A stretch of 62,750 nt of DNA, filler included, from Reclinomonas americana ATCC 50394 (lineage: Eukaryota): the NCBI GenBank assembly GCA_048213135.1. It is 4 parts of 2 records of this genome, joined end to end, with 100 filler letters (N's around TTAATTAATTAA, not from the genome) between each part and the next. Parts side by side here need not be neighbours in the genome. Positions count along the whole stretch, not along the records: positions 10,407 to 37,680 come from PS015059.1; 3 more parts are not named here. One strand, 5' to 3'. The notes beneath the pieces are model-generated. The model searched no databases. It had not been told where the DNA came from and worked only from the letters and a program-made list of their open reading frames with translations. The position numbers and the translations under genes are program-made. This document shows positions 1-62,750 of this stretch, one piece after another; the first letter of the stretch is position 1; the number at the start of each line of letters is the position of its first letter.

Positions 1-695
1 GTTGTTGTGTTGTTGCTTCCTGGTTGTCTTGTCTCTTGAGTTGGTGTTGAAAGTGTTTCTACTCTCGACCGGCGTCGACTGACGCATTTATCCTCGTCCA
101 CTGGCACCAAACTTGCGGCAAAAACCGGCATGTTCGAAGCGTGTCGAATTGCAGTGAAAATGCAGGGAGTCTCTCACCAGGTGGGCTGCGCGATGTCTAT
201 GTAGCTACTCTGACCTTCCGCAAACACTGCGAAGCGAGGGCTGCACAGCGAGTTTGGCGACGGAGACCGGATATGACGGCAACTATTTTTGGCAACATGT
301 ACGAAATGAAAGGTCTGGGCTTGCTTCGAGCTGGCTGCGGGTCCGGACCGCGCCAATGGTGTACACCTGCAGGTGCAGATGCAGTCAGCCTGTGCAGTGA
401 ATCGCGTGGACGACAAGGCCAGCGCCATTTGTTGTCGACGTCATGATCGGTTCGAATATGCACAATTGCAGCACTTGCATGCATTCTGTGCCATCTTTCC
501 GGAGAAGACTACGAAAGGGGGTTTCTTCCATGGGTTGCAAGTGCACGTGCTTGCAGCGAAGTGCACTTGTCCAAAAACCGATGTCAGGATTTTTTTTTTG
601 GCGAGCGCAATTGTTACTCGCCCGTGTCACACAACGAAAAAGTCGGCGCGAGCGAGTGAGCAAGCGAGTGAGAGTGAGAGGTAGAGAGTAAGCTC

Positions 696-2108
696 ATGGA
701 AGCACATAGACTCGCACAGCTCTCTGTGGCCTCGTTCACCGACGATGAGCTGGCGGCACTCATGATGTCGCCCACTGGCGCCGACGACAGCTCCTCCACC
801 TTCTACACCAACACCACCACCACCATTACAGTCTCTGAGCCTGCGGCCTCATCTGTGCCCGCGAGTATCCCGCTCAGTGAGAAGCACAGTGCGGCGAGTG
901 CACGACCACCGACTGCCGTCGTGCAACATGACATTGTGGCACGACTGGAGACACTGAGGCTGGCTCTCGATGAGCAGTACGCCGAGGTGCCAAATCAAGA
1001 GGTGAGTAGTGACAGAGAGAGTGCGAGAGAACAGGATGAGATGAGCGCGCGAATATGGCATTTCTCACTTTGTGTCTGCTCTCTCGCCACGCTGTCGCTA
1101 TTCCCCCGTGTGTACACACTTTTTCACTCTCGCGCTCACACACTGTCACTCAGAGCCACGCGCGCTCATGATTACAATCAGTGACTGATGCACTTACTTG
1201 TCTCTCTTCATCACGCGCGCAGCTCATGGCGGATACACTGCGCAACTTGAACTCCACTCTTCTCCTGTGTGTGATTGATGGACGCAGCAGTCGGTGGTCT
1301 CCTATACAGCGACAAGAAGTGCACTGTGTGGGTGAGTGCGTGTGTGCTGGCTTGTCAGCAAGTCTGTGTCATGACTCAGCTGGGAGGGAACACAGATCGT
1401 CTGCTGGGGAGACTGGAGGCGGCGTGTGAGTTCTTTGTGAGCACACTGGGCGAGCCGCACATGTACCGCGTGCTGAATCGCGGTCATGAGACCAGCATGG
1501 TACGCTGCTCATTGTTGTGTTGTCACACGCGGGCGGTCAGTGGTGTGACTTTGCACGGCCACGCAGATTGGCGCGTGTGAGCGCATTCGTCGCTTCTCGT
1601 TGCCGTGTTTGGAGGCTGGAGTACGTGTCAATGACGAGATCATGGCGCAAACGGTGCAGCACTTGTCGCCAGAGACGCTGCGGTGGTGGCATGCGGCGGT
1701 GCACGATTATGAGCCGGCGAATGGGCTGCCGTACCCGTTGGAGTTGCCGTGGGATGATTTCGCGGCGGGTGTGCGGCAGCTGTTGAGCGTCGATGCGGAG
1801 AGTCGGGAGCAGCTGCAACGATTCAACATCACGCTGGACACGCTGACGCACGAGCATCTCATTGTTCTCAAGCTGTTGCGCTCGATTCACGGACTGTGCG
1901 TTTGTGCGCTTTTCTGCTCACTTGGTGTCGCTGTCCGCAGTATTCTTGACGTGACCGACAGCTGCACGCTTGACGTGTTCACGTTGGACAAGTGGATCGG
2001 CAGTGGCAACCTGCCGACGCGCTTCGGTCATGCTGTGGCCGAGTCGTACGGCAAGGGTTTGTCTCTCTCTGTTGTGGCGCTGGCAATAATCCTCCTTGTC
2101 CAATTTCT

Positions 2109-2139
<31 letters not shown>

Positions 2140-5100
2140 ATGATCCTCTCCACTTCCTCTCTCTGTCACATTCTGCCTTTACTCTCTGTGAGATGGTGAG
2201 AGTTGTCCATGTCCTTGTCTTGCCAGTCGAGCGAGCAAGTGTCCTGTCTCGTTCTACGCTTCCTCTCCACGCCCCCTTCTTCTGCTGTGTGCATATTACG
2301 CCGCAAAGATCTGCCTGCCCGAGCGAGTCGGTGTGTCGCACTCTTGGTGAGATCTGACGCGAGTGGCGAAACGCTCTCCTTGTCCTTGTCTCGCCAGTGG
2401 AGCCAGCACGTGTCCTCTCGCGGTGTACGCTTCCTCTACATATCCCCACTTCTTCTCTACTACGCATATCGCACTTCAGAGATCTGCCTGCCCGAGCGAG
2501 TCGGTGTGTCGCACTCATTGTATGATCGTACTTAAGTTTCGACAGCTGTCCTTGTCCTGCTCTCGCCAGTCGAGCCAGCGCGAGTCTCCTCGCGTTCTAC
2601 ACTTCCGCTCGTCTCCCGCCTTTTCTTCTCTACCACAGAGATCTACCTGTGTGATCAAGTCAGTGTGTCGCACTCTCTCCACCTCTTCCTTCGTACTCTG
2701 CCTCCCTTTCCCTTTCCCCCTTTTCCCGCTCTCTCGCTGATTCCCCCCTTGCTCGTACCACCAACAGAGGACCCTGTCAGCAAGCGCGCTCTCCACGTGC
2801 TCATGTCGCAATCACTCCGTCGCCAGTTTGACGCACTATACGGTAGGCATTTCATGTTTGCTGTCCCTTTTCCGAGAATATCCGTGACCCTCATCCCCCG
2901 TGGGGCGCAGATCAACAATCACAGCTGTACAACGAAATGGTGGCCATGCAACTGAATGGAGCCACCTTTGGTGTGGAGCCATACCAAATGCACAGTTCGT
3001 GGGAGGCGCGAGAGACCAAGCGGCGGGCGGCCATTCGGCGACTGGCGGAACTGCAGGATTCATTGGTCCGCCTTCTTTCCTCCTCATCGCCGTGCGCTAT
3101 CCTGCATCGCCTAATTCGTGCGCTGCAGAGCATAACGTCGGACTTGCGTGTAGACATGACGGGAGAGCAGTACTTTGGCGAAATGTTTGACACGATTGCC
3201 TCGGAGAGTTTCTTCCGAGGTATGCCGCGCTCCGACTGCGTATCGTGTCCCCCCGCGTGTCTCACAATCGAGGCAGAGAGATTCTGTGGCCTGCTCGTCC
3301 CACGATCGGCGCTGGAGCCGCCTACCGTCGAACAACCACTCACCGAATCTCAATTCAACGAATACCTCGTGGCTCCACGACCCCGCTCCGCCAGCACACG
3401 CGCGGTCTCGCCCGCCATGTTTCGTCTCATGACAATTGCCTCTTTTCTTTCCCTACTCGCACTCAAGCACACGCGCACTATTGCAGCAACGCGTCGGAGG
3501 GCCGTGATGCCTTCCAGCAGATCCCCGGCCATTTTTGCATCTTTACGCACCGCCTCGGCTTCGTGGGAGTCATCCCGGAGACAGGCGAGCTGTACAAGCT
3601 GATGATTCCCTTTAGCAATGTGCTGGAAGTCATCACATGCGACAGCATGGAGGGCGACAATGTGCACATCTTCCAGGGCGTACTGGTCAGCGAGATCCGC
3701 CGCGATCCGACCACTGGCGAGGAGACGATCTTGCCGGTACGATTTCTTCGCCTCTGCTACTCTCTCTCTCTCACACACACAAATACTCACTCGCCTCCAC
3801 ATCCCAGCACGTGTTCTCCAACATTCTGCTGCGCGAGGAAATCGTGGCCGACATTGGCAAGTTGTGGGTGCCACCAGCCGTGCAGACGCCGCGCGTCCTG
3901 CCGGTCGGCGATGTGCCATTGTTGTGGTCCGACTCGATCTTCTTTGGGTTGATGAAGCGCAACAAGTCGAAGCAGTACCAGCGGCGGCTCTTTGTGTTTG
4001 ATCTCGGCCCACCACGCGCCGGCCAGCTGCGATACATGACCAACTATGGGCCGTCGGGCAAGATGCGACGCCGGTTCCCGCTGCAGTCGATCACCTCGTG
4101 CAACAGAATCGATGGCAGCCCCACCGGCCTGGTGGTCACCTTTGACCCCGCGGTGTACCATGGACCGTGCGTACAATCTCACTTGCTTCTCTGTGGAGCA
4201 GCTCAACTCACGTATTATGTTGTGGTAGATATGAGTTGTATTTCGAGACGTCCGAGGAGCGGCATCTCGCCGAGGTCACGATGCTGCGCATCATGGCCAG
4301 CCCTTCGGAGGCGCAGTTCAGCGACGTAATGATGGTGTGTTATTGATTTGGTGCGACATTGCTGTGCCGTCTCTGGTGGCGCTGACTCGAGGTTGATGCA
4401 GTCGTCCATCGATGTCCTGTTCAGTGGCAAGGTGGACCTGAAGGGCGCTCTCTTCTGGAGTGAGCGTCACATTATTCTCTACCCGCACATGCTGTTGGTG
4501 TTCGACAAAACGGGCGAGAAGCCAGAGCGCGCACTCTACTTGCATCACATGACGCCGACTGTGGAGTCGGATCGTCGTCTGATTCTCCGCGTGGACCTGG
4601 GAAGCTCGGTGGAGAAGACACAATTCCGCTTTGCTTCGCGGGTGTGTCTCGTCTCTCATTTGTCCGTTCTTCATGTGAACCGATCGCTGATTGTTGCGCT
4701 GCAGGCGGAGAGGGATGACTTTCATCGAGAGCTGCTGCGCTCAAAAGACCGGCCAGTGGGATTCCCGATACTACCGGGCTTGGGAGCTGGCGATCAGGTC
4801 CGACGCGTACAATGCAGCAACTTGCTCGGCACCGATGCCATGTCAATCCTGGCGCCCTCCATGATGGTCACCATCCCACAAGTTGTCCTCTCGCTCGAGG
4901 ATTCAGACGACACGGCGCGCGTAGTTTCCTCGTCGTCGTCATCGTTGCGTACCTGCCGCTTTCCCCAATCCCTCTGTTGCATTCTCACTCACACTCTTGT
5001 TTCCACGTGAGCAGTCAGCACCTGGACGACGATTTCGTGACGGGACTGATTGCGAGTGTGCACTCGCGCATCTCGTCTCGGGATCCCACACCGCCCGTAT

Positions 5101-6182
5101 CGCCACGATTGTCACTAGCCAGTCTTGACACGCTGCTGTTCGAATCCGAGCGTGACGCGCTTGCGGCTCCCGTGCCACTCACGCGATCACGGAGTAACTC
5201 ATACCACGATGTACAGGTGCGGCATATTGCGCATGAATATGTCTTCATGCAGAGGCCGTCTGTGTGTCTCACCCCTTCCCGTGATACAGACTGTGGAGCA
5301 GCGATTGGTGTTGTTGGAGCGTGGCTTGTATGTTCTGAGCCACTCTGCGCACGGCAGTCCGCAGCGTCGGTTTGTGGCCTTGTCGGCAACTCACCGGCAG
5401 CTGCTGGCCGTGGACACGGAAGAGGACCTGGCGCGGTTGCGAGGTGGCGAGTCAGCAGCCGCCGTGCCACTAGCATCGGTGTTGCAGCTTGCACCGTCCA
5501 CGCAATTACTCGTGGGGTCGCCGGCGTATGTGGCCGTGCATAATCAGCAGCCGAAAGGTGGGAAAGAGGGAGGGAGATGGAGGGAGCAGGCGAAGAGGGA
5601 GAAAGAAAGAAAGAGAGACGGATAGGGGGAGCGATAGTGTAAGTAAATTAGTGGCGCGGAAGTGAGGCACAGAGATAGTGGAAGTGAGCGAGAGGGAGTG
5701 AGCGAGTGACAGTGTGAGCAAGGAGTGGATGGGCTGAGAGGAAGCGAATGAGTGAGCTGAGAGGGAGTGAGTGAAAGTATGATAAGTTAGTGGCGAGGAG
5801 TGAAAGAGGAAGCGAATGAGTGAGTGTTTGAGACTGAGCGAGTGAGGTGAGAGAGTGAATGCGCGAAGATAGAGCGATCAAGCGGAAAGGAAGCGCACGA
5901 GTGAGTGATAGATTTAGGTGAGGGAGTTAATGAGTGGAGACAGGAGAGAGAAAAAGAGTGAAGTGTGTGTTTGCGAGAGAGTGTTTTGAGAAGAGAAACT
6001 CTGTGTACGCGAGGTCTCGTCGCTCACTTGTCTCTGTTTCGTGTGCAGGCTCACGAGCTAAAACTCTGTTGGCGCTCATCGAGAGTCCACCCGGCACCGC
6101 CTTGTACCTTGAGTTCCTCGACGACCACAAGTTTGAGACGTGGGTGGCGTGCCTTCGCCATGTGCTCGCAGACGACCTGTGA
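696..6182 (+). CDS. Multi-exon protein with a GRAM domain and about three PH domains; N-terminal region unassigned
   Basis: Several checked GT-AG junctions join in consistent phase (e.g. ESYGK/EDPVSKRALH...ALY/DQQSQLYNEMVAM). GRAM-like segment IPGHFCIFTHRLGFVG...KLMIPFSNVLEV...HVFSNILLREEIVADIGKLW. PH-like segments LMKRNKSKQYQRRLFVFD...YELYFETSEER, FSGKVDLKGALFWSERHIILYPHMLLVFD...FRFASR/AERDDFHRELLRS, and ERGLYVLSHS...RRFVALS...LYLEFLDDHKFETWVACLRHVL*. Not every junction was resolved. Confidence 0.75.
2205..2680. repeat. Three degenerate ~170 bp tandem repeats inside an intron
   Basis: Motifs gtccttgtc...gccagtcgagc...agatctgcctgcccgagcgagtcggtgtgtcgcactc recur near 2210, 2380 and 2550, the third being more diverged. 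Confidence 0.8.
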
Positions 6183-6288
6183 TGCACTCAAAGTAGATAT
6201 TGTAGTACAGCAATGACGAGGTGAAAAAAAAAAGGAAGAGAACACGACAGTAGGGAGTAAATAATGTGTCGCAGTGTACGATGTGGTC

Positions 6289-9200
6289 TCAAGTGAGGGC
6301 TTTCAGGCCCGACTTTAGCACGGATGCCGGCGGTAAATGGCGACCGGTGGTGTCCAGTCGCGGATCGCGATGTGCGAAAAAGGCGGGTGGTGCTCCGGCC
6401 GCAATCGATCCTTTCCTCGCCTCGGTGGGTGCCGCCGCTGGCGCTGTGGCTGCTCCCGGCACCGCGGCAGGTGGTGCAGCCGGCTGCTTCTTGGGGTCGG
6501 CAATGGAACCGCGTCGCAGCTCGCCAGTTCCACCAGACATTTTGCTAATGCGCAAGCACGTGTCAGATTGTCGAGTCACACTGGGAGGCAGAGAAAGAAA
6601 ACACTTACCGAGCATGGTGGGGTGACGACGGCAGTTGTGATGGAATGTGATAGCGCTGGTAGGTGGACGAGTGCACACCCTCGAAAACGTCCTCCAAAAA
6701 CTGCAGCTCGTTAGTGTACTCGTCGGGGAGCGCACCCGGATCATCGTCTCCGTCACTCAGAGCCGCGTTGTCTGTGCATGCGAATACAAGACTATGAGCA
6801 CAGGCACAGCACAGATCACAAGCGTGCGCCGAGTGCAAGACACACCTTCCATGTGATCGGGATCGAAAGTGTCCAAGTACAGAAACTCGCGCTCCATGCT
6901 GTACTTCTTGTTGGGCTTGACAAACGGTGCGTCTGCCGAGTGCTCCAGCTGCACTCCAGCTCGCGGCCCTTCGCGCGACGTCGGGGTGCTCACCGGAACC
7001 ATGTGGCCGATCGAGCCCCTGTATACACAGGCGTGATGAGGAAGAGAAGAGAGAAAAGATAACTGTCGATGAGTGAACGCACCGACGTCCGTCAGCCACA
7101 CTCAAGCGGCGCAATCCGGACAAGGGTCTCGAGAGCCCACTTGCGAGATCGCTTTGGGCCTTTGGACTCCTGCGACTGTTGTGTGAGCACAGTATTGCCA
7201 CCAAAACGCGATCACGCATCGCACAAACCTGGAGGGAGTCGGCAAGTCACCGTCATCGCGATACGACAGCGGGCGCTGTTGCTGACTGGCGCCGTCGGCA
7301 GAATCAGAGTCGCTGTCAGTGTCGCTGCTTTCGGCTCGCGCACTCGGCGATGTTGGCACGCCGGCGCGTGGCCTGTCATCCCCAAACAGATACCCTTTCC
7401 GCTCGCTCAACGGCACCGACGAGTTGCTGTCGAACGAGGCCGTGACGGTGATGGAGGTGCGACCACCGGGGCTTCGCAGAGCCTCCCCACCGGCACTGGC
7501 CATCATCAGCGTCGCAGCAGGCAACGATGGGCTCTGAGTGGAAGCAGGAGTTCCCAATGCTGCTGTTGCAGTTCTGCCAGGCAGGCTTTCTGTGGAGCCA
7601 CGCACGGAACCGGCAGTGAGGTTCGCACTGTCCGGGCGTCGTTTCATCGAACCCGGCATGGCCAAGTTGTACACGGTGCGCCACTCCAGTTGGAGGCGGG
7701 CACTGCACTTAGAGGTGTCCTTGACTGTGAAGCCCACACTGTGGTGAATGGCAGCCTTCTCCTCGTCCGTCAGCTTCGCCACTGCCTGTTTGTATCGACG
7801 CATCAACGACGGCGCCGAGGTCGGTCGTGAACCCGATGGCTGCTTGGGCTCCGCTGACAGCTCACGCTGCTGCTGCGCAGCATCCTGCGTGCCGGCCTCT
7901 GCACAATTGCCAATGAGTATACATACGAATACACACAGCTACCAAACGCATTGTCCGACTTACCGCTCTCCACGCCATCGATAGACACGGTGGGCACAAC
8001 AAAACGAACACGCGAAGACGACGAGACTGCCGATTGGGGTCGACTGCGGCGCCGTGATGAACTCAGCAGCTCGTTCAGCTGAATCGGTGGCGGTAAAAGC
8101 GCAGCGGGATTCGCATCCGCGCTAGCCGAAGGCTTTTCTTGCCGACCACTGTTGCCACCGGCGGCGGCGGCGGCGGCACGAGTCGAGGCTAGAACGGCCG
8201 CAAACTCGTCAATCCATGCCGGCTGCTGCGTTGCATTACTCGTACCGACAGTGCTGGGGGCGGTGGTGGTGGTGGTGGTGGAGTCGGCGGCCACGTCGGG
8301 CAGTGACTCGGCATACTCGCTCGCTGCTCGCTCCCACGCCTCCATGATGGTGGCGTGCGGCGTGGCCAAGTCGGAGTCGAGATTGTCCGTCTCCTGCATG
8401 TCGTCGCGCGCCGACAGCGGCAGTTCTGACAGCGAAGTGCGATGCATGCTCACGGCGCCAATCGGTTGACTGACTGCCGAGGGCGCAGTCGACGACGCGT
8501 CGTCAATGCTGGCGCCTGCGTATATAGATTCACTCGTGAACAAACAGGCGACGAAATGAGAGAAGCGTACTCGCGGGGAACGCAACTGGCACGCGGCACA
8601 ACGCCACTCTGCAACATCATGTCCAAGTTCTGCAGCAGCTCGCTGCGCGCGGACGTTGGTCTGCTGCGAAGCAGGCGGTCGAACATGGACAGCCGTTCGG
8701 CCTCCTCTGCGGCATTCTGCGCTTGCCTAGGCGACTCGTTCTCCTTCTTGTCTTTCGACACGCGAATACGAGCGAATGCAGAGGCGGGGCGGGCGCTGCG
8801 CAATTGAGAGAGTGAATAACAGCATCTCTCGTCAATTGCCGTGCTACTAACAACACACCCTCCGCCGCCACTCTGCATTGGTCGAAACGCCGAAAGCGGC
8901 CGCGAGGAGACTGACGGTGGCGGTGATTGCGAGTTTCGCGGCGAGCTGTCCGACAGGATGCCGTCGTCTGGTGACGACGATGCCCTGTGTGCCTCGCGTG
9001 CTGACGATGGCTGCATGTTGTTATGGTGAGGAGATCACGCTGCGAAGGAAGAATCGCTGGCGACATCATTCGACCACGCAACTGGATGACGTGCAAGGGC
9101 CGCCGGCCGCAGCAGCGCAGTAATGTCGGGCGGAGGATGGCCCGCTGCGCCCACTGGTGGTGGTGAGCGCGGCGGGGACAGTTGCTGTGGCGAAGGCGGA

Positions 9201-10170
9201 GACTTGACGCGCGCTGCAAATGCCGCCGCCAGCGTCTGCTCGTCCATGTGCGCAATATCCGCGGCCTCAATACCGGCGCTGTGTGTATGTGTGTGTGATT
9301 CGGCGTGAGAGCGTGTCAACTAATGCCAAGGGAATGGGAGAGACAAACAACCCCGCACCGTGACAGCACAATGCTCTCTGTGAGGCGACGATCATTGGCA
9401 AACGAACCGCGACGACCACTTCCACGACTGCGACGCAAAATGTAAGCAGCGGTTGAGAAGCAAAGGGGTGATCAAAGGCAGATGACGAAACCCGGCAAAC
9501 ATGCGACCGAGAGTCTCCGACAGCATAGAGTACTGATCGTTCTTGGGAGCCACGGTGCGCACCTGCTCGCGTCCTCGCTTGGCGCTCTCTGCGAGAGCGT
9601 GTGAGTTTTCAGGGAAGCCGTGGGGATTTGTAAGGTGGCACGCAACTGGACGGTGGTGCGCTTCGCAGCTCAAGAAAGGGGATTTTCGGCACAATGACGC
9701 CGCCGACGCGCTTTAGAATCTTGTCGGTAGCCGACTCTTGTCGCAGAGTGGCGGCGCGTGTCGATCGTCGCTTCCGAGTGTCGTCATCGAATGGAGCCGC
9801 CATGTCGGCGAGAGCCAGACGAGGGACGGTGGAGGCCGAGGGAGCGGATTGTGGTCTCGAACGGGGCGAGAGCGACGGCGTCCGTGTCAGTGGACGATCG
9901 ATGGTGGCCACGGCCACGCGTACGGGAGTGGGTGCTCGCGCCGGAACTGGTGGCTGGCCGAGACGATCGGCAGCCATGCGCGCACTCACCGGCTGCGGCA
10001 TGCCTGCAGGAGGGTGCAGGGTGCCGACAGGAGACGGTAATGCAGACCCTCCGCGGCCGGGTGACTGCGACGGTGGCGGGGGTGGCGATGGTGACAGGTC
10101 CAACTGAAACAGAGCCGCCGGGTCGCCACGACTGCTGGGCAGTGGTGGTCGTGATTCTGCAGGCGACGGC
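6289..10170 (-). CDS. Multi-exon S/P/A/R-rich hypothetical protein; 5' end probably lost at the linker gap
   Basis: A chain of minus-strand ORFs with protein-like segments separated by intron-like stretches (RQESATDKILKRVGGVIVPKIPFLEL, AEEAERLSMFDRLLRS, RRYKQAVAKLTDEEKAAIHHSVGF, KKYSMEREFLYLDTFDPDHMEG, EYTNELQFLEDVFEG, ...KSGLKALT*). No domain recognised. Confidence 0.6.
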
Positions 10171-10306
10171 GGAAACAAGGATAAGCGGAGAGAGGGAGAG
10201 GGAGAGGGAGAGAGAGAGAGAGAGAAGAGAGACAGAGACTGAGAGAGACAGAGACTGTGAGAGACTGAGAGACTGAGAGAGACTGAAAGACTGAGAGAGA
10301 CAAAGA

Positions 10307-10406
10307 NNNNNNNNNNNNNNNNNNNNNNNNNNNNNNNNNNNNNNNNNNNNTTAATTAATTAANNNNNNNNNNNNNNNNNNNNNNNNNNNNNNNNNNNNNN
10401 NNNNNN
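10307..10406. other. Artificial scaffold linker N44-TTAATTAATTAA-N44
   Basis: Exactly 100 nt with a 12-mer that has stop codons in all six frames; identical to two other linkers in the window. Confidence 0.97.
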
Positions 10407-11393
10407 AGAGAGAGAGAGATTCAGCAAGGGACAGAAAGGGACGAACGGAATTACATGCATCCTGCAGAGCTGGGATGAAAATGTCCGCGGCGTGCATGCA
10501 CAATGGGAAGCAGAGTGGTGTGCAAAACAAGACGCGTCGAAACAAATATCGGTGATTCGCTCTCCTGAGGCACATACATGAAAGATGCACGCACAACAGA
10601 CACCACAAAGAGACAGAACAGACTCCCAGGTGATTCATCGAGCTTGCACACAAAATGGAGGTGAGAAAGAGGCAAGCATGCAGAGGGAGACGTGCTTCAC
10701 TACCGCACACTGTCATTCACATGACAGGGCAACAAACACGGGAGAAGAATTCACCACCATCAACAACGACCTCACTCTCCTCCTCTGTCATCCTCTCTTC
10801 CCCACCTGCATCCCGCGTAATCACCTACTCTCCCTCGCAAGACACGAAAAACGACTCACAATCACCAGCAGCCACCGCTCTCCCTCCCTCCGACTCACCA
10901 ACTCAGCACCGGAAAAGGACGACCTCGGCATCCTCGACGATGAAACAGCGCAGAACCAGCTCGGGAAGACACCGCGAATCTTCTCTCTCCTGCATCTCCT
11001 GCACAGCATGCATGGCCGAGCGCGCGGCGTCGAGTTCGAGGCGAGCAAGGCCACGCGGCGTCGACCACACTCGTATCGTCTTGTCTTGGCCACCCGCGCT
11101 CACAATGTGGAGACCATCCGGAGAGACGGCCACAAACGACACCCATCCAGTGTGACCATTCAACCGTCGTACTTCCTCGCCACTCGCCAGAGACCACACC
11201 CGCACGGTGCTGTCTCCGCTCCCACTAATGATGTGCTGGCCATCGGGAGTAACAGCGACAGACGACACCCATGCAGTGTGTCCCTCCAGTCGGCGAACCT
11301 CTTCTCCACTTGCCAGTGACCACACTCTCACCGTGCTGTCCCCGCTCCCACTCATTAGTTTTGACCCGACGGTGAATGTGACAGGATGCAGCT

Positions 11394-11440
11394 CCTTGAC
11401 CCTTAACCCTTAACCCGGGGGCCCCTACCCTTGACCCTTG
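11394..11440. repeat. Telomere-like heptamer tract (CCCTT[A/G]A)n with a central GC-rich interruption
   Basis: CCTTGAC CCTTAAC CCTTAAC CCGGGGG CCCCTAC CCTTGAC CCTTG: 7-nt periodicity is maintained throughout. Confidence 0.7.
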
Positions 11441-11832
11441 TGGTATAGCCGAGCTGCTTCCGGTGCCAGTTGATGGCCTGCAAGTCCTTGTGGATTGAGT
11501 AGTACTTGATGTGGTTCCGGGCGCGGTACTTGACGTACACGGCCACGCATCGATCGATGTGTGCGTCGTCCCAACACGTGTCCACTGCAGCCTGATGCAA
11601 TGCAGGGTCGCGATCTGGGATGGACTCTGCAGAGGAGCGTGCGTCAGCACGGTGCAGCGTAGTGTGTGCAAGAGCAGTTCGTCTCACCAATGCAGCACGC
11701 ATGCTCTCGCAAGAACGCTGTAAACTGTTGCACGATGTAGCGGTAGTCTGACACGGTCTTCGGAGCAAGGTTGCCCACAGCACCAGCCTCCACAATCTCG
11801 TGATCCAGGTCGCGGAACAGCTCGCTCTCCAT
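11403..11832 (-). CDS. Truncated tyrosine recombinase, N-terminal SAM-like/core-binding domain only (122 aa, one intron 11687-11627)
   Basis: Exon 11832-11688 and exon 11626-11403 join in phase across GTGAGA...gctgac...ctctgcAG. Motifs NLAPKTVSDYRYIVQQFTAFLREH and VAVYVKYRARNHIKYYSIHKDLQAINWHRKQLGY match the helical pattern of Cre/integrase N-terminal domains. No catalytic R-H-R-Y region is present. Confidence 0.65.
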
Positions 11833-12226
11833 CGTGCGTCAAAAAGGAACTGCGGAGCGAATGGAAGCACGGTCAGTTGATGCTCTTTCGGAGCTGGCGT
11901 GCGCCGTGGCGCACGCCAATAGAAGAGCGTGCAGCCACAGTTCACTGTGCGCGCGCACACACATTCCTTCCATATACACACTAGTATCTACACAGTTCTA
12001 CCTAACATTACTAGATACAATGTGCTGGCCGTCGGGAGTGATGTCGACAGACCACACCTTGTCAGTGTGTCCTTCCAACCGTCGCACTTCTTCGCCACTC
12101 GCCAGTGACCACACACGTACCGACCCGTCGAAGCCGCCGCTCACGATGCGCTGACCGTCGGGAGTGACGGCGACAGAGAGCACCGCCTGCGTGTGACCCC
12201 GCAAGATCTGTGTCGACCATGGGTAC

Positions 12227-12263
<37 letters not shown>

Positions 12264-14677
12264 GCAACAGCCACAAATACGAATCCTTCGCACGTGTGTG
12301 TGAGCGCACCTTGGTTGTCATTGGAATCAGGAAGGATAATGTCACTTGTGCCCTCTCTTGTAGGTTCGCTTCTGCTAACTTCCTTTCTTCGAAGAGCAAG
12401 CCACCTGGTCGTTACTCTCCTGCGGTGGTCACGAAGAGTCTGTTCTTATCTCCTCGTGTGTGTGTGTGTGATTTGCTCGCTCGCTAGCGGGATTGTCACT
12501 GTTTCCCGCCTTTCTTCTCCCGCCTTGCTCCGAGACGTCGTTCATCCCTCGCCAGGCTGTAGCCAGCACCTCACGCATCATGCGGTAGTGTGAGAGCAAT
12601 GCGGCTCCGATGATGCGTGCGGGCTTTCGAAGACCGACATGTGACTCGTCGATGAGAAATCGGCAGAATGGACAAGCAGGGTGGCGACACAAGGTGGCGC
12701 TCCACTGCACCGTACGTGTCCAGCGACACTCTCTTTCTACTGCCCTGCATTCTCTCTCAACAAGGACTGGCATGTCGGGCTGCTTGGATACGCAGCTGTG
12801 GCCCTGGTGTGCTGATGCCACGGCACACCAGAGAATCCGATGAACACCGAGTCTTCGAAACCTCACGCCTCCTTGGATCGGCCCACAGCGAAGCTGACGA
12901 GGTGCACGTCATGATGGTACGACGAAGAACGAGAGCCACACGGAACAGGAGAGGAGAGACCAGTACAGTAGCACGTGCACAGCGATGGAAGAGACAGTCG
13001 TGTCGTGAGGCTCGCCTCCTCTCACCCAACTCACAATCAATGCTTCGTCCCTTCAATCACACTCACAGTCGGTCGGTGCATTGTCTCATGCACGCACTGT
13101 GTAGCACGGAACCACGTGTCTTCGCATGCCAGCGACGAGTCACTTGCCAGCACGCCTGTGCTCAGATTACACACAGCACTGAGTCAGTCAATCTCCAAGT
13201 CCCGCCAACTTGCTCCTCAACACAGATGCAGAACGCGTACGCACCAGGCCACGCGCGCGTGTGCAGTCTCCCATGGCCATCACCATCATTACTTGGCGGC
13301 GACAGCAGCAACCAAGAAGCGCACATCATCGATCCGCTCTGACTTGCCAACCGGGATCGAGAACGATCCACCGACCAGGCCACCCATCGGGAAATACGAC
13401 ACGCATGTGTCCACCCATGAGTAGATTGCCGAGCACGCGTCTGCAGTCTTCCATGACCACCAGCATCATCACTCGACAGAGACGGCGGCAACCAAGGTGC
13501 GCACATCATCGATCCGCTTCGACTTGCCAGCCGGGATTGAAAACGATCCACCGACCAGGCCATCCATCGCACATCACGACACGCATGTGTACATCCACCC
13601 AGCCACGTTCTGCATGACGTGCACGGCCTGCATGAATGAAGTGAGTGGATGGGAAGGAGGAAAGAGAGATCACGAAGAACAGGGCCACACAACTGCTGAG
13701 TGCATGGTGGGATGCGAGTGGGGAGCCGAGTGAGTGAGGTGACAGCCGGCAGTGGGCGATGCACAGCACGCCTGCAATCATTACGGAACAACGAGGCGGA
13801 CCTGCCCCTAAGGTCTCTGCATGCCGGTGTGCTGTGAGGAAAGAATGGAGGACGGGGAGAGATATCTCAATGACGAACACGCCGATCAGCATCTGATACC
13901 AACACGCGTTTGGGCAAGAGGCAAGGCGAGGGACGGTTCTGCACACACATCCATCCCGGCAAGGGAGAGAGAGAGCAGAGTCAGTATGCAGGTATGCCAC
14001 CTCACACACTTCGGTATCGGGAAGCTCACCGTGATGGACTGGCAATCGATGGCAGTCGGAACACGGTGAGCGGACCAGCAGCTCGGCCTTGAGCGTGTGC
14101 GGCAACGAGGGGTGGATGGCTGGGGAATCAGATGAGCGCACAAAGGCAGGGAGATGGCGGAGAAAGAGATAGACTCTGCAGGAGGCAGGAAAAGAGAGCT
14201 GAAAGACAGGCATTCTTCAGAGCCGGAAGGAGAATGTGCACGGCGCACAGGCACAATGAGAGGAAGAAAAATGGCACCAAGAAGGTGTACAAAACAAGAA
14301 GCGAGGAAACAATCATCGTTGACTCGCTCTCCTGGGGCACGTACATGGGCGACGAAAGATGCACACACAACAGACATCACAAAGAGACAAACAGATGCAA
14401 CAGGCTCCCAAGTGATTCATCGCACTTGCACACAAAATTAAGGTGAGGAAAAGGCACGCACACAGGGAGACATGCTTCACCCCGCACACTCACATTCACA
14501 TGACAGGACAACACACACGATAGAACAATTCATCATCAACAACGACCTCTCTCTCCTCCTCCGTCATCCTCTCTTCCCCCATCTGCACCATGCACAACCA
14601 CCCATTCTCCCGCGCAGGTCACGAAAAAACAATTCACAATCACCAGCAGCCACCTTCCCTCCCTTCGACTCACCGCC

Positions 14678-15830
14678 TCAGCACCGGAAAAGGACGACCT
14701 CGGCATCTTCGACGATGAAACAGCGCAGAACCAGCTCGGGAAGGCATCGTGAATCTACTTCCTCCTGCATCTCCTGCACAGCTCGCATGGCCGAGCGCGC
14801 GGCGTCGAGTTCGAGACGAGCAAGGCCACGCGGTGTGGACCACACTCGCACAGTATTGTCTTGACCACCGGCACTCACAATGTGCAGACCATCGGGAGAG
14901 ACAGCCACGCACGACACCCATCCAGTGTGACCAACAAACCGTCGCACTTCCTCGCCACTCGCCAGAGACCACACCCGAATGGAGCTGTCCCCGCTCCCAC
15001 TCACGATATGTTGGCCGTCGGGAGTGACGGCGACACAATACACCCATGAAGTGTGTCCCTCCAACCGTCGCACTTGGTCTCCACTCGCCAGTGACCATAC
15101 TCGCAGGGTGCGGTCCCCACTCCCACTAAAAATGTGCTGACCATCAGGAGGGACGGAGACAGAGTATACCCATCCAGTGTGTTTCTCCAACCGTCGCACT
15201 TCTACCCCACTCGCCAGCAACCACACTCGCACGGTATGATCTCCAGCCCCACTCACAATGTGCTCACTATCAGGGGTGACAGCGACTGACCACACATATC
15301 CAGTGTGTCCCTCCAGCCGTCGTACCTCGTCCCCACTCGCCAGAGACCACACTCTCACTGTGGTGTCCCAGCTCCCACTCACGATGTGCTGTCCATTGGG
15401 GGTGACGGCGACAGACCACACCTTATCATCGTGTCCCTCCAACCGTCTCACCTCCTCGCCACTCTCCAGCGACCACACACGCACGGTACAGTCTCCACAC
15501 CCACTCACTATCTGCTGGCCATCTGGGGTGACGGCGACAGACCACACCGGACCAGTGTCTCTCTCCAGTCGTCGCACTTCTTCTCCGCTCGCCAGAGACC
15601 ACATTCGAACGGTGCTGTCCATGCATCCACCAACAATGTGTTTGCCATCGGGAGTGACTGTGACCGATCGCACCGAAGAAGCGAGACCCTGAATGATCCG
15701 TCATCATTCGTGGTGAGACGCACTTGCACATAAACACAAAGAACAACAACCTACACAAGCACAAGCACACGAATGCATGCACAGACACCAAACACGCAAA
15801 GTGCGCATACATTCACACCTTGGTTGTCAT
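14678..15830 (-). CDS. WD40-tail family copy 2, 7 WD40 repeats plus conserved tail
   Basis: Exon 1 15830-15819 (MTTK), exon 2 15688-14678 (GLASSVRSVTVTPDG...) in frame. 42-aa GH...VW repeats. Confidence 0.92.
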
Positions 15831-17881
15831 TCTCCGTGTGTGTGTGCGTTACGTGTGTGTGTGTGTGAGTTGCTCGCTCGGGATTGTCACCGTTTCCCGC
15901 CTTGCTCCGAGACGTCGTTCATCCCTCGCCAGGCTGTAGCCAGCACCTCACGCATCATGCGGTAGTGTGAGAGCAATGCGGCTCCGATGATGCGTGTGGG
16001 CTTTTGAAGACCGTGGGACTCGTCGATGCGAAATCGGCAGAATGGACATGCAAGTGGTGGTGGTGACACGAGGTTGGCGCTCCATTGCATCGAGACCGGC
16101 CAGCATTCTCTGTCAACGAGGACAGGAATGTCGGGCTGCTTGGATACGCAGCTGTGGCCCTGTTGTGCTGATGCCACGGCACACCCGAGAATCCATGGAG
16201 CACCGAGTCATCGAAACCTCTCACCTCCTTGGATCGGCCCACAGCGAAGCTGACGAGGTGCACGTCATGATGGTACGACGAAGAAGGAGAGTCACAGGGA
16301 ACAGGAGAGGAGCGACCAGTACAGCAGCTCAGCGATGGACGAGGCAGCTGTGTCGTGAGACTCGCCTCCTCTCACCCAAGTCACAATCAATGCCTCGTGC
16401 GCGCGTGCCTTCAATCACACTCACAGTCTGTCGGTGAATCGTCTCGCGCATGCACTGTGAGGCATGGAACCACGTGTCATCGAATGCCAGTCACTTGCCA
16501 GCACGCCTGTGTTACGATCACCACACAGAACTGCGTCAGTAAATCTTCAAGTCTCACCAACTTGTTCCTCAACGCAGAAGCAGTACACGTACGCACCATG
16601 TGTTACTAGCCTCGCACGTGTCTGCAGTCTCCAACGGCCACCACCATTGTCACTCGGCAGTGTGAGCAGCAACCAACGTGCGCGCATAATCGATCCGCTC
16701 CGACTTGCCAGCCGGGATTGAAAACGATCAACCGACCAGGCCACCCATCGCACATACGCATCACGATACGCATGTGTACATCCTCCCAGCCACGTTCTCC
16801 ATGATACGCACGGCCTGCATGGATGAGGTGAGTGGGAGGGAAGGAGGAGAGAGAGATCACGAAGAACAAGGCCACACACCTGCATCGTGCTTGGTGGGAT
16901 GCGAGTGGGGAGCCGACTGAGTGAGGTGACAGCCGGTAGCGGGCGATGCACAGCACGCCTGCAATCATCACGGAACAACAACGAGGAGCACGTGTTTTCG
17001 AGGTGCCTGCATATAGGTGCACTGTGAGCAAAAGGAAAAGAGGAAGGAGAGAGAAATCTGCTCTGTCTCAACGACGAACACACCGATCAGCATCTGGTAT
17101 CAACACGCGTTTGGGCAAGAGGCAAGGCGAGGGATGCTTCTTCACATACATCCATCCTACGAGAGAGAGAAGGAGCAGAGTCAGTATGCAGGTATGCTNN
17201 NNNNNNNNNNNNNNNNNNACCTCACACACTTCGGCATCGGGAAGCTCACCGTGATGGACTGGCAGGATGGCAATCGGAACACGGTGAGCGGACCAGCATG
17301 CTCGGCCTTGAGCGAATGCGGGAAAGAAGGGTGGATTACTGGAGAAGCAGATGAGCGCACAAAGGAGAAAGACGGCGGAGTACGAGAGAGTGAGAGACTC
17401 TATAGGGGCAGAAAGGGAGGAACGGAATGACATGCATTCGTCAGGGCGGAAGGAGAATGTCCACGGCGCACATGCACGATCGGACACAAGTAGTGGAGCG
17501 AAGAAAGTGCGCAAAACGAGACGCGAGGAAACAAATATCGGTGATTCGCTCTCCCGAGGCACATACACGAACGACGGAAGAAGCACGCACAACAGATATC
17601 ACAAAGAGACAAAAAGACACAACAGGCTACCAAGTGATTAATCGCTCGCACACACACATTGAGGTGAGAATGAGACACGCCTACAGAGGGAGGCATGCTT
17701 CACGCCCGCACAATCACATTCACATGAAAGGGCAACAAACACAGAGAACAATTCTTCATCAACGACCTCTCTCTCTTCCTCTGTCGTCCTCTCTTCCCCC
17801 ACCCACTCTCCCTCGCAAGGCACGAAAAAACAACTCACAATCACCAGCGGCCACCGCTCTCCCTCTCTCCGACTCACCAAC

Positions 17882-19037
17882 TCAGCATCGGAAAAGGACG
17901 ACCTCGGCACCCTCGACGATAATGCAGCGCAGAACCAGCTCGGGAAGGCATCGTGAATTTTCCTTATCCTCTTGCATCTCCTGCACGGCGTGCATGGCCA
18001 AGCACGCGGCGTCGAGTTCAAAGCGAGCAAGGCCACGCGGCGTGGACCACACTCGCACCGTCTTGTCTTTGCCACCCGCGCTCACAATGTGCTGACCATC
18101 CGGAGAGACAGCCACAGACGATACCCATCCGTCATGTCCCACCAACCATCGCTCGTCCTCGCCACTCGCCAAAGACCATACCCGCACGGTGCTGTCTCCG
18201 CTCCCGCTAACAATGTGCTGACCGTTGGGAGAGACCGCCACAGACGTCACCGCACCAATGTGTCCCTCCAACCGTCGCACTTCCTCCCCACTTGCCAGCG
18301 ACCACACCCGCATGGTGCGGTCCTCGCTCCCACTTACGATGTGCTGACCATCGGGAGTGACAGCGACTGACCACACAAATCCAGTGTGTCCTTCCAACCG
18401 TCGCACCTCTTTGCCATTTGTCAGCGACCACACACGCACGGTATGATCTCCACCGCCGCTAACAATGTGGTGACCATCGGGGGTGACGGCGACTGACCAC
18501 ACCTTATCGATGTGCACCTTCAGTCGTCGCGTCTCTTGCCCACTTGACACCCGAATTGTGTTATCCCCACTACCACTCACGATATTCAGACCATCGGAGG
18601 TGACGGCGACAGACATCACCGCATTGGTGTGTCCACTCAATCGTCGAACCTCCTTGCCACTCACCAACGACCACACCCGCACCGTCTGGTCTGCACACCC
18701 ACTCACAACGTACCGCCCGTCGAGAGTGACAGCGACAGTGTACACCACATCAGTGTGTCCCACCAGCCGTCGCACCTCTGTGCTACTCGCCAGAGACCAC
18801 ACTCGGATGGTGCTGTCCTCACACCCACCGACAATGTGCTTGCCATCGGGAGTGACGGCGACGGACCTCACCGCAGTCGCGAGACTCTGAATGATCTGCG
18901 TCGATCATTCGCGGTGAGACGCACACACACAAACATGTACACACAAACAGCAACCGCACACGATGCACGAGCACACGAATGCATGCACAGACACCAACCA
19001 CGCAAAAGTGCGCATACATTCACACCTTGGTTGTCAT
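17882..19037 (-). CDS. WD40-tail family copy 3, 7 repeats (the third has a small in-frame deletion)
   Basis: Exon 1 19037-19026 (MTTK), exon 2 18886-17882 (SLATAVRSVAV...). Repeat 3 reads DNTIRV-SSGQE. Confidence 0.9.
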
Positions 19038-21227
19038 TCTCCGTGCGCGTGTGTGTGTGTGATTTGCTCGCTCGGGATTGTCACTGTTTCCCGCCTTTCT
19101 TCTCCCGCCTTGCTCTGAGACGCCGTTCATCCCTCGCCAGGCTGCAGCCAGCACCCCGCACAGCATGCGATAGTGTGGCTTTGTTGATGCTTGTGGGCTT
19201 TTGAAGACCGACATGGGACAGGTCGATGAGAAATCGGCAGAATAGACATGCAAGGTGGTGGTGGCTCGAGGTGGCGCTCCACTGCACCGTACATGTCCAG
19301 CGACACTCTCTTTCTACTGCCCTGCATTCTCTCTCAACGAGGACTGGCATGCCGTGCTGCTTGGATGTGCAGCTGTGGCCCTGCACCCGAGAATCCAATG
19401 AGCACCGAGTCAACGACACCTCATCTCCTTGGATCGGCCCACAGCGAGGTTGGTGAGGGCACGATGATGGCAAACGGTACAGGAGAGGAGCGACCAGCAC
19501 AGCAGCTCAGCGGTGGACGAGGCAGCTGCGTCGTGTGACTCGCCTCCCCTCACCCAAATCACAGTCAATGCATATGCCTCGTACATTCAATCACACTCAC
19601 AGTCGGTCGGTTGAATCGTCTCATGCAGGCACTGTGAAGCACGGAACCATGTGTCTTCGCATGCCAATCCCTTGCCAGGACGCCTGTGTTCAGATGACAC
19701 GCAGAATTGAGTCAGTAAATCTCAAGTCTCACCAACTTGCTCCTCAACGCACGTGTACAACACACACGCACCGTATGTTGCTGGCCTCGCACGTATCTGC
19801 AGTCCCCCGTGGCCACCACCATCATCACTCAACAGAGACGGCGGCAACCAAGAAGCGCACATCATCGATCCGCTCTGACTTGCCAACCGGGATCGAGAAC
19901 GATCCACCGACCAGGCCACCCATCGGGAAACACGTCACGCATGTGTCCACCCATGAGTAGATTGCCGAGCACGCGTCTGCAGTCTTCCATGACCACCAGC
20001 ATCATCACTCGACAGAGACGGCGGCAACCAAGGTGCGCACACCATCGATCCGCTCCGACTCGCCAGCCGGGATCGAAAATGATCCACCGACGTCGACCAG
20101 GCCACCATGTCGCACATCACGGCACGCAGGTGTACACCCACCCAGCCACGCTCTCCATGGCATGCGCAGTCTGCACGAATGAGGTGAGTGGGAGGGAAGG
20201 AGGAGAGAGAGATCAAGACGAACAAGGCCACAAAACTGCTGAGTGCATGGTGGGATGCGAGTGGGAGCCGAGTGAGTGAACAACGGGCGATGCACAGCAC
20301 GCCTGTCATTGTCATGGAACAACGACGAGGAGCACGTGTTTCCAAGGTGCCTGCAAATGGGTGCACTGTGAGCAAAAGGAATGGAGGAAGAGGAGCCCTT
20401 GTCTCGCTGACGAACACACCAATCAGCACATGATACCAACAAGTGGTTGGTCAAGAGGCAAGCCAAAGGTTGCTTCTGTACACACACATCCATCCTGCAA
20501 AGGAGAGGGAGAGAAGAATCAGCATGCAGTCAGGCAATCTCACACACTTCGGTGTCGGGATGCTCACCATGATGAACTGGCAGGATGGCAGTCGGTGCAA
20601 CATGAGCAGAGAAGCATGCTCGGCCTTGAGCGTGTGCGGCAAGGAGGGGTGGATGACTGGGGAAGCAGATAAGCGCACAAAGGAGGGAGACGGTGGGGAA
20701 AGAGAGAGAAACTCTGCAAGGGGCAGAGAAGGAGGGCTCGAGAGCTGAAAGACATGCATTCTTCAGAGCCGGAAAGAGAATGTCCGCGGCGCACAGGCAC
20801 CATGGGAAGCAGAGCAGTGATGCCAAGGAAGTGTGCAAAAGACGACGCGAGGGAATAATCATCGGCGACTCGCTCTCATGAGGCACACACACATGCACGA
20901 ATAAGATGCACGCACAACAGACATCACAACGAGACAAAAGAACACAACAGACTCCCAAGCGATTCATCGAGCTTGCACACAAAATGGAGGTGAGAAAGAG
21001 ACACGTAAACAGAGGGAGACGTGCTGCACTACCTCTCTCTCACTCACATGATAAGGCAACAAGCACAGAGAACAATTCTGCGTCATCAACAACGAACTCT
21101 CTCCTCTCCTCTGTCATCCTCTTCCCCCTCCTGCACCTCGCACAACCACCCACTCTCCCTCGCAAGACACGAAAAAACAACTCATATTCTCCAGCAGCCA
21201 CCTTCTCCCTCCCTTCGACTCACCTTC

Positions 21228-22515
21228 TCAGCACCGAAAAAGGACGACCTCGGCATCCTCGATGATGAAACAGCGCAGAACCAGCTCGGGAAGGCATCGT
21301 GAATCTACTTCTTCCTCCAGCATCTCCTGCACGGCGTGCATGGCCGAGCGCGCGGCGTCGAGTTCGAGACGAGCAAGGCCGCGTGGCGTGGACCACACTC
21401 GCACGGTCTTGTCCTTGCCACCCGCACTCACAATGTGCTGGCCATCAGGAGAGACGGCGACAGAATACACCCATCCAGTGTGTCCCTCCAGCCGTCGCAC
21501 TTCCTCGCCACTCTCCAGAGACCACATCCGCACGGTGCAGTCCCCGCTCCCGCTAAAACTGTACTGACCGTTGGGAGAGACCGCCACAGACGTCACCCAT
21601 TCAGTGTGTCCGTCCAGGCGTCGCACCTCCTCCCCACTCGCCAGAGACCACATCCGCACTGTGCAGTCCCAGCTCCCACTCACGATGTGATGACCCTCAG
21701 GAGTGATGGCGACAGACGTCACAGCGTCGGCGTGTCCCTCTAACCGTCGCACCTCTTCCCCACTCGCCAGCAACCACACCCGCACTGTGTTGTCTCCACC
21801 CCCACTCACAACGTGCTTACCATCGGGGGTGACTGCCACAGACCACACCGAAATAGTGTGTCCCTCTAACCGTCGCACCTCCTCGCCACTCTCCAGCGAC
21901 CACAGACACATTGTCTTGTCGAAGCCGCCGCTAACGACGTGCTGTCCATTGGGGGTGACGGCGACTGACCACACCTCCCGGGAGTGACCCATCAACCGTC
22001 GCACCTCCTCGCCACTCTCCAGCGACCACACACGCACGGTACAGTCTCCACCGCCACTGACAATAAGCTGACCATCAGGAGTGACGGCGACAGAGAACAC
22101 CCCGCCATCGATATCGTGTCCCTCCAGCCGTCGCACCTCCTTGCCACTCGCCAGAGACCACACACGTAGGGTGTTGTCTCCACCTCCACTCACGATGTGC
22201 TTGCCATTGGGAGTGACAGCGACAGATTGCACCCATGAAGTGTGTCCCTCCAGCCGTCGCACCTCTTCTCCACTTGCCAGAGACCACACTCGAACGGTAC
22301 TGTTCAAGCACCCACCGACAATGTGCTTGCCGTCGGGAGTGACAGCGACGGACCGCACTGCAGCGGGACTCTGAATGATCTGTGCCGATCATTCGCGGTG
22401 AGGCGCACATGCACAAACACAAAGAACAACAACCGCACACACGCACGAGCACACGAATGCATGCACAGACACCAACCACGCAAAAGTGCGCACACATTCA
22501 CACCTTGGTTGCCAT
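21228..22515 (-). CDS. WD40-tail family copy 4, 8 repeats
   Basis: Exon 1 22515-22504 (MATK), exon 2 22370-21228 (SPAAVRSVAV...), open frame. Confidence 0.92.
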
Positions 22516-24380
22516 TCTCCGTGAGTGTGCGTGTGTGTGCGTGTTTTGCTCGCAGCGGGATTGTCACCGTTTCCCGCCTTTCTTCTCTGCTTTGCTCCGA
22601 GACGTCCCGCATCCCTCGACAGGCTGCAGCCAGCACCCCATACAGCATGTAGTAGTGTGAGCGATGTCGCTTTGTTCATGCGTGTGGGCTTTTGAAGACC
22701 GACATGGGACTCGTCGATGAGAAATAGGCAGAATGGACAAGGGTGGTGGTGGTGACACGAGGTGAAGCTCCACTGAACCGCGCTGCTGTCCAGCGACACT
22801 CTCTTTCGACTGACCTGCATTATCTCTCAACGAGGACTGGCATGTCGGGCTGCTTGGATGTGCAGCTGATGCCACGGCATTTTCCCGAGAACCCATTGAG
22901 CGGCGAGTCTGCGAATCCTCAAGCCTCCTTGGATCGGCCCACAGCGAGGTTGATGATGGTACGACGAAGAAGGAGAGTCACAGGGGACAGGAGAGGAGCG
23001 ACCAGTACAGCAGCACAAACGATGGAACAGGCAGCTGCGTCATGAGACTCGCCTCCCCTTCACCCAAATCAAATTAAAGCCTCGTGCCTTCAATCACACT
23101 CACAGTCGGCCGGTGAATCGTCTCATGCAGGCACTGTGAAGCACGGAACCACGTGTCTTCGCATGCCAGTCACTTGCCAGCACGCCTGTGTTACGATCAC
23201 ACAAAGAATTCGAATTGAGTCAGTCAAATCTCGATGTCTCACCAACTTGCTCGTCAACGCAGGAGTAGAACACGCACGCACAAGTGTGTTGCTGGCCTCG
23301 CACGTGTCTGCAGTCTCCCATGACCACCACATGGTCACTCGGCAGTGACAGCAGCAACCAAGGTGCGCACACCATCGATCCGCGCAGACCTGCCAGTCGG
23401 GATTGAAAGACGATCCACCGACCAGACCACCATGTCGCACATCACGACACGCATGCGTACACCCACTAATCCGCGCTCTCCATAGCATGTGCGGCCTGCA
23501 CGAATGAGGTGAGTGGGAGGGAAGGAGGAAAGAGAGATCAAGACGAACAGGGTCACACAACTGCTGAGTGCATGGTGGGATGCGAGTGGGGAGCCGAGTG
23601 AGTGAGGTGACAGCCGGCAACAGGCGATGCACAACACGCCTGCAATCATTACGGAACAACGAGGGGGACCTGCCCCTAAGGTGTCTGCATGTCGGTACGC
23701 TGTGAGCGAAAGAAATGAGGAAGGAGAGAGATATCTGCTCTGTCTCGCTGACAAACACACCGATCAGCACCTGATGCCAACACGCGTTTGGTCAAGAGGC
23801 AAGCCGAGGGAAGCTTCTGCACACACAACCATCCTTCAATAGGGGGAGAGCGGAGTCAGTATGCAGGTATGCCACCTCACACACTTCGGCATCGGGAAGC
23901 TCACTATGATGGACTGGCCAACTCGACGGCAGAATGGCAGTCGGAAAACGGTGAGCAGACCAGCATGCTCGGCCTCGAGCTTGTGCGGCAAGGAGGGGTG
24001 GATGGCTGGGGAAGCAGATAAGCGCACAAAGGCAGGGAGATGGCGGAGAAAGAGATAGACTCTGCAGGAGGCAGGAAAAAGAGAGCTGAAAGACAGGCAT
24101 CCTGCAGAGACGGAAGGAGAATGTCCACGGCGCACGTGCACACCGGGAAGCAGAGTATGGCGGTGCCAAGGAGGTGCGAAAAACAAGACGCGAGGGGAAA
24201 AGACAATGGTGACTCGCTCTCATGAGGCACGTATATCAGCGACGAAAGATGCACGCACAACAGACATCACAACGAGACAGAAAGACACAACAGACATCCA
24301 AGCAATCCATCTCGCTTGCACACACAAAATGGAGGTGAGAAAGAGGCACGCCTACAGAGGGAGACGTGCTTCACGACCTC

Positions 24381-25742
24381 TCACTCACATTCACATGAAA
24401 GGGGAACAAGCACGGGAGAACAGTTCTGCATCATCCACGTCGACTTCTCTCCTCTCGTCAGTCGTCCTCTCTTCCCCCACCTCCATCCCGCATGATTACC
24501 CGCACCCCCGCGCAAGACACGAAAAAACAACTCACAATCACCAGCAGCCACCTTCTCTCCCTTCCGACTCACCAACTCAGCACCAAAAAGGACGACCTCG
24601 GCATCTTCGACGATGAAACAGCGCAGAACCAGCTCGGGAAGGCATCGTGAATCTACTTCCACCTCGACTGCCCTCCTCTCCTCCTGCATCTCCTGCACAG
24701 CCTGCATGGCCGAGCGCGCGGTGTCGAGTTCGAGATGAGCAAGGCCACGCGGCGTGGACCACACTCGCACGGTCTCGTCGTAGCCACCCAGACTCACAAT
24801 GTGCTGACCATTGGGAGAGACGGCCACAGACGACACCCGTCCAGCGTGTCCCTCCAACCGTCGCACCTCCTCCCCACTCTCCAGAGACCACACCCGAATG
24901 GTCATGTCTCCGCTCCCGCAAACAATACGCCGACCATCTGGAGTGACGGCCACAGACCACACCGCACCATTGTGTCCGTCCAACCGTCGCACTTGGTCTC
25001 CACTCATCAGTGACCACACTCTCGCCGTGTTGTCCCAACTGCCACTCACGACGTGTTGACCATCGGGGGTGACGGTGACAGAGTATACCCGTCCAGTGTG
25101 TCCTTCCAGCCGTCGCACCTCCTCCCCACTCGCCAGCAACCGTACCCGCACGGTATGATCTTCACCCCCACTTACAATGTACTGACTATCAGGGGTGACG
25201 GCGACAGACCAAATCTCGTCAGTATGCCCCTCCAGCCGTCGTACCTCCTCCCCACTCGCCAGAGACCACACCCGAATTGTGCAGTCCCAGCTCCCACTCA
25301 CGATGTGATGACCATCTGGAGTAACAGCGACAGACCACACCTTAACATCGTGTCCCTCCAGCCGTCGTACCTCCTCGCCACTCTCCAGCGACCACACACG
25401 CACGGTACAGTCTCCACCGCCACTCACGATGTGCTGATAATCAGGAGTGACGGCGACAGAGAACACCCCGCCATCGTGTCCCTCCAGCCGTCGCACCTCC
25501 TTGCCACTCGCCAGAGACCACACTCGAATCGTGTTGTCCATGCATCCACCAACAATGTGGTTGCCATCGGGAGTGACGGCAATGGACCTCACCACATCGA
25601 GACTCTGAATGATCTGTGTAGATCACCCGCGATGAGGTATACACACACACAAACGACAACCACACACATGCACAAGCACACCAATGAACACACAGACACC
25701 AAACACGCAAAAGTGCGCACAACTTCACACCTTGGTTGTCAT
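24381..25742 (-). CDS. WD40-tail family copy 5, 7 repeats; a 1-nt deletion just before the stop gives a read-through C-terminal extension
   Basis: Exon 1 25742-25731 (MTTK), exon 2 from 25604. Plus-strand caccaaaaaggac versus caccggaaaaggac in copies 1 and 2 changes LFRC* to LFGAELV... Confidence 0.87.
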
Positions 25743-27793
25743 TCTCCGTGCGTGCGTGTGCGTTTGTGTGTGATTGTGCTCGCTCGGAATTGTCACCGTT
25801 TCCCGCCTTTCTTCTCCCGCCTTGCTCCGAGACGTCGTCCATCCCTCGCCAGGCTACAGCCAGTACCCCACACAGCATGCGGTAGTGTGTGAACGATGTG
25901 ACTCCCATGATGCGTGTGAGCTTTCGAAGACCGACGTCGACATGGGACTTGTCGATGGGAAATCGGCAAAATGGACAAGGGTGGTGGCTCGAGGTGGCGC
26001 TCCACTGCACCGTGCTGCTGTCCAGCGACACTCTCTTTCCACTGACCTGCATTCTCTCTCAACGAGGACTGGACTGTCGGGCTGATTGCATGTGCAGCTG
26101 TGGCCCTGTTGTGCAGATGCCACCGCAGAGCACACTTGAGAATCCAATGAGCACAGGAGTCATCGAAATGCCTCACACCTCGTTGAATCGGCCCACAGAG
26201 AGCTTGATGAGGGCACCATGATGGTACAAGGAAGAAAGAGAGCCACAAGGGACGGGAGAGGAGCGACCAGCACAGTAGCAAAGCGATGGACGAGGCAGCT
26301 GTGTCGCGAGGCTCGCCTCCCCTCACCCAATCACAATCTATGCCTCGCGCCTTCAATCACACTCACATTCGGTCGGTGAATCGTGTCACGCAGGTACTGT
26401 GAGGCACGGAACCACGTGTCTTCGCATGCCAGTCACTTGCCAGCACGCCTGTGTTCATGGCACACACCGAACTGAGTCAGTCAATCTCCAAGTCTCACCA
26501 ACTTACTCCTCAACGCAAATGCAGAACACGTACGCACCAGGCCACGCGCGCGTCTGCAGTCTCCCATGGCCATCACCATCATTACTTGGCGGCGACAGCA
26601 GCAACCAAGGAGCGCACATAATCGATTCGCTCCGACTTGCCAGCCGGGATCGAAAACGATTCACCGACCAGGCCATCCATCGCACAGCACGGAACGCAGG
26701 TGTACACCCACCCAGCCACGCACCTCATAGCGTGCACGGCCTGCACGAACGAATTGAGTGGGAGAAAGAGGAAAGAAAGATCACGCCGAACATGGTCACG
26801 CACCTGCATCGTGCATTGGTTGGATTCAGGTGTGGAGCCGACTGAGTGAGGTGACAGCCGGCAGCGGGCGATGCACAGCACGCCTGTCATTACCACGACA
26901 TGCTTTCCATGGTCTCTGCATGCCAGTGTGCGATGTGAGCGAAGAATGGAGGACGTGGAGAGAGATATCTGCTCTGTCTCACGTGACGAACACACCAATC
27001 AGCACCTGATACCAACACACGGGATTGGACAAGTGGCAAGCCAAGGGACGCTCACACAACCATCCTGCAAGGGGCAAGGGAGAGAAGGAGCAGAGAGTCA
27101 GTATGCAGGTATGCCACCTCACACACTTCGACATCGACNNNNNNNNNNNNNNNNNNNNTGCCAGTTCTAACTCGACACGCCATGAGCGTCAACTCACTCC
27201 GAGTCACGCATGTGAGTCGGGTGGAGAGGCAACAACACACGATCCACAAAGAGAGCAACGAGGCATCGCAGTTCGTGAGTGGGGTGCGCCACGCCAGTTG
27301 TCAGGGCACACACACACATGCGGGAAACGAGTGCGCAGGGCAAGTGCACTCCCTCCCTCCTCGTGGCGTGTGTGGCGAGAAGGGCGGCCTACTGAATCGA
27401 TGCTTGACGCGCTCTCCATGTTCATGCGGTGCCAAAGTGAGAATGGGAGGCGGGTAATGATTGCCACTTGCCGCTGCTTCAACGCCGCGTTCGAATGACA
27501 GGGCGACATGAAGGCACAAGCACAAGGCGTGTGTTTGGGTGGGAGAGCGAGGACTCGCTCAATGCCAAGCAACACGCGTGTGCCTGTTCATTCCATGGCC
27601 TCACCTCAACCACCTCTCGCACACCTCGCACTCGGGATTCTCTTCTTGCAATCCCACTGCACTGCACTGTGCTGTATCTGCTTTCCGGCTCCCTCCACTT
27701 GGCAAGGCAGTGGAGAAGCACGTGTGAGGCGGTGTGGCGGTCAACAGGAGAGAGTTGCACACAGACAGATCGGTCTTCGTACATTCATTGAGC

Positions 27794-28082
27794 TCACTCC
27801 GTCCAACACCATCCAGGCGCACGGCGTTCAATCACCTCTGCATCCTCCAATACAAAACACCGCAGCACAACATCGACGAGGATCCAGTCACGATCATCTT
27901 CGTCGACGAGCAGCTCGTTGACAGCCAGCACGGCTGAGCGTGCGGCCGCAACCTCTTGCCCCGCCAGCCCACGCGGAGTGGACCACACACGGATCGATTT
28001 ATCCGCACTGCCACTCACGACGAGCTGGCCATCGGGAGTAACGACGACAGAGTATACCCATCCAGTGTGTTCCCTCCAACCG
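27794..28082 (-). pseudogene. Divergent WD40-tail relic: last WD repeat plus tail only
   Basis: HTGWVYSVVVTPDGQLVVSGSADKSIRVWSTPRGLAGQEVAAARSAVLAVNELLVDEDDRDWILVDVVLRCFVLEDAEVI. A 1-nt frameshift lies in the RLEG-H codons and upstream repeats are absent. Confidence 0.75.
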
Positions 28083-28499
28083 TCCAACACTGCGCAACAG
28101 GAACAAAGGCAAGAAAGAAGAACCAATCAGATGAGAGAGTGGGTTGTGAAGCAAGAGGACAGACATCGACGAACGGGATGGAATGAGGAGAATGAGAGAG
28201 GAGTAGCGTGCTGCAATTACGTGGGTGCAAAAGGAAGAGAAGAGAGGGTAGGCACAAATCGGAGTGGGGAGGAAGAGGAGAGCAAGCGAGGAACGCGGCA
28301 CAGCGACGAGCAAGCATCCCTCAATCGACACGAAGCAGAACAATGTGAGACAAGAAGAAAGAGAGAGTGGGCGCACGGAGGCACGAACAGTGCAAGTGCA
28401 TGACATGAAGGGAGGAGAAAAAGGGCGGATCTTGAGGAGCGGACGATGGAGAGGAGGGAGGCATTGAAAGGGAAGCCATTGAAGAGCGATCAGCTGACA

Positions 28500-29630
28500 C
28501 AGGAGAGAACAGAACAAGGTGAAAAGAGCGACAGTGGATGGAGGCGTGAAGGATGCAAGTGAAAAGAGATCACGAAAGGAGAAAGTGACCGACAGGGAAG
28601 TCCTTGAAGCACAGAGAGGTGAGGAGAAGGAGAGTGAGAAGAGACGAGAACGATGCAAGTGAAAAGAGATCAACGAAAAGCAACAAGGGCGGCTCACGGG
28701 AAGGGGACAATGGAGAGGAGAGAGGCCAAGAAAGGAAGGCAATGGAAGACACAAGAAAGAGCGAAACGAGACGAGACGAGATGAGGTGAAGGAGAAAGAG
28801 AGTGGGAGGAGTCGTGAAGGGTGCAAGTGAAAAAAGATCAAGGAAAGGCAACAAGGGCAGCTCACGGGAAGGGGACAATGGAGAGGAGAGAGGCCAAGAA
28901 AGGAAGGCAATAGAAGACACAAGGAAGAGCGAGACGAGACGAGACGAGGTGAGGAGAAGGAGAGTGGACAGAGTCGTGAAGGATGCAAGTGAAAAAAGAT
29001 CAAGGAAGGAGAAAGGGACCGAAAAAAGGGAAGTCCTTGAAGCACAGAGAGGTGAGGAGAAGGAGAGTGGATGAAGGCGTGAAGGGTGCAAGTGAAAACA
29101 GACCAAGGAAGGAGAAAGGGACCGAAAGGGAAGTCCTTGAAGCACAGAGAGGTGAGGAGAAAGGGAGTGGAAGGAAGCGTGAATTCGAAGGATGCAAGTG
29201 AAAAGAGATCAACGAAAAGCAACAAGGGCGGCGCACGGGAAGGGGACAATGCAGAAGAGAGAGACCAAGAAAGGAAGGCAATAGAAGACACAAGAAAGAG
29301 CAAAACGAGACGAGACGAGGTGAGGAGAGTGAGAGTGGGAGGAGGCGTGAAGGATACAAGTGAAAAGAGATCAAGGAAAGAGAAAGGGACCGAAAAGGGA
29401 AGTCCTTGAAGCACAGAGAGGTGAGGAGAGTGAGAGAGGATGGAGGCGCGAAGGATGCAAGTGAAAAGAGATCAACGAAAACAACAAGGGCGGCTCACGG
29501 GAAGGGGACAATGGAGAGGAGAGAGGCCAAGAAAGGAAGGCAACAGAAGACACAAGGAGGAGCGAGACGAGACGAGACGAGGTGAGGAAAAGGAGAGTGG
29601 GAGGAGGCGGGACAGATGCAAGTGAATGTG
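28500..29630. repeat. GA-rich complex minisatellite
   Basis: Recurrent ggatgcaagtgaaaagagatcaa, gggaagtccttgaagcacagagaggtgagg and cacgggaaggggacaatggagaggagagaggccaagaaagg blocks. Confidence 0.9.
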
Positions 29631-30659
29631 ACCAATGCGAGTGCATAATGGAGATGAGGAAGAACGAGAGACAAAAGAAACGTGAATCGCTCACCTGCTC
29701 AGCGAGTGAGACACAAGAACACAGTCAGCGTAGCGTGTACTCGCTCCGCGTCATGGGTGCCACAATAAGGCGGGCAAGGAGAGATCTGAATGTGATGCTG
29801 GAGCGCGGCATTGCGAGGCACATGCACACTTCTCGTCGCCACGGCGCTCCGTCTCGCACAACAAGATGGACAGATGGTGCATGGCAGGCCTCACTCCCCT
29901 GCGACATGCGAGCGCATCTATGAGCAAAGAAAAAGCAGAGCGGCCGACACTCGTGTTGCACCACCACAAGCACACACCGATCGACAGAAAATGTGTGTGG
30001 GCATATTCGAGCAGTCAAGGGACACAGCGGCAAGTGACAGGATGCCGCCCAGCAGCACCTGCTGCAGTAGAGCATGTGGACCAGGCGAGTCGAAATGCGT
30101 CCCACATCTGTCGCAGAAGTGGCATCATGCGTGTCAGTGCATGACCATGCTTGTCGCCCTCCCTTCAACCTCAAATCGCAAACGATCCTCTTCTCTCTCC
30201 ACTCCTCTCACCGCTCCCGTCAACTCACCCCGCACGTGTGTATCGTCGAACGCCACCAGCATCACCAGTTGCTGTGGGGGAGTGCGTGACGGTCGATCAA
30301 CGCAGAGCCACCAACAGGAAGAACAAGATGCGCCACATTGCGAATCCGGCGGTGGCCGACGACTGGCTCACACGAGCTCCCATTGATATCACGCCGGCTG
30401 ACAAGCGACGGTCGAATGGCACCGCTCTCACACAATCATCGCCTGCAGGCGGAGAGCGCGATAAAGTAAGTGTGGGCGCAGAATTGGGCGAAGAAGGAGG
30501 GCGTAGAGAGTGAATCGGTGAATCTGAAGGGAGAGGGAGACAGAAGAAGGCAACGGTGGCATGGCGGACAAGGGGGAGAGGGGGGAGAGGGGTACAGAGA
30601 CAGGCAAAGTACAGGCAAGAGGAGGGTGACGACGGAAGCGGAGAGGGAAGATGCGAAGG

Positions 30660-31400
30660 CAGGGAAAGGGAAAGAGAAGGAAGAGGCAGAGACAACAGAG
30701 CGATGATTCAACGAGGGAGAGGACGGAAGGGAAAGGGAAGACGCGAAAGAAGAGAAGAAAGCAGAAAGTAGAAGAGAAGGAAGAGGCAGAGACAACAACA
30801 GAGCAATGATTCAACGAGAGTGAAGACGGAAGGGAAAGAAAAGACGCGAAGAAAGAGAAAGCAGAAGAGAAGGAAGAGGCAGAGACAACAACAGAGCGAT
30901 GATTCAACGAGGGTCAAAAGGTGGGGAAAGGGAAGACGCGACGGAAGAGAGAGCGAAAGAGAAGGAAGAGGCAGAGACAACAACAGAGCAATGATTCAAC
31001 GAGGGTGAAGACAGAAGGGAAGGGAAGAGGCGAAGGAGGAGAAAGCAGAAAGCAAAGAGAAGGAAGAGGCAGAGACAACAACAGAGCGATGATTCAACGA
31101 GGATGAAGTCGGAAGGGAAAGAGAAGACGCGAAGGAAGGGAAAGGGAAAGAGAATGAAGAGGCAGAGACAACAACAGAGCAATGATTCAACGTAGGTGAA
31201 AAAGGAAGGGAAAGGGAAGACGCGAAGAAAGAGAAAGCAGAAGAGAAGGGAGAGGCAGAGAAAACAACAGTGCAATGATTCAACGAGGGAGAAGACAGAG
31301 GGAGAGGGAAGACGCGAAGGAAGGGAAAGCGGAAGAGGGGGGCGGAGGGGGAAGAGAGAATGAAGAGGAAGAGATAACAGTGCAATGATTCAACGAGGGT
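30660..31400. repeat. GA-rich tandem repeat, ~85-100 bp unit
   Basis: About 8 copies of gaggcagagacaacaacagagc(a/g)atgattcaacgaggg...gaagacgcgaa. Confidence 0.9.
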
Positions 31401-32404
31401 GGAGAGGAGAGAGAAAGAGAAAGAGAGGCGATTGCATGAACGCACATATGCACATCCATCTGTCACTCTGACCAGAGCCAAGGATGAGAAGGGGATTCGC
31501 AGGGCAGAAAGAGAGAGAGAGAGAGAGAGGANNNNNNNNNNNNNNNNNNNNNNNNNNNNNNNNNNNNNNNNNNNNNNNNNNNNNNNNNNNNNNNNNNNNN
31601 NNNNNNNNNNNNNNNNNNNNNNNNNNNNNNNNNNNNNNNNNNNNNNNNNNNNNNNNNNNNNNNNNNNNNNNNNNNNNNNNNNNNNNNNNNNNNNNNNNNN
31701 NNNNNNNNNNNNNNNNNNNNNNNNNNNNNNNNNNNNNNNNNNNNNNNNNNNNNNNNNNNNNNNNNNNNNNNNNNNNNNNNNNNNNNNNNNNNNNNNNNNN
31801 NNNNNNNNNNNNNNNNNNNNNNNNNNNNNNNNNNNNNNNNNNNNNNNNNNNNNNNNNNNNNNNNNNNNNNNNNNNNNNNNNNNNNNNNNNNNNNNNNNNN
31901 NNNNNNNNNNNNNNNNNNNNNNNNNNNNNNNNNNNNNNNNNNNNNNNNNNNNNNNNNNNNNNNNNNNNNNNNNNNNNNNNNNNNNNNNNNNNNNNNNNNN
32001 NNNNNNNNNNNNNNNNNNNNNNNNNNNNNNNNNNNNNNNNNNNNNNNNNNNNNNNNNNNNNNNNNNNNNNNNNNNNNNNNNNNNNNNNNNNNNNNNNNNN
32101 NNNNNNNNNNNNNNNNNNNNNNNNNNNNNNNNNNNNNNNNNNNNNNNNNNNNNNNNNNNNNNNNNNNNNNNNNNNNNNNNNNNNNNNNNNNNNNNNNNNN
32201 NNNNNNNNNNNNNNNNNNNNNNNNNNNNNNNNNNNNNNNNNNNNNNNNNNNNNNNNNNNNNNNNNNNNNNNNNNNNNNNNNNNNNNNNNNNNNNNNNNNN
32301 NNNNNNNNNNNNNNNNNNNNNNNNNNNNNNNNNNNNNNNNNNNNNNNNNNNNNNNNNNNNNNNNNNNNNNNNNNNNNNNNNNNNNNNNNNNNNNNNNCGC
32401 GGGC

Positions 32405-32442
<38 letters not shown>

Positions 32443-33649
32443 GATGAGAGAAAGGAATGAGCTCGAGAGAGACTCGACTGGCGGGAAAACTGAATCGAGG
32501 TGCAACACGCACACATCTCAGCAGCAGACGCACATATGCGCACACTCACATGCACAAACACACAGCCATGCTCACTATGAGGAGGTGGATGAGAGAGAGG
32601 GAGAGAGAGAGAAATGAGAGAATGAGACGCGTGAAACAATGAATGCTACTTTCACACACTCTCACACACTCTCTCTTTTTCCCACACACTCACTCACCTG
32701 GTGTGTGTGCAAGCAGTTGCTCATGCACGATGTCGACAAGCGTGCCACACTCATCCTCCTCCTCATTCTCCGAGTCTCCTCGCAAAACACACACGCGCGA
32801 CGAGAGAATGTGTGCCAAAGACGAAACACGGTAACCCGCTCACTCGCTCGTGCATGCACGATCACACGCAAGCCACACCACTGATGCTTTGCTCGTGTAT
32901 CAGCGCATCACACCACACAACGGAAGAAGAGAGCGGCGGAGAGACGTGTGTGGGACAAACGATGTGATGTTGGACAACGTGTGGGCCTGTCTTTTCTCCC
33001 TCTCCTTGCTGGTATTCATCGCAGAGGCAGTGTGTGCAGGAGAGTGAGATGCAACGAGCCGATGCATACATTGCGCCACCACGACAACCACAGCCACCCA
33101 GTTCGCGCGCGATGATCGTGGTTCCCGAATCAATCGGCATTCACGCCACACTGCAGACCAAGGACGGACGCAAGCCACGGAGGAGGAGGAAGAGAGGAAG
33201 ACATGGATGGAGCGGCGCTGTGCCAATCTCCTTGCACAGCATTAACATCGACTGTGGCCGATGGAAGAGAGAGAGAGAGAGCAACGAAGGCGACGGAGTG
33301 CGCGTGGAAAGTTTGCCATCCCGCTCATTGCAGCAGAGGGGAGAAAGTGGGGAAGGGGGAAGGGGAAGGAGCTCAAGGAGAATGTTGAGAGGTTGAGAGT
33401 GGGAAGAGGAGGAGGATGGGGAGTGAGGAAAACAAACCAGCAGGAACAAGCATGCAAACACACGCACACTCCCTTTCTTTCTCTCTCTCTCTCTCACACA
33501 CACATGCTGTTGCAATCGATGGCGGTTATTGAGAAGGAAGAAGACGACAAGCAGTGTGTCGCAATGCCGCGTGCGGTCTGCATGCAATACGCTCCTGTTT
33601 GACGAGCCAGGCATGACTGGATCGATGGTGAGAAACGGAGAGCGAGTGG

Positions 33650-33975
33650 GGGAGAAGGAACAATGCAACACAGACAACTCACAGAGACCGTCCGAACCTT
33701 GCGATGCATGCACCGGCGATGGTGGAGACAGGGAGAGAGACAACTATCCATTGGAGCAGGATCACGGATCGAGCTGCTGAACAGACACAATGAATGAATG
33801 AGTGAGCGAGGAGAGCGAGGGAGAGGAAGAAGGAACAATGCAACAGGGACAACTCACAGAGACGTCCGAACCTTGCGATGCATGCACCGGCGATGGTGGA
33901 GACAGCTGCAGGGAGACAACTCTCCATTTGAGCGGGATCACGGATCGTGCTGCTGAACAGACACAATGAATGATT
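33650..33975. repeat. Two-copy ~180 bp direct repeat with exon-like borders on the minus strand
   Basis: gaaggaacaatgcaaca...gacaactcacagaga...ccgaaccttgcgatgcatgcaccggcgatggtggagacag...gctgctgaacagacacaatgaatga occurs twice. Confidence 0.8.
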
Positions 33976-35354
33976 GACTGAGCGAGGCAGACGGGGTTGA
34001 TTTCCCATCCACACCCCAAGGCGCACGTACGAACGTACCTCCAAAAGATGCCTATGTCGCCACATCCAGCAGGTCATCTTCTTTTCTCCTTCTCCTCCTC
34101 CTCCTCCTCCTCCTCAAGGAGAAGACGATGAAATGGCACAACAGCAATGACTGAGGGCCGCTAACGACATTCGGTGGAGGCGAATCGGGATCAATAATCG
34201 TCCAGCAGACGGAGGAGGTGGAGGTGCGAGTCGCGCTCCATGAGTGTCTCTTGCATCATCAACGAGAGCGTCTGTGCGATCGAGCAGGAAACCATGCCGA
34301 TGAGTGAGAGCACGCAGCGTGAGAAGAGAGAAAAAAAAGAGAAACAGGACGATGGGCTGCTGCGGTGTGGAGGTTTCTCTTTTCTTCATCTCATCAACGA
34401 CCGGTCTCTCTCTCTCTCCCCACACCGACACCGCTTCTTGCGTCAAGTACACGAAGATTGATCTTTCTTCTGTGTTCTGCAAGCCAACGGCTCAAAATGG
34501 CAACAACAGCAACCACACACACACGAAGACATTCACTCGTTGCGAATCGATATCGGAAGAATAGAAAACGGGACAAGCGGCGGACAGCACGGCCGTGAGA
34601 ACGAAAAGGGTGGAGAGAGAGAAGAGAGAAGAGAAAGAGAGTAGGGATGACGAATGAATGAGCGAAGGAAGAGTGAATAAAGAAAGGATGGAGAGGAAGG
34701 GATAAACAAGGAAAGGAGCTCAATCGGGAAAGAGGCGAAGAAGGAAAGGATGCGTAATGGGGAGAGGAATGAGGGAGGGATGAAGAAGGACAGGAGTGGG
34801 GAGAAGAAGAAGAGGGAAGGGATGCAGAAAGAAAGGAGCGGGGAGGAAAAAAGAGAGCGGGAGTGGGAAGAGGAAGAAAAAGAGAAAGAAGCAAGAAGGA
34901 AAGGATGCAGAGGGAAAGGAGCGCGCGAGGACGAGGAAGAAAGCCGAAACGATAGACAGAGAAAGAAGGCAGGAGAATATGAATGGCGGTGATGTGCAAC
35001 GATGAAGGAAAGGAGAGAGGCGCGCGGTAGGAGAGCAAGAGAGACAGGAAGAAGAGAGAGAGAAAAAAGGTGGCGTGAGAGAGAGAGGAAGTCGAGATAG
35101 GAAAGGAAGAAGCGTGATCAGCAAACGGCGAATAATCACCGCCACACACGCACACAAACGGTGAAGAGGTACATGGAGAAGGAATAGAGGGAAAAGAGAT
35201 GCAAAGAGAGAGCGAGAGAGTGTGCAATGCAGGTGGGGCGGCGGAATAACTGCATGAACACGCGGTGCACTGGCGAATCCATGCACGAAGACATTCAATA
35301 TGGGGAAGGGAGGCGAAGAGAAAGGAAGGGAGGGAGGAAGGGGAAGAGGTAGAG

Positions 35355-36310
35355 AGAGCGTGATTCGTGTCGGAAGAATGGTGCAATCACGCGGAGCACT
35401 GGCGAATACGTGCACACAGACACAAAGCCGTGCTCTCANNNNNNNNNNNNNNNNNNNNGAGAGAGAGGAAGGGAGGAAGGGAGAGGAATAGGGAGAAAGG
35501 GAGGAAGAAGTGTGCAATCACGCGGAGCACTGGCGAGTTGATGCACGGAGATACACACAGACGTGCTCTCAACAAGAGAGAAGGAGGAGAGGAAGAGAGT
35601 GAGAGAGGAAGGAAGGAAGGGAGAGGAAAGGAGGAAGGGAGAGGAAGAAAGACGATGGGAGGTGAAGAGGGAGAGAGTGCAATCACGCGGAGCAATGGCG
35701 AGTTGATGCACGGAGATACACACAGCAGTGCTCTCAGCAAGAGAGGTGAACGAGGAGAGGAAGGGAGGCGAAGAGTGACACGTGTGGGCGGAAGAATTGC
35801 TCAATCGCGCAGAGCAGTGGCGAGTCAATGCACGAAGACACGCAACACGTATGGCGAGAGAGGAGGAGGAGAGGAAGGTACGGGAAAGGGAGAGAGCGTG
35901 ATTCGTGTCGGAAGAATTGTGCAATCAAGCGAAGCAGTGGTGAGTTGATGCACGGAGATACACACAGCCGTGCTCTCAGCAAGAGAGGAGGAGGAGAGGA
36001 AGAGAAAGAATTGAGAGAGAGGAAGAGAGTGAGAGGAATGGAGGGAGGGGGGCCGGGAAAGAGAGAGAGTGCAATCACGCGGAGCAATGGCGAGTTGATG
36101 CACGCAGATACACACAGCCGTGCTCTCAACAAGAGAGGAGGAGGAGAGGAAGAGAGTTAGAGAGGAAGGAAGGATGGGAGAGGAAAGGAGGAAAGGAGAC
36201 GAAGGGAGACGAAGATGCAATGCGTGTGGGAGGAAGAATTGTGTAATCAAGCGGAGCAATGGCGAGTCAATGCACGGAGATACATACAGCTGTGCTCTCA
36301 GCAGGAGAGG
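35355..36310. repeat. Tandem repeat with a conserved ~60 bp core separated by GA-rich linkers
   Basis: About 7 copies of gtgcaatcacgcggagca(a/c)tggcgagttgatgcacggagatacacacagccgtgctctc. Confidence 0.9.
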
Positions 36311-37680
36311 AATTCGAAGAGAGCGTGTGTGTGAGAGAGAAAGAGAGTTGAGAGAGAGAGGAAGGGAGTGGAGACAGGAGATGCAATGCGTGTGGGCGGA
36401 GAATTAACAGACACACAGCCGCGCTCGTGGCGGGAGAGAGAGAGAGAGAGAGCGAGAGAGAGGAATGACTGTGACAGCCAATGCACGCAAAGAATGCACA
36501 CACACGACTCATTCTGTCTGTCTCTCTCTCGCTCTCTCGCTCTNNNNNNNNNNNNNNNNNNNNNNNNNNNNNNNNNNNNNNNNNNNNNNNNNNNNNNNNN
36601 NNNNNNNNNNNNNNNNNNNNNNNNNNNNNNNNNNNNNNNNNNNNNNNNNNNNNNNNNNNNNNNNNNNNNNNNNNNNNNNNNNNNNNNNNNNNNNNNNNNN
36701 NNNNNNNNNNNNNNNNNNNNNNNNNNNNNNNNNNNNNNNNNNNNNNNNNNNNNNNNNNNNNNNNNNNNNNNNNNNNNNNNNNNNNNNNNNNNNNNNNNNN
36801 NNNNNNNNNNNNNNNNNNNNNNNNNNNNNNNNNNNNNNNNNNNNNNNNNNNNNNNNNNNNNNNNNNNNNNNNNNNNNNNNNNNNNNNNNNNAAATGGAAT
36901 TGGTGAAAGGGGAAGAAAGGAAGCACGAACGGGCGGTGAGCCGTGGAAATTGAAGCAATCCGGCATGGCACCGATTGAAATGCAGCCGAGAAATCCGGCA
37001 GGGGGATGGGTGGAAGGTGTGAGTGAGATGAATTGCACGATGGAGTCGATGGAGAGAGTGGAGAAGATGCACAGCATGCGAAACATTCACACACAGACGC
37101 ATGCAGCAAGCAACGGTGCGGATTCAGCTGAAATAATGGCCATCGATGGAATAACAGGGCGGGAATGAGGTCAGATTTGGAAACAAAGGATGGGATCACA
37201 TGGGCGGAGCGGGGAAGAAGGATTCTGCCAGAGGGAATGCGGAATTTAGATGCCGGTGAGGAGCTGCAATTGATTGACTGATGCAATTCCGATGGAAGAT
37301 TGAGAAAATTGTGAAGAGTGGAGGAGAGGTGAAGCAGGTCATTTGATGCAAGTATCATGAACAAGGAGAGGGAAAGGAAGGGTACTACAGTGGGGAATCA
37401 AGAATTGAGATACTGGTGGGGAGATACGAGGAGAGACATTTGATTGGTCAATTCCGAATTCACATGAATCGCAGAGAGAGGGTGAAAGGAGAGGTCAAAT
37501 CGATCAGTGATTGATGGAGGAGTGGGGATGGAGAGGTGCGAGAGTGTATTCTTGGAGTGGAATGAGGAAAATAAGAAAGGCACGGGTGAGAATTGGGGAA
37601 GGGAGATGGAAGGGCGAGAATTGGGGAAAGGAGAATAGAAGGGAGCAAGGGCGAGAATTGGGGAAAGGAGATGGGGAGAT

Positions 37681-37780
37681 NNNNNNNNNNNNNNNNNNNN
37701 NNNNNNNNNNNNNNNNNNNNNNNNTTAATTAATTAANNNNNNNNNNNNNNNNNNNNNNNNNNNNNNNNNNNNNNNNNNNN
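37681..37780. other. Artificial scaffold linker
   Basis: N44-TTAATTAATTAA-N44. Confidence 0.97.
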
Positions 37781-38294
37781 AGGGGTTGTATTTGAAAGAA
37801 TCTGGGCAATTCAAGAGGGGAGTGGCCTATCGAGCGCACTTGTCTCTCTTCTAAAGCCACATGACCCCCTCTTTCCGCATCATCTTTCAGAACAAATAAT
37901 AGATTACCTTCAGAAATCAAGTGACATTACTCTTCTGATCAGGGGTTGGGGTATCCTGATGAAAGGAAAGGGCTCTATTCATGAAACACTGCCCGGTGAG
38001 CGCACTTTACACACACAAAACGAGCCAATGGACGCCATATTTTTCAATCATTGTTTCGAAGGGAAAGGAAGGAGCGAAGCAACATCCTTTTCTTTTTCCT
38101 TTCTTTTTTGAATTCAGAAGAGAGGAGCCGCAGGCGACTCTCTTCTCTTTGAAGGAGAGAGGGACTTTCTTTTCTCTTTCTTTGAATTGAAAAAAGGCAC
38201 ATGAAGGAGAAGGGACTTTCTTTTTCTTTTTATGAAATGAGAAGAGAGGAGCCGCAAGGCGACTCTCTTCTCTTTGAAGGAGAGAGAGACTTCT

Positions 38295-40870
38295 TTTCTC
38301 TTTCATCAAGAAAGAGAAGAAAGAAGACCAGTCTCTCTGTCTCTCATCAAGAAAGAGAAGAGAGAAAATCAGTTTCTATCTCTTCGAATTCTCTCATCAA
38401 GAAAGAGAAGAAAGAAATCACACTCTCTCTCATTCATCAAGAAAGAGAAGAAAGAAGATCAGTCTCTCTCTCACTCATCAAGAAAGAGGAGAAAGGAAAT
38501 CAGTCTCTCTCTCTCACTCATCGAGAAAGAGAAGAAAGATAATCAGTCTCTCTCTCGCTCATCAAGAAAGAGAAGAAGTCTCTCTCCTCTCTCATCAAGA
38601 AAGAGAAGAAAGAAAATCAGACTCTCTCTCACTCACCAAGGAAGAGAAGAAAGAAATTCAGTCTCTCTCCCTCTCTCATCAAGAAAGAGAAGAAAGAAAT
38701 CAGTCTCTCTCTTACTCATCAAGAAAGAGAAGAAAGTTTCTCACCCTCTCAAAGAAAGCCCATGAGAGATGAAAGAAAAGAAAAAGAAGAATCGAGTCAG
38801 GAACCAGAGAGGAGAAGAGAAGAGATGAATCATTCTCCATCTGTGAGAGAGAGTGAGTGAGAGAGAAAATGAAGAGAGAGAAAAGAAATGACCGCCTCTC
38901 TTTGAACCATCCTACAAAACAAATGATAGATCACCGTGGCAAATCAAAGGGCATTACTTTTCTGACCAGGGATGTGGGCATTCTGATGAGAGTGGGAGGG
39001 CTCTATTCACGAAACTCTCTCTGCTGAGCGCACTTCTCTCGCTCAACATGCCGGACGACCGCCTATTTCAACACATTCTGAGAAGGCAAAGAATGGACGA
39101 AGGGAGAGAGTTTATTTCATTCATTCATTCAGAGAGAGTTTCTTTCTTTCAGCAAGAGAGGGAGTTTCTTTCCTTTCTTTCACTGAGAGACAGTTTCTTT
39201 CTTTCTTTCTATCATTCATCAAGAGAGAAAGTTTCTTTCTTTCTTTCTTTGAGAGAGAGGAGTTCCTTTCATCTTTTCTTTCCTTCATCAAGAGAGGGAG
39301 TTTCTTTCTTTCTTTTCTTTCTTTGAGAGTGAGCTTCTTTCAGCAAGAGAGGGAGTTTCTTTCTTTCCTTTCTTTCTTTCATCAAGAGTGAGAGTTTCTT
39401 TTTCTTTCTCTCATCAAGAGAGAGAGTTTGCTTGTTTCTTTCTTTTCTTTCTTTGAGAGACGGAGAGTTTCTTTCTTTCATTGAGAGAGTTTCTTTCTTT
39501 GGTAGACAGAATTTCTTTCTTTTCTTGCATTGAGAGATAGAGTTTCTTCCTCTCTCGCTAGTTACCGATTGGTATACTTAGGTTTCCAGAGTGAGAAACG
39601 ACCAGGAGCCACTTCAATGTCCTTTCAGTTGTCCTGTTCGTTTTCACTNNNNNNNNNNNNNNNNNNNNNNNNNNNNNNNNNNNNNNNNNNNNNNNNNNNN
39701 NNNNNNNNNNNNNNNNNNNNNNNNNNNNNNNNNNNNNNNNNNNNNNNNNNNNNNNNNNNNNNNNNNNNNNNNNNNNNNNNNNNNNNNNNNNNNNNNNNNN
39801 NNNNNNNNNNNNNNNNNNNNNNNNNNNNNNNNNNNNNNNNNNNNNNNNNNNNNNNNNNNNNNNNNNNNNNNNNNNNNNNNNNNNNNNNNNNNNNNNNNNN
39901 NNNNNNNNNNNNNNNNNNNNNNNNNNNNNNNNNNNNNNNNNNNNNNNNNNNNNNNNNNNNNNNNNNNNNNNNNNNNNNNNNNNNNNNNNNNNNNNNNNNN
40001 NNNNNNNNNNNNNNNNNNNNNNNNNNNNNNNNNNNNNNNNNNNNNNNNNNNNNNNNNNNNNNNNNNNNNNNNNNNNNNNNNNNNNNNNNNNNNNNNNNNN
40101 NNNNNNNNNNNNNNNNNNNNNNNNNNNNNNNNNNNNNNNNNNNNNNNNNNNNNNNNNNNNNNNNNNNNNNNNNNNNNNNNNNNNNNNNNNNNNNNNNNNN
40201 NNNNNNNNNNNNNNNNNNNNNNNNNNNNNNNNNNNNNNNNNNNNNNNNNNNNNNNNNNNNNNNNNNNNNNNNNNNNNNNNNNNNNNNNNNNNNNNNNNNN
40301 NNNNNNNNNNNNNNNNNNNNNNNNNNNNGAGAGAGTGGTGAAGGGAAAGGGAGGGAGCGAAACGACCTCCCTTTCTTTTCATTTCTTTCTTTCAGAGAGA
40401 GAGAGAGTTCCTTTCTTTTCTTTCATTGAGAGAGAGTTTCTTTCTTTTCTTTCTTTCTTCGAGAGAGTTTCCTTCCTTTCTTTCCTTGAGAGAGAGTCTC
40501 ATTCTTTCTTTCATAGGATGTGATTTCCTTTCCTTTCTTTCACAGAGAGAGAGTGTCTCTTTCTTTCTTTCTTTCATTCATCAAGAGAGAGTTTCCTTCA
40601 TTCTTGCTGAGAGCGAGAGTTTCTTTCTTTTCCTTCTTTCATCGAGAGAGAGTTTTGAAGGGAGAGGGAGGGAGTTTTCTTTCAGCAAGAGAGAGAGAGA
40701 GTTTCTTTCTTTCTTTCTTTCATTCCGAGAGAGAGTTTCTTTCTTTCTTTTCTTTCATGCAGAGAGAGACTGAATTTTTCCTTTCTTTCATGAAGAGAGA
40801 GAGTTTCTTTCTTTCTCTTTCTTTCCAGTGAGAGAGAGTTTCTTTCTTTCTTTCTTTCTTTGAGAGAGAG
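38295..40870. repeat. AT-richer low-complexity minisatellites (tcatcaagaaagagaagaaagaaatcagtctctct; tcatcaagagagagagtttctttct)
   Basis: ~40 bp units at 38300-38760; related CT-rich units at 39110-39540 and 40390-40870, spanning a gap. Confidence 0.85.
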
Positions 40871-41716
40871 NNNNNNNNNNNNNNNNNNNNNNNNNNNNNN
40901 NNNNNNNNNNNNNNNNNNNNNNNNNNNNNNNNNNNNNNNNNNNNNNNNNNNNNNNNNNNNNNNNNNNNNNNNNNNNNNNNNNNNNNNNNNNNNNNNNNNN
41001 NNNNNNNNNNNNNNNNNNNNNNNNNNNNNNNNNNNNNNNNNNNNNNNNNNNNNNNNNNNNNNNNNNNNNNNNNNNNNNNNNNNNNNNNNNNNNNNNNNNN
41101 NNNNNNNNNNNNNNNNNNNNNNNNNNNNNNNNNNNNNNNNNNNNNNNNNNNNNNNNNNNNNNNNNNNNNNNNNNNNNNNNNNNNNNNNNNNNNNNNNNNN
41201 NNNNNNNNNNNNNNNNNNNNNNNNNNNNNNNNNNNNNNNNNNNNNNNNNNNNNNNNNNNNNNNNNNNNNNNNNNNNNNNNNNNNNNNNNNNNNNNNNNNN
41301 NNNNNNNNNNNNNNNNNNNNNNNNNNNNNNNNNNNNNNNNNNNNNNNNNNNNNNNNNNNNNNNNNNNNNNNNNNATTAGTAAAGTTGTTGTTGTTGCAAT
41401 GCAGTGTCGACGTCCGCTTCTCCTATTCTGCCTTGCACAAAGGCGATCAACGAGAGCAGCTCGCACGGAGACACACGCACGCACAAGTCTAGTGAACAGT
41501 GAGAGAGAGCAGGTGGTGAGGTGCATGTGCAGCGTGCGCACACAACAAAGCACTTCATTCGCCACGAACTCAATATCGGGAGAACAGCAGCTGGTATTTC
41601 TGTGTCCGCTTGCTTCACGTCGACTGCCACGGGCTTCAAAGGAGGTGATATAACCAGGCAACAGCGAGAGCCTACGCCGTAAGCATCCACTAGGTTTCTC
41701 GTCTCGTCTCTCTCCC

Positions 41717-41868
41717 TCTCCTCTTCCCTCCCTCTTCCCTCTTCCCTCTTCCCTCTCCCTCTTCCCTCTTCCCTCTTCCCTCTTCCCTCTTCCCTCTTCC
41801 CTCTTCCCTCTTCCCTCTTCCCTCTTCCCTCTTCCCTCTTCCCTCTTCCCTCTTCCCTCTTCCCTCTC
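41717..41868. repeat. (CTTCCCT)n heptamer satellite
   Basis: About 20 near-perfect copies. Confidence 0.95.
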
Positions 41869-42098
41869 CTTTTCCCTCCCTCCCCCCATCAATTATCATC
41901 GCAAAACAACGTTACACTTCTTCATCATGGGAAGTCGGCAAAAATTGCACACAGACGCACAACCCCACCCCCACAAGAAGAGGAGGGGTAAAACGCCTGC
42001 ACGCAACAAGCAGCAAAACAGCAAACACACAAAGGAAAAACACCAAAACGGGAAAACAAAGTCTACCCCCACCACTCTCCACTCTCTCACACACATTA

Positions 42099-43814
42099 TT
42101 ACTGGCACAGGTACTCGGCCTCAATCACGCGGAAGGCCACGCACGAGCCGCTCTCAAAGTCGGTCACGTCAGCCCAGCAAGCGCCCAGACCGTTGCAACG
42201 GGCCGAGATCTGGGTCTTGAGGTCGACAACAGTGCTGCAACCCTGGCCCGGCAGAGGAGCGCTGCAGCCGTCCGACTGGTCGGCCGGGCGAATGCGGGCA
42301 CCCTGAATCGCAATCTTGCCCGAGCCGTGGCAGTTGAGGTCCATGGCGAAGCCACCGCAGGCGCGAGCGCGCTGAATGTCGGGGCTCGGGGTCGGGGTCG
42401 GGGTCGGGGTCGGTGGCGGTGGCGGCGGTGGCGGCGGGGCGGCAGCGGCAACGCAAGCATAGTCGGTCTCGAGCACGAGGTACTTGTTGCACTCGGTCGA
42501 GTCGAAGCTCGAGCTCGACGCCGTGCACGTCTGCTTGCCCGAGCAGCGGTCAGACACCTTCACCGTCACGTCGGTCAGCACGCAGGTCGACGGGTAGTAG
42601 TGGTACGGGGCGCCATTGTAGTTGTTGTAGTTGTAGTTGTAGTTGTTGTTGCCACCGTAGGGGAAGCCACCGTAGAAGTTGTTGTAGGGGAAGCCACCAT
42701 AGGGGAAGCCGCCGAGGTAGCCATTGTAGCCGTTGTAGCCAGTGAAGCCCTGGAAGCCGTTGAAGCCGTTGTAGCCGGGGAAGCCAGTGAAGGGGAAGCC
42801 GCCATAGGTCGGGTATCCCTGGCTGTTGTAGAGAGGCACAGGGCAGTTGTCGGCGTTGTTGGTCGAGTAGTTCTGGCCGTACGTGTACGTGGCCAGCGGC
42901 TGCACTGGGCGCAGGTTGGCGCGGCTCACAGTGATAATCTGGTTCGCCTGGCAGGTGATCGTCAGCTGCGCCTGAGGGCACGCCTTGACGCGGGTCTGGC
43001 CGACAGCCGGCGCCGGCAGCACGTACGGGTACGTGTACGGCACGTTCGGGTAGTACGGCAGGGTCGGGTAGGACGCTGGAAAGGGGGGAAGGGTGTGGTG
43101 AGCAAGAGGGTGGGGGGAGAAGTGAAGGGTGTGAAGGAGGAGACGCAACGCTGCTGCGGCTGGGTCGGCTGCTGCGGGAAGTACGGCAGCTGCGGGTACT
43201 GCTGCGGGTAGCCACCATAGTAGTTGTTCAGGCCACCATAGTAGTTATTGAGGCCACCACCATAGGCACCACCGGCACCGTAGTAGTTGTTGTTGCCACC
43301 AAAGTTGGTGTAGCTACCCGGGCGGTAGGCACCATAGGCGCTGCCGTAGTAGTTGCTCGGCGAGTAGGCGCCGGGGCGGTAGGCCTGCAGCGAGGTGTAG
43401 GGGGCGTAGGCGTTGTAGTTGTTGTAGTTGCCGCCGTAGAGGTTGTCGTACGGGTTGCCAGCACCACCAAAGCCGCCGTATGCGCCGCCGTAGGCGCCGC
43501 CGTAGAGCGAGGCTGGGGGGGAGAGGGTGGTGAGGGGGTGGGAGGGGGAGGGAGGGGGAGGGAGAGAGAGAGAGAGAAGAAAAAAAAAGAGGGTGCAAGA
43601 GTGTGCAAGAGAGAGGAAGAGTGTGCAATGTGCAAGACAAGAGTGTGCAGGAGAGAGAGAGAAGAGGGTGCAAGAGGGTGCAAGAGAGAGAGAGAAGAGT
43701 GTGCAAGAGAGTGCAAGAGTGAGAGAGAAGAGTGTGCAAGAGAGTGCAAGAGTGAGAGAGAAGAGTGTGCAAGAGAGTGCAAGAGTGAGAGAGAAGAGTG
43801 TGCAAGAGTGCAAG

Positions 43815-43851
<37 letters not shown>

Positions 43852-43949
43852 AGACGGAGAAACGAAAATGAGGAAGAAAGATTGGTTGACGACAAATATG
43901 TGAGACAAGTCAGGAAAGAACTGCAAGAGGATGCACTGGTACAGGAGGC

Positions 43950-44006
<57 letters not shown>

Positions 44007-44289
44007 ATTGTCATATACTGACAAATAACCGAAACTGAGGTGTGCGTCCCGAGTGTCCCGAGTGCAGTGTGCAAGAAAGAAAGAGAGACGGGAAGACACC
44101 AACGACACCAACGACAGCAAGGGGTGTGGCTGACAGAGACACGACGAGGGGTACAGGGAGGGAGGGAGGGAGGAGGAGGGACGACCATGAAATCACACAC
44201 TCACCAGTTGCGGAGTCTTGGGCGGCAACAAGAGGGGCCACCACACAGACCAACGCGAGAAGGATCGCAACAGAAGAAGACCTGGTCAT
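42099..44289 (-). CDS. Secreted protein: signal peptide, G/Y/N-rich region, two SUEL/Gal_lectin-like domains joined by a Pro/Thr linker
   Basis: Exons 44289-44205 (MTRSSSVAILLALVCVVAPLVAAQDSAT), 43512-43150 and 43075-42099 join in phase 1. Cys pattern AC...LTITC...C...C...DVTVKVSDRCSGKQTC...FDSTECNKYLVLETDYAC is typical of SUEL-type domains. Confidence 0.85.
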
Positions 44290-45085
44290 TGAGTAAGGAG
44301 GTTTCCTTTTCTCCAAGCCACAAGTCGAAAGATTTATGCCACTGACAACGAAACGAAATTCGCCTGATGAATCGGAGATTGGACAAAAAACCGTCCAAAG
44401 TAATGTGACAAAAGAATGGTTAGACAGGCCGTTAGACAAAGAAAAGACAGTGAACTGAAGACGGAGACGGAGAGTAAGGCGGAGAAGGCGGCGAAGGGGG
44501 AGGCCATCTGGCCCGAGGGCCTCCAGTTTACGGAACTTGTCCAAATCAAACATACTGGAAATTTACTGCCTTACTGAATAGTTTTGCAATGTTTGGCGGT
44601 GGCGCACGGGGGGCGGGGTGGGGGAGGGGGAAGGAAGCGCAAGTGTGTTGAAAGAAGAACTTTTGCAGCTTTGATATGTCACGAATCAAGTATTATGCGG
44701 AAACTGGCAATTGCAATATTCCTCCCGATGTGGGAAAAGGAGGAGAGGGATCCAAGAGGAGAAGGAAGGGAGTGGAAGTGAGATGCGGTGAGTGACAAGA
44801 GGGGAGCTGGCTGCAGTCAAATAGATACCCGGGCGGTGATGCTCCCACCCTGACGATATGTGCAATTAATATTGGAATGAAGTGTTTTTTGGGTACTCTT
44901 TCTTGTGAACAGATTCCTTTGTTTCTTGCAGGCTTTATTCTTTTGTGCACGTGCGAGCGTGTCTCACTTCAAGTCAACGTCATCGTCGACGTCCAGTCGT
45001 CAGCAAGAATCGTCCAGCTGCAGGCCCGTCGAAATAAAAATCTCGCAGCATCTCAATCTGCATCTCGTCGTCGCGCACACACCAC

Positions 45086-46163
45086 ATGACCTCCCCCTCC
45101 CCCTCCCCCCTCCCTCCCCCACAAATGCCTCCGCGGCCACACCGACACCGTGCGTTCCGTGGCCATCACTCCCGACGGCCAGCACATTGTGAGCGGCGGG
45201 CCTTGATTCAACCCTCCGAGTGTGGTCACTGACGGCCGGGAACGAGGCGGAGATGCGGCGGCTGGAGGGACACACGGATGCGGTGAATTCTGTTGCCGTC
45301 ACCGCAGATGGACAGCGCATTGTGAGTGGGGGCGATGACTCGATTGTGCGCGTGTGGTCGCTGGCGAGTGGAGGGGCACGTGTGGGGCGTGTGTTCTGTT
45401 GCCGTCACTCCCGATGGTCAACACGTTGTGAGCGGGGGTGGAGACCACACTGTGCGTGTGTGGTCGCTGGCGAGTGGCGAGGAAGTTCGGCAGTTGGAGG
45501 GCCACACAAGCACTGTTGGTTCTGTCGCCGTTACTCCTGATGGGGAGCGCATCGTGAGTGGCAGCTGGGATAACACTGTGCGCGTGTGGTCGCTGGCGAG
45601 TGGAGAAGAAGTGCAACGAATGGAGGGACACACTTTCTGGGTGCGCTCTGTCGCCGTCACTCCCGACGGCCGGCACGTTGTTAGCGGAGGTGCTGACGTC
45701 GACGACACTGTGCGCGTGTGGTCTCTGGCGAGCGGAGAAGAAGTGCGACGATGGGCGTGGCACACTGGGTGGGTGCAGTCTGTCGTCGTTACTCCCGATG
45801 GTGAGTGGGAGTAATGACAAACTGGTGTCTGTGTGGTCACTGGCGACGGGAGAGGAGGTGCGACGATTGGAGGGCCACATGGCTGTGGTGTGGTCAGTCG
45901 CCATCTCGTCGGATGGTCAGCATGTGGTGAGCGGAAGTGTTGACCATACGGTGCGAGTGTGGTCCACACCGTGTGGCCTCGCTCGGCAGGAGCTCGATCG
46001 TGCGCGAGCGGCAATGCATGCTGTGCAGGAGATGCTGCTGCAGGATGAGGAGGAGGAGGAGGATCCACGTTGCCTGCCGGAGCTGGTGCTGCGGTGCTTC
46101 TTGGTCGAGGAGGCAGAGGTGGTCCTGTATCGCTGCGCCACTAACACCAGCCTCGGATTGTGA
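45086..46163 (+). pseudogene. WD40-tail family plus-strand copy A, frameshifted
   Basis: Starts MTSPSP like copies B and C. Frameshifts near 45120 and 45200 and deletions near 45373 and 45800; the tail is intact (...RCLPELVLRCFLVEEAEVVLYRCATNTSLGL*). Confidence 0.85.
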
Positions 46164-46309
46164 ACGTGGGGGTTTTCTCTATGCTTGCTTTATTGTTTCT
46201 TGTGGTCCGCGTTTTCTCTGTTGTGCTGCGCTGCTGAGGCGCAGGTCGTTGTTGATCGGTGAATGTGGGTGTTTTTCTTTGTTTTCTTTGATGTTTTGTT
46301 GTCGAGTTC

Positions 46310-47272
46310 TGGTCCACGCCTTGCGGCCTCGCTCGGCAGGAGCTCGATTGTGCACGAGCGGCAATGCATGCTGTGCAGGAGATGCTGGAGGAGGATGAGG
46401 AGAAGGAGGATGATCCACGTTGCCTGCCGGAACTGGTGCTGCGGTGCTTCTTGGTTGAGGAGGCAGAGGTGGTCCTGCATCGCTGCGCCACTAACACCAG
46501 CCTCGGATTGTGAATGTCGGTGGGGGTTTCTCTCTTACTTGCTTTATTGTTTCTTGTAGTCCGCGTTTTCTCAGAAGTTGTTGTGCTGCGCTGCTGAGGC
46601 GCATGTTGTTGTGGATCGGTGAATGTGGGTGTTTTCTCTTTGTTTTCTTTGATGTTTGTCGTCGAGTCCGGTCCACGCCTTGCGGCCTCGCTCGGCTGGA
46701 GCTCCATTGTGCACGAGCGGCAATGCACGCTGTGCAATAGATGCTGCAGGAGGAGGAGGAGGAGGAGGATCCACGTTGCCTCCCGCAGCTGATGCTGCGG
46801 TGCTTCTTGGTTGAGGAGGCTGGGGGTTTTTCTCTTGTTTGCTTTCTCGTTGTTTTCCTTTCCGCTTGTTGTCCGTGTTGCCTCTCGGTGCGACAATCTT
46901 TGTACGATGTTTCTTGGTCGAGGAAGCCGAGGTTGCTCTGTATCGCTGCGCCTCTAACACCAGCCTCGGATTGTGAACATGGGTGGGGTTTCTCTTTGCT
47001 TGCATTCTCGTTTCTTGTGGTCCGCGTTTTCTCAGAAGTTGTTGTGCTGCGCTGCTGAGGCGCATGTTGTTGTGGATCGGTGAATGTGGGTGTTCCCGCA
47101 GCTGGTGCTAAGCTGCTCCTTGTTCAATCGCTGTCTAGCGGTTTCTCTCTTTGTTTGCTTTCTCGTTTTTCCCTTTCCGCTTGCGGTGCGTGTTGCCTCT
47201 CGGCGCGACAATCTTTGTGCGATGTTTCTTGGTCGAGGAAGCCGAGGTTGCGCTGCATCGCTCCGATTTGTG
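46310..47272 (+). repeat. Tandem duplications (~360 bp) of the C-terminal tail module plus 3' flank
   Basis: 46310-46513 is an uninterrupted WSTPCGLARQELDCARAAM...TSLGL* frame. 46670-46820 has an internal stop. Further partial copies lie near 46905-46975 and 47220-47272. Confidence 0.88.
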
Positions 47273-47462
47273 AATGTGGGTTTTAAAGCTTGCTTTCTTT
47301 CAGGTCTCCAATTCTTTTGTGCCTGCGCTCTCGTCTTCATAGTGTATGATATGGAGTGTAGACTCCAGTGCCGCAGAGCGTGCCACACTTCAAGTCAACA
47401 TCATCGTCGACGTCGTCAACAAGAAAAAATCGTCCCCCACAATCTCTCCTTCGTCACACACC

Positions 47463-48542
47463 ATGACCTCCCCCTCCCCTCCCCCCTCCCTCCCCTTCAA
47501 GTGCCTGCGTGGACACACCGGCACGGTGTACTCCGTCGCCGTCACTCCCAACGGCCAGCACGTGGTGAGTGGGAGTCGCGATTCCACTCTCCGAGTGTGG
47601 TCACTGGCGAGTGGCGAGGAGGTGCGACGACTGGAGGGTCACAAGGATGTGGTGTGGGCCGTCGCCGTCACTCCCGACGGTCAGCACGTGGTGAGTGGGA
47701 GCGAAGATAAGACAGTGCGAGTGTGGTCACTGGCGACAGGGGAGGAGGTTCGACGGCTGGAGGGACACACTGGCTGGGTGTGGTATGTTGCCGTCACCGC
47801 TGATGGTCAGCACATCGTCAGTGAAAGCAAGGACAAGACCGTGCGGGTGTGGTCACTGGCGAGTGGAGAACAAGTGCGACAACTGCGGTTGGAATTCTGC
47901 ACTCTCTCTCCCGATGGCCAGTACGTGGTCAGTGCGAGTGAGGATGGAACAGTGTGCGTGTGGTCGCTGGCGAGTGGTGAAGAGGTGCGACGACTGGAGC
48001 GCACCAGCAGGGCATTCTCCGTTGTGGTCGCCCCCGATGGCCTTCATTGTGCGAGCGCGAGTGACCACATGACAGTGTGCGTGTGGTCACTGGCGAGTGG
48101 CGAAGATGTGCGACGGCTGGAGGGGCACATGGGGTGGGTGACAGCCATCACCATCACTGCTGACGGGCAGTACGTTGTGAGTGGCGGTCAAGATGGAAGC
48201 GTGCGAGTGTGGTCGATGGCGACGGGAGAAGAGGTGCGCCGAATGGGGGGACACGTGGGTGTAGTGCTGTCTGTCGCCGTCACCCCCGATGGTCAGCACA
48301 TTGCGAGCGGCAGTCTTGACCAGACGGTGCGCGTGTGGTCCACTCCGTACGGCCTCGCTCGGCAGGAGCTCGATTGTGCGCGAGCGGCCATGCGCGCGGT
48401 GCAAGAGATAATGGAGGTGGAGGAGGAAGAGGATGAGGAGGATCCGCGTTGCCTGCCAGAGTTGGTGCTGCGATGCTTCTTGGTCGAGGATGCCGAGGTT
48501 GTTCTTCATTGGTGTTCAGTCGACGCCAGCCTCCGACTGTGA
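47463..48542 (+). CDS. WD40-tail family plus-strand copy B, 7 repeats, intronless
   Basis: Open frame MTSPSPPPSLPFKCLRGHTGTVYSV...WSTPYGLARQELDCARAAMRAVQE...RCLPELVLRCFLVEDAEVV... Confidence 0.92.
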   Translation: MTSPSPPPSLPFKCLRGHTGTVYSVAVTPNGQHVVSGSRDSTLRVWSLASGEEVRRLEGHKDVVWAVAVTPDGQHVVSGSEDKTVRVWSLATGEEVRRLEGHTGWVWYVAVTADGQHIVSESKDKTVRVWSLASGEQVRQLRLEFCTLSPDGQYVVSASEDGTVCVWSLASGEEVRRLERTSRAFSVVVAPDGLHCASASDHMTVCVWSLASGEDVRRLEGHMGWVTAITITADGQYVVSGGQDGSVRVWSMATGEEVRRMGGHVGVVLSVAVTPDGQHIASGSLDQTVRVWSTPYGLARQELDCARAAMRAVQEIMEVEEEEDEEDPRCLPELVLRCFLVEDAEVVLHWCSVDASLRL

Positions 48543-49286
48543 AATGTCGGGGGTTTCTGTTTGCTTGCGCTCGTGTGGTAGAGAAGAAGTGCTCTTGTCT
48601 GAATATGATTCGAGTTCTCGCGACTTGTTCAACGCACCGAGAGTGAACATTCATTCACACACAAGAAAACCTGCCATCCGTCCTCAAGATCGACGTGGAA
48701 CTCCCTTCCCGAAATCAACGTCGCCGTCGTGCGTGCCTCTTTCCGTACCCTGCGCTTCTACTCACAATGCACCCCTGTGTCACACTACGAGACTCGCACT
48801 TGTTGCAGCGTAAAAGAAAAAACAAAAACACAGTGCACTTCGCATCTCTGTCCCTCCTTTTTCTCCGGTCCTTCTCCCTTTACACGGGGGGGTGNNNNNN
48901 NNNNNNNNNNNNNNNNNNNNNNNNNNNNNNNNNNNNNNNNNNNNNNNNNNNNNNNNNNNNNNNNNNNNNNNNNNNNNNNNNNNNNNNNNNNNNNNNNNNN
49001 NNNNNNNNNNNNNNNNNNNNNNNNNNNNNNNNNNNNNNNNNNNNNNNNNNNNNNNNNNNNNNNNNNNNNNNNNNNNNNNNNNNNNNNNNNNNNNNNNNNN
49101 NNNNNNNNNNNNNNNNNNNNNNNNNNNNNNNNNNNNNNNNNNNNNNNNNNNNNNNNNNNNNNNNNNNNNNNNNNNNNNNNNNNNNNNNNNNNNNNNNNNN
49201 NNNNNNNNNNNNNNNNNNNNNNNNNNNNNNNNNNNNNNNNNNNNNNNNNNNNNNNNNNNNNNNCCACCCCCCCTTACACACACATC

Positions 49287-50375
49287 ATGACCTCCCCCTC
49301 CCCTCCCCCCACCCTCCCCTCCAAGTGCCTCCAAGGGAACACCGGCTGGGCGCTCTCTTTATCCTTCACACCCGACGGCCATCACGTGGTGAGTGGGAGC
49401 AGTGATGGAATAGTGCGAGTGTGGTCACTGGCTGCCAGTGGCGAGGAGGCTCGACGACTGGAGGGACACACTAAACTTGTGGGGTCAGTCGCCGTCACTC
49501 CCGATAGTCAGCACGTGGTGAGTGGGAGTGATGACAAGACCGTGCGCGTGTGGTCACTGGCGAGTGGCGAAGAAGTGCGACGGTTGGAGGGACACGCAGA
49601 GAGGGTGCACGCGGTCGCCGTCACTCCCGATGGTCGGCACATTGTGAGCGTGTGTGCCAACTACGAAGTCCGAATGTGGTCACTGGCGGATGGCGAGGTG
49701 CACGTGGTGCGACGGTTGGAGTTGCAGTCCGGCGTTCTCACTTGCGACGGCCAGTTAATTGTGAGTGAAAGCGACGACGGAACAGTGTGCGTGTGGTCGT
49801 TGGCGAGTGGCGAAGAAGTGCGACGGGTGATGCGCTCGAGCAGAGCACTCTCCATCACGGTCACCCCCGATGGCCAGCAGTGCGCGAGCATAGGTGTCGG
49901 CACGAGTGTAAACGTGTGGTCACTGGCGAGTGGTGAAGATGTGCGACGGTTGGAGGGGCACACGGGTTGGCTGACAGTCATCGCCATTTCTGCTGATGGA
50001 CAGTACGTGGTGAGTGGCAGTCAAGACGCGACAGTGCGTGTATGGTCCATGGCGACGGGAGAAGAGGTGCGCCTATTGGAGGGACACACGGGTGCAGTAC
50101 TGTCGGTCGCCGTCACTGCCGATGGTCAGCACATTGCGAGCAGCAGTGTTGACGGCACTGTGCGCGTGTGGTCCACACCGTGCGGCCTCGCTCGGCAGGA
50201 GCTCGATTGTGCACGAGCGGCAATGCGCGCGATGCAGGAGATGCTGGAGGAGGAGGAAGAGGATGAGGAGGAGGATCGGCGTTGCCTGCCAGAGTTGGTA
50301 CTGCGGTGCTTCTTGGTCGAAGATGCAGAGGTTGTTCTTTATCGCCGCTCCACCGACGCCAGCCTCCGACTGTGA
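49287..50375 (+). CDS. WD40-tail family plus-strand copy C, 7 repeats, intronless
   Basis: Open frame MTSPSPPPTLPSKCLQGNTGW... collinear with copy B, including the shortened fourth repeat. Confidence 0.92.
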   Translation: MTSPSPPPTLPSKCLQGNTGWALSLSFTPDGHHVVSGSSDGIVRVWSLAASGEEARRLEGHTKLVGSVAVTPDSQHVVSGSDDKTVRVWSLASGEEVRRLEGHAERVHAVAVTPDGRHIVSVCANYEVRMWSLADGEVHVVRRLELQSGVLTCDGQLIVSESDDGTVCVWSLASGEEVRRVMRSSRALSITVTPDGQQCASIGVGTSVNVWSLASGEDVRRLEGHTGWLTVIAISADGQYVVSGSQDATVRVWSMATGEEVRLLEGHTGAVLSVAVTADGQHIASSSVDGTVRVWSTPCGLARQELDCARAAMRAMQEMLEEEEEDEEEDRRCLPELVLRCFLVEDAEVVLYRRSTDASLRL

Positions 50376-50641
50376 ATGTGGGGGTTTTCTCTTTGTTTGC
50401 TTTCTCGTTTCTACTTTACCTCTTGCGGTCCGTGTTTCCTCTCGCTGCGGAGATCGTTGTGCGATGTTTCTCGGTCGAGGAAGCAGAGGTCCGCCATCGC
50501 TGCTCCACTGACGCCAGCCTCCGGCTGTGAATGTGGGGGATTCTCTTTGTTTGCTCTCGTGTGGTACAGTACAAGTGCTCTTGTGTGCGCATGATATGAG
50601 TAGATTGCAGTTCTAGACTTGTACGAAGCTCTGAGAGCGAG

Positions 50642-50716
<75 letters not shown>

Positions 50717-50922
50717 GAAAACCTGCCGCTACTTACACATCATGACTGGTGTTCGTGTTGAAGATTTGGATACGGTTGAACTTGGCTATCAAGACAACTC
50801 TTGCTTGTTTGTTGGTGAATGACTTGTCGATGTAGAACACAGTGCTGCATGCAGAGTGTCTCATCACGCTTACTTTGTCGACGAATAGTCACTTTGTCGC
50901 CCGTGCACGCGTACGCGCACAC

Positions 50923-51010
50923 AATGGCCCCTTGGGCGCTTTCTTTATCCGTCACACCCGTGGTGCGTGGGAGCAGTGCAGTAGTCAGTGGCGAGGAGGT
51001 GCGACGAGTG
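50923..51010 (+). pseudogene. Short relic of the first WD40 repeat of copy C
   Basis: tgggcgctttctttatccgtcacacccg...cagtggcgaggaggtgcgacga (WALSLSVTP...SGEEVRR) resembles 49348-49458. Confidence 0.65.
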
Positions 51011-51099
51011 CCTATCTTCTCGTTGCGCAAAGATCTTGACCTGCAACCACCCTGCTTTGTATTTGTTGGCGCCATCTTTCTCACTCTCTTTGCAGAAAA

Positions 51100-51435
51100 T
51101 AAGTACAATTCATTCTGCGCGACGACACAAAGCGCCGCGCGCACACGAAACAAATAAAGGCACGAAAACCTGTACAGGCAGGCACCTGTACAACTCCATC
51201 TCTCCCTCCTCCTCCTCTCCTCCCCACCCTTTTTGCAGCAAAACAGTACAATTCATTCTGCGCGACGACACAAAGCGCCGCGCGCACACGAAACAAATAA
51301 AGGCACGAAAACCTGTACAGGCAGGCACCTGTACAACACCATCTCTCCCTCCTCCTCCTTCTCCTCCCCACCCTTTTTGCAGCAAAACAGTACAATTCAT
51401 TCTGCACGACGACACAAAGCGCCGCACGCGAAACA
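51100..51435. repeat. About 2.3 copies of a ~143 bp tandem repeat downstream of lectin gene 2
   Basis: gtacaattcattctgcgcgacgacacaaagcgccgc recurs at ~51102, ~51246 and ~51390. Confidence 0.9.
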
Positions 51436-51553
51436 AAAAAAGGCATCTCAAAACTATTGGTACACATATCCATCGCAAAACAAGCAGGCACAACGCGCCT
51501 CCTCTACAAACACCATCTCTCTCTCTCTCTTCCCTCCATTCTCCACCTCCGCC

Positions 51554-53778
51554 TTACACACAAATGTAATCCGTCTCGATCACGCGGAAAGCGTTGCACG
51601 AGCTGTTCTCAAAATCGGCCACCTCGGCCCAGCACGCAATCAGTCCCTGGCAGCGCTCCTGAATCTGCGGCGTCTTGTCGACCACAATGTTGCAGCCTTG
51701 GTTCGGCAGCGGTGTGTCGCACCCGTCCGACTGGTTGGCGGGGCGAATGCGTGCGCCCTGCACCATGATGCGACCCTTGTCGTGGCAATTCAAGTCCATC
51801 TTGAATCCTCCGCACGCGCGCACACTCTCCAGGTTGGCGTTGGGTGGCGGCGCAGGCGCTGGCACTGGTGGTGGTGGCGGCGGTGGTGGTGGTGGTGGCG
51901 GCGGTGTCGGCGGGGTCGGAGGCGGCGGAGTCGGCGTCGAGCCAGGCTGCTTGCAGGCGTAGTCGGCCTCCAGCACCAGTAGCGTGTTGCACGGGGTGGA
52001 GTCAAAGGCCGCAGTGTTGGTGGTGCACGAGGCCTTGCCCTGGCAGGCGACCTTGAGCGGGCCAGTCACGTCGAAAATGCCGCACACCAGCGGGAACTGC
52101 TGGAAGTTGGGGGGAATGACGCAATGGTCACCATTGTCGATCGGGTACGACTGTCCATTGGCGTACACCGCCAGCGGCTTGACGGGGCGCAGGCGACCGG
52201 CGTTGATGTCGATGACCGTGTTGGCTGGGCACTGAATGGCCAGCTGCGACGCGGCGCACGCGGCCACACGAGTGGTGCCGGCGGCGGGGTCGGGAATGCG
52301 AGGTAGCGCGTACGGCGGCGGGAACGGCACATTGGCGTACGGGAACGGCGGCTGGTAGGCACCACCGTTACCACCATAGGGCGGCAGCTGCGGCGGGAAG
52401 AACGGGTTGAACTGCGGTGGTGGTGGTGGTGGTGGTGACTGCGGCGGAGGCGGCGGGAAGGGGAACGGGGCACCACCAAAGTTGGATCCTTGCGGGACTG
52501 CGAGCGGAGAGTCAGCACTCGTGAATAATTAGGGAGACAGGGGGACAGGGAGAGAGACATCACGTACATGGTGGGCGCGCTGCCGGTGGGTACTGCGGTG
52601 CATTCGAAGGTCGACCATTCAGCTGCGAGGCAAACAACTGGCCGCCGAGGCGCGGGTACAGTTGACCACTGTGGAACGAGTGAGTGAGCATTGGTTGGTG
52701 CTTGCAAAACATGTGCGTTTGCGCCATCCAACGCAACTCATGACCAAGGACGCGACCAAAGGTCTGGCGCGGCGCGGCATCGCGGTCGTAGCTCGAGCGA
52801 TGGCGACGAGAGCGCGTACCGTGGCGGCGACCAGCGCGGCGCAGGTTGCCATGGCTCACGCGGCTAAAGCGACGCGGCTCATGCTGCAACTGGGGGCGCT
52901 CGTGGCTGTGGCTGTGACTGTGGCGGTGCTGACCGCGGCGATTGATCGGCTCGAAGCCAGTGTTGAGCAGGTGGTCGTCAGCGTCGTCATCGTCGTCATC
53001 GTCGTGGTGGTCATGGCGCTTGTGGTACTCGACCAGCGCCAAACGACGCAGCTCATCGTGGTGATGATAGTCGCCATCGTCGTCATCATCGTCATCGTCA
53101 CCGCCATCCCACTCAATCTCCAGCGCATGCGCACCATCGCACGGCGACGGCACATAGTCGACACCATACGGACGCGTCGGGTGCAAGTACGTCACCGGCA
53201 CCAAGGCCGCCGGGTACGCCACCGGCGACGCCGTGCACGTAAACAGCACCTCCAGCACAAAGGTCGGTGCACGACCGTAGCGCCCAGGCACCGAATCCAA
53301 GCACCGCTTGGCATGACCAAGCGTCTCCGTCGTCTGCACACAGTGGCGGCGGCCCTGGCAGTCCGAGCGCACACTGTTCAGCAGGTTGGTCGCACCACAT
53401 CGACCACGCGCGTGGTGATGGTGATGCTCGTCGTGACTGTCACCATGACTGCTGTGGTGGTGGTGGTGGCGCTTGTCACACTGATCGGATTTCTCCGCTG
53501 CGCGCCACTTGGCGCTGTTGATGTCAATGTAGGCGCCGCCCGTGCAGCGAATCGACACTGACGAGTCCTCGCAGGCGAGAATGCGAGAAAAGTTGTTCAC
53601 TGCGCGCGCGCGCGAAAAACACGAGTCAGCAAAGTGCGAAAAGGACAAGTCGCCGAATTGTGTGACACACACCTTGCCCGGTTCGCGCTGGCACATGTGA
53701 GTGTGCGCTTGCTGCGACGGCGGCAATGACAATCACCGCGAGCACGCAGACTGCCCACGCGCGTCGTGTGGCAGACAT
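51554..53778 (-). CDS. Secreted protein with three SUEL/Gal_lectin-like domains and His/Asp-rich and Pro-rich regions; paralogue of 42099-44289
   Basis: Exon 1 53778-53673 (MSATRRAWAVCVLAVIVIAAVAA signal peptide), exon 2 from 53599 (VNNFSRILACEDSSVSIRC...), two further short introns. The C-terminal two domains are highly similar to gene 1 (RACGGF.MDLNCH..G.I..QGARIRPA.QSDGC). Confidence 0.85.
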
Positions 53779-55603
53779 GCTTCTGTGTGTGTGTGTGGAG
53801 CAACTCAGTTTCGGAGAACGACAAAAAACCGAATGATCGGTGTGGTGGGAGAGAGAGAGATGCACAGAGAGAGAAAGAGTGGCGACCGTCACCAGAAGAA
53901 AGAGAGAGAGGGAAGAGGGAGGGAGGGAGAGAGGGGGAAGGGAGGAGGGGTGTGAAGTGCAAGTATTCTTTGCTCACCACAAGGCTAAAAATGAAATCGG
54001 ACAAACGAATGTCCCAGTTTTTGCGAAAACGAGTTTCGAGCGCATGCACGAAGCCTGTCCGGATCTGTGACGTCGCTCACGGTGGACCATCGCTGTAATT
54101 ACAGAATTTTTTCTTCTACCATGACTCTTCCGCTCCTTGTTCTTACGACGCCTCTTCTGCTTTGCTTGCTTCGAATTCACGGATCCGGACCGGTTCCCGG
54201 CTTTGCTTTGTTGTGCACTCATGACTGCAGGCAACTACGAGCGATGCGCAAGTGGCAAAACACGCACATGATCCTGCTGGCATATCAGCTTGTCGAATGC
54301 GATCGATATCTCAAACGTCGACCACCTGCACTCATCTGTGGCCTTTTCGCGAGATCGGATGTGCCGTACACGATCGCAGAAGACGCTATACGTCTGTATG
54401 CAAGTGTGTCAAATCCACTGTTCAACCATGCTGCATGCGGTGAAGATCGCAGTTCTCGACTTCTACGAAGCTCCGAGAGCGAACACGCACACACAAGCAG
54501 GTAACCTGCTGCTGCCCTCAAGACTGGTGTTCGTGTTGATCAGCAAGACAGCTGTTGCTTGCTTGTTGGTGAATGAACTGTTATTGTTCTCTCTCCCATT
54601 CAGTCATCATTTTTCTCGAATTCGATGTGCCGTGTACGATCGNNNNNNNNNNNNNNNNNNNNNNNNNNNNNNNNNNNNNNNNNNNNNNNNNNNNNNNNNN
54701 NNNNNNNNNNNNNNNNNNNNNNNNNNNNNNNNNNNNNNNNNNNNNNNNNNNNNNNNNNNNNNNNNNNNNNNNNNNNNNNNNNNNNNNNNNNNNNNNNNNN
54801 NNNNNNNNNNNNNNNNNNNNNNNNNNNNNNNNNNNNNNNNNNNNNNNNNNNNNNNNNNNNNNNNNNNNNNNNNNNNNNNNNNNNNNNNNNNNNNNNNNNN
54901 NNNNNNNNNNNNNNNNNNNNNNNNNNNNNNNNNNNNNNNNNNNNNNNNNNNNNNNNNNNNNNNNNNNNNNNNNNNNNNNNNNNNNNNNNNNNNNNNNNNN
55001 NNNNNNNNNNNNNNNNNNNNNNNNNNNNNNNNNNNNNNNNNNNNNNNNNNNNNNNNNNNNNNNNNNNNNNNNNNNNNNNNNNNNNNNNNNNNNNNNNNNN
55101 NNNNNNNNNNNNNNNNNNNNNNNNNNNNNNNNNNNNNNNNNNNNNNNNNNNNNNNNNNNNNNNNNNTTGTTGGTGAATGAATTGTTGTTGTCTCCGTATT
55201 TCTCTTGCTCCCCTCGTTAGTCTTCTTCTTCCCTTCGTCATCTTCCTCTTGCAGAATGAATCAGCATGTCGTGGATGCCACAATGGTGCCGCTCTGTTCA
55301 TATCTTCCCTCACGCGAGCACCGGGTACGCCGCAAGCACTCTATCCAACCCTTCCTTGAATTCGGGAGTCTGCAAGATTATCAACAACAGTGAGGAAACA
55401 GCCACGAACTCACAGGCTGCCTTCTCTTCCCTCACTGATTCTCCCTCCCTCTCTCACTCGTTCGGTCGCTCACGATTGCAAACAAACTCTCACTCACCCC
55501 CTTTCACTCACTCACGCATTCCCTAAACTTGCACTCATTCGTCACTGGTTTACGCACTCATTCTTACAAAATTATTGTCTCTGTCCCTCCATCTCTCTGT
55601 CTA

Positions 55604-55637
<34 letters not shown>

Positions 55638-55749
55638 GCACGCACTCCCTAACTTGTACTCTCCGTTGTTGGCTGACGAGCTTAAAATCGCTCTCACTCA
55701 CTCCCCAAACTTTCTCTCCTCCCCCCCCCCTCTCTCTCTCTCTCTCTCT

Positions 55750-55849
55750 NNNNNNNNNNNNNNNNNNNNNNNNNNNNNNNNNNNNNNNNNNNNTTAATTA
55801 ATTAANNNNNNNNNNNNNNNNNNNNNNNNNNNNNNNNNNNNNNNNNNNN
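55750..55849. other. Artificial scaffold linker
   Basis: N44-TTAATTAATTAA-N44. Confidence 0.97.
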
Positions 55850-56017
55850 CCTCTCCTCTCCCTCCCTCCTACCTACTCTCCTCCTCTCTCTCTCTCTCTC
55901 TCTCTCTCACGCACACTCACTCACTCACTCACTCACTCATTCACCACTTCCCCTCCCTCTCCACCGCCCTTTCCCTGTCCCCTCCCCCTCCCTCTCCCCC
56001 CTTCTCCCTTGACCCAC

Positions 56018-57809
56018 CTTGGTAATCAGCTTCAACAACGTCTTGCAGCACGCGCGACTGGCCACCGTCTGATAAAAGAACACCAACTGGTGGAACACGC
56101 GGCCCTTGCCACTCGCAAACACGCGAGTGTAAATGAGGTGCACTTGCATCAGCAGGTGCTTGTTGATAAAGGTGTCGATGAGCTTCTTCCAGCTCTTCTC
56201 GTACGACTTGCGCAGCGCCGTCTCTTCCTTCTTGCTCAGGTGGGCATCGCGCACCTCCAAACGCAGCACCTTGGCTACGTAGTGCAGCGCGTTCGCGCTG
56301 GCATGCGACGAGCGCCCAATCGACAGCAACTCGAGGAATGAGCCGAGCTGCTGCTGCACCTTGGCCAGCCACTTGATAAAGACGTAGCCGTGGCGCCGAA
56401 TCATCTGGTAAAACAGGCGCCAGCTCTGCGCATTGACCTCAATGGCCTCGGCGCTGGCCGGCTGCGCCGACGCACTCGGGCTGTCGCCACACGAGCGGCA
56501 CATGGAGAGCACGCGGGCGATAAAGTCGGGATTGCGGATGCTGGTCTGCAGCACGCTGCCGATTTTCAGCGTCTGGCGGAAGAACTTGAGCACATCTATG
56601 GAAGGAAAAGAGAGTTGGGTGAGTGGAGGAGGGAGATGGGAAGGTGTAGGAGAGCGGAAACGCAACTGAGTTTGATGGCCGTCGACACGTTGCCGTGCTG
56701 CGAGGCGAGAACGGCCAGAATGTGCACGACGTCTGCAGCGCACTTGGTTCAGTAAAAAGGAGAAACGCAAAGAGATAGGAGGATGGTGTGCGTACAGGCA
56801 AGCACTCTAAATCTGCAAAGAACTGACTCTCTCTCTTCTACATTCAACCTGAGATTCCAGATCGCAGTCTGGATACTCACACACAAGAACTCATTATCTC
56901 TCGCACACACATTTACATAGCGTGCACGCAAGGTAACGAATTCACGAAAACACAAAAAGGTTTTCTCTCTCCACGATATTTCTGAACTCGCACAGCCACA
57001 GGGCTACGAATGCATGAAGCACAATAATATGATCTCTCTATCTCTCTCTCTCTCTCTCTCTCTCCGCACGGACATTAACATCACAAGGGCGCAAGGCTAC
57101 GAGTGCTCGCAACACAAAACAAGGTCTCTCGCATTCTCTTTCCTCACTACTTCACAACGTCACTCTCCACTCATGAACACATCTTCCTGCACTGACGGAG
57201 GCTCTTTGTCCGCTCTCCCTCTTCTCTCGCTGCCCAGAGTCTTCCCGCACTCACGTAGACGAATGCACATAAAAGAATAACCGGAACTTTCTCTCTCCGT
57301 CGTGAGCTCACTAAAGTTCTTTGTCCCTTGTCCCTCTTCTCTCCCTCTCCCTCTGCAAACACGCACCAGTGTCCGACAACTCCACCGTCGGCAATCCCTG
57401 CGAGCAGCCAACAAGTGCCGGACCAGGACCACCATTGTTGACAAACTGAGGCAGAGGTCAGAATCGAAAAGAGCAACGAGACGAGAGTGCGCATCCACTC
57501 ACCGCTCCGCGCCATATTGGGCGTCCCAGTCCCTCCAGTAATCGCGACAGATATAGACAGCCCTGCCACGGAGAACAAGGGTGAGCAGTCAACAAGAAAT
57601 CGCAAAACGTAACACATGAAGGAGAGGAACAAAAACCTTCATCTTGTGCTCGCTCAACGGCTTCACCACACAGTGCTGGTACAGCTCGGCCAGAGCCAGA
57701 CTCACAAATCTGCCCGACAAGATGGCCTCGATGAAGCGACCCGCTGCGAAACAACAGAAAAATGTTCAGCAGGCGAACGCACACGCGATGCACAGACACA
57801 AGCGCGAGC

Positions 57810-57848
<39 letters not shown>

Positions 57849-60800
57849 CACAGACAAGTGACAGCAGCACACACCATCGTCGGTGTACGGCGGCAGCAGC
57901 GCATCGTACAACATGTCGCACACAACCAGAGCGTACACACACTTGGCGCGCGGTGGTCCCTCCACATCGCCCATCATGGATCGCACGAGCAGCGGCGCCT
58001 GCCCGTGTATTCTCAACACTTGCGAATACAGGGTATCGCTCGCCGCCATGTGGTGCAGCAGTGCACGTTGAAGGCCCTGTTGCAGGAGAAGAGAGGCGGG
58101 TGATAAAAGTTAGCGAATATGTGAGAGGAAAAACTCTGCATGAAATAAAAAAGGTAGAGTGCAGGAGGAGTAGCTTGCAAGGCCGCATCTCCTGCCACCC
58201 TTCCCCTGCGCGAGCGCTCACTTCAACATGTGTACATGAGAAGCACCTCCTCGTGCGCTCACAGAAACATGTGAATGCTTGTTGATTGCTCGTCTATCCA
58301 TCCCATCCCGCTGTGTTCTCGCAGTGCATGTGAGAGGAACTTGCTGACTTTCTCCTCTCACTCTCTCTCTCTCTCTCTCTCTTACTTGTCGCGAACCCTA
58401 GTTCACACAGAATGAGTACGTCTGCGCGGGAGTAAGAGTTGCAGCAACCACACACGCAGAGGCAGACAAGAGTACGCAAAATAGAGAGAAGCAATCATTC
58501 TTCGCCCTCTTTCCTATTTCCCTCGCCCCTCCCCACTTCCTCTCTCTTTCGTATCATCACCTGAATGTGCGAAAACTTGCGATCGCCCATTCTGTTGAGG
58601 CGCTCCAAACACACACCGGCAAAGGCGCGATCCCGTGTCTGCATGCCAAATGAGAGGAATGAGTGCACTTCTACAAATCAGAAATTGCCTTTTCCTATCG
58701 ACAAACCAGAGCAGTCGCACAATGCCGAATGACAACGGTGGTGGCCAGCGTGCAGATGCGCGCCAAGTAGCAGTGCTTGTGCTGACACCCGTCCCACAGC
58801 CACTCTGTGGCGATTTGCGAATGCGTGGCCACCAGCTCGTTCAGCTCGCGAATGACAGCCTGCACTGACAAGTCAGCAACACGCCTCCATCACCCCCCCT
58901 TCTCCCTGCTCCATCCCACGCACCGTCAGTTGACTTTGCACGAGTGGGTGGGAGCACGGGAATGCCGACACGCCGTCGGCCATCGTGGCCAACATGCCCT
59001 CCATGCACGTCACCAGCACGGCCAGTCGCACCACAGTGGCACAGTGTGGCGAGTACAACTGCGCGCGGTTTCTTCAGCAGGAGCGAAACAACAACAATAA
59101 CAAGAAGAAGAAGAAGGAGGAGGACAAGGAGGAGGAAAGAAGAAGAAGACGAAAAATGACGGTAGACTGGAAGCAGAACAACAACAACAACAACAACAAC
59201 AAACAACAATAACAAGAAGAAGAAGAAGAAGAAGAAGAAGAAGAAGAAGAAGAAGAAGAAGAAGAAGAAGAAGACGAAGAAGAAGACAAACAGCATACAG
59301 TCTTTAACCTCCTTCCCCGTTCTTAACATCTCCACTCGCCTCTCAATAATCCCCATTCCTTCCCTTCGCTCACTTCCCTTCACCTCCCTCCTCTCTGCTC
59401 GCAACTCTACCTTCCCTGGCAACTCACAACAAGAGCACTTCGCGCACTCTGACCTTCTCCTCCCTTCACTTCTCCACAACTGTGCTCTCCTCTCCTTCTT
59501 TCCCTTGCCTTCCCAGCTCTCTCTCTCTCTCTCTGTGCTCGCAACTCTGCCTTCCCTGGCATCTCACAACAACAACACGCAGGAATTCCTTCTTTCTATT
59601 CTCTCTCTCGATATCCTATCCTCTTCCACACCTTTCACTCTCCACACTCCTATCGCAGCATCCATACGCCTTCTCCATCTTCCTCTTTCCTTCCCCAATA
59701 TGAACAACATGTCTGTACTATTTCCTGCAATCCCTTCTTCTCTTTTGCATCATGAATTCTCTCCAAATTTCTACTCTCAACTTCTAAGCTCATACAACAG
59801 CACGTAGCCCCTCCTCTCTAAACCTCTCTCTACGTCTCCACAACTGTGCTCTCCTCTGCTACTCTTCCATCGCTTCCGAAGTACCAACAGAAAGATACAT
59901 CCATCCTTTCCAGCTCCTCTTTTTCCTTTTCTCATCCCCCTCCCTTCCCCTCTATCCTCCCTTTCCCCAAGCCGCACCCTTCCAATGAGCTCCTCCAGGT
60001 GCGCATACTTGTTGTAGCGCACAATCGACGGCCGCACATTGTCCCAGAACGTCACGTGGCCGGCCAAATCACACGCCGACACCGCATCACGCTTCGACAG
60101 CACATATGTCAAGCCGTACTGTGCCACACCGGCGCGCAGATAGCACTGGCCAATCAGGTACGACAGTTTCGAATGCGCCAGCAAGCTCGGCGGCTCGCGT
60201 CCACACTCCAGCAGCACGGCGAGACCCGAGCCGCGCTCACCCGTGTCGGCGCCGTACGCATCGAGTGAGGCCACCAGCAAGTGGTATGTCAGCACTTCAC
60301 CGCTCTCGCCGCTCACATCAAACTGTGGATGAGGAACAGGTGGTGAGCATAAGAGATTGGATCGTGTCACACAGACAGGATTCCGAACCGGTTCCACACC
60401 GCCGGCAAAGATCGGCAGCTGGCCGACGTACCACTCCACCGGTTGGATGAGCCAGTCAATCTGCGGAGATGGCGATGAGATCACAGGAACTGCAGGTCGT
60501 TGTGTGAAGCACACAAGAGATACACACCAGCATCTGCAACGGCAGCGTGTTGGAGACAACCAGCGAGTAGACCTCGGGCGGCGTGAGCGGAATGCGCAGC
60601 AGCGATAGCGACTTGCTGAGTGTGGCGAGCTCGGTGGCGTACTCCTGCGCAGTTGCGATGGTTTGAGTCAACGAGAGAGCAAAGACTCACACGTCGTTGC
60701 CTCCAACCTCGGTGGGCGGCTCCTCCAGCGGCATGTACGGCTGCATGCTGGAATATGCTCCAGTCATGCCATAAAAGCCGAGTCGGGCCTCCAGTTGGTA

Positions 60801-62330
60801 CTGGTAACAAGAGACAGTGTGAATGCCGACGCAGACGACCTCCAACCTGCCATGGAAAAAAAAACAGACCTGCGGCTCCGCTATCTTGGCCTGCGTCATG
60901 GTCTCCAGGTCGAAAGCACCACCACCCTCGGCCATGTCAGCATGCACAGGACCCCACATGGCCTGGCAGGAGCGCAGTGAGAAAGGAACAGACTTACGTG
61001 CACCTTCAAAGACACTCACCCGTTGATGATCGTACTGCGGCGACGTGGGATTGGCGCGCTGACTGGCCACCAGCGAGCGATACGAGACCGGCAACTGCGA
61101 CTGGTGAGCCGACGGAGTCCGGAAGAAGCGCGGCTGCCAGTACCGCTGTTGTTGGCGCCCGTACACCGACTCCCACACCGGCACCGGTGGATGCATGGCC
61201 ACGGCTGCGGCCAGATTGGAGAGCGTCGACGATGGCGACGTCAGCGCGGCCCCGAATGACATGGGCGACATGGCACTGTGCGGCGACACGCTCATCGAGC
61301 GACGAAGAAGCGCAACTGGCGCCACGTGCTTCATCGCAAAGAGTTGCACCGGATTGCTGTCGGGCGAGAGCATGTACACGTTTTGCGAGTTGAGCGCTGC
61401 CGCCGTCTGGTTCAGGCCCTCGTGCACCGATACTTGTGGGGCGAAGCTTGAGCCGCTGCCGCCACCGGTGGATGATCCGGCGCCGCCTGGCGGTGGGCGA
61501 CCAAGGACAGGCGGTGGGGGCTAAGGGAAAGGGAGAAGAGGCAAAGGAATCAATGAGATCAACGAGAGCAGGAGGGTATCACAAAAAAAGAGCAGAGGGC
61601 GAAGAGAAAGAGAACACACAAACACTAACTCCCTCCACCCTCACCAAATCATGCTGCAGCTCCTGAAAGAGCGTTGCCGCACTCTGATGCACAGTCGCAC
61701 TCTCCTCGCGATACTTGGTCAACTGCGCACTCTGCTTCTGCGCCTGGGCGGCTCGCGACTTGCTCAGGCGAATCAGCGGGGTCGTCGCGGCATCGCGTTC
61801 CGGTCGCCACCACTTGCCAATGGCGTTGGAGAGCGCGTACTTGGCGTCCTCCGACAGCGTGTCCCACTTGTTGGCGGCGGGCTGCGGAAAGAAGGCTTCG
61901 AAGGTGGACTCGCGCGGCCGACGGAAGCGCTGCATGGGAAGAGAGAGAGTGTGTGTGTGTACGATGAGCGCTAAAAAGGGAACGAGATTCGTGGACATCA
62001 AGAACAGCACGCACCAGACTCTTGCGGCGCTCGCGACGTGGAGCGTCGCCGTACGACTTGGAGATGCGGATTGGCTTGAGATTGGCCAGCACCTCCAGCT
62101 GACGCGGATGTGGTGGCAAGAATGGCATTTCAGCGCACACTCGCGCCCAGTTTTGCAGAGCGCGCTCATAGTCTGTCGACATGAGATCAGAAACACAAGG
62201 GCGACCAAGAAAAAAGAAGCACACAGCAAAAACCTTCGAATCGTGCGTACTGTTCCGGCTGTGGCTCTGGGGGCACCAAGCGACCCTCCCATGCCAGTGA
62301 GGCTTCGTAGTCGTGCCTGCGAGGTTGTTG
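56018..62330 (-). CDS. Large multi-exon protein with a helical-repeat-like C-terminus, tentatively similar to the Dictyostelium Sca1/ScaA Ras-signalling scaffold; both ends unresolved
   Basis: Protein-like exons DYERALQNWARVCAEMPFLPPHPRQL, YQYQLEARLGFYG, SKLSYLIGQCY and NAQSWRLFYQMIRRH...NALHYVAKVL...FINKHLLMQVHLIYTR...FYQTVASRACCKTLLKLITK. The gene itself is well supported; the ScaA similarity is from memory and unverified. Confidence 0.6.
59175..59287. repeat. Intronic (AAC)n/(GAA)n microsatellite
   Basis: Long perfect GAA run preceded by an AAC run. Confidence 0.95.
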
Positions 62331-62599
62331 ATGAGAGAGGTGAATGAAGAGTGGAAGAAGAAGAGACGGAGAGAAGGAAACACAGGGACAGGCATATACT
62401 CAGCACGGAGAGTCACGCGGAGAAAAGGATACGCAAGCATGCAACACCGCACACACACACACACACACACCCTTACACGCAAACACACAGATGCATGCGA
62501 CGCTCGTGCAGTGAAACCAAGCAAACTAATAGAGTATGACTGTGAGAGGAACACAAATGCACATGGAGGCACAACGAGGCACACACACGCACACACACA

Positions 62600-62639
<40 letters not shown>

Positions 62640-62750
62640 GAGGAGGAGGGAGGAGGAGGAGGAGAGAGAGAGAGAAGAACGACGAACGAACGACGAACGA
62701 CGACGAACGAACACACGACGCGACGACGAGAGAGAAGAGAGAGAGAGACA

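What the first reader, a model, noticed from the sequence alone, without database searches (positions are those of the whole stretch)
10903..50375. Expanded family of stand-alone hypervariable WD40 propellers with a constant tail: candidate immune-like receptor repertoire
Seen: at least 10 genes/pseudogenes in two clusters built from near-identical 126 bp (42 aa) repeats GHxxxVxSVAVTPDGQHIVSGSxDxTVRVWSLASGEEVRRLE. Variation concentrates after GH (TDK, DDK, TGY, TSW, SRE, TIS, ADA, TEW, NGA, even a DIDGG insertion), before SV (W/Y/F/T/Q/M/S) and around the D of SG.xDx (W/G/F/E/A; T/H/S/C/K/R/N/M). Known: these are the top-face ligand-binding positions that are hypervariable in Podospora HET-D/HET-E (HNWD) non-self receptors, which also use 42-aa high-identity repeats. 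Unlike those, there is no NACHT or effector domain here, only a 4-12 aa N-terminus and a constant tail. Inference: a birth-and-death repertoire of variable binders, plausibly against intracellular bacteria or viruses.
Basis: partly seen in the sequence, partly recalled or inferred. Interest (0 to 1): 0.85.

Follow-up and report, generated by a model that had tools for sequence, protein, structure and literature searches.

The report
Stand-alone variable WD40 propeller gene family
Two tandem gene arrays in a draft protist genome encode small seven- or eight-bladed WD40 propeller proteins that share a rigid scaffold and an unknown constant tail but differ at their ligand-binding face, a pattern known from fungal and bacterial immune-type sensors but found here without any signalling domain.

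Summary
The WD40 family is real, but the repeats are not near-identical. I found 56 solid 42-residue units in nine loci plus tail-only fragments. Mean pairwise identity is 0.70 (nucleotide) and 0.64 (protein). The six most variable unit positions are exactly 3, 4, 5, 7, 23 and 25. These lie in the d-a loop, the start of strand a and the b-c turn, which is the top face, as in Podospora HET-D/E. Between paralogous blades, dN/dS is about 1.1-1.6 at these sites. It is about 0.25-0.30 on the scaffold and 0.14-0.35 in the tail. An excess over 1 is only marginal. Blades group by position across genes, so the family evolves by birth-and-death duplication, not concerted evolution. The proteins look stand-alone. 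H and I have their own ATG. B-E gain one from a predicted conserved 12-nt first exon and a 117-139 nt GT-AG intron. No Pfam domain other than WD40 occurs in the spacers or elsewhere in the window. A tail profile finds only four proteins among 1.84 billion. All are short propeller-plus-tail proteins, and one is a Reclinomonas americana EST. Five loci are intact and four are broken. An immune role is untested. This is a new variant of a known kind.

The parts
10903..11409 (-). Locus A: three blades (the first truncated) plus constant tail, stop TGA. This is the 3' piece of a broken gene.
11410..12012 (-). About 600-bp insertion that splits a blade of gene A. One ORF piece (11646-11832) has a weak, sub-threshold match to a phage-integrase SAM-like domain (E 0.12).
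12013..12219 (-). Locus A2: the 5' piece of the broken gene, with two blades. It has no in-frame ATG and lacks the mini-exon motif.
14678..15830 (-). Gene B, 7 blades plus tail. Predicted exon 1 at 15819-15830 (ATG plus 3 codons), intron 15689-15818 (130 nt, GT..AG), exon 2 at 14678-15688.
17882..19037 (-). Gene C, 7 blades (blade 3 lacks 3 residues) plus tail. Predicted exon 1 at 19026-19037, intron of 130 or 139 nt, exon 2 from 18895 or 18886 to 17882.
21228..22515 (-). Gene D, 8 blades (blade 3 carries a 2-residue insertion in the d-a loop) plus tail. Predicted exon 1 at 22504-22515, intron of 124 or 133 nt, exon 2 from 22379 or 22370.
24381..25742 (-). Gene E, 7 blades plus a tail with an 8-residue insertion. 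The usual stop is lost and the ORF runs about 60 codons further. Predicted exon 1 at 25731-25742, intron of 117 or 126 nt.
27794..28072 (-). Locus F: one blade plus a divergent tail. The tail is 56% identical to D's tail, and the blade-plus-tail stretch is 45% identical to the C-terminal 89 residues of database protein P0002. F is truncated or is the last exon of a gene that runs into low-complexity DNA.
45086..46163 (+). Locus G: ATG at 45086, at least 7 blades plus tail, with at least four changes of reading frame. It is a pseudogene or a poorly assembled copy.
45955..46820 (+). 350-bp tandem repeat, 2.5 copies, that duplicates the tail. There is a complete tail-only copy at 46310-46513 and a partial third copy.
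47463..48542 (+). Gene H: uninterrupted ORF from ATG, 359 aa, 7 blades (blades 4 and 5 shortened and divergent) plus tail. AF2 model has pLDDT 88.
49287..50375 (+). Gene I: uninterrupted ORF from ATG, 362 aa, 7 blades plus tail. An assembly gap ends 23 nt upstream of the ATG.

Best explanation
This is a lineage-restricted multigene family of small stand-alone WD40 propeller proteins of about 340-390 aa. Each protein has a very short N-terminus, 7 or 8 blades built from unusually regular 42-residue repeats with a full Asp-His-Ser-Trp tetrad, and a conserved C-terminal tail of about 55-65 residues that belongs to no known family. The genes sit in two tandem arrays and evolve by gene duplication and loss (birth-and-death). 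The scaffold and tail are under purifying selection. Six residues per blade, all on the top face, change at or slightly above the neutral rate and are rich in Trp, Tyr, Phe and Gly.

The most likely working model is inferred, not shown. Each paralog would use its own top face to bind a different target, and the shared tail would couple all of them to one common partner or machine. On that model the family is a set of interchangeable recognition adaptors. What they recognise, and whether it relates to defence, is unknown.
For: Shown by tool results:
- WD40 identity and 7-8 repeats.
- A confident 7-blade model for H, pLDDT 88.2 and pTM 0.83. Its best PDB matches are repetitive bacterial propellers 5yzv and 2ymu and designer WRAP-T at 38-40% identity, then WDR5 at 30%.
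- The six most variable positions are exactly the d-a loop, the start of strand a and the b-c turn.
- dN/dS between same-position blades of paralogs is 1.1-1.6 at those sites and 0.23-0.33 elsewhere. For B-E plus H-I the bootstrap gives 1.32 (0.92-1.87) against 0.27 (0.21-0.36).
- Tail dN/dS is 0.14-0.35 in 8 of 8 pairs.
- Trp makes up 34 of 296 residues at the six sites. Aromatic residues are 17 of 49 at position 5 and 23 of 49 at position 7.
- The nearest relative of a blade lies in another gene for 49 of 51 units.

Evidence that the proteins stand alone:
- H and I start at their own ATG.
- A 21-nt motif holding ATG plus 3 codons plus a GT donor is identical in 4 of 4 genes B-E, with 0.01 matches expected by chance. 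An in-frame AG acceptor lies 117-139 nt downstream.
- None of 68 spacer ORFs and none of 118 other ORFs hit Pfam.
- The tail profile searched against 1.84 billion proteins finds 4 hits of 116-394 aa. All are propeller plus tail.
- One of those hits is named by EukProt as a Reclinomonas americana EST, so a relative is transcribed.
Against: - There are no expression data for this genome. No run was listed and no genome is held, so intactness, copy number and splicing are unverified.
- The start of B-E depends on a predicted intron.
- Top-face omega is not robustly above 1. Its interval includes 1, and the higher value comes from pairs chosen for similarity. Relaxed constraint could therefore explain the rate, though not the aromatic bias.
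- The paralogs are old, with dS of about 0.3-0.56, so the differences may be long-fixed specificities and not ongoing diversification.
- Four of nine loci are broken or altered.
- The tail has no detectable relative, fold or partner. Its last 28 residues are modelled with pLDDT below 50.
Confidence: 0.6

Rival explanations
1. One reading: an immune-like receptor repertoire. The variable propellers would detect microbial or viral molecules in an arms race, and the tail would signal to a defence effector.
For: The same four core positions are hypervariable as in HET-D/E (PMC1805685). Top-face omega is at or slightly above 1. The family shows tandem birth-and-death with pseudogenes. Binding-type residues are enriched. 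Related bacterial and fungal repetitive WD40 arrays are usually attached to STAND, TIR or Roc modules (domain lists; earlier scan notes, unchecked).
Against: There is no NTPase, death or other effector domain in the genes, spacers or window. There is no concerted evolution or near-identity that would supply fast diversification. The paralogs are old, with dS 0.3-0.56. Omega above 1 is not robust. No polymorphism, infection or expression data exist.
Confidence: 0.15
2. The top face is simply unconstrained. The proteins would act through the tail or another surface, for example as structural or scaffolding subunits, and the 'hypervariability' would be neutral drift on a very stable consensus-like propeller.
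For: The interval for top-face omega includes 1. Hu et al. 2017 (PMC5587647, passages read) report that repetitive WD40 proteins generally keep the scaffold conserved while hotspot sites are diverse.
Against: Strong compositional bias at the variable sites argues for selection on what sits there. Trp is 11% overall and 29% at position 5 in the 'all' set, and aromatics make up nearly half of position 7. Blades D3 and E2 keep 6 of 6 top residues identical.
Confidence: 0.12
3. The ORFs are the terminal exons of larger NLR/STAND-type genes whose N-terminal exons lie elsewhere.
For: B-E (and A2) have no in-frame ATG. B-E have a stop directly upstream, and B-E and A2 show splice-acceptor-like sequence there. 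The assembly is full of gaps, with 15 N-runs. The closest propellers in databases are often fused to Roc, TIR or other modules.
Against: A conserved 12-nt ATG mini-exon with a GT donor lies 117-139 nt upstream in 4 of 4 genes. H and I have a direct ATG. The array period is only 3.2-3.4 kb, and its spacers have no Pfam hit (0 of 68 ORFs). Every tail-bearing protein found is 394 aa or shorter and begins about 12 residues before the first strand, like the predicted B-E products.
Confidence: 0.05
4. The arrays are mostly dead: remnants of a once-functional family now decaying.
For: A/A2 is split by an insertion. F is reduced to one blade. G has at least four frame changes. E has lost its stop. Tail-only duplicates exist.
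Against: B, C, D, H and I keep 340-386-codon open frames. Scaffold omega is about 0.25-0.30 and tail omega 0.14-0.35 at dS 0.3-0.56, which requires long-lasting purifying selection.
Confidence: 0.05

Closest known systems
Podospora anserina HNWD/NWD family (HET-D, HET-E, HET-R): NACHT-WD40 fungal NLRs
   Same: Both have 42-residue WD40 units with a conserved scaffold. Hypervariability falls at the same structural places, the d-a loop pair and the b-c turn pair (PMC1805685, passages read). Both are multigene families that include pseudogenes.
   Different: The window genes have no HET or NACHT domain. Their repeats are only about 70% (nucleotide) and 64% (protein) identical, against 'up to 100%' in HNWD. 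[quoted passage not shown] The window genes carry a novel C-terminal tail.
Highly or moderately repetitive WD40 proteins of bacteria, protists and fungi (Hu et al. 2017, PMC5587647). Structural examples are PDB 5yzv (Thermomonospora WD40 domain), 2ymu (Nostoc repetitive propeller) and the designed WRAP-T 7big.
   Same: These are the best structural matches, with TM 0.91-0.93 on the target and 38-40% identity. They share the full tetrad residues and the conserved-scaffold, diverse-hotspot pattern (passages read). The closest sequence hits are metagenomic and cyanobacterial WD40 proteins at up to 58% identity over the propeller only.
   Different: Internal protein identity of 0.64 falls below that paper's 0.7 cut-off for 'highly repetitive' (computed with my own method). 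The window proteins are eukaryotic, intron-bearing by prediction, stand-alone and tail-bearing. The bacterial proteins are mostly C-terminal sensor domains of large multidomain proteins.
WD40 substrate receptors with a short docking box (F-box/WD40 FBXW proteins; WSB1/2 with a C-terminal SOCS box). The comparison is from my own knowledge.
   Same: The architecture logic is the same: a propeller that recognises targets plus a short constant motif that plugs into shared machinery. The tail contains a Leu-Pro-Glu-Leu...Phe stretch that is reminiscent of the start of an F-box.
   Different: No F-box or SOCS-box match appeared at E up to 1. There was no PDB sequence match and no language-model neighbour. 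Too few residues follow the motif for a complete F-box. The resemblance is a lead only.
Gcp1-3, Pex7-like WD40 proteins that co-occur with the mitochondrial T2SS in jakobids and others (bioRxiv 10.1101/790865, passages read)
   Same: They are stand-alone WD40 proteins reported from jakobids, including Reclinomonas.
   Different: Gcp1-3 are described as Pex7-related, single conserved orthologues, some with a PTS1 signal. Nothing in the passages I read mentions regular repeats, arrays or this tail. I had no Gcp sequences, so the relation was not tested. That paper's supplements, which I could not see, may list them.

Membership tests
WD40 beta-propeller (Pfam PF00400) | Several consecutive GH...WD repeats recognised by the family model | tested here: met
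   E 4e-73 to 1e-91 with 7-8 matched stretches in B, C, D and E. The HMM scan found 56 units scoring above 30 in the window.
WD40 beta-propeller (Pfam PF00400) | Closed 7- or 8-bladed propeller fold with four strands per blade | tested here: met
   The AF2 model of H has pLDDT 88.2 and 28 strands in 7 blades. Foldseek matches solved WD40 propellers at E 8e-32.
WD40 beta-propeller (Pfam PF00400) | [quoted passage not shown] | tested here: met
   Unit positions in the 'all' set: H2 in 43 of 49 units, S20 in 51 of 56, D24 in 50 of 55, W30 in 52 of 54.
Fungal HNWD/NWD NLRs (HET-D/E type) | Central NACHT NTPase domain | tested here: not met
   No Pfam family hit in 0 of 68 spacer ORFs of 45 aa or more, or in 0 of 118 other window ORFs of 110 aa or more at E up to 1e-4. 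For one search I gave 118 of 141 ORFs and dropped 23 low-complexity ones from 28-41 kb. The gene products are only 340-390 aa.
Fungal HNWD/NWD NLRs (HET-D/E type) | N-terminal HET or other effector domain | tested here: not met
   The N-terminus before the first blade is 16 residues in H and I, or 4 plus about 8 residues predicted in B-E.
Fungal HNWD/NWD NLRs (HET-D/E type) | Extremely conserved repeats homogenised by concerted evolution, grouping by gene or species and not by position | tested here: not met
   Nucleotide identity is 0.701 within genes and 0.697 between genes. The nearest neighbour lies in the same gene for 2 of 51 units, both ties. Same-position blades of paralogs are the closest relatives.
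Fungal HNWD/NWD NLRs (HET-D/E type) | Diversifying selection at the d-a loop pair and the b-c turn pair | tested here: inconclusive
   The same positions are the most variable. Omega is 1.32 with interval 0.92-1.87. It is 1.59 (1.02-2.50) on a biased pair set. No site-model test was possible.
Highly-Repetitive WD40 (Hu et al. 2017) | Internal repeat identity of at least 0.7 | tested here: not met
   Mean within-gene protein identity is 0.639. This falls in their 'moderately repetitive' band of 0.4-0.7. My computation is not their exact pipeline.
F-box or SOCS-box WD40 substrate receptors | Recognisable F-box or SOCS box | tested here: not met
   Tail-only Pfam scans at E up to 1 gave no family for D's tail and only AAA_lid_3 at E 0.3 for H's tail. 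There was no PDB sequence hit below E 0.7.
Propeller-plus-tail family (unnamed; defined here by the tail profile A2) | Conserved C-terminal tail directly after the last blade, on a protein of about 400 aa or less | tested here: met
   Ten tails in the window align with 21 invariant columns. Four database proteins carry the tail at their C-terminus, with E 3e-23 to 5e-4 and lengths 116-394 aa. P0002 and P0004 show only propeller families in Pfam.

The most novel reading that the evidence does not exclude
The family would be an NTPase-less innate recognition system of a deep-branching bacterivorous eukaryote. A germline repertoire of stand-alone propellers would have diversified top faces that bind foreign molecules from prey, symbionts or viruses. 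Their shared, otherwise unknown tail would plug every member into a single effector, for example a degradation or trafficking machine. In that system recognition and signalling would be split between separate proteins and not fused as in NLRs.
Probability: 0.15. Interest if true: 0.8.

Novelty: new variant of a known kind. Interest (0 to 1): 0.5.

Why it matters
Variable-face WD40 arrays are known as the sensor ends of fungal NLRs and bacterial STAND, Roco and TIR proteins. This window shows the same scaffold-plus-variable-face logic in a stand-alone protein with a novel constant tail. The family is expanded in tandem in a protist that appears related to jakobids, and it is maintained by birth-and-death and not by repeat homogenisation. 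If the tail docks the propellers onto a common partner, the family offers a simple, testable model of how recognition modules can be uncoupled from signalling modules. It also defines a new conserved C-terminal element with only four detectable relatives among 1.84 billion proteins. If the top-face differences prove to be old and fixed, it is simply a tidy lineage-specific adaptor family.

Tried and rejected
- Whole-genome census: no genome is held for this window.
- Expression and splicing: no sequencing run of any kind was listed.
- Earlier scan notes: none exist for this genome or for look-alike sequence.
- Tail-only word search among near-length proteins: nothing at E up to 0.001.
- Search with the N-terminal 75 residues of D among shorter proteins, to find a transcript-derived N-terminus: 419 generic WD40 fragments and no EukProt or jakobid hit among the 120 listed.
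- ESM Atlas on the tail: no usable hit.
- PDB sequence search with the tail profile: best E 0.72.
- Tail homodimer prediction: no verdict, score 0.01, with the tail's own fold uncertain. This is not evidence either way.
- Reading the out-of-frame ATG that sits 1 nt before the B-E frames as a start: rejected. It is out of frame in 5 of 5 copies and lies inside the predicted intron.
- Reading the 600-bp interruption of gene A as an intron: rejected. It would give a 5-blade product and A2 lacks the start exon.
- F-box or SOCS-box reading of the tail: no model support.
- Horizontal origin of the propeller from cyanobacteria: considered because of the hits. It was not pursued, because consensus-like repeats inflate identity.
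- Literature: searches listed no paper describing this tail or a stand-alone variable WD40 array in jakobids. I judged this from titles and abstracts of the listed papers, and read passages in PMC1805685, PMC5587647 and bioRxiv 10.1101/790865.

Full report
**What the window is.** The window is draft eukaryotic sequence. It contains 15 runs of N, has about 57% G+C with long purine-rich and microsatellite stretches, and shows short exon-like ORFs. No whole genome is held for it, no sequencing run could be listed, and the scan has no earlier notes on it. The only named relative of the family described here is an EST-derived protein that EukProt assigns to the jakobid Reclinomonas americana. That protein is 59-68% identical to the window's copies. 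The source is therefore probably a jakobid or a relative, but this is an inference.

**The observation.** An HMM built from window repeats, with seeds taken by coordinate, returned 60 rows. Of these, 56 score above 30 and two are noise. Pfam recognises 7-8 WD40 repeats in each of B, C, D and E, with E values of 4e-73 to 1e-91.

The loci are as follows.
- Minus strand, A2+A (12013-12219 and 10903-11409): one gene split inside a blade by about 600 bp of foreign sequence.
- Minus strand, B (14678-15700, 7 blades), C (17882-18904, 7 blades), D (21228-22388, 8 blades) and E (24381-25622, 7 blades, stop lost).
- Minus strand, F (27794-28072): one blade and a divergent tail.
- Plus strand, G (45086-46163): at least four frame changes.
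- Plus strand, a 350-bp tandem duplication of the tail (45955-46820).
- Plus strand, H (47463-48542) and I (49287-50375).

The minus array has a 3.2-3.4 kb period from B to F, and its spacers are themselves about 77% conserved. No repeat lies between 28.1 and 45.1 kb.

The units are not near-identical. For 51 units, after I dropped five fragments broken by frameshifts or the insertion, mean pairwise identity is 0.70 at nucleotide level and 0.64 at protein level. The maximum of 0.92 is seen between genes D and E. Within-gene identity (0.701) equals between-gene identity (0.697). Uncorrected synonymous difference between repeats is about 0.47-0.54. On the scale of Hu et al. 2017 (PMC5587647, passages read), this is 'moderately repetitive', just under their 0.7 cut-off.

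**Where the variation sits.** Ranked by entropy, the top six of the 42 unit positions are 25, 23, 7, 5, 4 and 3, at 3.44 to 2.30 bits. The next highest is 1.92 bits. In the AF2 model of H (pLDDT 88.2, pTM 0.83, 7 blades), the strands cover unit positions 6-11 (a), 17-22 (b), 26-31 (c) and 37-42 (d). Positions 3-5 therefore lie in the d-a loop, position 7 at the start of strand a, and positions 23 and 25 in the b-c turn. By propeller topology these all lie on one face, the top. Paoletti et al. 2007 (PMC1805685, passages read) place their four positively selected HET-D/E codons in the same two elements: pair 7,9 in the d-a loop and pair 25,27 in the b-c turn. Hu et al. note the same pattern of conserved scaffold and diverse hotspots for repetitive WD40 proteins in general, so the pattern itself is known.

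**Selection.** I compared same-position blades of paralogs using Nei-Gojobori counts with Jukes-Cantor correction.
- dN at the six sites divided by pooled dS is 1.34 (B-E), 1.33 (H-I), 1.12 (B-C) and 1.54 (C-E).
- For all other sites the ratio is 0.23-0.30, with dS of 0.41-0.56.
- For the independent pairs B-E and H-I together (553 codon cells, 78 of them top-face), omega is 1.32 with a bootstrap interval of 0.92-1.87. In 6% of replicates it is at or below 1. For the remaining sites omega is 0.27 (0.21-0.36).
- Nine reciprocal-best blade pairs give 1.59 (1.02-2.50). Those pairs were chosen for similarity outside the six sites, which lowers their dS. With the six sites' own dS the ratio is 1.05.
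- The tail has dN/dS of 0.14-0.35 in 8 of 8 pairs.

The scaffold and tail are therefore clearly constrained. The top face evolves about five times faster, at or slightly above the neutral rate, and positive selection is not demonstrated.

Two observations argue that the top face is functional and not simply free to drift. First, Trp is 34 of 296 residues at the six sites, and aromatics are 17 of 49 at position 5 and 23 of 49 at position 7. Second, individual pairs show sharp contrasts. D8 and E7 differ at 5 of 6 top sites but at only 1 of 25 others, while D3 and E2 keep 6 of 6.

**Mode of evolution.** For 49 of 51 units the nearest relative is a blade in another gene, usually at the corresponding position. 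The two exceptions are ties. First blades, last blades and several internal blades form cross-gene groups. H and I are colinear throughout. D relative to E shows one extra blade and a local change of order. In the terms used by Paoletti et al. [quoted passage not shown] It is not the concerted evolution that defines the HNWD system.

**Are the proteins stand-alone?** H and I are uninterrupted from an ATG, with 16 residues before the first GH. G has the same start but is frameshifted. The four minus-strand frames B-E have no in-frame ATG, and a TGA sits directly upstream. A conserved ATG lies 1 nt out of frame there. That region carries a pyrimidine or GT-rich tract, a CTCAC/CTCAT element and one or two in-frame CAG sites, which looks like a 3' splice site.

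I scanned the aligned spacers for conserved ATGs and found one followed by three codons and GTGTGA. A 21-nt pattern around it occurs exactly four times in the window, once upstream of each of B, C, D and E, with no mismatches. Only 0.01 matches are expected by chance. This gives a 12-nt first exon (Met-Thr-Thr-Lys, or Met-Ala-Thr-Lys in D), a GT-AG intron of 117-139 nt, and an in-frame junction with the WD40 exon. The predicted products begin about 12 residues before the first strand, as does the 394-aa database relative P0002. This gene model is an inference that needs cDNA.

Other evidence points the same way.
- None of 68 ORFs of 45 aa or more in two spacers hit Pfam at E up to 0.01.
- None of 118 ORFs of 110 aa or more outside the loci hit Pfam at E up to 1e-4. 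I dropped 23 low-complexity ORFs of the 141 before this search.
- A profile of the ten tails searched against 1.84 billion representative proteins found four hits, of 116, 147, 381 and 394 aa. In all of them the tail is at the C-terminus behind propeller repeats.

I found no sign of a fused NTPase form.

**The tail.** Ten copies align with 21 invariant columns. The model shows a helix of about 27 residues leaving the last blade (pLDDT 74-88), then an acidic stretch, then a low-confidence C-terminal segment that contains the most conserved motif. Pfam gave nothing at E up to 1 except AAA_lid_3 at 0.3. The PDB sequence search gave a best E of 0.72 and the ESM Atlas gave no usable hit. A Leu-Pro-Glu-Leu...Phe stretch recalls the start of an F-box, but this is my own recollection and it is unsupported by any model. 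F's tail is closer to that of P0002, whose propeller repeats are ordinary and divergent. This suggests the propeller-plus-tail architecture is older than the very regular repeats seen in this window.

**The propeller's relatives.** The best structural matches are repetitive bacterial WD40 domains (5yzv, 2ymu) and designed propellers derived from them, at 38-40% identity. WDR5 matches at 30%. The best sequence hits are metagenomic and cyanobacterial WD40 proteins, at up to 58% identity over about 76-87% of H. They never cover the tail, and some carry Roc/Ras or TIR families. Earlier notes of this scan describe bacterial arrays of this type attached to STAND, Roco or KAP modules (unchecked).

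**Verdict.** The finding is a real, selected, lineage-restricted family of stand-alone WD40 propellers with a novel constant tail and a diversified top face. Five members look intact (B, C, D, H, I), E is altered, and A, F and G are broken. The adaptor model, in which a variable face recognises targets and a constant tail docks to a partner, is my inference from the anatomy and the selection pattern. The immune reading remains possible but has no direct support, and the comparison with HNWD genes fails on three of four defining features. I rate it a new variant of a known kind, of moderate interest. Supplementary files of the cited papers were closed. Those of Hu et al. 2017 (lists of repetitive WD40 proteins in protists) and of the T2SS paper (jakobid WD40 proteins) might contain related entries.

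Noticed in passing
window 42099-43244 (-) and 51554-52528 (-): Two paralogous Cys-, Pro-, Gly- and Tyr-rich ORFs flank the plus-strand WD40 cluster. Both have weak, sub-threshold matches to the SUEL-type galactose/rhamnose-binding lectin domain (E 2e-4, bits 22 against a cut-off of 31).
   Followed up: partly
window 11410-12012 (-): The sequence that interrupts gene A holds an ORF piece (11646-11832) with a faint match to phage-integrase N-terminal SAM-like domains (E 0.12). It may be a remnant of a tyrosine-recombinase mobile element.
   Followed up: partly
window 28100-41900: About 14 kb of strongly strand-asymmetric, purine-rich low-complexity DNA (GC skew up to 0.43, AT skew up to 0.59). 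It has tandem repeats of 93, 103, 168 and 262 bp, AT-rich GAGA/TTTC microsatellite blocks and several large assembly gaps. It separates the two WD40 clusters.
   Followed up: no
window, stops of all WD40 loci (e.g. 10903, 14678, 17882, 21228, 46161, 48540, 50373): All ten tail-bearing frames end in TGA. In-frame TGA also directly precedes the B-E exon-2 frames.
   Followed up: partly
window 15700-15712, 18904-18916, 22388-22400, 12199-12211 (-): An ATG lies exactly 1 nt out of frame immediately before the WD40 frame in A2, B, C and D, and a GTG in E. It falls inside the predicted intron, and its conservation is unexplained.
   Followed up: partly
window 13256-13597 and homologous spacer positions: A 180-bp direct repeat (1.9 copies, 84% matches) lies inside the conserved 2.2-kb spacers of the minus array. 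One spacer (upstream of C) carries an extra copy in the alignment.
   Followed up: no
window 51082-51429: A 143-bp tandem repeat, 2.4 copies at 95% identity, lies just downstream of the plus cluster.
   Followed up: no

Follow-up and report, generated by a model that had tools for sequence, protein, structure and literature searches.

The window analysed here, a 62.75-kb stretch of Reclinomonas americana ATCC 50394 DNA taken as a whole, is the scope of every count given below as being in the window. As it contains 15 runs of N totalling 3615 N, it represents a scaffolded, gapped draft. Many microsatellites and minisatellites, together with spliceosomal-type intron signals, give it eukaryote-type traits, and Pfam-recognisable ORFs are almost absent from it. 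WD40-repeat paralogues are arranged as a tandem array with a unit of ~3.3 kb: the minus strand carries five units from 10.4 to 27.1 kb, with a remnant near 28.0 kb, and three genes are found on the plus strand at 45.1–50.2 kb. The units are ~78–84% identical across their non-repeat parts, and the WD40 domain is composed of 126-bp repeats. An intact paralogue matches the Pfam WD40 model with an E-value of 4.6e-79, and a protein search with the WD40 paralogues returned closest matches that were just 50–59% identical.

Unit 1 of this array carries a 663-bp insertion (positions 11,355–12,017, or equally 11,354–12,016, minus strand) located within the GTG (Val) codon of an HIVSG motif. The upstream part of the interrupted WD40 exon (12,018–12,207, minus strand), preceded by a putative CACAG 3' splice site at 12,208–12,209, ends with ...TPDGQHI(V), and the downstream part (10,903–11,354, minus strand) resumes with (V)SGSGDSTVRVW... 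and runs to a stop codon at 10,903–10,905. On the sense (minus) strand, the junctions read CACATTG/TATCTAG...AACTAA/TGAGTGG. Alignments of unit 1 with every other unit break at 11,352–11,357 and restart at 12,016–12,017. The 17-nt WD40 family consensus at the insertion site is CAGCACATTGTGAGTGG; scripted removal of 11,355–12,017 or of 11,354–12,016 gave 0/17 mismatches to this consensus and restored QHIVSGSG, and shifting the removal by one further base either way introduced 1 mismatch. The sole overlap between the start of the insert and the base that follows its end is a single T, hence the one-base ambiguity of the borders. No base of the target was lost and none was duplicated, and no run of N lies within the insert or adjoins it. 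The insertion is therefore real and precisely delimited. A sequence-only reading of this DNA had described a precise 663-bp insertion in the HIV/S codons of copy 1 with no target duplication, and the removal and alignment data bear it out in its extent, in its placement and in the absence of a target duplication.

When the WD40 frame is read through the insert, a stop codon is reached after 6 codons (...QHIVSSNVR, then stop), and the insert-bearing paralogue is thus most likely knocked out and likely a pseudogene, in the company of ~eight intact paralogues nearby. The WD40 reading frame is otherwise intact on either side of the insert, so that the insertion is perhaps recent, or the copy still partly used. 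Unit 1 is also ~three 126-bp repeats short of its neighbours, with an open WD40 frame of 639 nt once the insert is removed versus 1020 nt in the neighbouring units; the repeats were lost in register, and a link between their loss and the insertion cannot be drawn. Uninterrupted matches to CAGCACATTGTGAGTGG with at most 3 mismatches occur 40 times in the window, versus 0.38 expected by chance, and the occupied sites are therefore 1 of 41. As the remaining 40 sites of the window carry no insertion, the earlier, speculative suggestion that a recombinase targets the conserved WD40 repeat finds no support here.

Like the host WD40 gene, an ORF contained in the insert is read from the minus strand; 186 nt of insert lie upstream of its ATG. 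Exon 1 (11,688–11,832) starts with the ATG at 11,832–11,830, which has an A at −3 and a G at +4, and comprises 48 codons plus 1 nt. It is followed by a predicted spliceosomal intron of 61 nt in phase 1 (11,627–11,687, minus strand), which opens with GTGAGA, has a branch-like CTGAC motif located 18 nt from its 3' end, and closes with a pyrimidine run and CAG. Exon 2 with its stop codon (11,403–11,626, minus strand) comprises 73 full codons (11,626–11,406) and a TAA at 11,405–11,403, yielding a spliced ORF of 122 codons. The GC content by codon position in this ORF is 0.60/0.39/0.75. Ranked by GC3-GC2 skew against 17,350 random 366-nt window frames, the ORF lies in the top 0.46%, and 603 of 22,544 open 122-codon frames (2.7%) reach its value. 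Each exon taken separately lies in the top 1.5%, the coding-type skew being found in both exons in the frames given by the splice model. The two-exon, 122-aa ORF proposed earlier is thus upheld both by its intron signals and by its composition; judged on these sequence properties, the ORF with its predicted intron is probably a genuine coding sequence, or was one until recently. Its last ~12 residues come from a CCCTTRA tract and lie ~15 residues past the last predicted helix. Since the ORF runs into this 7-mer tract shortly after the last helix, the gene looks cut off after its N-terminal domain.

The sequence-only reading had likened the ORF product to a Cre/integrase core-binding domain. 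In a search of 24,736 Pfam families in which the exons were queried separately, the sole families matched by exon 1 were two integrase N-terminal SAM-like models: Phage_int_SAM_4 (PF13495; E 0.095, 13.6 bits for a cut-off of 27, residues 16–43 on profile positions 8–35) and Phage_int_SAM_1 (PF02899; E 0.1, 13.3 bits for a cut-off of 22.3, profile positions 13–36). Neither match reaches the Pfam gathering cut-off of its model. The matched segment, within residues 16–44 of exon 1, covers 24–28 residues of a SAM-like domain of ~85 positions, most of which is left unaligned. No Pfam family was matched by exon 2 at E ≤ 10. Given sub-threshold matches on exon 1 alone and an exon 2 that matches no family, the likeness to a Cre/integrase core-binding domain is not sustained by these searches.

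Other searches were in line with this result. No relative of exon 1 was recovered in a word-index protein search, a phmmer search of the PDB (E ≤ 10), NCBIfam, PHROGs or a tblastn search of phages; its match in a viral contig was discarded as a chance one, 14 residues long and located inside a phage ORF without integrase features. Exon 2 had no match in the PDB (phmmer, E ≤ 10) or in NCBIfam, matched one unknown family in PHROGs (E 0.1), and had no related loci in metagenome and viral contigs. An exhaustive phmmer search of exon 2 against 1.84 billion representative proteins returned four matches (E 1e-5 to 6e-4), which were rejected as spurious: all are multi-repeat proteins (LGFP, PPC, rhodanese, fn3) in which weak stretches are summed. 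The searched protein database held no proteins of this genome, and the missing relatives of the ORF are therefore uninformative on copies within the same genome.

We also built a profile HMM of the XerD N-terminal domain from the N-terminal 110 residues of 78 rows, comprising E. coli xerD and 77 of 80 fetched loci (the three loci left out have open frames shorter than 250 aa). The spliced peptide scored 6.7 bits against this profile, exon 1 scored 8.3 and exon 2 −0.8. The score of the spliced peptide was reached by 2 of 2000 composition shuffles, the alignment being confined to residues 21–44 (HMM positions 20–43). In separate AlphaFold models of the two exons, computed without an alignment, exon 1 folds confidently into a helical hairpin (pLDDT 92.9), and the exon 2 model has three helices (pLDDT 62.5). 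The five helices predicted across the two separately folded exons would be compatible with a helical core-binding domain. Foldseek searches of the PDB with both half-models gave no match at E ≤ 0.001, and no recombinase was present among the matches listed; this null result counts for little, because half-domains are poor queries. Taken together, these data indicate one helix pair that is more similar than expected by chance to the helix conserved in integrase core-binding domains; the remainder is shape-compatible, with no detectable similarity, and the result constitutes a lead and not an identification.

Outside the ORF, the insert displays several sequence features. A perfect 24-nt palindrome (two 11-nt arms and a 2-nt spacer) is located at 11,895–11,918, 63–86 nt upstream of the ATG. 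Its predicted fold (−14.3 kcal/mol, z −4.9) was equalled by 0 of 200 shuffles. The rest of the window shows no enrichment of the palindrome half-site, and a scan of viral contigs with the 24-mer gave 0 occurrences. At the other end of the insert, three TTGACCC heptamers (11,361–11,437, plus strand, starting at 11,361, 11,396 and 11,431) are spaced by exactly 35 bp; this heptamer occurs 6 times in the window, including these 3. The heptamers overlap a CCCTTAA/CCCTTGA 7-mer tract at 11,393–11,439, and the window contains 4 matches to the CCCTTAA/CCCTTGA motif, of which 3 are in the insert, for 0.29 expected by chance. A metagenome scan for the three spaced heptamers returned more than 116 loci. 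In the matches listed by local BLAST, these loci resemble the insert via (CCCTTAA/CCCTTGA)n arrays alone, and none of them shows similarity to the rest of the insert; the motif builds long 7-mer tandem arrays in environmental contigs (for example, positions 1180–1900 of locus L075). In the sense orientation, the 5' end of the insert (11,955–12,017, minus strand) is AT-rich, as noted previously: the GC content is 0.40 in 11,955–12,004 versus 0.50–0.66 in the other 50-nt bins. It holds a 7-bp inverted repeat (arms at 11,984–11,990 and 12,012–12,018, one arm taking in a host base). This is the short inverted repeat seen in the sequence-only reading; it proved to be at chance level, as its fold reaches just −2.3 kcal/mol (z = −0.67), which 51 of 200 shuffles match.

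We asked whether the insert can be assigned to the Cryptons, the eukaryotic tyrosine recombinase (YR) transposons which it had been proposed to resemble. As for Cryptons, no terminal inverted repeats (TIRs), long terminal repeats or staggered-cut target site duplication (TSD) were found at the insert; like the CryptonF/S/A/I elements, it resides in a eukaryote and has an intron-containing gene (the intron being predicted here), to which the weak hint of an integrase-type N-terminal domain may be added. It differs from them in that it encodes neither a YR catalytic domain nor a GCR1_C or conserved C-terminal region, the R-H-R-Y catalytic domain being absent from both exons in the Pfam search, and in that its ORF has no detectable relative. 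The termini differ as well. In two reports, Cryptons are described as having target-matching direct repeats of 4–6 bp at each of their termini, or a terminus nearly identical to the target (PMC3212892, PMC9977147), and the active CryptonF-1 of Chlamydomonas is described in the latter with the terminus CACCG and the target CAYCG (PMC9977147). The insert junctions have a single T in common and no 4–6-bp terminal direct repeats, and no terminus matches the target, so that the terminal signature of Cryptons is lacking; a TAATG pair at the 5' end of the insert is 8–10 nt out of register.

A non-autonomous copy needs no catalytic domain, and membership of the Cryptons would therefore rest on an autonomous partner. 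No second copy of the insert was found in the 62.75-kb window, at either the DNA or the protein level. A domain scan of 100 of the 145 window ORFs of at least 140 aa and of 12 further picks revealed no transposase, recombinase or reverse transcriptase (RT) domain, and hence no autonomous partner among the ORFs scanned. The other 45 ORFs lie in the insert and in the WD40 units at 10.5–27 kb and 45.3–48.5 kb, and the non-repeat parts of these WD40 units are paralogous to scanned parts of unit 1. From the proposal of a Crypton-like YR element, the lack of a TSD and the intron signals thus stand; the R-H-R-Y domain, the 4–6-bp terminal direct repeats and additional window copies are missing, and a Crypton or tyrosine recombinase identity of the insert is not established.

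Other known systems were also compared with the insert. Like it, the DIRS, Ngaro and VIPER elements show no TSD; they code for a YR whose N-terminal domain is helical, and short non-autonomous derivatives having just the element ends in common are known. Unlike these elements, the insert lacks RT and RNase H genes, terminal repeats of the inverted or split direct type and an internal complementary region, and a DIRS-like reading was rejected on the genes and terminal repeats; the retained intron would also argue for copying at the DNA level. Helitrons likewise generate no TSD, and the sense-strand insert can be read as ending with CTAA followed by T. However, a Helitron was rejected on three grounds: having both a 5' TC and a 3' CTRR would leave 2 extra nt in the restored target, the consensus is not interrupted between an A and a T, and a 3' subterminal hairpin is lacking. 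An intein was dismissed because of the stop codon met by the host frame, and a solo LTR was ruled out from the junction sequences.

The reading that we favour, albeit tentatively, is that the insert is a truncated or internally deleted copy of a mobile element, possibly of the YR type, that was inserted by conservative breakage and joining. The 663 bp would represent what remains of a mobile DNA element: its 5' end, its first one-and-a-part exons (1.x) and a 3' subterminal repeat region. The encoded part would comprise ~105 residues forming an N-terminal domain made entirely of helices, possibly a core-binding domain of the integrase type, whereas the catalytic part would have been lost to internal deletion or truncation, or to collapse in the assembly. 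Conservative breakage and joining would have placed the element in one WD40 repeat, at the GTG codon of its conserved HIVSG motif, with target bases neither gained nor lost, and the remnant would be unable to move by itself. Several observations count in favour of such a remnant: the insertion is exact, loss-free and duplication-free; the insert brings its own gene start, in sense with the host gene, and canonical signals of a 61-nt intron; both exons have a coding-type skew in the frames of the splice model; the only Pfam families matched, below their cut-offs, are two integrase N-terminal SAM-like models, joined by the shuffle result of the XerD HMM; the five predicted helices are compatible with a core-binding domain; the ORF ends at the 7-mer tract, as expected of a deletion or truncation junction; and the palindrome and the 35-bp-spaced heptamers are structured non-coding features. 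Against it count the lack of a second copy and of any transposase, recombinase or RT in the window, an integrase signal that is sub-threshold, limited to one helix pair and accompanied by an exon 2 without a Pfam, NCBIfam or PDB match, half-models without a recombinase among the Foldseek matches listed, and the lack of TIRs and of 4–6-bp terminal direct repeats, with 40 target sites left empty. A more specific version, in which the insert would be a non-autonomous copy from an as yet undescribed family of YR DNA elements that bear introns and, unlike described Cryptons, integrate without any terminal direct repeat, the palindrome being the recombinase core site and the heptamers accessory binding sites, appears decidedly improbable.

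Ranked second, and nearly as likely as a mobile-element remnant, is a capture event during break repair, a minority possibility in its own right: a double-strand break in the WD40 repeat would have been end-joined around a stray 663-bp fragment of genomic or extrachromosomal origin, comprising the 5' part of some gene and a bit of 7-mer satellite, with nothing having transposed by itself. The 1-nt microhomology (T) at the junctions and the lack of TSD, TIRs and terminal direct repeats are as in end-joining filler or captured DNA, as are a single copy in the window and the composite make-up of the insert, in which an AT-rich piece, the 5' part of a gene, a CCCTTRA satellite-like tract and a unique tail follow one another. 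The gene in the insert is incomplete, and the ~three 126-bp repeats missing from unit 1 would fit a history of breakage or recombination at the locus, although these repeats are missing in register and a link to the insertion is not required. End joining usually nibbles or adds bases, yet here the target is perfectly restored without any base lost, and an apparently complete gene 5' region with ordered repeats and other ordered features exceeds what a random fragment would be expected to carry. The state of the assembly offers another explanation, which we regard as improbable: a real but far longer element, or another locus, may have been collapsed or joined chimerically in a gapped draft, so that the deleted structure or the placement in unit 1 would be artefactual. 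The N content of the window, a locus made of tandem paralogues ~80% identical and built of 126-bp internal repeats, and an ORF that stops exactly at a short 7-mer tract, a potential collapse point, are all compatible with such an effect. However, no N is present inside or beside the insert, and the two junctions lie within a single codon, at positions that complement each other, and their joining restores the exact consensus. As two independent misjoins would hardly do so, an insertion in some WD40 repeat is almost certainly real.

Least probable, and very unlikely in our estimate, is that the WD40 gene recently acquired the insert as an intron, either introner-like or non-canonical, which would be removed from the mRNA. 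Like an introner, it is a discrete insertion of a few hundred bp within a coding exon and in sense orientation; its length of 663 is a multiple of 3, the WD40 frame is intact on either side of it, and a GT is present at a phase-0 position (CACATT/GTATCT). This GT has no partner at the 3' border, which reads ...AAAACTAA without an AG, and a canonical intron was rejected on this account: the borders offer no frame-restoring GT...AG pair, and no splice sites are supplied by a TSD. The one in-frame AG, near 11,393 (TCAAG/GAG), could act as a 3' site and would then lengthen the product by 13 residues, but it follows a purine-rich and not a pyrimidine tract. Moreover, the insert has its own ATG, ORF and predicted internal intron, there are no other copies in the window, and 0 of the 40 other sites bear such an intron. 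A mobile-element remnant thus ranks first, followed by capture of a fragment, an effect of the assembly and a new intron, in this order.

As it stands, the finding amounts to a single insertion that disrupts one gene out of a large array of WD40 paralogues, and its value for annotation lies in a likely pseudogene and an orphan ORF, which would not surprise a specialist. The YR transposons to which the Cryptons belong form a rare and poorly understood class, whose movement, and the rearrangements that it causes, have been seen just recently (PMC9977147). Should the insert turn out to be a YR element present in several copies, this class would gain a lineage and a new terminal architecture.

The window contains at least eight WD40-repeat paralogues arranged in tandem as units of ~3.3 kb, at 10407-28100 on the minus strand and 45100-50400 on the plus strand, with about seven 126-bp repeats per gene. 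Outside the repeats, the units share 78-84% identity with one another. In the protein database, the closest relatives of these paralogues are only 50-59% identical, and two matches come with an organism named in the source, one being a cyanobacterium and the other a fungus.

The WD40 exon of unit 1, which is split by the 663-bp insertion (12018-12207 and 10906-11354), is shorter than those of the neighbouring units by ~3 repeats (378 bp), the difference being in register. This deficit reflects either a contraction of the repeats or a collapse in the assembly. A segment (12208-12455) that is absent from the other units and includes (AG)19 and (GT)n runs separates this exon from the conserved upstream portion of unit 1. 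The sequence CACAG| at 12208-12209 resembles a 3' splice site, and the intron that it would close has a long CT tract. Upstream, an open frame on the minus strand (12432-12908) bears a CPFCRF motif. The conserved upstream part also comprises a 180-bp tandem duplication (13256-13597; 1.9 copies, 84% matches), which is likewise present in units 3 and 4.

Elsewhere in the window, two open frames on the minus strand, 42102-43244 and 51557-52528, gave weak Pfam matches to the SUEL-type lectin domain, both below threshold (E about 2e-4, 22 bits vs a cut-off of 31.4). Among the window ORFs scanned, these two matches and a KAAG1 match, dismissed as being at chance level, were the only non-WD40 Pfam signals. 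At 28533-31337, 38297-40870 and 41729-41878, adjoining N gaps, there are purine- or pyrimidine-rich minisatellites with strong strand asymmetry, whose periods are 93-376 and 29-117, as well as 22 copies of TCCCTCT.

Long tandem arrays of CCCTTAA/CCCTTGA 7-mers were observed in four environmental contigs recovered through the spaced TTGACCC heptamers of the insertion: L075 (positions 1180-1900), L038, L074 and L098. These arrays are a telomere-like satellite, and the short tract of the insertion consists of the same mixture of the two motifs.
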